A program made the translations under genes and the position numbers. DNA of 30,672 bases from Elusimicrobiota bacterium. GTDB lineage: Bacteria; Elusimicrobiota; Elusimicrobia; UBA1565; UBA9628. Location of the stretch: assembly GCA_027319565.1 (NCBI GenBank), contig DAHVNA010000027.1, positions 1-30,672 of the forward strand, read 5' to 3'. Every line of letters begins with the position of its first letter. Position 1 is the stretch's first letter. This document shows, piece after piece, positions 1 to 30,672 of this stretch. The notes under the pieces are model-generated. The model was not told the origin of the DNA and searched no databases. It saw only the letters and a list, made by a program, of their open reading frames with translations.

Positions 1-868
1 CCTCGCCCAAAATCAAAAGTTCTTTTGCTTTTTTAAGCCACCGCGAATCATTAAAAGCCAGAAACCCCCCCATATTGGCAAAGGCGTCTTTTTTAGCGCT
101 CATCAAACATCCATCAGCCCAGGAAAACATCTCGCGCGCGATTTGAGCGACCGGGCGATGCGATTGCCCAGGCTCTCGAAGTTTAATGAGAAAAGCGTTT
201 TCGGCAAAACGTGCGGCGTCGATAATCAGGGGAATTTTATTTTGCCGGGCCACCTTTGAGGCCTCTTTTAAATTAGACAAAGAGACGGGCTGCCCCCCCA
301 AAGAATTGTTGGTCACGGTCATGATAATCATCGGAATATTTTGAGCCCCGATTTCAGAAATGGATTTTTTCAAGGCGGCGATATCAATATTGCCTTTAAA
401 CGGAGACGAGGAAGAGAAATTAAACGCTTCTTTCACCGGCAAATCCAAGGCGACGCTTCCGGCGGCCTCCACATTGGCCCGCGTGGTATCAAAATGAGTG
501 TTGGCGATGACCGTTTTTCCCGGGCCGCAGGAAACCGACATAAAAATTCTCTCCGCCGCCCGGCCTTGATGGGCGGGCAAAACATAACGGTATCCGGTCA
601 AATCTTTAACCGCTTTTTCAAAAACATACCAGCTGCGGGCGCCGGCATATGACTCGTCTCCCCGCATCAAACACGCCCATTGCTCGGAAGACATCGCCGA
701 TGTTCCGGAATCGGTCAACAAATCGATCAAAACCTTATCGGCAGGGATTTGAAAAAGATTATAATGCGCTCTCTTTAATAAACCCGCGCGCTCTTTTTCA
801 GTAGTGAAACCCAACGGCTCGACCATCTTGATTCGGAAAGGCTCTATAATCGTTTTCCACTTAGGCAT
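1..868 (-). CDS. tnaA: Tryptophanase / tyrosine phenol-lyase family (PLP-dependent beta-eliminating lyase), 3' end beyond window
   Basis: Not in ORF track. Manual translation from ATG 868 gives MPKWKTIIEPFRIKMVEPL..IDLLTDSGTSAMS..GDESYAG..MSAKKDAFANMGG (PLP lysine motif)..ELLILGE, still open at base 1. tnaA vs tpl is not certain. Confidence 0.9.
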   Translation of the reverse strand, partial: MPKWKTIIEPFRIKMVEPLGFTTEKERAGLLKRAHYNLFQIPADKVLIDLLTDSGTSAMSSEQWACLMRGDESYAGARSWYVFEKAVKDLTGYRYVLPAHQGRAAERIFMSVSCGPGKTVIANTHFDTTRANVEAAGSVALDLPVKEAFNFSSSSPFKGNIDIAALKKSISEIGAQNIPMIIMTVTNNSLGGQPVSLSNLKEASKVARQNKIPLIIDAARFAENAFLIKLREPGQSHRPVAQIAREMFSWADGCLMSAKKDAFANMGGFLAFNDSRWLKKAKELLILGE

Positions 869-1196
869 ATGCGGTCCTATTGTTTGAGGAGTTTAAAGCG
901 CAATCCGGACACGGACAGATTTCTCTAAGGTATTCAAAAGTATAAATCCCCGCGCCATGGCCGTCGGAAAAAGAAAAAGCCAATGCATAATGACCGACGA
1001 CGCTTTCCCTTTGACAAGAAAGAGTATCCGGAATCGTCGAAACATCCAAAATCCTCTCTCCGGTGAATTCATCCCGGCACATTGCGCAGGGACAATTCAC
1101 TCTTAAGTAGCGAAAAGGGTATTGGCTTTTGTGGCCATCTTCCCAAGAAATATAGAGATTCTTCGCGTCTTTCTCGATTTCGGAGATAACTGACAT
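861..1196 (-). CDS. DUF971 / GBBH-N-like small metal-binding protein
   Basis: W.DGH.S.Y...YLR..CPCA.C, VGHYAL...FSDGH..GIYTFEYLR motifs. Stop overlaps the lyase start by 8 bp. Confidence 0.85.
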   Translation of the reverse strand: MSVISEIEKDAKNLYISWEDGHKSQYPFRYLRVNCPCAMCRDEFTGERILDVSTIPDTLSCQRESVVGHYALAFSFSDGHGAGIYTFEYLREICPCPDCALNSSNNRTAYA

Positions 1197-1280
1197 TTTT
1201 CTTGTATAAAAAACTATTTTATTATGCCTAGTAAATGTTATAAAATTAACGGCAAAGACAAAAGCACAACGGAGGCCGGC

Positions 1281-2342
1281 ATGGTTAAAAAAATGAACAA
1301 AAGCGCGTTTCTAAAAGAACCGATAGAGCACATTGATATCACCAAATTCAATGCGGTTCCCCTCATTGAAGCGATGAGCAAAATGGCTTTTTCGGCCCGA
1401 GATCTCGCGCGAGCTTCCGAAATCTATGACCGGATGCTCGCAGACAAAGACACCTCCATCATCCTCTGCTTGGCAGGGTCCTTGTTTTCCGCAGGACTTA
1501 AAAAAGTCGTCTGGGACATGGTCGAAAACAACATGGTTGACGCCATAGTGTCGACCGGCGCCAATATCGTCGACCAAGACTTCTTTGAAGCCCTTGGGAA
1601 CAAACATTATAAAGGCACCAAATGGGTCGACGATCACGCCTTGCGCGCGGCCCGTGTCGACAGAATCTATGACACCTTCATCGATGAGGACGCCTTGGGA
1701 GACACCGACAACGCCAGCGCGGAAATTGCCGATAAACTTCCGCCCCGCCCCTACTCTTCCCGCGAATTTATCGTTGAGATGGGAAAATATTTGATGACTA
1801 AAGGCAAAATCAAAGAATCGGTAGTTTTATCCGCCTATAAAAAAGGCGTGCCGATTTTTGTCCCGGCGTTCTCCGACTGCTCCGCGGGCTTTGGACTTCT
1901 CCACCATCAGTGGCACAACCCGGAAGAACATGTCTCCATTGATTCCGCCAAAGACTTTGTCGAACTCGTCAAGGTCAAATTGGCTTCTAAAGACACCGCG
2001 CTCCTTATGATCGGCGGCGGAGTTCCCAAGAATTTCGCGCAAGACGTCACTGTCGGCGTTGAAATGCTGGGGCTCGATCCCAAGATGCACAAATACGCGA
2101 TTCAAATCACCGTGGCCGATGAAAGAGACGGCGCTCTTTCCGGTTCGACGTTGAGAGAAGCTTGCTCTTGGGGGAAAGTAGACACCGTCTACGAGCAGAT
2201 GGTCTATTCCGAAGCGACGCTGGCTTTTCCTCTTCTCGCTTCTTACGCCTATCACAAAGGCTCTTGGAAAGCTCGTTCCGCGCGGAATTTTAACCGCGTT
2301 CTCAAAGAGGCGGAAGAGAAGACCTTGGTTTCCGCGAAATAA
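1281..2342 (+). CDS. Deoxyhypusine synthase-like protein (SpeY-type, probable homospermidine biosynthesis)
   Basis: STGAN, RIYD, GGGVPKNF, DGALSGS..EACSWGKV (catalytic Lys). GGAGG at 1271-1275 favours ATG 1281 over 1224. Confidence 0.88.
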   Translation: MVKKMNKSAFLKEPIEHIDITKFNAVPLIEAMSKMAFSARDLARASEIYDRMLADKDTSIILCLAGSLFSAGLKKVVWDMVENNMVDAIVSTGANIVDQDFFEALGNKHYKGTKWVDDHALRAARVDRIYDTFIDEDALGDTDNASAEIADKLPPRPYSSREFIVEMGKYLMTKGKIKESVVLSAYKKGVPIFVPAFSDCSAGFGLLHHQWHNPEEHVSIDSAKDFVELVKVKLASKDTALLMIGGGVPKNFAQDVTVGVEMLGLDPKMHKYAIQITVADERDGALSGSTLREACSWGKVDTVYEQMVYSEATLAFPLLASYAYHKGSWKARSARNFNRVLKEAEEKTLVSAK

Positions 2343-2351
2343 GCCGGACTC

Positions 2352-3455
2352 ATGGAGAAGAGTTTTGATCCAAACTCGGCGGCCGCCGAGGGTTCGGGAA
2401 TTTTCGGACTTCCATTTAAGGAATCGAACTCATCTCTGATTTATCTCCCTGTCCCTTGGGAAGCGACCACCTCTTACGGCGGAGGGACAGCCAAAGCCCC
2501 CTCCGCCATTGTTAAAGCCAGCTATCAAGTGGACCTCTTTGACGGAGAGGTCTTAAAGCCTTACGAACCGGGACTTTTCTGTCTTCCGGAATCAAAAAAA
2601 ATCAAAGAATGGAATAAACAAGCAAAAACCGCGGCGCAAAAAGTAATTGATCGGGCTTGTCATTCCGGCGAAAGCTGGAATCCAGACAAACGAAAAGTCG
2701 CTAGACCCGGGCTTACGGATTGCCGGGGTGACGTGAGTCGTTGCCTTAAAACAGTTAATACTCTCAGCGAAAAGCTCAACGAAGAAGTTTATAAGGAATC
2801 GCGAAGAATTTTGGAGGCAAAAAAAATTCTCGCCGTCATTGGCGGAGACCATTCAACTCCCTATGGGGCGATGAAAGCCGCCTGCGAGAAATTTCCCGCT
2901 CTTGGAATTCTCCACTTCGACGCTCACCATGATTTAAGGCGCGCTTATGAGGGTTTTACCCATTCCCACGCTTCCATTCTCTACAATGTCTTGGAAAATA
3001 TTCCGGTCTCTCGCCTCGTTCAAGTCGGCATTCGAGATTTCTGCGAGGAAGAAGCTGATTATGCGCGCCAGAAAAGCGGACAAGTATCGGTCTTTTACGA
3101 TTCTCAGATAAAATCTTCTCTTTTTTCCGGAGAGCCGTGGATCGGAATTGTTTCCCGTATCATCTCTCAACTTCCGGAAAAAATCTGGATTACCTTTGAC
3201 ATTGACGCGCTCGATCCCAAACTCTGTCCCAACACCGGCACTCCAGTTCCCGGGGGACTTGATTTTGAGCAGGCCGTCTATTTGATCTCTCAGGCCGTCA
3301 AAAGCGGCCGCAAAATCGTCGGCTTTGATCTCAACGAGGTTTCCCCCGGCGAGAAAGCCCACGATGACGAGTGGGACGCCAACGTCGGCGCGCGGCTTCT
3401 CTATAAAATGACCGCCTGGACCTTGGCCTCTCAAGCCCTCAGACCCTACCGTTAA
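2352..3455 (+). CDS. speB: Agmatinase / ureohydrolase family
   Basis: GGDHS, HFDAHHD, FDIDALDP, TGTPVPGG, DLNEVSP Mn-binding motifs. Starts 9 bp after the DHS-like gene. Confidence 0.88.
   Translation: MEKSFDPNSAAAEGSGIFGLPFKESNSSLIYLPVPWEATTSYGGGTAKAPSAIVKASYQVDLFDGEVLKPYEPGLFCLPESKKIKEWNKQAKTAAQKVIDRACHSGESWNPDKRKVARPGLTDCRGDVSRCLKTVNTLSEKLNEEVYKESRRILEAKKILAVIGGDHSTPYGAMKAACEKFPALGILHFDAHHDLRRAYEGFTHSHASILYNVLENIPVSRLVQVGIRDFCEEEADYARQKSGQVSVFYDSQIKSSLFSGEPWIGIVSRIISQLPEKIWITFDIDALDPKLCPNTGTPVPGGLDFEQAVYLISQAVKSGRKIVGFDLNEVSPGEKAHDDEWDANVGARLLYKMTAWTLASQALRPYR
2659..2732. repeat. REP/RPE-like palindromic element embedded in-frame in the agmatinase
   Basis: GTCATTCCGGCGAAAGCTGGAATCCAG ... 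CTAGACCCGGGCTTACGGATTGCCGGGGTGAC. The ends are imperfect inverted repeats; translates as CHSGESWNP...CRGD. Confidence 0.7.
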
Positions 3456-3504
3456 AACCTGAATCTTTTTTGCTTTTGGAGCATCCAAAAAGCAGGAGGG
3501 GTTT

Positions 3505-4155
3505 ATGGAACTACTCAACGAAGAAGTTCGCGGTGAAATCAAACGCAGGCTGGAAGTCTTGCCCAGCGATGTGAAGCTTGTTTTCTTTAAACAAAATCTT
3601 GATTGTCCGACTTGCGAGGTAGTGGAATCATTAGTTCGGGAACTCGCTTCTTTGTCTTCGCGCTTAAAACTCGAGATTCACAACCGCGCCACAGAAGAAG
3701 AAAAAGCCAAGGAATATGGAATCGATAAGGCGCCCGCCTTGGTCTTAGAAGGGTCCGCGGGAAACCGCGTCAGATTCTACGGTCTTCCGAGCGGATATGA
3801 GTTTGCCTCTTTACTGGAGGCAATCAAGGAAGCTTCCTTTGGGATAACAGAGCTGTCGGAACCCACGAAGAAAAACTTGGCTAGTCTCAAAGCGCCAATC
3901 CATATCCAGGTTTTTGTCACTCCGCATTGTCCCTATTGCCCCTCGGCAGTGCGCACCGCCCACAAATTAGCCCTTGCCTTTCCCAACATCACCGCCGACA
4001 TGGTTGAAGCCGAGGAGTTTCCGGAACTCTCGATGAAATTTGGGGTTTCCGGAGTCCCTAAAATCATCATTAACGAGACGGGAGGCTTTGACGGCGCGCG
4101 TCCGGAATCGGCCTTTGTCTCGGCGATATTAGAAACCGCCGGAGCGGTCAACTAA
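3505..4155 (+). CDS. Protein disulfide oxidoreductase (two thioredoxin folds, AhpF-N/PDO-like)
   Basis: CPTC and CPYC motifs, GLPSGYEFASL, VSGVP; SD GGAGG upstream. Confidence 0.9.
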   Translation: MELLNEEVRGEIKRRLEVLPSDVKLVFFKQNLDCPTCEVVESLVRELASLSSRLKLEIHNRATEEEKAKEYGIDKAPALVLEGSAGNRVRFYGLPSGYEFASLLEAIKEASFGITELSEPTKKNLASLKAPIHIQVFVTPHCPYCPSAVRTAHKLALAFPNITADMVEAEEFPELSMKFGVSGVPKIIINETGGFDGARPESAFVSAILETAGAVN

Positions 4156-4160
4156 AAGAG

Positions 4161-4553
4161 CTAGTATTTCGCGGTAATATAATCGACGCCTTTTTGGATG
4201 ACGTGCCTCCAGGCGGATTCCACCTCTGGAGAGAATTTTGGATCAAATTCGGAAATGGTTTTAATGAGACTCTCAATCCAGAAGCGGTAAAGATTGGGCG
4301 GAATATTGATCCCTCCTCTGCGGCTATGGGATTCGCCAATGCGGTCCAAGGTCATCTTGGCGGTTTCGCTTCCCCCGTCATACATCACCATCATGGTCAA
4401 GCCGCGCTGCAAGAGATCCTTTTGTTTGGCAAAATCGGTATGCGCAAAACGCGGTTTAATCTCGGGACTGGAAGCCAAGAAAATCTCGTAAAAACGGTCG
4501 ATAAACTTCGGTTTTGCGACGCAGCGTCCGAAACTATCCTTGGGCTCGGCCAT
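4161..4553 (-). CDS. Single-domain globin
   Basis: FIDRFYEIFL..SPEIK.RF..TDF.KQ, proximal His in GESHS, P..Y..W..SLI. ATG 4553 has GGAG upstream; track start is 4568. Confidence 0.85.
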   Translation of the reverse strand: MAEPKDSFGRCVAKPKFIDRFYEIFLASSPEIKPRFAHTDFAKQKDLLQRGLTMMVMYDGGSETAKMTLDRIGESHSRRGGINIPPNLYRFWIESLIKTISEFDPKFSPEVESAWRHVIQKGVDYITAKY

Positions 4554-4603
4554 TTTACTCTCCTGCAACTCCTGTAATTAGATTAAACAACGCTCAGGCA
4601 AAA

Positions 4604-4679
4604 TGGTGGACGTGACAGGGATCGAACCTGCGACCTCCTCGTTGCGAACGAGGCGCTCTCCCAGCTGAGCTACACGCCC
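4604..4679 (-). tRNA. tRNA-Ala(CGC)
   Basis: Reverse complement GGGCGTG TA GCTC AGCTGGGA GAGC G CCTCG TTCGCAA CGAGG AGGTC GCAGG TTCGATC CCTGT CACGTCC ACCA: 76 nt cloverleaf, anticodon CGC, G3:U70 alanine determinant, encoded CCA. Confidence 0.97.
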
Positions 4680-4680
4680 A
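4642..4680. repeat. att site, integrase-proximal (inside the intact tRNA)
   Basis: TTGCGAACGAGGCGCTCTCCCAGCTGAGCTACACGCCCA, identical to 23345-23383. Confidence 0.95.
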
Positions 4681-4687
4681 AAATCAT

Positions 4688-5755
4688 TTAATTATAAGCG
4701 TTTTTTACTGTTTTCTGGGTTTCTATTTTAAGCTTGGTGTCCAAAAAGTGTCCATCCTGGGACAAATCCGCAGATTCAACAGGCATAGACGCATCGAATT
4801 TGTCCATCTTCGCGGCCAAATGCTCCTTGGCCAAATGAGCGTAGCGCTGGGTCATTTGAGGTGAAGAATGGCCTAGTATCTTTTGCAAAGACGGCAAATC
4901 GCCCGTTCTCATGACAAAATGGCTCGCGAATGTGTGTCGTAGATCATGGAATCTGAACTCTTGTATTTTACCATTTTTCAGCGCGCGGGCAAATTGCCGT
5001 CGCAAAGTAATCTCTGGCATGTCGAAAACCGAGCCTATGGACTTGGGCCTTAGACCTAAAAAAACTTCCTTGAGTTTTTTGCCAATTGGAATTTCCCGCG
5101 GCTTTCCTGATTTCGACTCAAGAATGAAGATCGTGTCGTGTTCCAAATCCACGTTCTCCCAACGCAATCCCAGGATTTCTCCTTTCCGCATCCCAGTGAG
5201 GATAGCGCAGGTTAAAACCGGGCGTATTCGGGTCTCGGCCACATTCAGGAGTTGCTTAATCTCCGCTTCGCTTAAGAACCGCAGGCGGTGATTGTTTGGC
5301 TTTCTGCGGCGAACTTTTTCTACCGGGTTGTCGCCAAAGTAGTCCCCCCATTCCTTGGCGCGGTTAAAAACAGGCGAAAGAAACGCCAGGATGCGGTTGG
5401 CGGTCGAAGCGCTCGTCGCCGCAGTTTTCTCATTGTAGAATTCCTGTAAATCAGCCGCCGATACCTCCGCAAGTTTTTTATCGCAAAACCTTGACTCCAA
5501 GGCCTTAAAAACCGCACGACTGCCTTTCGCTTTGAGATACTGGCCCTCCAATTTCCAATATTTTTCCACGGCCTGCGTAAAAGAGATGGAACTTTTGGCG
5601 CGTTCGGGGAAAAACTTTTTCTCAGAGGCCTGAGACTGGCGTTTGAGAAGCACTTCTCGGGCCAAGCTTTTGGACGGCCCAATCTTCTCCCGTTTGCGGC
5701 GGTTGCCGCAATAATAATCGATATACCAGTTCTCGCCTCTCTTAAGGATACCCAT
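4688..5755 (-). CDS. int: Tyrosine recombinase / phage-type integrase
   Basis: TGMRKGE (R), SKSG (K), FHDLRH (HxxR), LGH, TQRYAH (Y); N-terminal arm-binding-like WYIDYY..RRKRE. ATG 5755 preferred over the track's TTG 6007, which overlaps xis. Confidence 0.95.
   Translation of the reverse strand: MGILKRGENWYIDYYCGNRRKREKIGPSKSLAREVLLKRQSQASEKKFFPERAKSSISFTQAVEKYWKLEGQYLKAKGSRAVFKALESRFCDKKLAEVSAADLQEFYNEKTAATSASTANRILAFLSPVFNRAKEWGDYFGDNPVEKVRRRKPNNHRLRFLSEAEIKQLLNVAETRIRPVLTCAILTGMRKGEILGLRWENVDLEHDTIFILESKSGKPREIPIGKKLKEVFLGLRPKSIGSVFDMPEITLRRQFARALKNGKIQEFRFHDLRHTFASHFVMRTGDLPSLQKILGHSSPQMTQRYAHLAKEHLAAKMDKFDASMPVESADLSQDGHFLDTKLKIETQKTVKNAYN
4734..4766. repeat. Putative integrase arm-type binding array (left)
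   Basis: TTGGTGTCCAAAAAGTGTCCATCCTGGGACAAA matches 23193-23225 at 31/33; GTGTCCA repeated with 11-bp period. Confidence 0.75.
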
Positions 5756-5798
5756 ATTATTATTTACGAGAAACCGCCAAAAAATGTTCCATGAGGGA

Positions 5799-6065
5799 TC
5801 ATCTTTTGACCACGCCGTTTTCCGAAAAGACTGAAACGGCCACGCGCCGTCCCTTAAGCCAGAGGTTGATCTCCTCGCGGTCAAAGCGGACCGAGCGCCC
5901 GACTTTAAGATGCGGAATCTTTTTCTGGTGCGTCCAGGTATAAAGAGTCGCCACGGGAGTTCCCATGTATGCCGATAACTCTTCGACCCGGAGAAGCTTT
6001 TTCTCAACGATCACTTCCCTGTTTTCTTGCAAGACTGCACCCACAATCACGTTGTCCTGGCTCAT
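5799..6065 (-). CDS. xis: Excisionase-like HTH (HTH_17) protein
   Basis: LLRVEELSAYMG....TLY.W....KIP..KVGRSVRF....I..WL; strong SD (GAGGGGGG); directly upstream of int. Confidence 0.88.
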   Translation of the reverse strand: MSQDNVIVGAVLQENREVIVEKKLLRVEELSAYMGTPVATLYTWTHQKKIPHLKVGRSVRFDREEINLWLKGRRVAVSVFSENGVVKR

Positions 6066-6080
6066 GATATTCCCCCCTCT

Positions 6081-6959
6081 TTAACTCAATATTCTAATCC
6101 GCTCCGGCGGATAGACGCTCAATTCCGTTGCGGCCTTAATGGCGATCGGTTCTACTCGCCTCTTCAGATAAATCTCGCCGCCGCGATAGCCGATGAACGG
6201 ACACCTGCCGAGGCTCGCCTGGAAGTCTTCTAAACTACAGACATAGATGAAGTCGGCCAAGAGTTTTCGCGCCTGAAAAAGGAGCAGCCTCGGCCCATTG
6301 GGAAACGACGTAACATAGAGGACCACCGCGCGACGGGGAAGACATCCCTGGTAAAAACTCCAGAGCTTGCGGTAACGCATCGCCGATTTCTGCGTCCGCT
6401 CAACTTCTATCGCCTTCGGCTGCTCATCATCGCTTACCCATAAATCAGGAAGCGGAAACGATCCGCGTTCATATTTTTTCTTCGCGCCCCGGCTCAGAAC
6501 CTGCCGCTCGAACTCCGTTGAAACGCGCAGACCCAGAAGCTCGCTGATTGTTAGGCCAATCCCAGTGACCAAGAGCTCATGCTTGACTAAAGAGTCCGCC
6601 ACGAAATCTCTGTAGTCTTCGAGCTTCGCCAGTCCAGCCTGTAGCAACACATCATGGCCTTTTCGCGTCAACGTGTAGACCCTTGGCACATTGGCAAAAC
6701 GATGAACCGCCGCTAAACCACGCTTTTCCAGTCTTCCCAAAACTTTATAGCCCGCCCCGCTATACTCGCCCTCAAACTTACAGCCAAAAAATAAATCCAG
6801 CCTTCTTCTTGCCTCAAGTCCTTTATGAAAAATCAATCCGTCCAACTGAGACAAACCCAGAATTCCCCATCTTTCCAGTCCCCTCATCACACTCAACCCT
6901 GCGCCTCTAATCTCAACATCAACATCATTTCCGTCACTTCCAATCTTGATCTTAATCAT
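6081..6959 (-). CDS. Replication-relaxation (Replic_Relax-like) protein
   Basis: N-terminal wHTH (L.RLEKRGL..VYTLTRKG), HELLV, PDLWV, AIEVERTQKS..RY (PD-(D/E)xK-like fold typical of this family). Confidence 0.72.
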   Translation of the reverse strand: MIKIKIGSDGNDVDVEIRGAGLSVMRGLERWGILGLSQLDGLIFHKGLEARRRLDLFFGCKFEGEYSGAGYKVLGRLEKRGLAAVHRFANVPRVYTLTRKGHDVLLQAGLAKLEDYRDFVADSLVKHELLVTGIGLTISELLGLRVSTEFERQVLSRGAKKKYERGSFPLPDLWVSDDEQPKAIEVERTQKSAMRYRKLWSFYQGCLPRRAVVLYVTSFPNGPRLLLFQARKLLADFIYVCSLEDFQASLGRCPFIGYRGGEIYLKRRVEPIAIKAATELSVYPPERIRILS

Positions 6960-7006
6960 TTTCTTTCCTTCTCCTTACGCTCTGCTTGCCGCCCCGCCTC
7001 CGCCGA

Positions 7007-7095
7007 CCTCCTGACCACAGCACCACGCTTAACCACAATTTTTAATGTGGTTGTGGGGGTGTGGTCAGGAGGCTTTGTCCCCGTTCGGGACAAAG
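7007..7095. other. Two adjacent hairpins upstream of the Replic_Relax gene (candidate origin / nick region)
   Basis: CCTCCTGACCACA 7007-7019 / TGTGGTCAGGAGG 7060-7072 with inner AACCACA/TGTGGTT; then CTTTGTCCC-cgttc-GGGACAAAG 7073-7095. The structure is seen; the function is inferred. Confidence 0.55.
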
Positions 7096-7230
7096 AGGCG
7101 GCTTGAAATGGGCGGCAAATATAAGCGTTTTTCATGATTGGTCCGTTTTCTCGCCATGTCTGCAAAAACAGACGTAGGGGCAGACATTGGGGTTGGCTGC
7201 CCCCTAAGCTCGAATTCCCCCCTTTTTTGC

Positions 7231-7613
7231 GCCCGATTCCCAGCCCATCCGTTCGATATCCCTACAAATACTTATCGTTTGAGCCGGTCAATTCCGCACA
7301 TTTCCGGAGCGCCTCATTCCCAGCTGCCCCTCACTTATATATTCGTTTGAGCGAGGCGTTTTCCCTCATTCCCCTCGTATTGATCGCTCTGTTTGGCCAC
7401 TGGCGATCCTCACTTCCTATTCGCGGGACCCCTCGAAATCCGCCCATGATTTTGTTTCTCCATCTGCCTCATCTTGCTCGATTCTTCCGTTCCCACCTCG
7501 TTTGCCATCTCCATTTCCCCCTTTCTTTTGCGCTTGATTCTCTCCTTTTTGCCGCCCGATTCCCAGCCCATCCGTTCGAGACCCCTACAAATACTTATCG
7601 TTTGAGCCGGTCA
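7231..7613. repeat. 60-bp direct repeat, two copies (7231-7290, 7554-7613)
   Basis: GCCCGATTCCCAGCCCATCCGTTCGA(T/G)A(T/C)CCCTACAAATACTTATCGTTTGAGCCGGTCA, 58/60 identical, period 323 bp. Confidence 0.92.
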
Positions 7614-7884
7614 TTTCGTTGACATCCAGGACGTTCACCAGCCAGCGACCGAGTTGCTCTACACTTTATAATGCCATTCAGTCGGGTAAATCCGGGACAA
7701 GCGGTGGGATTTTATGAGGTTTTTCAGTTCCGATTGAGGGCTTCGCGTTTCAGAAGGGATCCCTTTTGAGCGCAAATCTAAATAGCTAGGACTGGCGATT
7801 ACAAATCATGGAATACGCCTTAATTCTTCGATTGAGACTCGTGGGACCTAATCTTCCTTGGCCGAACAGACGACGGCCAGGCCA

Positions 7885-8574
7885 CTAATCCGAGTATTCA
7901 TGGAGTTCGTAAACCTTATCGATCTTCCTGCCGTTCCATTCAAAAATCAGTTGCTGTTTCTGCCGACAATGGTTTAGAACAGGAGGCCTCAAGACAGCCG
8001 CGCATTGCCCGCCCTTGTGTCGGACGCTGTTGTAGGCAATCCCATAGGAAGATTCTTTGACCAGTCTGTCGGCCAATTCTTGCGAGGCGGCGTAACTTGT
8101 CCGACTGTAGATTTGCGGCAACTTTCTCTGCATACCCCTGATGTCATGCAGGTGGCCGTCGAGATCGGCGGTCAGGACCCGCATCTCAAGCCGCATCGCT
8201 ACCTCCTGGGTGCGGCTCATAAAGATTTGGCGGTGATGCTTGGTTTCCTCGACAGCCGTCGGAAGCGTTCGCGCCGCATAATAGATTCCATGCTGGCCGT
8301 TGCTGAAACGGCTTCCTTCCGGATTCCTATATGTGAAAGGGGCCATGATGTATTCGCTGCCCGGCCCGGAGATCAAGTCCACGGGGGCGACGATGGCGAC
8401 TTCTCCACGCTCTTGCCGCAGGCGCTCGTTCGTCATCAGCTCGAGATCGGAGACCACTTCGACGTCATCGGGATCGGCCACTTTTTCCAGTATGCGCTCA
8501 TCGGGATAGCGGGTTGGAATAATGCGCCAGCAGGGCTCCCACTGAACGCGATTGACCGGGATGTTCATGCCCAC
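7885..8574 (-). CDS. RES-domain toxin (MbcT/ParT-like NAD+ phosphorylase)
   Basis: SRFSNG..GIYYAA....TA.EET..H, Y.ASQ.LA, GIAYNSVR..GG.C (R-E-S residues). Confidence 0.92.
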   Translation of the reverse strand: MGMNIPVNRVQWEPCWRIIPTRYPDERILEKVADPDDVEVVSDLELMTNERLRQERGEVAIVAPVDLISGPGSEYIMAPFTYRNPEGSRFSNGQHGIYYAARTLPTAVEETKHHRQIFMSRTQEVAMRLEMRVLTADLDGHLHDIRGMQRKLPQIYSRTSYAASQELADRLVKESSYGIAYNSVRHKGGQCAAVLRPPVLNHCRQKQQLIFEWNGRKIDKVYELHEYSD

Positions 8575-8969
8575 CCGCCACGTTGAGCATCCAGATACTG
8601 CCTAACTACGTAGAGGTCGCTCACGTGCCCTGAGAGCATACGGTCCAGCGCGGACTTGCCGCCGAAGATAGGCGCCGTATTGGGTTTTTTAATCCAGGCA
8701 TCAGCCGAGTCCTCATTAGGCAGGAGAATGTGGAGCGCCTTGAATATCCCCAGGAGATACGAAATTCTCTCCAGCGTATCGAGAGACAGATGTCCGTCCT
8801 GGTCTTTTTTCCAGTTGAAGAAGGTTGAACGCGCTGAAACACCCAGCAGCTTCATTTGCTCTTTTACGTCCAGGTTCCACCGCTGCGCGAGGCGAAAGAA
8901 AGCTCTAAGCGCCGGGCCGGACGCGGTCTTCGGGTCTAACTTCCTGGGTAGCGTCTGTGTGATTCCCAT
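8565..8969 (-). CDS. Xre/MbcA/ParS antitoxin
   Basis: N-terminal HTH (LLGVSARSTFFNWK), ERISYLLGIFKAL, W...PN....FGG.SALD.M, VR.YLD..RGG; overlaps the toxin start. Confidence 0.92.
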   Translation of the reverse strand: MGITQTLPRKLDPKTASGPALRAFFRLAQRWNLDVKEQMKLLGVSARSTFFNWKKDQDGHLSLDTLERISYLLGIFKALHILLPNEDSADAWIKKPNTAPIFGGKSALDRMLSGHVSDLYVVRQYLDAQRGGWA

Positions 8970-8990
8970 AGAGCCTCCTTCGATAATTAT

Positions 8991-9019
8991 ATTGTAAGTC
9001 CAATTATGGACTTTGTCAA
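8991..9019 (-). promoter_or_regulatory. Sigma70 promoter of xre-res with operator palindrome
   Basis: Minus strand TTGACA (9019-9014), 17 bp, TACAAT (8996-8991). AAGTCCA-atta-TGGACTT (8996-9013) fills the spacer. Confidence 0.85.
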
Positions 9020-9112
9020 GAGTATTTGGACTAAACGGTAATTAAGGGGACGCCATACTTAATTCAGCGGAGGTGCGCTGTCCCCATTTCTTCTAGTGAA
9101 TTAAATACCCTA

Positions 9113-10138
9113 TCACCGGATTTCGCGCGATTTCTTTTTCTTCCGGCTGGGCGCGGGTAGATTTTTCAATTTTTTCACAGCCGCTTCAAAATCCTTTTCC
9201 GCCTGCGAGGGCTCGACGAGTTGCGCACGGTGGAATTTCTCGAACTCCATCTCCGCCTTCTGCGCCGCCTGTTCATGCGAAATCTTTCCGGCATGATTGA
9301 GAATGTCCCGTCCACTCAGGCGCAGAAAATCGTCCAGTTTCGCAATCCAGTCCCGCATATACATGGGCCTGCGGTTCAAGGCCTGGAGTTCCGCCAACTC
9401 AAGATAGGCGGTTACGATGCGGTTGAGCGCATCAAGTTCCTCTGGAGATAGATAATTTTTCGCGATGACAGCTTCCGTCTTGCTGGGCTTGGCGCCTACC
9501 CAATTGGTCATTCCCATCTGGGGCTTTGAAGCGTCTGCTCGGGCGTCAATGACCTCGGCCGCAGTCTGGCCGTGCGCCGCCCAGTGCATTTTGTTTTGCA
9601 CCGTGGCGAAAAATTGTTGCGACGCTTTCGCGTTGGGATCATAGTCGATGCTTGTCGCGTAAATTTCCAGAACTTTGCGCCAGAAAACTTTTTCCGATGA
9701 TCGGATGTCCCGGATACGCGCCAACAATTCTTCAAAGTAATTCCCGCCTCCACGCCGCTTCAACCGCTCATCATCCATCGCAAAGCCCTTCACGATATAT
9801 TCGCGTAGCCGCTGCGTAGCCCAGATGCGAAATTGCGTGGCCTGATGACTATTGACCCTATAGCCCACGGCGATGATGGCATCGAGGTTATAGTATTTGG
9901 CCGAGTAGATTTTTCCATCGCGGGCAGTATGTTCCAAAATGGAACATACTGAATCTTCCGAGAGTTCCCCCGTTGAGAAGATGTTGCCCAAGTGTTTCGT
10001 GATAGTTGGGCGTTGAACTCCAAAAAGTTTCGCTAGCGTCTTTTGAGTTAGCCAGACAGTCTCGTTTTTTAAAAACACCTCCACTTTTACCGTCCCGTCC
10101 GGAGCGGTGTAAAGAAGGAATTGATTATGATCGCTCAT
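9113..10138 (-). CDS. RhuM family protein
   Basis: ETVWLTQ..LA.LFGV...TITKHL.NIF..GEL, YNLDAIIAVGYRVNS..ATQFR.WA, RIRDIRSSEK.F, FFATVQNKMHWA. Start 10138 likely; track start is 10174. Confidence 0.92.
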   Translation of the reverse strand: MSDHNQFLLYTAPDGTVKVEVFLKNETVWLTQKTLAKLFGVQRPTITKHLGNIFSTGELSEDSVCSILEHTARDGKIYSAKYYNLDAIIAVGYRVNSHQATQFRIWATQRLREYIVKGFAMDDERLKRRGGGNYFEELLARIRDIRSSEKVFWRKVLEIYATSIDYDPNAKASQQFFATVQNKMHWAAHGQTAAEVIDARADASKPQMGMTNWVGAKPSKTEAVIAKNYLSPEELDALNRIVTAYLELAELQALNRRPMYMRDWIAKLDDFLRLSGRDILNHAGKISHEQAAQKAEMEFEKFHRAQLVEPSQAEKDFEAAVKKLKNLPAPSRKKKKSREIR

Positions 10139-10288
10139 GGTTTTATTCTTTATGATTTCCAGTCTCAATGACAATCTTGGATGAATGGCCCTTGCTATTT
10201 ATACGATTCAAGGCCTTATTTTGTTCCATTGCGGGAGGGGTTGGGTTCGTTCCGCAATCAAAGGGTAAAAGCTGTCTCGATGATTTCG

Positions 10289-11725
10289 TCATGGAGTCTC
10301 GCTGTTGGGGTTTTCTTGCCCATCGGTTTCGTTGTCGGAGGATATTTCCAGCGACACGATGGGAGCCAGAGATGCGCCGATGAGCCCTTGCAGGTCGCCA
10401 TACATTCCCGATGTATTATGGATAACCCGTTGAATCTGTTTTTCCCGCTTAGCCCACGTCCTTTCCATGGCGCGTTTTTCGGAATCGAGATCGGTTTTCA
10501 TCGCGACGAAGGCTTCCACGATAGCTTCAACGCGGTGCCGGAACTCGGGGCCCGAGAGATAGCGGTAAATTAATTCCATTTTTTCGCCCTTGCCGGCCAT
10601 GGCGTTTTGCACTTGCGCTAGCTGCGTGATGCCGGCGCGCAGGGCCGTTGAGAGTCCGACTAAAGACGGGAAATCCGTCACCCAAATGCCTTCATATTGC
10701 CCGATGTGGTTGACGCCTTTCGGCAAGACGGTGGAGACAATAACTCCAAAATCGGCTTTCGCCTCTCTCATGTCATCCTTGAGTTTTTGGACCCAAGCGT
10801 CGCTCCAGGCCTTGGTGCGCTTGGATTCCCAAAGGATACTTCCATGAGTTTTTCCGGAAGAGGAACACACCCGTTGAAGGGCGTCCGCGCCGCGCACGCC
10901 CTTGGCGACCGGCTCGATTTCGTCAAAGCGGAAACTTGAGCGGAGAATTTCTTCCAGCGCCAATTCCTGGACTTCTCCTTGAGCCTGTTGCGATCCCTGT
11001 TCGGCTTTTCGCTTCAAGTCCTCGATCTGCTTTCTCATGTCGTCAAGCTGCTTGTCTTTCTCGCGGTCGCGCAGATGATGCTCTTCGGCGGCTTTGGCCA
11101 GCGCGTCCTCGCGGATTTTAGCGCGCTCTTCATCGAGCTTTCGCTCAAGCTCCAATGCCAATGAGCGCTCGCGGTCCTCAAGTTCCCGCTGTTTCTTCCG
11201 GAATAGAATTTCGTTTTCTCGGGCCGAATCGAGCTGTTTGGTCCGCTCTTCCAGTTGAAGTTTGAGGTCATTGAGCGCTGTCTGTTGTTCTCCCAATGCC
11301 TTGGCCGCGGCCTCTTCCCGAATCTTTGCCCGCTCTTTATCAAGAGTCCGCTGAACCTCTAGTTTTAATCCGCTCTCGCGCTCCTCGATTTCGCGTTCGC
11401 GCTTGCGCAGGGCTAATTCCTGTTTGCGGGCGTCCTCAAGAAGCTTGGCTTTTTCCTCAAGCTGGGATTTTAAATCCTTCATGTCGTGAGCCAAGGTTTC
11501 CTCGGCTCGTTTCTTGGCCGCTTTCTCAATGGCCGCGCGTTCGCCAGCAAGAGCTTGAGCTTGCTCTTTCTTTAAAGCTTCAATCGCGGTTTCATGCTCA
11601 TGCTCTTTCCGCTTGTTTTCAGATTCAAAATCTTTGCGAAGTTTTTCCTCGATGGGATGAGTCAAAGCTTCGGTCAGTTGAATTTTTTTGCCGCAATGCG
11701 GACATAGGATCGATTGGTCGGTCAT
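10289..11725 (-). CDS. DUF2130 family coiled-coil protein with C-terminal nuclease-like fold
   Basis: N-terminal CPHC, long coiled coil, GSQQAQGEVQEL.LE..L...F..D.I..V.KG..GAD, ILWESKRTK.WS..W..KLK.D. Confidence 0.88.
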   Translation of the reverse strand: MTDQSILCPHCGKKIQLTEALTHPIEEKLRKDFESENKRKEHEHETAIEALKKEQAQALAGERAAIEKAAKKRAEETLAHDMKDLKSQLEEKAKLLEDARKQELALRKREREIEERESGLKLEVQRTLDKERAKIREEAAAKALGEQQTALNDLKLQLEERTKQLDSARENEILFRKKQRELEDRERSLALELERKLDEERAKIREDALAKAAEEHHLRDREKDKQLDDMRKQIEDLKRKAEQGSQQAQGEVQELALEEILRSSFRFDEIEPVAKGVRGADALQRVCSSSGKTHGSILWESKRTKAWSDAWVQKLKDDMREAKADFGVIVSTVLPKGVNHIGQYEGIWVTDFPSLVGLSTALRAGITQLAQVQNAMAGKGEKMELIYRYLSGPEFRHRVEAIVEAFVAMKTDLDSEKRAMERTWAKREKQIQRVIHNTSGMYGDLQGLIGASLAPIVSLEISSDNETDGQENPNSETP

Positions 11726-13893
11726 TGGAGACTCCGAACATCTGTATACAGTTTTCTTAGGTGCTCATCAGACATATCCAAAATTGGTTCATACATGAAA
11801 GAATTGAGATGAATGTTCTCGGGAGTCATTAGCATTACGCGTTCAATCACAGCAATCGCATCAATGTTCGCGACATACTTTTCTCGGAACAGTTTAAACA
11901 GCTTATAGGTCTGATGGGTTGCAATGCCGGAAACCATCTTTTCATCTGCAATCTTTTCAATCATAAATTTCTCGGCCGCGAGCCGAATGGCAATCGACAG
12001 GACAATCTTGTTTTCGAAATTTATTCCATCAGAAGCCTTTAGGCAATCCGTTGCTTCCGCGCCAATTACCTCAATGACCTTCTTATTGCCATCGGGACAC
12101 GAACCGCTAATCCCGAAGATAGCCGTGTAAATCTTTGCCAAGTCATCTTGGGTAATAGCGTCAGAGTCTTTCTTCCAATGCAAAAGCGAAGTAAGTTTCA
12201 AGTAATCCGGATCGTTCTCTCCCTTGGTGTATTCGATAAGGTTTCGAATGAACGGGATGGAGGCCACGCGCTTTCTAGCATCATTGAAAAAATTTAGCTT
12301 CCAATCCTTCGTGAAGACGTTCTTGATCCCCTCAGCTCTATTAAGACTCAGGCCGGTGTCAGTTTTAGATGTCATGAAGCACTGCGAATAATGCACGAAT
12401 CGGCTGTTGATGGTTCGGAAGAAATCAAAATTGTGCGTAAGGATGATCAAAGAGAAGCTGGGGTCCTCAGAGATTTCCTTGAGGTACTCGACGATGGCGT
12501 ATTTATTCCTGTAGTCGAAAGAATCGGCAATATCATCAACTATAAAAAGAGTTTCCTGCTTCGACTTCCGTCGCGCCTCGACTTCGAAGATGATGTTCAA
12601 TACATAGAGGGCCTTCTTCTCTCCAGTGCTTAACGCCTGCAGAAGTTCATCCCTGCCGACCAGTGCAGAGTCTTCTCCATCCTGAAATGTAAAACCTAAA
12701 CTTAAGAGCGGCTCCCGACCCAACATGACGTCAATCCTGTTCTTGGCCTCAAGTTTAAACGGGACATGGAACCGGCTATTAAAAATATCGATTACCCTTT
12801 CCCATTGCGTTCGCTCTTTCCTCGCAACCTCTTTGATCTCATTCTCCCGCTTCTCGACGGTTCGATATTTTTTAATGAGATCATTATAGAGATCAATTTT
12901 TGTGTAAAAATATGATTTCCAAATCGCCACTCGGAAGGCTTTCACATCTGAGAGAGCCGGAAGTATTTTCTCATTCCTTAACAAGTAGTCATTGAAATCT
13001 CGAACACTGGTGTTTTTATTAATTTGCTTCTCAATTTCCGTAAATCTCTTTTTTAGTTCCTTATCCTTAAGAATCTGGTTCTTTTCTTCGTCAATAAGTT
13101 TCTCCAACTCGTCCTGACTTAAAATCTCCTTCTTAGTGGCCGCATTCAGAACAATCGAGTGTTTCGCTTCGAAGAATCCGTTGTCAGACAGATTTTTGGC
13201 AATAGTGGTCGCATTGTAATAGTTAAAGATGCCCCTTTTAAAGTAACTGGAAGCTGCAAGTAGTTCGTTATACTTCTCGACATACTCTTTAATTGCGCCC
13301 TTGAAGTCTTTAGTATTTAAAAACGCTTGCACTTTGTCATCAAATATCTGGTCGTAAGCGATGTCTGAGTATGGAGCGTCCTTCTGCACTTTCATATCAT
13401 TCTCAATTCGAAAAAGGGCTTCTTTAAACTCTCTGTCATTTTCCGTAAAGCTAAAGGTCAACGAGATTTCCTTTTCCAAATCCTTCTTCGAACCAGATAA
13501 CTCTTGAATACTCTTTAGGAACAAATTTTTCGCTGCTTCAATGTCTACATGTAGGGTTTCGTATTCTTTCCGTAATGCCGAGTTAACAAGAAGTGTTGAT
13601 GTTTTTTCCGTGTGACCAAACACTTCGTCGTACGGTTTGATCGCAACGATCTTCTCTCGCGCGACCTCAGCACCACTTTCATCAATGATTTCTCGAACTG
13701 AAGTCCGCGCTGGAAAAATGCGGTCCTTGGGTGGAGCGCCCTCGCTCAAGTCTTTAAACGTGCTCGCAAAGGAGCTTTTCATCGCCCCATTTGGCGCATA
13801 AATGGCGATTACTCGGTGTTTCGAAAAATCAAAAGTATGTTGCAGTTGTTTTATGCCGTAACAATTCTCAAGATTAATTTTTAAAGTTTTCAT
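11722..13893 (-). CDS. Rad50/SMC-like ABC ATPase (AAA_13, RloC/PrrC-like architecture) with uncharacterised C-terminal domain
   Basis: Variant Walker A YAPNGAMKSS, long helical insert, signature LSTGEKKA, Walker B/D-loop FIVDDIADSFD, H-loop LTHNFDFF. Confidence 0.75.
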   Translation of the reverse strand: MKTLKINLENCYGIKQLQHTFDFSKHRVIAIYAPNGAMKSSFASTFKDLSEGAPPKDRIFPARTSVREIIDESGAEVAREKIVAIKPYDEVFGHTEKTSTLLVNSALRKEYETLHVDIEAAKNLFLKSIQELSGSKKDLEKEISLTFSFTENDREFKEALFRIENDMKVQKDAPYSDIAYDQIFDDKVQAFLNTKDFKGAIKEYVEKYNELLAASSYFKRGIFNYYNATTIAKNLSDNGFFEAKHSIVLNAATKKEILSQDELEKLIDEEKNQILKDKELKKRFTEIEKQINKNTSVRDFNDYLLRNEKILPALSDVKAFRVAIWKSYFYTKIDLYNDLIKKYRTVEKRENEIKEVARKERTQWERVIDIFNSRFHVPFKLEAKNRIDVMLGREPLLSLGFTFQDGEDSALVGRDELLQALSTGEKKALYVLNIIFEVEARRKSKQETLFIVDDIADSFDYRNKYAIVEYLKEISEDPSFSLIILTHNFDFFRTINSRFVHYSQCFMTSKTDTGLSLNRAEGIKNVFTKDWKLNFFNDARKRVASIPFIRNLIEYTKGENDPDYLKLTSLLHWKKDSDAITQDDLAKIYTAIFGISGSCPDGNKKVIEVIGAEATDCLKASDGINFENKIVLSIAIRLAAEKFMIEKIADEKMVSGIATHQTYKLFKLFREKYVANIDAIAVIERVMLMTPENIHLNSFMYEPILDMSDEHLRKLYTDVRSLQ

Positions 13894-13963
13894 CTATTTA
13901 ACTCCAAGTATCTATAATTCTCGTTTTTGGCTATGGGAGAGTAAGCTCCATTATCCACAATCT

Positions 13964-16942
13964 TTACACCTCATCCGCCGTCACCGCTACGGCGAAGGGA
14001 ACGCCGAGGGAGTCGAAATGTTTTTGGCCGCAGCGAACTTTGTCGGCCTCGGAGGTGCGGAGTTTTAGAAAATCTCGCGTTGCCTTGGTCTCGCGCGCGA
14101 GGTAAAGGGTCTCGCCATTTTGTTTAAGAATCGCCCAGTCGGGATTGTATTTGCCGACAGGCGTGTCGATCTCAAACCAGCCGGGAAGTTTTACAAAGAG
14201 CTTGATGTCTTCTCGCTCGTCTAAGCGCTTGGCGAACTCGCGTTCGACTTCGGAATCGTAAACCACATATTCATAAACCGATTTTTTGACCTCAAGAGCG
14301 TTCAAGTAATTGACCAGCTCTTCATTTTTAAACCGCAACATCTCCCATTCGGAGTCCGCCCCGGCTCCCTTAATCCGCTCATACTTAATTCCATCCACTA
14401 ACAGGCAATGCAACTCATGTTTGAGAATAGAGGCCACGGCGTCCATGAAGCGCTGCGGATTATTAAAAAATTCGGACAAGCGGCCTGAAGCCTTGAGAAT
14501 TCGCGCAAGAGTCGAGCGAGTGAGTTCCGTTTCATTTTGCAAATAACCAAGAATATCTGGAATCGGACGATTTTCATAATCTGCCAAATCTTCAACCGTG
14601 CTCGCCGCCGCGACTGTTACCCCGCCCTTGATCACGCCCAAACGGCCAGCGCTTATTCGCACGCTCGGTTTTTCAATGCGCTCCATCCTTTTTAAGGCGT
14701 CTGTCGCTTTTTGAATAAGAGCCTCGGTCTCAAATTCCACGCGATAAGTCGTCCTGGGGTTGATCCGCTTCCAAAGCTCTTGAAATTCCGGGCTAAGGGT
14801 CACTTCTTTTTTGAGATGATTAGGCCTTTCGTCTTTCTCTTTTCGGATATGGCGTTCGATCTGATAGGCCGAGAGTAAATCGATGACGGCGGGGCCCAGC
14901 TCGCGGTATTTTTTAGGCATTTCAAGCTTAAAATCTTTTCGTTTGGGATCAAAAGCGGGCTGGATGCGGCCCTCGGCGTCAAAAATATTTTGGCGAACGA
15001 GTTCCGCGCGAATCAGTTCGGCCGCCTCTCGGCCAATGGGCTGTTCTTTCCCATCCACGACACGAATTAACTTGGCGATGGCGGTCAAAGGCACTTTGCC
15101 GAAACTCACGCCGCAATCTTCTTCATATTCCTTTTGAAGAGCCTTCGCGAAGTCCTCGTAGCTCTCATTAGCCATGACGTAAAGTTTGTTGATGGATTCA
15201 TCAAAAACGCGCAAGCCGTTTTGGTCGACGGGAAGCCTTAAACCCCGTCCTATCTCTTGGCGTTTTTTCATCGCGCTTTTAGTTTCGTTGAGCGTGCAAA
15301 TCTGGAACACATTGGGATTGTCCCAGCCTTCCCGCAAAGCGGAGTGGCTAAAGATAAAGCGCAGAGGCTCATCCAGCGACAAAAGTCGTTCTTTTTCTTT
15401 CATGATGAGGTTATAAACCTCATCATCAAGCTGAGTGTCCCCGCGCGTGTCTTTAAGAACGCCTTTTTTGTCTTGGGCGAAATAGCCGTTGTGAAGTTTC
15501 TCAATCGGCTCTTTAAGCCACGGCAAATCTCGAAAGCGCTCTTCCTTAGCCAACTGAGTGAGTTCAGTTTCAAAAGCTTCGGCGAACTTGCCTTTGACGG
15601 ATTTGCCTTCGGCGTCATAATCGCGATAATTCGCCACGCGGTCGATAAAAAAGAGGCTCAACACCTTGATCCCGCGTCCGCGCAGTTGAATTTCTTTTTC
15701 CAGATGCCTTTTAACCGTGTGCCTAATTTGAGCGCGCCAAACATCATCCTGCATTCCGCCGATCTCTTCTCCCAGCCGCAGCGTGCGGCCATTGCTCAAG
15801 CGAATAAATTCGGAACCCGGCTCGGCGTTGATTTCGGCGATGGAATAGCCGTCGGCGTAATTGGCCCGCTCATTAGACAAGGCGAATAAATCGGAGCCTT
15901 GCTTAATGGGAACCGATTTTTCTTTCGGGCCATCGGCAGTCTGAACATGGATGCGGAGCCTGGCCTTGAGGCTGGGCTTGTAATCAATTCGTTCGACACG
16001 CACAAAAGCGTCGTTGGCCGCGCCTTGGGCCTCGGCGCTGGCGACCACGATTTGCTTGACCAGCTTCAGTTCAAAGGCCCGCACCGGATCAAGTCGGTAC
16101 ACGAGATTGTAAGGGTTGCGGTGAGTGGCCGAGTAGCGCAATGTGCACAAGGGATTAAGAGCCTTAATAGCCTCTTGTGACTTTTCGGTTGAGTCGACGC
16201 TTTGCGGCTCGTCAATAATCACGATCGGACGCGCCGCTTGGACAAATTCTATCGGCTGGCGGCCAGAAAGTTTGTCGCTCTCTTTATAGATGACATTGCT
16301 CTTTCGCTCATCATCAGTTCCGGAAAAATTCTTGCGGAACGCGTCGATATTGATAATGAGAATTTGAAGAGCGTTTCCCGTGGCGAATTGGCGAAGGCGG
16401 TTGACTTTTTTCGCGTCATAAACGAAATGCTCGAACGGCAAATGATTATAAAGCGCGCGGAAATGTTCGGCGGTGATCTCGATATTTTTCAGCACGCCTT
16501 CCCGAACGGCGACGCTCGGAACGACGATAATGAATTTTTGAAAGCCGTATTTGCGAGAAAGCTCGAAAATCGTCCGCAAATAGACATAGGTCTTTCCCGT
16601 GCCCGTCTCCATTTCGACTGAAAAATGCGGACACGCGCGGGATTGATTGGCTGGGACATCGAACAATTCCCACGCTTGAGGAGGCGCCGCGGGATCTAGA
16701 ACTTCGATATCATTTTGCGTTTGAACAACGCGCAGGTTCTCGCGGAGCTTATCTTCGGCTAAAAGCAGCCGATTTCCAATGCCGAGTTCCGTCATCGCCT
16801 GCCCTTCAAAAATACCCTCGAACTCGCCCAGTTTAATGACGGAGTAGTCTGAAACGCCGCGAGGCTGGCCGTTAAAAAGCTCGCAAACAGCGGAAACCGC
16901 GTCAATTTGAAATTGCTGATTCGCGTCGAATTGAAGTTTCAT
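13964..16942 (-). CDS. res: Type III restriction endonuclease subunit Res
   Basis: EMETGTGKT, IIDEPQ, RYSATH, ALREGWDNPNVFQICTL, QEIGRGLRL, C-terminal YNPDW..ETK nuclease motif. Confidence 0.95.
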   Translation of the reverse strand: MKLQFDANQQFQIDAVSAVCELFNGQPRGVSDYSVIKLGEFEGIFEGQAMTELGIGNRLLLAEDKLRENLRVVQTQNDIEVLDPAAPPQAWELFDVPANQSRACPHFSVEMETGTGKTYVYLRTIFELSRKYGFQKFIIVVPSVAVREGVLKNIEITAEHFRALYNHLPFEHFVYDAKKVNRLRQFATGNALQILIINIDAFRKNFSGTDDERKSNVIYKESDKLSGRQPIEFVQAARPIVIIDEPQSVDSTEKSQEAIKALNPLCTLRYSATHRNPYNLVYRLDPVRAFELKLVKQIVVASAEAQGAANDAFVRVERIDYKPSLKARLRIHVQTADGPKEKSVPIKQGSDLFALSNERANYADGYSIAEINAEPGSEFIRLSNGRTLRLGEEIGGMQDDVWRAQIRHTVKRHLEKEIQLRGRGIKVLSLFFIDRVANYRDYDAEGKSVKGKFAEAFETELTQLAKEERFRDLPWLKEPIEKLHNGYFAQDKKGVLKDTRGDTQLDDEVYNLIMKEKERLLSLDEPLRFIFSHSALREGWDNPNVFQICTLNETKSAMKKRQEIGRGLRLPVDQNGLRVFDESINKLYVMANESYEDFAKALQKEYEEDCGVSFGKVPLTAIAKLIRVVDGKEQPIGREAAELIRAELVRQNIFDAEGRIQPAFDPKRKDFKLEMPKKYRELGPAVIDLLSAYQIERHIRKEKDERPNHLKKEVTLSPEFQELWKRINPRTTYRVEFETEALIQKATDALKRMERIEKPSVRISAGRLGVIKGGVTVAAASTVEDLADYENRPIPDILGYLQNETELTRSTLARILKASGRLSEFFNNPQRFMDAVASILKHELHCLLVDGIKYERIKGAGADSEWEMLRFKNEELVNYLNALEVKKSVYEYVVYDSEVEREFAKRLDEREDIKLFVKLPGWFEIDTPVGKYNPDWAILKQNGETLYLARETKATRDFLKLRTSEADKVRCGQKHFDSLGVPFAVAVTADEV

Positions 16943-18780
16943 GCCTTTTCTTCCGCCTTGGTATAGGCTTGGTCTGGATGGTTGGGAGATTCAGGATAGA
17001 GAAGCCGAAGGCTTCCTTCGCGCACCATCGGCGTCAAATACGCATTTCTCAGATTCTGAGGATTTCGCTTTAAAAAACGCGAGAGAGATTCAAGAGTAAG
17101 AAAGCGCCCTTGGCAAAGTTGTTTCAACACAGCCGTCATTTCTTTGGCTGATACCTTTTTCTTTGAGGCAACTGGGGCCGCTAATTCCCGCAGGGCGATA
17201 TCCTCCGCCAAACCTGAGGAGTCGGCTGCCAAACCTGAGGAGTCGGCTGCCAAACCTGAGGAGTCATCTCCAGAACCGGATGAGCCTACAGGTGAAGGGA
17301 GATGATAACGAGTCCAGCGGCGCCGATTATCGGATTCCAATAGACCCTGCTCGCGGAGTTCAAACAACATTCGAGAAATATCCGCAGGATGATCGCTCAA
17401 AAGCTCCTGTAAACGCGTGTTTGAAACTTCCCCCTCTATTTCCGCGGTCGCCATGGCCTGTATTTGGGAAGCCGTTAAGTGATCAAGACGGGATCCGAAA
17501 AGCTTGCGCAAATGCTCAAGAGTCGTATCAGGTATTAAGCTGACCATGGGAAGAATTATTTTGACCCGATCAGGATTTATTTGAAACCCTATGAGGGGAA
17601 GCCTCCATTGGCGGCTTTTCCAACCGGCGCGAATCTTGTCCACTCCCGAGCCCGCTTGTTCGCCGCCTCCAATCATAAGAAACATTTTTTGTAAGGCCTT
17701 GTTGCGGCATTCGCTGACTCCGCCACGACGGAATTGCTCTAATGACACCAACAAAGTTCCCGGATTTTCTAAAATAAATTTATCCGGATAGCGCTCAAAA
17801 ACGATCCCGCCGGGCGCCGAATAGTCGGCATGGATAAGAGAGTTCACGAAGGCCTCGCGCAAAGCCTCATGCGCTGGGGTTTCATCCCGGCGCATGCCGC
17901 CCTCAATTTGAAAAGGCGCGGGAAGTCCCGCGGAAAGTTTAGGCCAAACGCGCAAGTAAAATTGAAACACATTAGCTTCCCAGGTTCCATCCGGATAAAC
18001 CCTGTCGGTCCAGCGCGTTTTAGGATCCAACTTTTCTCGATAATCAACGAAATAATTCGGCGCCGCCTCCGGATCCCGAATAGCTTTGTCTTTTCCAAAC
18101 ATCAAGAGTCCGGCCAGAGTCAGGCCTTCCGCGCCGCTGACGCGATCCTTTCTCCAGCCGCCCAAGCGCTCCAGTAATTCTTTGTCTGGAAGAGAAAGCC
18201 ATGCGTGTTCGCCCTTTGAAGAAAGAAAGCGTTGGCGATATTGAGTCAAACTGGCCAGATCAATATCTTCAAGCGAAAATCCTTTGAGAATTCGATGGTC
18301 CGCGGGCGTCGGATCGGCGTCAGCCAGCATACGGCGAACTTCATCGTCCGCGCAGCGGTAATCTCCTTCATGATTGCGGCGATAAGAGTTTCCAAAAGGG
18401 GTTGGACCAAGATAAACCGGGCGAATGCCGCGCTCCGCACGCGGAACACGGATGGAGAGAAGTCCGGAACCCTCTAGAGGCACGACTTGAACATCCGCGT
18501 TCGCCAACAAGCAACGGCTCACTTTCTGCCGGTTGTTGAGGCCATCCCAGAGAATTTTTTGATACCCCTGCAACTGAGGCTCGGTCAGGCCATCCAAGCG
18601 AACTTCATCGCCGTCTTGGCGCGCCCCTAAAACAATAATCCCGCCTTCGCTATTGGCGAAAGCGCTATAGGTCTCCCAAAAACTTCCTGGAAATCCGCCA
18701 CGCGCGGATTTAAACTCCCAGTCGGTGTTTTCGCCTACGCCGGCCGCCTCTAAAATACGGTTGAGCAAATCCGCGTTCAT
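16939..18780 (-). CDS. AlbA_2 (Schlafen-like) + HATPase_c_4 + winged-helix protein
   Basis: GE..DWEFKSA, YSAFANSEGG.IVLG, TLAGLLMFG, ALREA.VNSLIHADY, ENPG, RN..L..MF, EQAGSG; C-terminal YP..PNHPDQAY. Confidence 0.88.
   Translation of the reverse strand: MNADLLNRILEAAGVGENTDWEFKSARGGFPGSFWETYSAFANSEGGIIVLGARQDGDEVRLDGLTEPQLQGYQKILWDGLNNRQKVSRCLLANADVQVVPLEGSGLLSIRVPRAERGIRPVYLGPTPFGNSYRRNHEGDYRCADDEVRRMLADADPTPADHRILKGFSLEDIDLASLTQYRQRFLSSKGEHAWLSLPDKELLERLGGWRKDRVSGAEGLTLAGLLMFGKDKAIRDPEAAPNYFVDYREKLDPKTRWTDRVYPDGTWEANVFQFYLRVWPKLSAGLPAPFQIEGGMRRDETPAHEALREAFVNSLIHADYSAPGGIVFERYPDKFILENPGTLLVSLEQFRRGGVSECRNKALQKMFLMIGGGEQAGSGVDKIRAGWKSRQWRLPLIGFQINPDRVKIILPMVSLIPDTTLEHLRKLFGSRLDHLTASQIQAMATAEIEGEVSNTRLQELLSDHPADISRMLFELREQGLLESDNRRRWTRYHLPSPVGSSGSGDDSSGLAADSSGLAADSSGLAEDIALRELAAPVASKKKVSAKEMTAVLKQLCQGRFLTLESLSRFLKRNPQNLRNAYLTPMVREGSLRLLYPESPNHPDQAYTKAEEKA
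17207..17269. repeat. In-frame 21-bp tandem repeat x3 encoding (A/D)DSSGLA
   Basis: GCCAAACCTGAGGAGTCGGCT x2 followed by GCCAAACCTGAGGAGTCATCT. Confidence 0.95.
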
Positions 18781-18782
18781 TT

Positions 18783-20723
18783 CTAAATGGTCTTAAAGCT
18801 CGCGATGCCCTTGGTTTTGAATGTTTGGACGGCGTTTGTCTTGAGCTGGTCGTTTCCCTCAAAACCCTCATCCAAACAAACCACGCGCTCGGGTTTTTTA
18901 TCGGCTATCGCGCGGATGAGTTCAAGCGTCAGCTTCCGTTCAAGGCAAATCAGAAAAGCGCCGCCGGCCACGGCGAAAACCGTAAAACCCGCAAGGCGGA
19001 TTTTTTCAATCGGAGCGGTAAGAGGATATCCGTCTTTGAGCAGAATTTCATAGAGGATGTCATCCGGCGTCCGCCCCGGTCGCAGATGATCGATATGCAG
19101 TTCGAGCTGTTTTTCCAGAGTTTTTGAATCGTGGGAGACGTCGGCATTCCAGGTTTTGAAATTCGACTCGGCCAATTTGAAAACGCGAAAGCCGCGATCT
19201 TGCTTTTTTTCGCCGTTGAGGCCGAGTTTGCCGGAATCGTCATCGTTTAATTTCTTGATCACCCGCCGCACGCGCTCTTTAGTGATATCGGCGATGGTCT
19301 TGAGCCCCGCCTTATAGGCCGCGCTCTCGGGATCGCACGGCTCGGGAAGCTGAACCAAAATAAACTTGCGGTTTCCGCCGTCTTGCTTGTTTAAATCAAG
19401 CACGGCATGGGCAGTAGTTCCGGAACCTGCGAAGAAATCGAGAATAATGTCATCGGTTGAAGTTGTTCCAAGATTCAAAAGTGGTTTCAAAAGCCCAGTT
19501 GGCTTGGGAAAAGAAAATATGTGCGCATCATTAAATATCTCAAGAAATTCATTTGTCCCATGCTGTGTATAAGCGTTATCGATAATTGAGAATGCTTTGC
19601 TTTCCCGCAAATTACCTTTTTCATCCTTCAAGTATTGCTTAGTATGCACGGACCAACTATTATCCTTATTGTATAGGAACTCCAGTTCGTTATTTTTTAA
19701 GGCTTCGGCAACACGATCTTTGGACCAAAGCCACTGACGCTTTGGCATTACTTGCTTGCCATCAGGGGCCAAAATAGGAAACACTAGGTTCTTTCTCTCG
19801 CCCATACTTTTAGTTGCTTCAAGAGGATGAGTTCGGTATGGACCACGTTTTTCAAAGTTGTTGTCTTTTAGTTTGTAATAGTGTTCGATAGATTCTTGTT
19901 TTTGCGGAACAAACAGTGGCTCAATGCTTTCAATGTCACGAGCATAACAGAGGATATATTCATGTATAGAAACCAAGTGTTTTTCTTTAGCACCTCCCCC
20001 ATATCTTTTTTTCCAGATGATATTCTCAAGGAAATTCTCTTCACCAAAAATATCATCGCAAACCTTCTTGAGGTTATCGAATTCAAAATCGTCGATACTG
20101 ATAAATATCAAACCATCCTCTCGCAATAAATTCCTCGCCAGATAGAGGCGCGGGTACATCATATTGAGCCATTTGGAATGAAAACGGCCATCGGTGTCGG
20201 TGTTGGTTCCGAATTTCCGGCCTTCGGCGTCCGCTTGGCCGGTGTATTCGAGATAGGTCTGCAAACTTTCTGAGAAATTATCGGGATAGATAAAATCGTT
20301 GCCCGTGTTGTAGGGCGGGTCGATATAGATCATCTTGATTTTGCCGAGATAGGACTTTTGCAAAAGCTTGAGCGCTTCAAGATTGTCGCCTTCGATGATG
20401 AGATTTTCAGTCGCGTCGAAATTGACGCTTTCCTTTGGAGCGGGAAGTAAAGCGCCGAGGCTCGGCTTTTGGATGGTCTTAAAGCAATCGGCCTTGCCCG
20501 GCCAATTCATGCCGTAGCGCTCCTTGCCCGCGTCCACGGTTTCCCCCAACGCGCGCTTAAGCCGATCAAAATCAATTTTCCCGCCTTCGGTGCGCGCCTC
20601 GGGAAAAAGCCGGGCGAGTTCCCGGCGTTTCTCTTCGGCGATGTCTTTTGACCGTAAATCCAATTTCTCCGGCTGTTCAGCCGTGGCGCGCGCTTTTTTT
20701 GCCATTTCCTTATCGGTCGTCAT
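18783..20723 (-). CDS. mod: Type III R-M methyltransferase Mod (beta-class amino-MTase)
   Basis: IEGDNLEALKLL, IYIDPPYNTG, HSKWLNMMYPRL, FPKP, ILDFFAGSGTT. Confidence 0.95.
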   Translation of the reverse strand: MTTDKEMAKKARATAEQPEKLDLRSKDIAEEKRRELARLFPEARTEGGKIDFDRLKRALGETVDAGKERYGMNWPGKADCFKTIQKPSLGALLPAPKESVNFDATENLIIEGDNLEALKLLQKSYLGKIKMIYIDPPYNTGNDFIYPDNFSESLQTYLEYTGQADAEGRKFGTNTDTDGRFHSKWLNMMYPRLYLARNLLREDGLIFISIDDFEFDNLKKVCDDIFGEENFLENIIWKKRYGGGAKEKHLVSIHEYILCYARDIESIEPLFVPQKQESIEHYYKLKDNNFEKRGPYRTHPLEATKSMGERKNLVFPILAPDGKQVMPKRQWLWSKDRVAEALKNNELEFLYNKDNSWSVHTKQYLKDEKGNLRESKAFSIIDNAYTQHGTNEFLEIFNDAHIFSFPKPTGLLKPLLNLGTTSTDDIILDFFAGSGTTAHAVLDLNKQDGGNRKFILVQLPEPCDPESAAYKAGLKTIADITKERVRRVIKKLNDDDSGKLGLNGEKKQDRGFRVFKLAESNFKTWNADVSHDSKTLEKQLELHIDHLRPGRTPDDILYEILLKDGYPLTAPIEKIRLAGFTVFAVAGGAFLICLERKLTLELIRAIADKKPERVVCLDEGFEGNDQLKTNAVQTFKTKGIASFKTI

Positions 20724-20797
20724 AATCGTAGTCTATCTTTTTTATTTCAAGGATGAGAAATGCGAATTGAACTCCTATTGTTTTGGAAACGATTTTG

Positions 20798-21140
20798 TTA
20801 CGGTAATTGCGGCTTAATGGGGGCTGGGCTGGGAAATTCAAAAATGCCAGCATCAGGTTTTTTGATTGGAGGAGGAATTAACGGCATTGGTCCCGGCATC
20901 GCAAGTTTTATAAAAGCGCGGTTCAGGTGATTTTCAATGATTTTCGCGGCAGGTGTCATCGTGAAGGTAATCGTTGTCGAATGAAAAACCGACAAAACAA
21001 GATCCTGCAACGTCTTGTCATCTTCCAAAGGCACAATCTTAAAGCCGATGGATTGGCATTGAGCCATATCAAAATGTCTGCTATGACTCATGTGGCGACT
21101 GTGATCCACAAGCTCCACAATCGCTTGGACAACACTCCGC
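20798..21140 (-). pseudogene. C-terminal remnant of an SDH_sah / Clp-fold serine protease
   Basis: IVELVDH...SHSRH..IGFKI..LEDD..LQDLVLSV.H..KIIENH...AFIK resembles the C-terminus of that family as I recall it. An in-frame stop lies 16 codons upstream of 21118 and there is no N-terminal catalytic domain. Confidence 0.6.
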
Positions 21141-21146
21141 AGGCCC

Positions 21147-21191
21147 TTGACAAATTTCCTATTTCATGGTATTTTCCTAAGTAGGAAAATA
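21147..21191 (+). promoter_or_regulatory. Promoter of AbiE-like operon with operator inverted repeat
   Basis: TTGACA 21147-21152, 17 bp, TG-g-TATTTT 21170-21175; perfect IR TATTTTCCTA-ag-TAGGAAAATA at 21170-21191. Confidence 0.8.
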
Positions 21192-21196
21192 TAACT

Positions 21197-22246
21197 ATGC
21201 AGGAAAATAATCTAATCTCTGAAAAGGACATCCTAGACCTGTTGGACGTCCGGAAGGGCCTTTATGCCCCCCTTGCGATTGTCGCGATTGACAGGAAAGT
21301 CGGCAAGGGCCAATCTGATGCCAAGATCACTTTGAGCTTTCGAGGCCGCAAGGTTTCTTTCCTCGCGGAAGTTAAATCCCGCACGGCGCCGAAAATCATT
21401 AGCGAAGGTCTTTGGCGGCTTAAGAACTATCCAAACCGGAGCGAGCGGAATCTTCTCTTAGTCGTCCCCTACCTTTCAAAAACAATTCAGGAACTGCTTA
21501 ATGAGGAAAACATCAGCGGCATTGATTTGAGCGGCAACTACATGATCCAGACCTCTGAGGTGGTCGCCGTGCGACTCGATCAAAAGAATCAATTTCCCGA
21601 GTCTCAGCCGATCAAGAAAATCTTCTCGGGGAACAGTTCGATTGTCGGGAGGCTTTTCCTGACGGCGAGCAAACAATACGAATCGGTTAACGCAGTCAAT
21701 TCCGCCATAAAGGCGTTCGGCGGAAATCTTTCGTTATCCGCCGTTTCTAAGGTTTTGAGCGGTCTTGAAGACGAACTCATCATCGAAAAAAGTCGGGGAA
21801 AGATTTTCCTGCTTCAACCCGAGAAACTGCTACAAAAGCTTCAGGACGATTATCGCCCGCCCAAAGTGACGGCCGAGATACGGCTTCAACTTCCTCTAAA
21901 AGGCCTCAATAGCCTTCAGGATCTCAACAAGGCGTTAGCGCCCTCAACCCGGTGGGTTCTTAGCGGGGAGAGCTCGGTCGAGCGCTATGCCGTCACCACC
22001 CGCGCCGAAATTTCAACCGTTTACGCGACCGCGCTGGGAACATGGAGTCAATATGAGAATGATCGCTTCTATAATGTGATCATGAAGCGAACTTTGGATT
22101 CCTTTCCATACTTCGACGCGCGGGAAAATAATCGCCTGCGCTGGGCTTCCCCCATTCAATGCTATCTCGAGCTTTCCAAGATGGATAAACGCGAAAAGGA
22201 AATCGCGGAAACCGTGCGCGAAGCCATATTGACAAAACTGAAATGA
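21197..22246 (+). CDS. AbiEi-like type IV antitoxin / transcriptional regulator
   Basis: N-terminal D...AEVK segment, IDLSGN, central wHTH (LSLSAVSKVL..LED), LSGE, C-terminal ASPIQCYLEL..R.KE.AE; ATGA overlap with the next gene. Confidence 0.7.
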   Translation: MQENNLISEKDILDLLDVRKGLYAPLAIVAIDRKVGKGQSDAKITLSFRGRKVSFLAEVKSRTAPKIISEGLWRLKNYPNRSERNLLLVVPYLSKTIQELLNEENISGIDLSGNYMIQTSEVVAVRLDQKNQFPESQPIKKIFSGNSSIVGRLFLTASKQYESVNAVNSAIKAFGGNLSLSAVSKVLSGLEDELIIEKSRGKIFLLQPEKLLQKLQDDYRPPKVTAEIRLQLPLKGLNSLQDLNKALAPSTRWVLSGESSVERYAVTTRAEISTVYATALGTWSQYENDRFYNVIMKRTLDSFPYFDARENNRLRWASPIQCYLELSKMDKREKEIAETVREAILTKLK

Positions 22247-23124
22247 CGCCTGACGACAACGACCCGTTGCTACGCCAGCTTCTTGAGATTGTCCGTGAGC
22301 TGGACGCGGAGAATATTCCCATTATTCTCGGCGGCGGAATGAACCGTTATCTGAGCCAGAAGTATATGAGTAGCCGGATGCCGCGCTATCCTTTCGATCT
22401 GGCGACGCGCTCCACCAATGACCTGGACATTTTCCTTTCCTCGGGGCTCATTGTAGATGCGGGCAGAATGGAAAGGCTGCGTCTAGTGATTGAGCGCCTG
22501 CACTATAAGGTTATCCCCAAAGCCAAGAACTTTCAATTTGCAAAGGAAGTGGACCTCTACGGACAAAAGCAAACGGTTAAGATCGACCTCTTGGCCGCGC
22601 CGCCGCAGGATGCGGATAGGGCCAAGGTCGATATCAGTAAGCCCCGCATTAAGCCTAAGGGCGCCAAGGACATCCACGCTTATTTGACCGATGAGGCGAA
22701 AGGCATTGAAATCGGCAAGCTGGCCGTGGATATCGGACTTTTGGACCCGGAGTTGAAACTCAAGCACGAGATTTTATTTCTGCCTTCGGCCTTCAATACC
22801 TTGATTCTCAAGCTCCACGCCTTCGCGGATCGCAAGGACAGAGAGGACAGCGATTTCGGTCGGCATCATGCCTTGGATATCTTCGCGACCGTGGCTAGAA
22901 TGAACGAGAGGGACTGGAAAATCGCCCAAGGGCACCTTGCTTCGCATCGAGGCCAAGATTATCTGACCGAGGCCCTTCGCATCCGAAAGGAAAACTTCTC
23001 CCAGCGGTCCGACATTGGATCAATTCGTCTCCAGGAAAACGAATCCTACCAACAGAATCGACGAATCTACGATCAATATTTAGAGTTTTTTATTAAAGAC
23101 CTGGTCGATCTTTTCCCGGATTAA
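22243..23124 (+). CDS. AbiEii-like nucleotidyltransferase toxin
   Basis: ILGGG, RSTNDLDIF (DxD), KIDLL, LILKLHA..D pol-beta-superfamily motifs. Confidence 0.72.
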   Translation: MTPDDNDPLLRQLLEIVRELDAENIPIILGGGMNRYLSQKYMSSRMPRYPFDLATRSTNDLDIFLSSGLIVDAGRMERLRLVIERLHYKVIPKAKNFQFAKEVDLYGQKQTVKIDLLAAPPQDADRAKVDISKPRIKPKGAKDIHAYLTDEAKGIEIGKLAVDIGLLDPELKLKHEILFLPSAFNTLILKLHAFADRKDREDSDFGRHHALDIFATVARMNERDWKIAQGHLASHRGQDYLTEALRIRKENFSQRSDIGSIRLQENESYQQNRRIYDQYLEFFIKDLVDLFPD

Positions 23125-23192
23125 ACTGGATATTGTCGTGCGGTACGCACAACCTTTCCGGCTATGGCAGGCTGTGGCAATAGGAACTAAAT

Positions 23193-23225
23193 TTGGTGTC
23201 CAAAAAGTGTCCATACTGGGTCAAA
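23193..23225. repeat. Putative integrase arm-type binding array (right)
   Basis: TTGGTGTCCAAAAAGTGTCCATACTGGGTCAAA, same orientation as 4734-4766. Confidence 0.75.
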
Positions 23226-23344
23226 AACGGCAAAACAGAAAAAAAGCCCGTCAAAATGGAGTAACGCGGTTTCTCGACGAGAAATCAAGCTAAAACAAGG
23301 AAAACAGAGGTGGGTCAAAATCCAGAGAAAAGGCCTTTTTCCCA

Positions 23345-23383
23345 TTGCGAACGAGGCGCTCTCCCAGCTGAGCTACACGCCCA
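23345..23383 (-). repeat. att site, distal: displaced 5' half (nt -1 to 38) of tRNA-Ala
   Basis: Identical to 4642-4680. Minus-strand TATAAT at 23397-23392 lies 9 nt upstream of the tRNA G1 equivalent. Confidence 0.95.
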
Positions 23384-23424
23384 TTATCGTGATTATACAA
23401 TACTTTTTTGACTATCCTGGCCGC

Positions 23425-23916
23425 TTATCTTCCTTCGGTATCGATGTTCCCAATGTCGGAATTCCCGATATCGGAGTTTGTATTCATGTTGGAGTTGAGT
23501 TGATTAAGATCATTGAGATCGGAATTGATTTGATTGGAATAATCGTCCTCAAAGTTTTTAAGGTCGGGACCGCTGTTGCCTGAACCGACCGGGGTTTCCG
23601 CGTCTGAATTCCTGCCACGCACTTGCAAGGCCGCTTGAGAAACGCGCTCCTCTGAATCTATCAGGGATTCTATCTGCTTTTTTAAAGTAGGAGAGACTGG
23701 GAACGGAGGATTTGGAATCTCTATCTTCTTGGCGACAGTTCCGGAAGAAACCGCATCCAAGTTATCACCCGAGGAATCGGGAGAACTCTTTTGAGAGAAG
23801 GCCGCAATTCTTCGAGCAGGGGAAAGCGCCACCGGAGAAGATTTGCGCGAGTAAAACAAATAGATCGCGACCCATAGAGTGGCCATCACGATCCAAAATT
23901 GGTAGTTTTTCTTCAT
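23425..23916 (-). CDS. Hypothetical N-terminally membrane-anchored protein
   Basis: MKK followed by hydrophobic FWIVMATLWVAIYLFY; Ser-rich middle and Asn/Asp-rich tail. Confidence 0.65.
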   Translation of the reverse strand: MKKNYQFWIVMATLWVAIYLFYSRKSSPVALSPARRIAAFSQKSSPDSSGDNLDAVSSGTVAKKIEIPNPPFPVSPTLKKQIESLIDSEERVSQAALQVRGRNSDAETPVGSGNSGPDLKNFEDDYSNQINSDLNDLNQLNSNMNTNSDIGNSDIGNIDTEGR

Positions 23917-23988
23917 TGTTTTCTCATTATATGCAAAATCCTAACAATAAATCATATGATATGAGTAATATCGGAGGCAAAGAGGAAA

Positions 23989-24969
23989 ATGAAAAAAAAT
24001 AAGATCTTTATCGCTGTTGTTCTATCGCTTTTATTCTCAACTCGCTTAGCTCTCGCGGCTCCTTACGGGGAATACCGCATCACGCCGCGGCGGTTTGAAA
24101 ACTTCACCGTTCTCAGCGGAAAATCGGGAAAAGTCCTCAGATACTACGGCGGCCCCGTGATTTCGCACGTCAAGGTTTTTATTGTGTTTTGGGGAAATCA
24201 AGTGGGCACCGAGCTTGAGACAAAGCTCGCGCCTTTTTACCGCTCGACTCTCGACAGCCAATACATGGACGTTCTTGCCCAATATAAAACGGATATTCCA
24301 GCCGTGGACGGACGGAAAGGAACCGGACAAACCATCGGCCACGGCCGCTTAATCGGACAGAAAATGATTGAACCGCGTAATCAAGCGCCAACTCTGACCG
24401 ATGGAATGATCCAAAAAGAACTTTCCGCTCAAATCGCCGCGGGAGTTTTGCCCTCTCCGGATGCCAACACCCTTTACATGATCTATTTCCCGCTCGGAAT
24501 CCGCATTGAGGGGCCGGGCGGATCGGGAAACTCCTGCGAAACCTTTGACGCCTACCACGACGGATTTAAAAGCTCCCAAGGCGACTCAATTTTCTACGGC
24601 GTCATGCCCGATTGCGGATTGGATTTTGCCGCCGCGACAGAAGTGTCTTCGCATGAGACAATTGAGGCCGTCACCGATCCCTTTCCGACGCCGGGAAATC
24701 ATCCCGCGTATCCGCAGGCTTGGAATTCAATTAAGGGAGATGAAGTCGCCGATTTATGCCAGATGCGGTCGCCGTCTTACGTCTCGGGAAGCGTCACAAG
24801 CGTAGTGGCAAGACCGTGGGACAATTCCACCAATGCTTGCGCCAAGGGGCCCTGGACGAATGAAACGTCTTTGCGCGCCGCCCTTTCAAGCGGGGTTCAC
24901 GCGAACACTCTCCCAATCCTGCATACCTTGTCTTCGCTTAATCCAAACGCTCTCTGGATGGAGCGATAG
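23989..24969 (+). CDS. Secreted protein, Phi-1/EXORDIUM-like
   Basis: Signal peptide (ALA-A), YYGGPVI...V..VFWG, AYH, SHETIEAVTDP, W....EVADLC; SD GAGG. Confidence 0.65.
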   Translation: MKKNKIFIAVVLSLLFSTRLALAAPYGEYRITPRRFENFTVLSGKSGKVLRYYGGPVISHVKVFIVFWGNQVGTELETKLAPFYRSTLDSQYMDVLAQYKTDIPAVDGRKGTGQTIGHGRLIGQKMIEPRNQAPTLTDGMIQKELSAQIAAGVLPSPDANTLYMIYFPLGIRIEGPGGSGNSCETFDAYHDGFKSSQGDSIFYGVMPDCGLDFAAATEVSSHETIEAVTDPFPTPGNHPAYPQAWNSIKGDEVADLCQMRSPSYVSGSVTSVVARPWDNSTNACAKGPWTNETSLRAALSSGVHANTLPILHTLSSLNPNALWMER

Positions 24970-24991
24970 GAATAGAAAAGCCGCTTAATAT

Positions 24992-26035
24992 CTAAGCCAA
25001 GGTTTTTAAATCAATTGAAAACCGGTAGCGGACGTCGTTATTCATCATCCGCTCGTAAGCGCGGTTGACGTCTTGAATTTTGATGACCTCAACATCGGCC
25101 AAGACCTTGTGCTGCTCGCAAAAATCCAGCATCTCCTGAGTTTCAGGAAGGCCGCCGATTAAGGAACCCGCCAACGTTCTGCGCCCCATAATCAAAGGGA
25201 AAGCGGACACCTCTAGCGGAACCGGAGAAGCCCCGACCAAGACCAAGGCTCCGTCTAACTTGAGCATCCCCAGCGCGGAATTTAAATCATGCTTGGCGGA
25301 AACCGTGTCAATAATGAAATTTAAATGTCCGGCCATCTTGGATGCGGCATTGACATCAGCCAAAAGAACGAATTCATCGGCCCCCAATCGTTTGGCGGCC
25401 TCTTTTTTGGACGCAGAATGGCTCAAGACAAAAACCTCGGCGCCCAGAGCCTTTCCAATTTTGACCGCCATATGCCCCAGGCCTCCCAAGCCTAAAACTC
25501 CAATGCGCGAATTTTTCCCAACCTTAAAACGCTTAAGAGGAGAATAGGTGGTTATTCCGGCACACAAAAGAGGCGCGACGCGCTCAAGGGGAAGGCCCTT
25601 GCCAATCTTGAGAACAAAATTCTCATCCACCACGATATGGGATGAATACCCTCCTTGGGTCGCTAGTCCATCCCGGCCAACGCTGTTATAGGTAAATGTC
25701 CCAGGCCCCGCGCAAAATTGTTCAAGGCCTTTTTGGCAAGGCTCGCATTTGCGGCAAGAGTCAACCAAACAACCTACTCCGGCAAAATCTCCTTCCTTAA
25801 ATTTTTTCACGTCTTTTCCCACACGGGTCACTCGTCCCGCGATTTCATGGCCCGGAACCATGGGGTAGACCGCTGCACCCCATTCGTTTCGAGCCGAATG
25901 AATGTCGGAGTGACAAATTCCACAGTAGGCAATTTCAATTTGAACATCCTTGGGCCCGAGCGCTCTCCGCTCAAATGAAAACGGCTCGAGTGGCGTCGTC
26001 GCGCTTTTGGCGGCATATCCATGACATTGGCTCAT
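24992..26035 (-). CDS. Zn-dependent NAD(P)H alcohol dehydrogenase (cinnamyl-ADH/YahK-like)
   Basis: CGICHSD, GHEIAG, C..C..C.......C, LLCAGITTYSPL, GLGGLGH, VRYRF.ID. Confidence 0.95.
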   Translation of the reverse strand: MSQCHGYAAKSATTPLEPFSFERRALGPKDVQIEIAYCGICHSDIHSARNEWGAAVYPMVPGHEIAGRVTRVGKDVKKFKEGDFAGVGCLVDSCRKCEPCQKGLEQFCAGPGTFTYNSVGRDGLATQGGYSSHIVVDENFVLKIGKGLPLERVAPLLCAGITTYSPLKRFKVGKNSRIGVLGLGGLGHMAVKIGKALGAEVFVLSHSASKKEAAKRLGADEFVLLADVNAASKMAGHLNFIIDTVSAKHDLNSALGMLKLDGALVLVGASPVPLEVSAFPLIMGRRTLAGSLIGGLPETQEMLDFCEQHKVLADVEVIKIQDVNRAYERMMNNDVRYRFSIDLKTLA

Positions 26036-26192
26036 ATTCTTTCTCCTAATGAAACGATTTTATCTACTTTACAAAATCGCGATTTTTATTTTCAAAAGAT
26101 TGAGCCCAAAACACCCCATAATTTGCCAAAATAGAAGAAGGAACAGGGAAGGCTTGCCTTCCCGTCCAAAACTAAAAAAAGGAGAAAAAACC

Positions 26193-26564
26193 ATGATCAC
26201 CGAAACCAAAGAAATGAGCGCCGTGGATTATTTTAAGGCGAAACTTCAATTCGAGACGACTCCGCATGAACTGAGCTCCGCGCTTGAGAAAAAAAGTGTT
26301 TTCCTCGTGGATGTTCGGGACTCTGAGTCCTATAAAAAGGAACATATCACCGGTTCAGTGAATATCCCGTTTGCGGATATGATCAGCAACCTCTCCAAAC
26401 TCCCCAAGGACAAGACCATCGTCCTCTACTGCTGGAACATCACCTGCGCCTTGGCGCCCAAAGCGGCCTTGATGTTGGCCGAAAAAGGATTCAAAGTTCA
26501 GGAACTGGTGGGCGGAATCGCGGAGTGGAAGTCAAAGGGCTTCTCGGTCGAATCGAGCAAATAA
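26193..26564 (+). CDS. Rhodanese-like domain protein
   Basis: VDVR...Y..EHI.GSVNIP, YCW...C, L.GGIAEW. AAAGGAG SD supports ATG 26193 rather than 26049. Confidence 0.9.
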   Translation: MITETKEMSAVDYFKAKLQFETTPHELSSALEKKSVFLVDVRDSESYKKEHITGSVNIPFADMISNLSKLPKDKTIVLYCWNITCALAPKAALMLAEKGFKVQELVGGIAEWKSKGFSVESSK

Positions 26565-26573
26565 GCGGTCAAT

Positions 26574-26607
26574 AAAAAGCCCCTCGGAATTCCGAGGGGC
26601 TTTTTTT
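26574..26607. terminator. Bidirectional intrinsic terminator
   Basis: AAAAAGCCCCTCGGAATTCCGAGGGGCTTTTTTT between convergent genes; 32-bp perfect palindrome. Confidence 0.9.
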
Positions 26608-26616
26608 ATTTCCGGA

Positions 26617-27522
26617 TTAAAGCTTTAAACTGACGCCGACATTGATAAAATTTTCGGCTGTCGTTCCCGGCTGAACATAGTGTTCGTAGGAAGCGTTAAA
26701 AGCCAGCATCATCATATTAGCGGCAACCCCAAAAGCGTAAGCGTCGGAGGCCTGCGCGCCCAGCTGAAAAGTCGTATGGGTGTAGGAGAGATACGGTGTT
26801 AAAAACGGAATCATCTCCATTTGGATTTTAGCGTTAACCGACATATCCGGAAAGCCCAAAACCACGTTGGTCACCCCGTCTAAGTTGGTCACCTCGGCGT
26901 TTTGAACTCCTAAGCCTCCCAGGTTGCGGTCATAGAGAGACTTAGTCACGTTGACCGTCATTAGATTATCCATTAACGCCGCATCAACAGAACCGTGCAA
27001 ATTGGTTTGTCCAAAATTAGCGCTCCCGGCATGGCCTAGAAAAACAGAACCCTCGCCGTTGTGGATTTCGTTGACGCCGGCCCTTAAGTCTACGCCGCCC
27101 AGTCCCGCGCTTTCCGGGCCCCAATAATAAGGATTAGAGGCTTGAGCCGCGGCGCGCAAGGGCGGCCCTCCGCCCGGCGTTAAACTCAAAACCCCGTCGG
27201 CTCCAAAAAAATAATTATTATAGCCGTCGATAGTCGGGGTCGCGCCTCCCGAAAGGCCCAAGCCCCAGCTTTTTTTATCGTAAGCGGCGCGCAGGGAATA
27301 GGTCCGATAAGTATAACCCTTGGTTCCGTCTCCATGATACTCTTCAAAGGATGGCTGAAAATGAAGGGCGCCGCCAAAATCGGCCGAGGCCTGAGTTCCG
27401 ACATAGCCGCCGCTTCCCATCGTTTGATTGACATTTCCGTCCGCGAACATAGCGGAAGCCGGAAGAGCGCTCAAACTCCACAACGCCAGCGTCAAGACAA
27501 TACCGCGAGTTAATATTTTCAT
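26617..27522 (-). CDS. Probable outer-membrane beta-barrel protein
   Basis: Signal peptide MKILTRGIVLTLALWSLSALPASA, alternating amphipathic strands, C-terminus FINVGVSLKL. Track start 27687 overlaps ugd. Confidence 0.7.
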   Translation of the reverse strand: MKILTRGIVLTLALWSLSALPASAMFADGNVNQTMGSGGYVGTQASADFGGALHFQPSFEEYHGDGTKGYTYRTYSLRAAYDKKSWGLGLSGGATPTIDGYNNYFFGADGVLSLTPGGGPPLRAAAQASNPYYWGPESAGLGGVDLRAGVNEIHNGEGSVFLGHAGSANFGQTNLHGSVDAALMDNLMTVNVTKSLYDRNLGGLGVQNAEVTNLDGVTNVVLGFPDMSVNAKIQMEMIPFLTPYLSYTHTTFQLGAQASDAYAFGVAANMMMLAFNASYEHYVQPGTTAENFINVGVSLKL

Positions 27523-27565
27523 GAAAATATTATATATGAAAACACCTAAGAAATTACGTCTTATT

Positions 27566-28876
27566 TTACGGGCGGCCCACGCCGCAATAGGTGAATCCCC
27601 AAGAGCGCATCTTTTGGGGATCATAGAGATTTCGCCCGTCGAGAATGAGAGGATTTTTGAGAAGACCAAAGACGCGCTTAAAATCAAGGTCTTTAAATTG
27701 CGGCCACTCCGTGACCACGGCCACCGCGTCCGCCCCTTGAAGACACTGATAAACGTCCTTGCATAAAACCACTCCTTTCATCTGCGGCCAAAAAGGCGCA
27801 CGGTCAAGCGCCACGGGATCGGTCGCCCGAATCTTGACTCCGCGGTCTTTGAGGTGAAGGGCAATGTCTAGGCTTGGCGCAAAGCGCATGTCATCGGTAT
27901 TGGGTTTAAACGCAAGGCCCAGCATCGCCACCGTTTTACCTTCCAAGTTCCAAAGATGTTCCTCCAATTTCCGGATGATCCAGGTTTTCTGAAACTCATT
28001 GACTTCCTTGACCGCTTTGAGCATTTGAAAGTCGTAACCTTTCTTTCTCGCGATCCAATAAAAGGCTTCGAGATCCTTCGGAAAACAGAATCCGCCGAAA
28101 CCGATTCCCGCGTTGAAAAACATCGGCCCGATGCGGCGATCAAGCCCCATCCCCTTGGCGACCAAACCCACGTCGGCGCCCACTTTCTCGCACAAAATGG
28201 AGACCGCGTTGATATAGGAAATCTTCATCGCTAAAAAAGAATTAGAAGCATGTTTGATGAGTTCCGCGCTTTTGACGTCGGTCACAAGAACCGTCGAGTC
28301 GATAGGCTCATAAACCTTGCGCATGACCTTTTCAGCTCTGGGAGAAGACACTCCTATAACGATTCGATCGGGGTTCATGAAATCTTTAACCGCCGAGCCT
28401 TCGCTTAAAAATTCCGGATTGGAAACGACGTCAAACTCAACTCCTTTTTTCGCCAAGCGCGCGACCGTTTTATAAACCCATTCCCCGGTTTCAACCGGAA
28501 CCGTGGATTTATCCACGATGACGGAATAGCCGGATAAATTCTGGGCGACCTCGGCTGCGACATTTTCAACCGCCGACAAATCCGCCGAACCGTCTTCCCG
28601 CGGAGGAGTGCCCACCGCAATGAACACGACCTCGACGGGAGAATTTTTAATGCGCATTCCTTCTTTAACAGAGGAAGCGAAAGAAAGCCGTTTGTGGCGA
28701 GCATTCTTCTTGAAAATAGCCTCAAGCCCAGGCTCATGAATGGGAACTTTTCCCGCTTTGAGAGCGGCGATTTTTTTCTTGTCGGAATCAACGCAGACGA
28801 CCTGATGGCCAATCTCCGCCAAACACGACCCAGTCACCAAGCCCACATAGCCGCAGCCCACTACGCAAATTTTCAT
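27566..28876 (-). CDS. ugd: UDP-glucose 6-dehydrogenase
   Basis: GCGYVG, AVGTP, KSTVP, SNPEFL.EG, ELIK.ASN.FLA.KIS, GFGGFCFPKD, GLAFKPNTDD.R, DGRN. Confidence 0.95.
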   Translation of the reverse strand: MKICVVGCGYVGLVTGSCLAEIGHQVVCVDSDKKKIAALKAGKVPIHEPGLEAIFKKNARHKRLSFASSVKEGMRIKNSPVEVVFIAVGTPPREDGSADLSAVENVAAEVAQNLSGYSVIVDKSTVPVETGEWVYKTVARLAKKGVEFDVVSNPEFLSEGSAVKDFMNPDRIVIGVSSPRAEKVMRKVYEPIDSTVLVTDVKSAELIKHASNSFLAMKISYINAVSILCEKVGADVGLVAKGMGLDRRIGPMFFNAGIGFGGFCFPKDLEAFYWIARKKGYDFQMLKAVKEVNEFQKTWIIRKLEEHLWNLEGKTVAMLGLAFKPNTDDMRFAPSLDIALHLKDRGVKIRATDPVALDRAPFWPQMKGVVLCKDVYQCLQGADAVAVVTEWPQFKDLDFKRVFGLLKNPLILDGRNLYDPQKMRSWGFTYCGVGRP

Positions 28877-28944
28877 ATCTTCATTCCCCTTATTTTAAAT
28901 TGGCAGTTCAAAAATATCTTATCAAATGTATAATCTAAAGACTG

Positions 28945-30129
28945 ATGGGCCATATGCTTAGTTGTCTCCATTATCTCTCTGCGGCCTGGGCTGCGGTTTT
29001 GCTCGCAGGTTTGTGGGCTTGCGCGCTTGCGACTTTCCGCCACTTCGGGCGAAACGCCTCCTCAAATCAATCAAGCTTCGCCGAAAAAATGACCCTGATC
29101 CGCCCTATCCGCGGCCTCAACGACGGGATTAGAGAAGCCTTGGAATCCATAGCGGAATCAGACATTCAACGCCGATTTGAGATATTAATCGCGATGGAAT
29201 CTTCCGATGATCCAGCTTATCCCATCGCGGTGGGGTTTTCCCAATATAAAGCGGATAGGAACGTCTCCATTGTTTTAACAGGGCCCAGCAAGGACCGCAT
29301 GGGCAAAATACACAACATGATTGAGGCTTTTCCTAAAGCTAAAAACCCTTTTATCGTTTTCTCGGACGCCGACGCTTGGGCCAACCCGGCCTTGATTCGG
29401 GAAACCTCTCGCGCCTTCGGCTCCGGCTATGACGCGGTGTTTGCCTTGCCTTATTTTGCCGATCCTAGAAACGCCGCGGAAATGAGTTTCGCCGTGGCGT
29501 TAAACCACGGATTTTCAACCCCCGCCGCGCTCAGTTATTATCTGTTTAATTTTCCGTTCTGCGCCGGCGCCTGGATGGGATTTTCAAAAAATATCATCGA
29601 AAAAATCGGGGGGCTTGAGTCTTTTGAAAAACGCATCGCCGACGATTACGCTCTGGGAATGGCGGTCGTTAAAGCCGGCGGCAAACACGCATTTCTTAGC
29701 CGCCCCGTTTTCTTTCGAGAAACCACCACAAGCGTCAAAGATACTTTTCAGCATTTGTCAAAGTGGGCCTCTATCATTCATTCTTGCCTACCCAATCTTT
29801 ATTGGATTGCCCCTCTTTTCTCCCCCACCCACGCCTCCCTTTTATTTTTGATCATCGCCTGGGCGTCCCACTGGCATGTCCTTGCCGCTTTAATTCTTTT
29901 TACCGCGACTATTCTCTCCCGCATTCTGGTGGGAGTCATTCAAGACTTAAGAATCGCGCGCGCAGCCATGCCCTTTTACTCTTATCTTGGAATTCCCCTT
30001 TTTGATTTTATCGCGACGGGAATTTGGCTGTCTGGATTCCGCAGAAACATTCACTGGAGAAACAAAAGCTACCGATTGTCTAGGGGATGCAAAGCGGAAG
30101 TACTCAACGCCGATCTTCTTTCGAACTGA
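28945..30129 (+). CDS. GT2/GT21 glycosyltransferase (ceramide glucosyltransferase / HpnI-like)
   Basis: N-terminal TM, IRPIRG, K..N, FSDAD, IGG.....IADDY.LG, degenerate QHLSKW, C-terminal TMs and I.WR...Y.L. Confidence 0.8.
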   Translation: MGHMLSCLHYLSAAWAAVLLAGLWACALATFRHFGRNASSNQSSFAEKMTLIRPIRGLNDGIREALESIAESDIQRRFEILIAMESSDDPAYPIAVGFSQYKADRNVSIVLTGPSKDRMGKIHNMIEAFPKAKNPFIVFSDADAWANPALIRETSRAFGSGYDAVFALPYFADPRNAAEMSFAVALNHGFSTPAALSYYLFNFPFCAGAWMGFSKNIIEKIGGLESFEKRIADDYALGMAVVKAGGKHAFLSRPVFFRETTTSVKDTFQHLSKWASIIHSCLPNLYWIAPLFSPTHASLLFLIIAWASHWHVLAALILFTATILSRILVGVIQDLRIARAAMPFYSYLGIPLFDFIATGIWLSGFRRNIHWRNKSYRLSRGCKAEVLNADLLSN

Positions 30130-30672
30130 TTAGCGCGACCAAGAGGGAGTCGCGCTATTTCCCTTAATTTTCAAAAGCGCGTGAGGCGCCGAGCCATCGG
30201 CATCCATCACATAAATGCGGGAAATGCCGTTTCTGCCTGTCCGGCTAAAAACAATGAAGCGTCCGTCCGGGGACCAAGACGGATTTTCGCTCGAGCCGCT
30301 TCCATGGGTAATATCGCGCTCATCGGTGCCGGTAATATCGGTCAAAAGAATATCTAATTTTTCCGTGGGAGAAACTCTCCCGGCAAAAGTAATCCACTGT
30401 CCTGTCGGCGACCAGGACGGGGAATCGCACCAGTTGAGCATCGTCAATCTCTTGACGCGATCGGTCAACAAGTCCATGGTATAGACCTCGGGATTTCCCG
30501 CCCGATCGGAGACAAAAGCGATTTGGCCGGCATCCGGAGAAAAAGTCGGGGAACTGTCCGCGCCGCGATCATTGGTCAGTTGAGTGAGACGGCCGTTGAC
30601 AAGGTTTTTGATATAGATATTGGGATTTTTCCCGCGCGAGAGAGTCATTAAAAGCTTGTCTCCATTGGGAGA
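30130..30672 (-). CDS. tolB: TolB-like beta-propeller (PD40 repeats), C-terminal part, 5' end beyond window
   Basis: SPNG, SPTFSPDA..IAFVSDR.G.PEVY, SPSWSPTG, NPSWSPDGR.IVFS, PSWS; frame open to the window edge. Confidence 0.85.
   Translation of the reverse strand, partial: SPNGDKLLMTLSRGKNPNIYIKNLVNGRLTQLTNDRGADSSPTFSPDAGQIAFVSDRAGNPEVYTMDLLTDRVKRLTMLNWCDSPSWSPTGQWITFAGRVSPTEKLDILLTDITGTDERDITHGSGSSENPSWSPDGRFIVFSRTGRNGISRIYVMDADGSAPHALLKIKGNSATPSWSR

Follow-up and report, generated by a model that had tools for sequence, protein, structure and literature searches.

Lambda-type, arm-binding integrases that act at anticodon loops usually belong to elements that carry the 3′ half of the target tRNA gene and keep the host promoter. 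In 2002, Zhao and Williams reportedly described, to judge by the title, a bacterial element whose recombination target is the 5′ portion of a tRNA gene and which would resemble the element considered here. That work (J Bacteriol 184:859) is cited in the excerpted text of PMC6563490 for a reverse-orientation integrative element, and it also appears in the reference list of PMC1635311. In the Islander collection, 159 of 3919 islands (4%) have a 5′ tDNA fragment (Hudson, Lau & Williams 2015, PMC4383910), which agrees with an earlier note on the present DNA that had called 5′-side replacement the less common geometry. The archaeal pTN3-like integrases use the 5′ half of a tRNA gene as attB. The gene is restored on integration and is reported to be expressed from the integrase promoter (Badel et al. 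2021, PMC8371274, in the excerpted text). According to the same excerpts, this geometry is seldom met in bacteria, and the 7-bp overlap of tRNA-targeting integrases is the anticodon loop.

A mobile island in tRNA-Ala

The window is a stretch of 30,672 nt from an Elusimicrobiota bacterium (GCA_027319565.1, contig DAHVNA010000027.1; the carrier genome is called G000 below). It contains an exact direct repeat of 39 bp at 4642-4680 and 23345-23383. The identity extends on neither side, and a match of this kind is far from anything expected by chance (genome-wide blastn E 1e-14). The spacing from repeat to repeat is 18,703 bp, giving an 18.7-kb mobile defence island in tRNA-Ala. tRNA-Ala(CGC) is the sole tRNA of the window in ARAGORN and Rfam, and Rfam found no other structured RNA there. 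The repeat equals nt -1 to 38 of this tRNA, and its last base is the end of the anticodon loop TTCGCAA. The intact tRNA (4604-4679, minus strand), delimited by ARAGORN, Rfam and the repeat end, is rebuilt from nt 1-38 of the element attP copy, the integrase-proximal identity block (4642-4680, minus strand), and nt 39-76 of the host. The second identity block (23345-23383, minus strand) is the displaced 5′ half. The duplication that the earlier note described, ending at the loop, is exact in its coordinates, and repeat, tRNA and empty site agree on a replacement on the 5′ side.

The 7-bp strand-exchange region is probably the anticodon loop (site A; 4642-4648), because the identity stops at the loop end, nt 38, and the relatives behave alike: in 16 junction pairs, the identity stops at nt 36-46, compared with nt 37-40 for the loop end. 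Two tandem GTGTCCA repeats, which the earlier note did not mention, are found at the two element ends. They have an 11-bp period; one lies within the 3′ end of the integrase gene (4737-4754), and the other is at the far end (23196-23213). Both are putative arm-type integrase sites. Of 64 relatives, 34 have a similar tandem at a distance of 95-129 nt from the loop.

The earlier note proposed an element-free relative as a check on attB, and G001, of the same genus, provides it. Its site reads trx, tRNA, one 404-aa ORF and then homologs of the window ORFs from 23989 onward, with no integrase match. In G002, G003 and G014 this site is occupied by elements that share the 5′ fragment, and G004 has an integrase remnant upstream. 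G005 does not qualify as an empty site: an arm-like tandem lies ~77 nt upstream and type I restriction-modification-like cargo is present, with no displaced fragment within 45 kb upstream. In the assembled contigs of four DNA runs, which resolve the 39-bp repeat unreliably, no joint was listed for attB or for the 23383-4681 attP. Run X5 has two joints on either flank at an equal depth of 8.93, which is compatible with a single contig over the empty site of a relative.

Genes of the element

The tyrosine integrase gene (4688-5755, minus strand; ~355 aa) points at the tRNA. It is whole, with PF00589 (E 9e-31) and PF24624 in one ORF. Its start is probably the ATG at 5755, where the alignments of close homologs begin. 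The stop lies 8 nt before tRNA nt 1, and the protein ends in NAYN. The integrase is below the cutoffs of the XerC, XerD, XerS and integron-integrase models. No close phage integrase was found in the phage database, where the best match is 33% identical. A viral-contig pattern scan yielded two loci, both without an integrase match and without a tRNA. Next to the integrase are genes for an excisionase-like HTH protein (5799-6065, minus strand; PF12728, with TIGR01764 above cutoff) and a replication-relaxation-like protein (6081-6959, minus strand; Atlas feature score 0.97). For the latter, PF13814 is found on 12-17% of cluster members, as a lead only, and a homolog in L041 is 62% identical. This gene, xis and int form a core that is common to G002.

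Nearly all element genes share one direction. On the minus strand, the cargo comprises a RES-Xre toxin-antitoxin pair (7885-8969; PF08808, and PF20432 with PF09722), a RhuM-family protein (PDC-S05), a DUF2130 protein and an ATPase (PDC-S46) (together 9113-13893), and a type III restriction-modification system (13964-20723) with Mod at 18783-20723, Res at 13964-16942 and an AlbA_2/RecG-C protein between them. The plus strand carries a two-gene pair (21197-23124) that has no match in Pfam, PADLOC or NCBIfam. The upstream ORF, of no known family, may be the antitoxin, given its position. The second gene (22243-23124) encodes a putative AbiEii-like nucleotidyltransferase, with AbiEii/NTP_transf_8 as Atlas feature and structure neighbours and a TM of 0.84 to a named AbiEii cluster.

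Promoter-like boxes at the two ends

As the earlier note had it, the intact tRNA is cut off from its promoter, which stays with the displaced half. The resident -10 region, ATTG-TATAAT (23392-23401, minus strand), places its TATAAT (23397-23392) 9 nt upstream of the first half-tRNA nucleotide. It scores 13.4 on a host promoter model built on only 23 native sites. This value is among the highest for host tRNA promoters and is reached by 0 of ~3000 random genome windows. G001 has a similar sequence upstream of its tRNA at the empty site.

On the element side, a candidate bare -10 box, TATAAT (4696-4691), overlaps a conserved TTATAA palindrome (4692-4697), both within 4691-4697 on the minus strand. 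It precedes nt 1 of the intact tRNA by 11 nt and consists of the integrase codons TAT AAT (Tyr-Asn) right before the stop TAA, so that both spacings and the reading frame are as first noted. At 11 nt, the hexamer falls under our definition of a -10-like box, which is TAnnnT with at least 5 of 6 matches, 6-17 nt upstream of the tRNA, compared with shuffles. Its context, GCT-TATAAT, has neither TG at -15/-14 nor G at -13, i.e., no host extended -10, and its T at -13 is found in 1 of 23 natives. The same 23-site model gives it a score of 0.1, and natives scored by leave-one-out range from 4.1 to 13.7. A sigma-70 scan found no -35 match for it and calls neither TATAAT a full promoter because there is no -35; a -35 is also scarce in native tRNA promoters (6/41). 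The idea that the element promoter is a copy of a G000 host promoter was dropped, as the similarity is not above that of cross-pairs, 10% of which reach it. No terminator-like site was found between int and the tRNA.

Conservation of a terminal TATAAT among related integrases, a check proposed in the earlier note, held in part. In a subclade of seven that includes the window, TATAAT is present in 5/7, but the invariant part is TTATAA (7/7). At the same site, G003, which retains a displaced 5′ half, has a perfect TATAAT in frame before the integrase stop, as in G000. The box reads TATAAG in the intact element of G002 and TATAAA in the 1.9-kb remnant of G014. Because the host extended -10 context is absent and the subclade keeps TTATAA rather than TATAAT, the element's own TATAAT is weak evidence of a promoter. 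With the same geometry, TTATAA (4692-4697) could instead be an attP accessory site for the excisionase-like protein or a host DNA-bending protein and no promoter at all, the tRNA being transcribed solely by rep-xis-int read-through as described for pTN3-like integrases. We consider this possible, though it is not the reading we favour. The palindrome is found at only 1/38 native tRNAs, the -7 T is lost in 2/7 of the subclade, and the host-model score is low. The IHF consensus is WATCARnnnnTTR, and a match to 8 of 9 positions overlaps TTATAA (4682-4694, plus strand).

The integrase lineage

Among the ends of related integrase genes, 66/112 adjoin a co-oriented tRNA and 5/112 an oppositely oriented one. 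The 64 distinct junctions span 26 isoacceptors and come from Elusimicrobiota and some further phyla. The displaced 5′ half is present at 17 (16 distinct loci and G003); the far end was seen for only these 17 elements, leaving ~47 of the 64 junctions without it. From these comparisons, the 5′-side mode is a habit of the whole integrase family. Neither a description of the lineage nor an attP-borne tRNA promoter was found in the literature searched, although Williams 2002 and Zhao & Williams 2002 may cover it. The excerpts of PMC9897764, PMC12884075, PMC13626063 and PMC11476347 contain nothing on either. Relatives could already be among the entries of the Islander/TIGER tables.

A -10-like box is present at 23 of the 64 element junctions, compared with a shuffle mean of 7.8 and with 0 of 1000 shuffles reaching 23. 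It occurs in 20/35 relatives of at least 43% identity (shuffle mean 4.1) but in only 3/29 distant ones, a split that was picked after the data were seen and among relatives that are not independent. A tree gives a division of 20/31 versus 2/28 (quick tree, root untested). The 26 of 28 distant-clade junctions without any -10 would suit the accessory-site reading. Native G000 tRNAs have the box in 18/37 cases and far attP arm windows in 6/224. The upstreams of G004 and G005 remained in the "other native" set, a small contamination that affects neither the G000-only counts nor the scoring model. The spacing has its mode at 11 nt in elements and peaks at 9 nt in natives, and TG at -15/-14 or G at -13 accompanies 15/23 element boxes and 34/41 native ones, against a genome background of 15%. 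The window hexamer sits at the modal element spacing, and many sister elements have a full host-type extended -10; both observations argue against an accessory site. IHF-like matches of at least 8/9 are no commoner at element-fed tRNAs (6/64) than at natives (6/102), so IHF was also rejected as a family-wide account of the box. The idea of an element-supplied -10 stands in part, as a lineage-wide trend, but the window's own box scores 0.1 and two same-site relatives have altered boxes.

In L134 and L116, the element upstream closely resembles the resident upstream, above all cross-pairs, and this match suggests that attP can capture a host promoter. Going further, the lineage might switch target tRNAs by taking up into attP the 5′ half of the new target along with its promoter and flip between 5′- and 3′-restoring modes at the symmetric loop. 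In the subclade of the window, TTATAA would then have replaced the captured promoter as a -10 and operator, with an element protein setting the tRNA supply. This is quite improbable; if true, host translation would depend on the regulatory state of the element. L134, L116 and G005 are possible capture traces. The proposed protein is the excisionase-like HTH protein acting at TTATAA, or the integrase acting on nearby arm sites.

It is also unlikely that the rebuilt tRNA-Ala(CGC) is barely expressed, with its 5′ half being a recombination sequence only and GCG being read by tRNA-Ala(UGC) wobble. The weak element-side site would fit, and C34 isoacceptors are generally dispensable. However, strand exchange needs the loop and stem only, yet the 5′ half is exact to nt -1 in 16 pairs. 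Many relatives target U34/G34 tRNAs, and tRNA-Ala(UGC) was not found in the 92%-complete assembly. Box quality does not track tRNA dispensability, with no difference between C34 targets (7/18) and others (17/46; p 0.54).

Overlap with the integrase gene and the AbiEii-like gene

The earlier note attached meaning to the overlap of the box with the last integrase codons and to antisense transcription over the AbiEii-like gene. Comparison with relatives supports neither. In the 23 boxed elements, the box lies inside the CDS in 9, over the stop in 4 and after it in 10, in all three frames, and stop-to-tRNA distances of -160 to +314 nt occur among relatives. The AbiEii-like gene is convergent with the displaced half-tRNA and ends 219 nt beyond it. 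At the 17 far ends, the first long ORF runs antisense in 10 cases and sense in 6, and one end has none. An AbiEii-like homolog was found in 1/17 of these elements, the window itself (the G003 element was scanned in part). The antisense position is incidental.

These data bear on a stronger version of the idea, that a strong dedicated promoter under dual selection lies in the last integrase codons and that the toxin is regulated by an antisense RNA from the resident promoter. The perfect in-frame TATAAT of G000 and G003 would agree with it, as would the strong host-model score of the resident promoter and the minus strand, on which no terminator-like site was found from the half-tRNA to the toxin gene. 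Against the variable frames, distances and far-end orientations, and with a toxin homolog in the window alone, it appears already weakened, and we consider it very improbable.

Expression of the rebuilt tRNA

The locus is probably best explained by an integrative element whose attP bears the 5′ half of the target tRNA and whose signals feed the rebuilt gene. The element comprises a tyrosine integrase, an excisionase-like gene, a Rep/relaxase-like gene and defence cargo. Recombination over the 7-nt anticodon loop would place a 38-nt half-tRNA behind the resident promoter at one end and rebuild the full tRNA straight behind the integrase stop at the other. The rebuilt tRNA would most likely be transcribed from a weak, -10-only attP promoter with native spacing, assisted by read-through from the co-oriented rep-xis-int genes, and its 5′ processing would be ordinary. 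The integrase frame runs into attP, and its overlap with TATAAT would therefore be incidental.

The lineage offers dozens of natural junctions at which tRNA expression after promoter loss can be studied. Three routes are open to comparison: an own -10, a captured host promoter and integrase read-through. The lineage also informs how tyrosine integrases switch target and orientation. For annotation, many tRNAs in these genomes have element-derived sequence upstream, and island finders restricted to 3′ fragments would overlook such defence islands.

Comparison with known systems

Taken alone, the island is an unremarkable instance of an integration mode that is rare but catalogued. The geometry was already known; the lineage-wide 5′ habit, the junction counts and the box statistics are added here. 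Like the 5′-fragment islands of Islander, the locus has an intact tDNA, a displaced end fragment in the same orientation upstream of the gene, a PF00589 integrase inside, a size within 2-200 kb, a probable anticodon-centred site A and an element-free site in G001. For 5′ fragments, the excerpted Islander text gives a count alone, with neither a promoter analysis nor a statement on integrase lineage (PMC4383910). The island resembles pTN3-like elements in having a tRNA 5′ half as attB. In the excerpts on these, the integrase gene contains att and is split on integration into int(N) and int(C) (PMC8371274), whereas the present gene is whole with att past its stop. Unlike them, the present element has an excisionase-like gene and arm-like repeats, and many members of its lineage have a separate -10-like box in attP. 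With lambda-type systems, it shares the probable 7-bp loop overlap, tandem repeats on both attP arms, the xis-int order and the position of attP by the 3′ end of int. It differs from them in its distant best phage-database match, in carrying the 5′ half and in the loss of the host promoter.

Island boundaries and gene content

The window is a single complete contig (G000:C31) of a 2.03-Mb assembly that is 92% complete, and tRNA-Ala(CGC) at 4679-4604 is its sole tRNA. A direct repeat of exactly 39 bp, without extension (4642-4680 and 23345-23383), spans tRNA-Ala nucleotides -1 to 38, and its last bases are the loop TTCGCAA. TATAAT is found 9 nt upstream of the displaced 5' half at the far end. 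Another TATAAT, formed by the final two integrase codons, is found 11 nt upstream of the intact tRNA. These features, all noticed earlier from the sequence alone, are present, and the element is a real, clearly bounded island.

Nearly the full gene order between the repeats is on the tRNA's strand. It starts with type III Mod, an AlbA_2/RecG-C protein, and type III Res, continues with an ATPase (PDC-S46), DUF2130, RhuM, and an Xre-RES toxin-antitoxin pair, and ends with a Rep/relaxase-like gene, an excisionase-like gene, and the tyrosine integrase, whose stop lies 8 nt before the tRNA. The sole annotated genes on the opposite strand are a pair including an AbiEii-like nucleotidyltransferase. 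No phage structural or conjugation genes were recognised among the proteins scanned in the element. GTGTCCA tandems of 11-bp period are found within both element ends (4737-4754 and 23196-23213) and, judging from their position, are candidate arm-type integrase sites.

Upstream of the Rep/relaxase-like gene, the non-coding stretch at 6960-7880 is a candidate origin of replication or transfer. It holds a direct repeat of 81 bp (7214/7537) as well as an inverted repeat of 20 bp (7007-7072), and the latter is found again at the end of contig C23. The AlbA_2/RecG-C gene carries an in-frame 21-bp tandem repeat (17207-17284; DSSGLAA, about three copies).

Empty and occupied sites in relatives

In a genome of the same genus (G001), tRNA-Ala(CGC) is preceded by dhs, an agmatinase-like gene, and a thioredoxin-like gene, labels that we read off the sequences. 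It is followed by a single 404-aa ORF and then by homologs of the window ORFs from 23989 onward. TTTTGTATAAT is located 9 nt before this tRNA, and the site has no integrase match. Since the site is empty, the sequence from 4681 onward is element DNA and not host DNA, which upholds the earlier note on this point.

Two relatives with integrases 89% (G003) and 66% (G002) identical to that of the window also carry elements at this site; the 39-bp fragment is the same, the cargo largely different. A 1.9-kb element remnant occupies the same site in G014.

Neither G005 nor G004 is a clean empty site. Upstream of tRNA-Ala(CGC) in G005 (L039:6856-7060, G005:C22) is a GCCACC tandem resembling arm repeats, together with type I R-M-like cargo; neither an integrase match nor a displaced fragment was found within 45 kb. 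The 35 nt before this tRNA, 3' of the tandem, match the sequence that precedes the displaced half in the window (92% across 76 nt, repeat included). This leaves two readings: that element may have captured the host promoter, or the promoter resident in the window may be the relic of an older element. The G001 sequence has a -10 region in common with this resident promoter. In G004 (L040, G004:C18 15832-16204), tRNA-Ala(CGC) has an integrase remnant 70 nt upstream and no longer has the arm region, and a new G-TACAAT is present 9 nt before the tRNA; a -10 appears to have been regained once the element decayed.

The integrase lineage and its tRNA targets

Of 401 genomes sampled across the Elusimicrobiota, 104 have integrase matches at E 1e-40 or better. 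The loci examined were returned by several homology searches, together with 80 longer regions picked along the ranking by E-value; they are a sample and no census, some short contigs and near-duplicates having been skipped. Of the 112 distinct integrase ends, 66 are closely followed by a co-oriented tRNA and five by one on the opposite strand, and 41 have no called tRNA. The last group includes co-oriented 5' tRNA parts (three) and 3' parts (five), and reversed 5' fragments (two). Once L028, a weak and distant call, and a single duplicate were removed, 64 junctions remained, representing 26 isoacceptors. A displaced 5' half was found at 16 distinct loci and in G003; for the remaining loci, the far end was outside the DNA examined or was not found. 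The repeat identity in relatives stops at the anticodon loop or a few bases beyond. Two loci, L118 and L025, have identical integrases.

Other members in the window's genome (G000) sit at tRNA-Val(TAC) and tRNA-Gly(GCC). At G000:C89 52521-53667, an integrase points into tRNA-Val(TAC), with TAG-TAAAAT 11 nt upstream. Lineage members or remnants are also seen as an arm tandem immediately before tRNA-Thr(CGT) (G000:C32 18616-18712) and an integrase with a 3' part of tRNA-Thr after it (G000:C46 5359-5376). A TCGTCGG/CCGACGA-type motif, a candidate accessory-protein site, recurs between the arm repeats and the core in either attP arm (L168, L176, L191, L173, L167, and the far arms of several elements).

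Members on the opposite strand (G000:C63 and L143; L163 and L169; L054), in which the integrase end adjoins the tRNA 3' end, fall at three places on a quick, unrooted tree. L163 has a displaced 3' half, and in L181 and L184 the displaced 5' half is reversed. All of these are nested within the 5'-restoring lineage and are apparent flips at the anticodon loop. The three positions on this unrooted tree and the 3' half of L163 suggest that orientation may have flipped repeatedly.

Candidate promoter of the rebuilt tRNA

A -10 box was scored as a TAnnnT hexamer with at least five of six matches, 6-17 nt before the tRNA. It is present in 23 of the 64 junctions, whereas shuffles average 7.8 and none of 1000 reaches 23; related elements are not independent, so the element counts in this paragraph overstate the certainty. 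Control windows further upstream have it in 9, 4, and 4 of 64, the reverse strand in 12 of 64, native G000 tRNAs in 18 of 37, and the far attP arm in 6 of 224 windows. Relatives at 43% identity or more have the box in 20 of 35 cases versus 3 of 29 below, a split picked after seeing the data; the two sides of the tree have 20/31 versus 2/28. Native promoters are of the extended -10 type (TG at -15/-14 or G at -13 in 34/41; TTG at -35 in 6/41), and this context accompanies 15 of the 23 element boxes, compared with 15% of the same kind of hexamer across the genome. In L134 and L116, the element side upstream of the rebuilt tRNA approximates a copy of the resident upstream sequence, -10 box included, which suggests that attP captured promoter and 5' half together. 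At the lineage level, there is good sequence evidence that the element-side box acts as a promoter.

The evidence for this element's own TATAAT is weaker. A model of 23 native G000 sites, with a leave-one-out range of 4.1-13.7, gives the resident promoter a score of 13.4 and the element-side CGCT-TATAAT 0.1; the best alternative element-side site scores 5.5, a value reached by 3.8% of random windows. The constant of the seven-member subclade (G000, G003 twice, G001, G002, G005, G014) is TTATAA (7/7 versus 1/38 native tRNAs), with TATAAT in 5/7. The chances that 4696-4691 is a working -10 are about even. The resident promoter lies at a distance of 18.7 kb, which leaves element DNA as the only source of any tRNA expression. 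Such expression would arise from the TATAAT box, from read-through of rep-xis-int, or from both; no terminator-like site was found between integrase and tRNA.

According to the earlier note, the last codons of the integrase contain a replacement -10 box. A promoter there is plausible as a prediction. In the 23 elements that have the box, it falls within the integrase CDS in 9 cases, across the stop in 4, and beyond it in 10, with all three frames represented. The overlap is incidental; the C-terminal tail just runs into attP.

A globin-like ORF (weak PF00042 match; 4161-4568, minus strand) follows the tRNA on the same strand after a gap of 35 nt; G001, G003, G004, and G005 have no match to it at this site. 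Were it co-transcribed with the tRNA, it too would rely on element signals.

The displaced half was also proposed to be transcribed antisense to the AbiEii-like toxin. A run-on transcript is possible in the window. Conserved antisense control is unlikely, since the first long ORF at 17 far ends runs antisense to the half-tRNA in 10 cases and sense in 6, with none at the remaining end, and an AbiEii-like homolog was found only in the window among these elements (that of G003 was scanned in part).

Comparison with known systems

A literature search of limited coverage found no paper on this integrase lineage. Zhao and Williams (2002) reportedly described a bacterial case of 5'-half targeting. 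In the Islander data, 159 of 3919 islands have a 5' fragment (PMC4383910, Table 1). According to a review (PMC8371274), rebuilt tRNA genes in bacteria retain the original promoter with very few exceptions, and archaeal pTN3-like integrases target the tRNA 5' half, the tRNA then being expressed from the integrase promoter, a situation rarely met in bacteria. The element belongs to a known minority type. The lineage-wide habit, the traces of promoter capture, and the apparent orientation flips are useful added detail and no new category.
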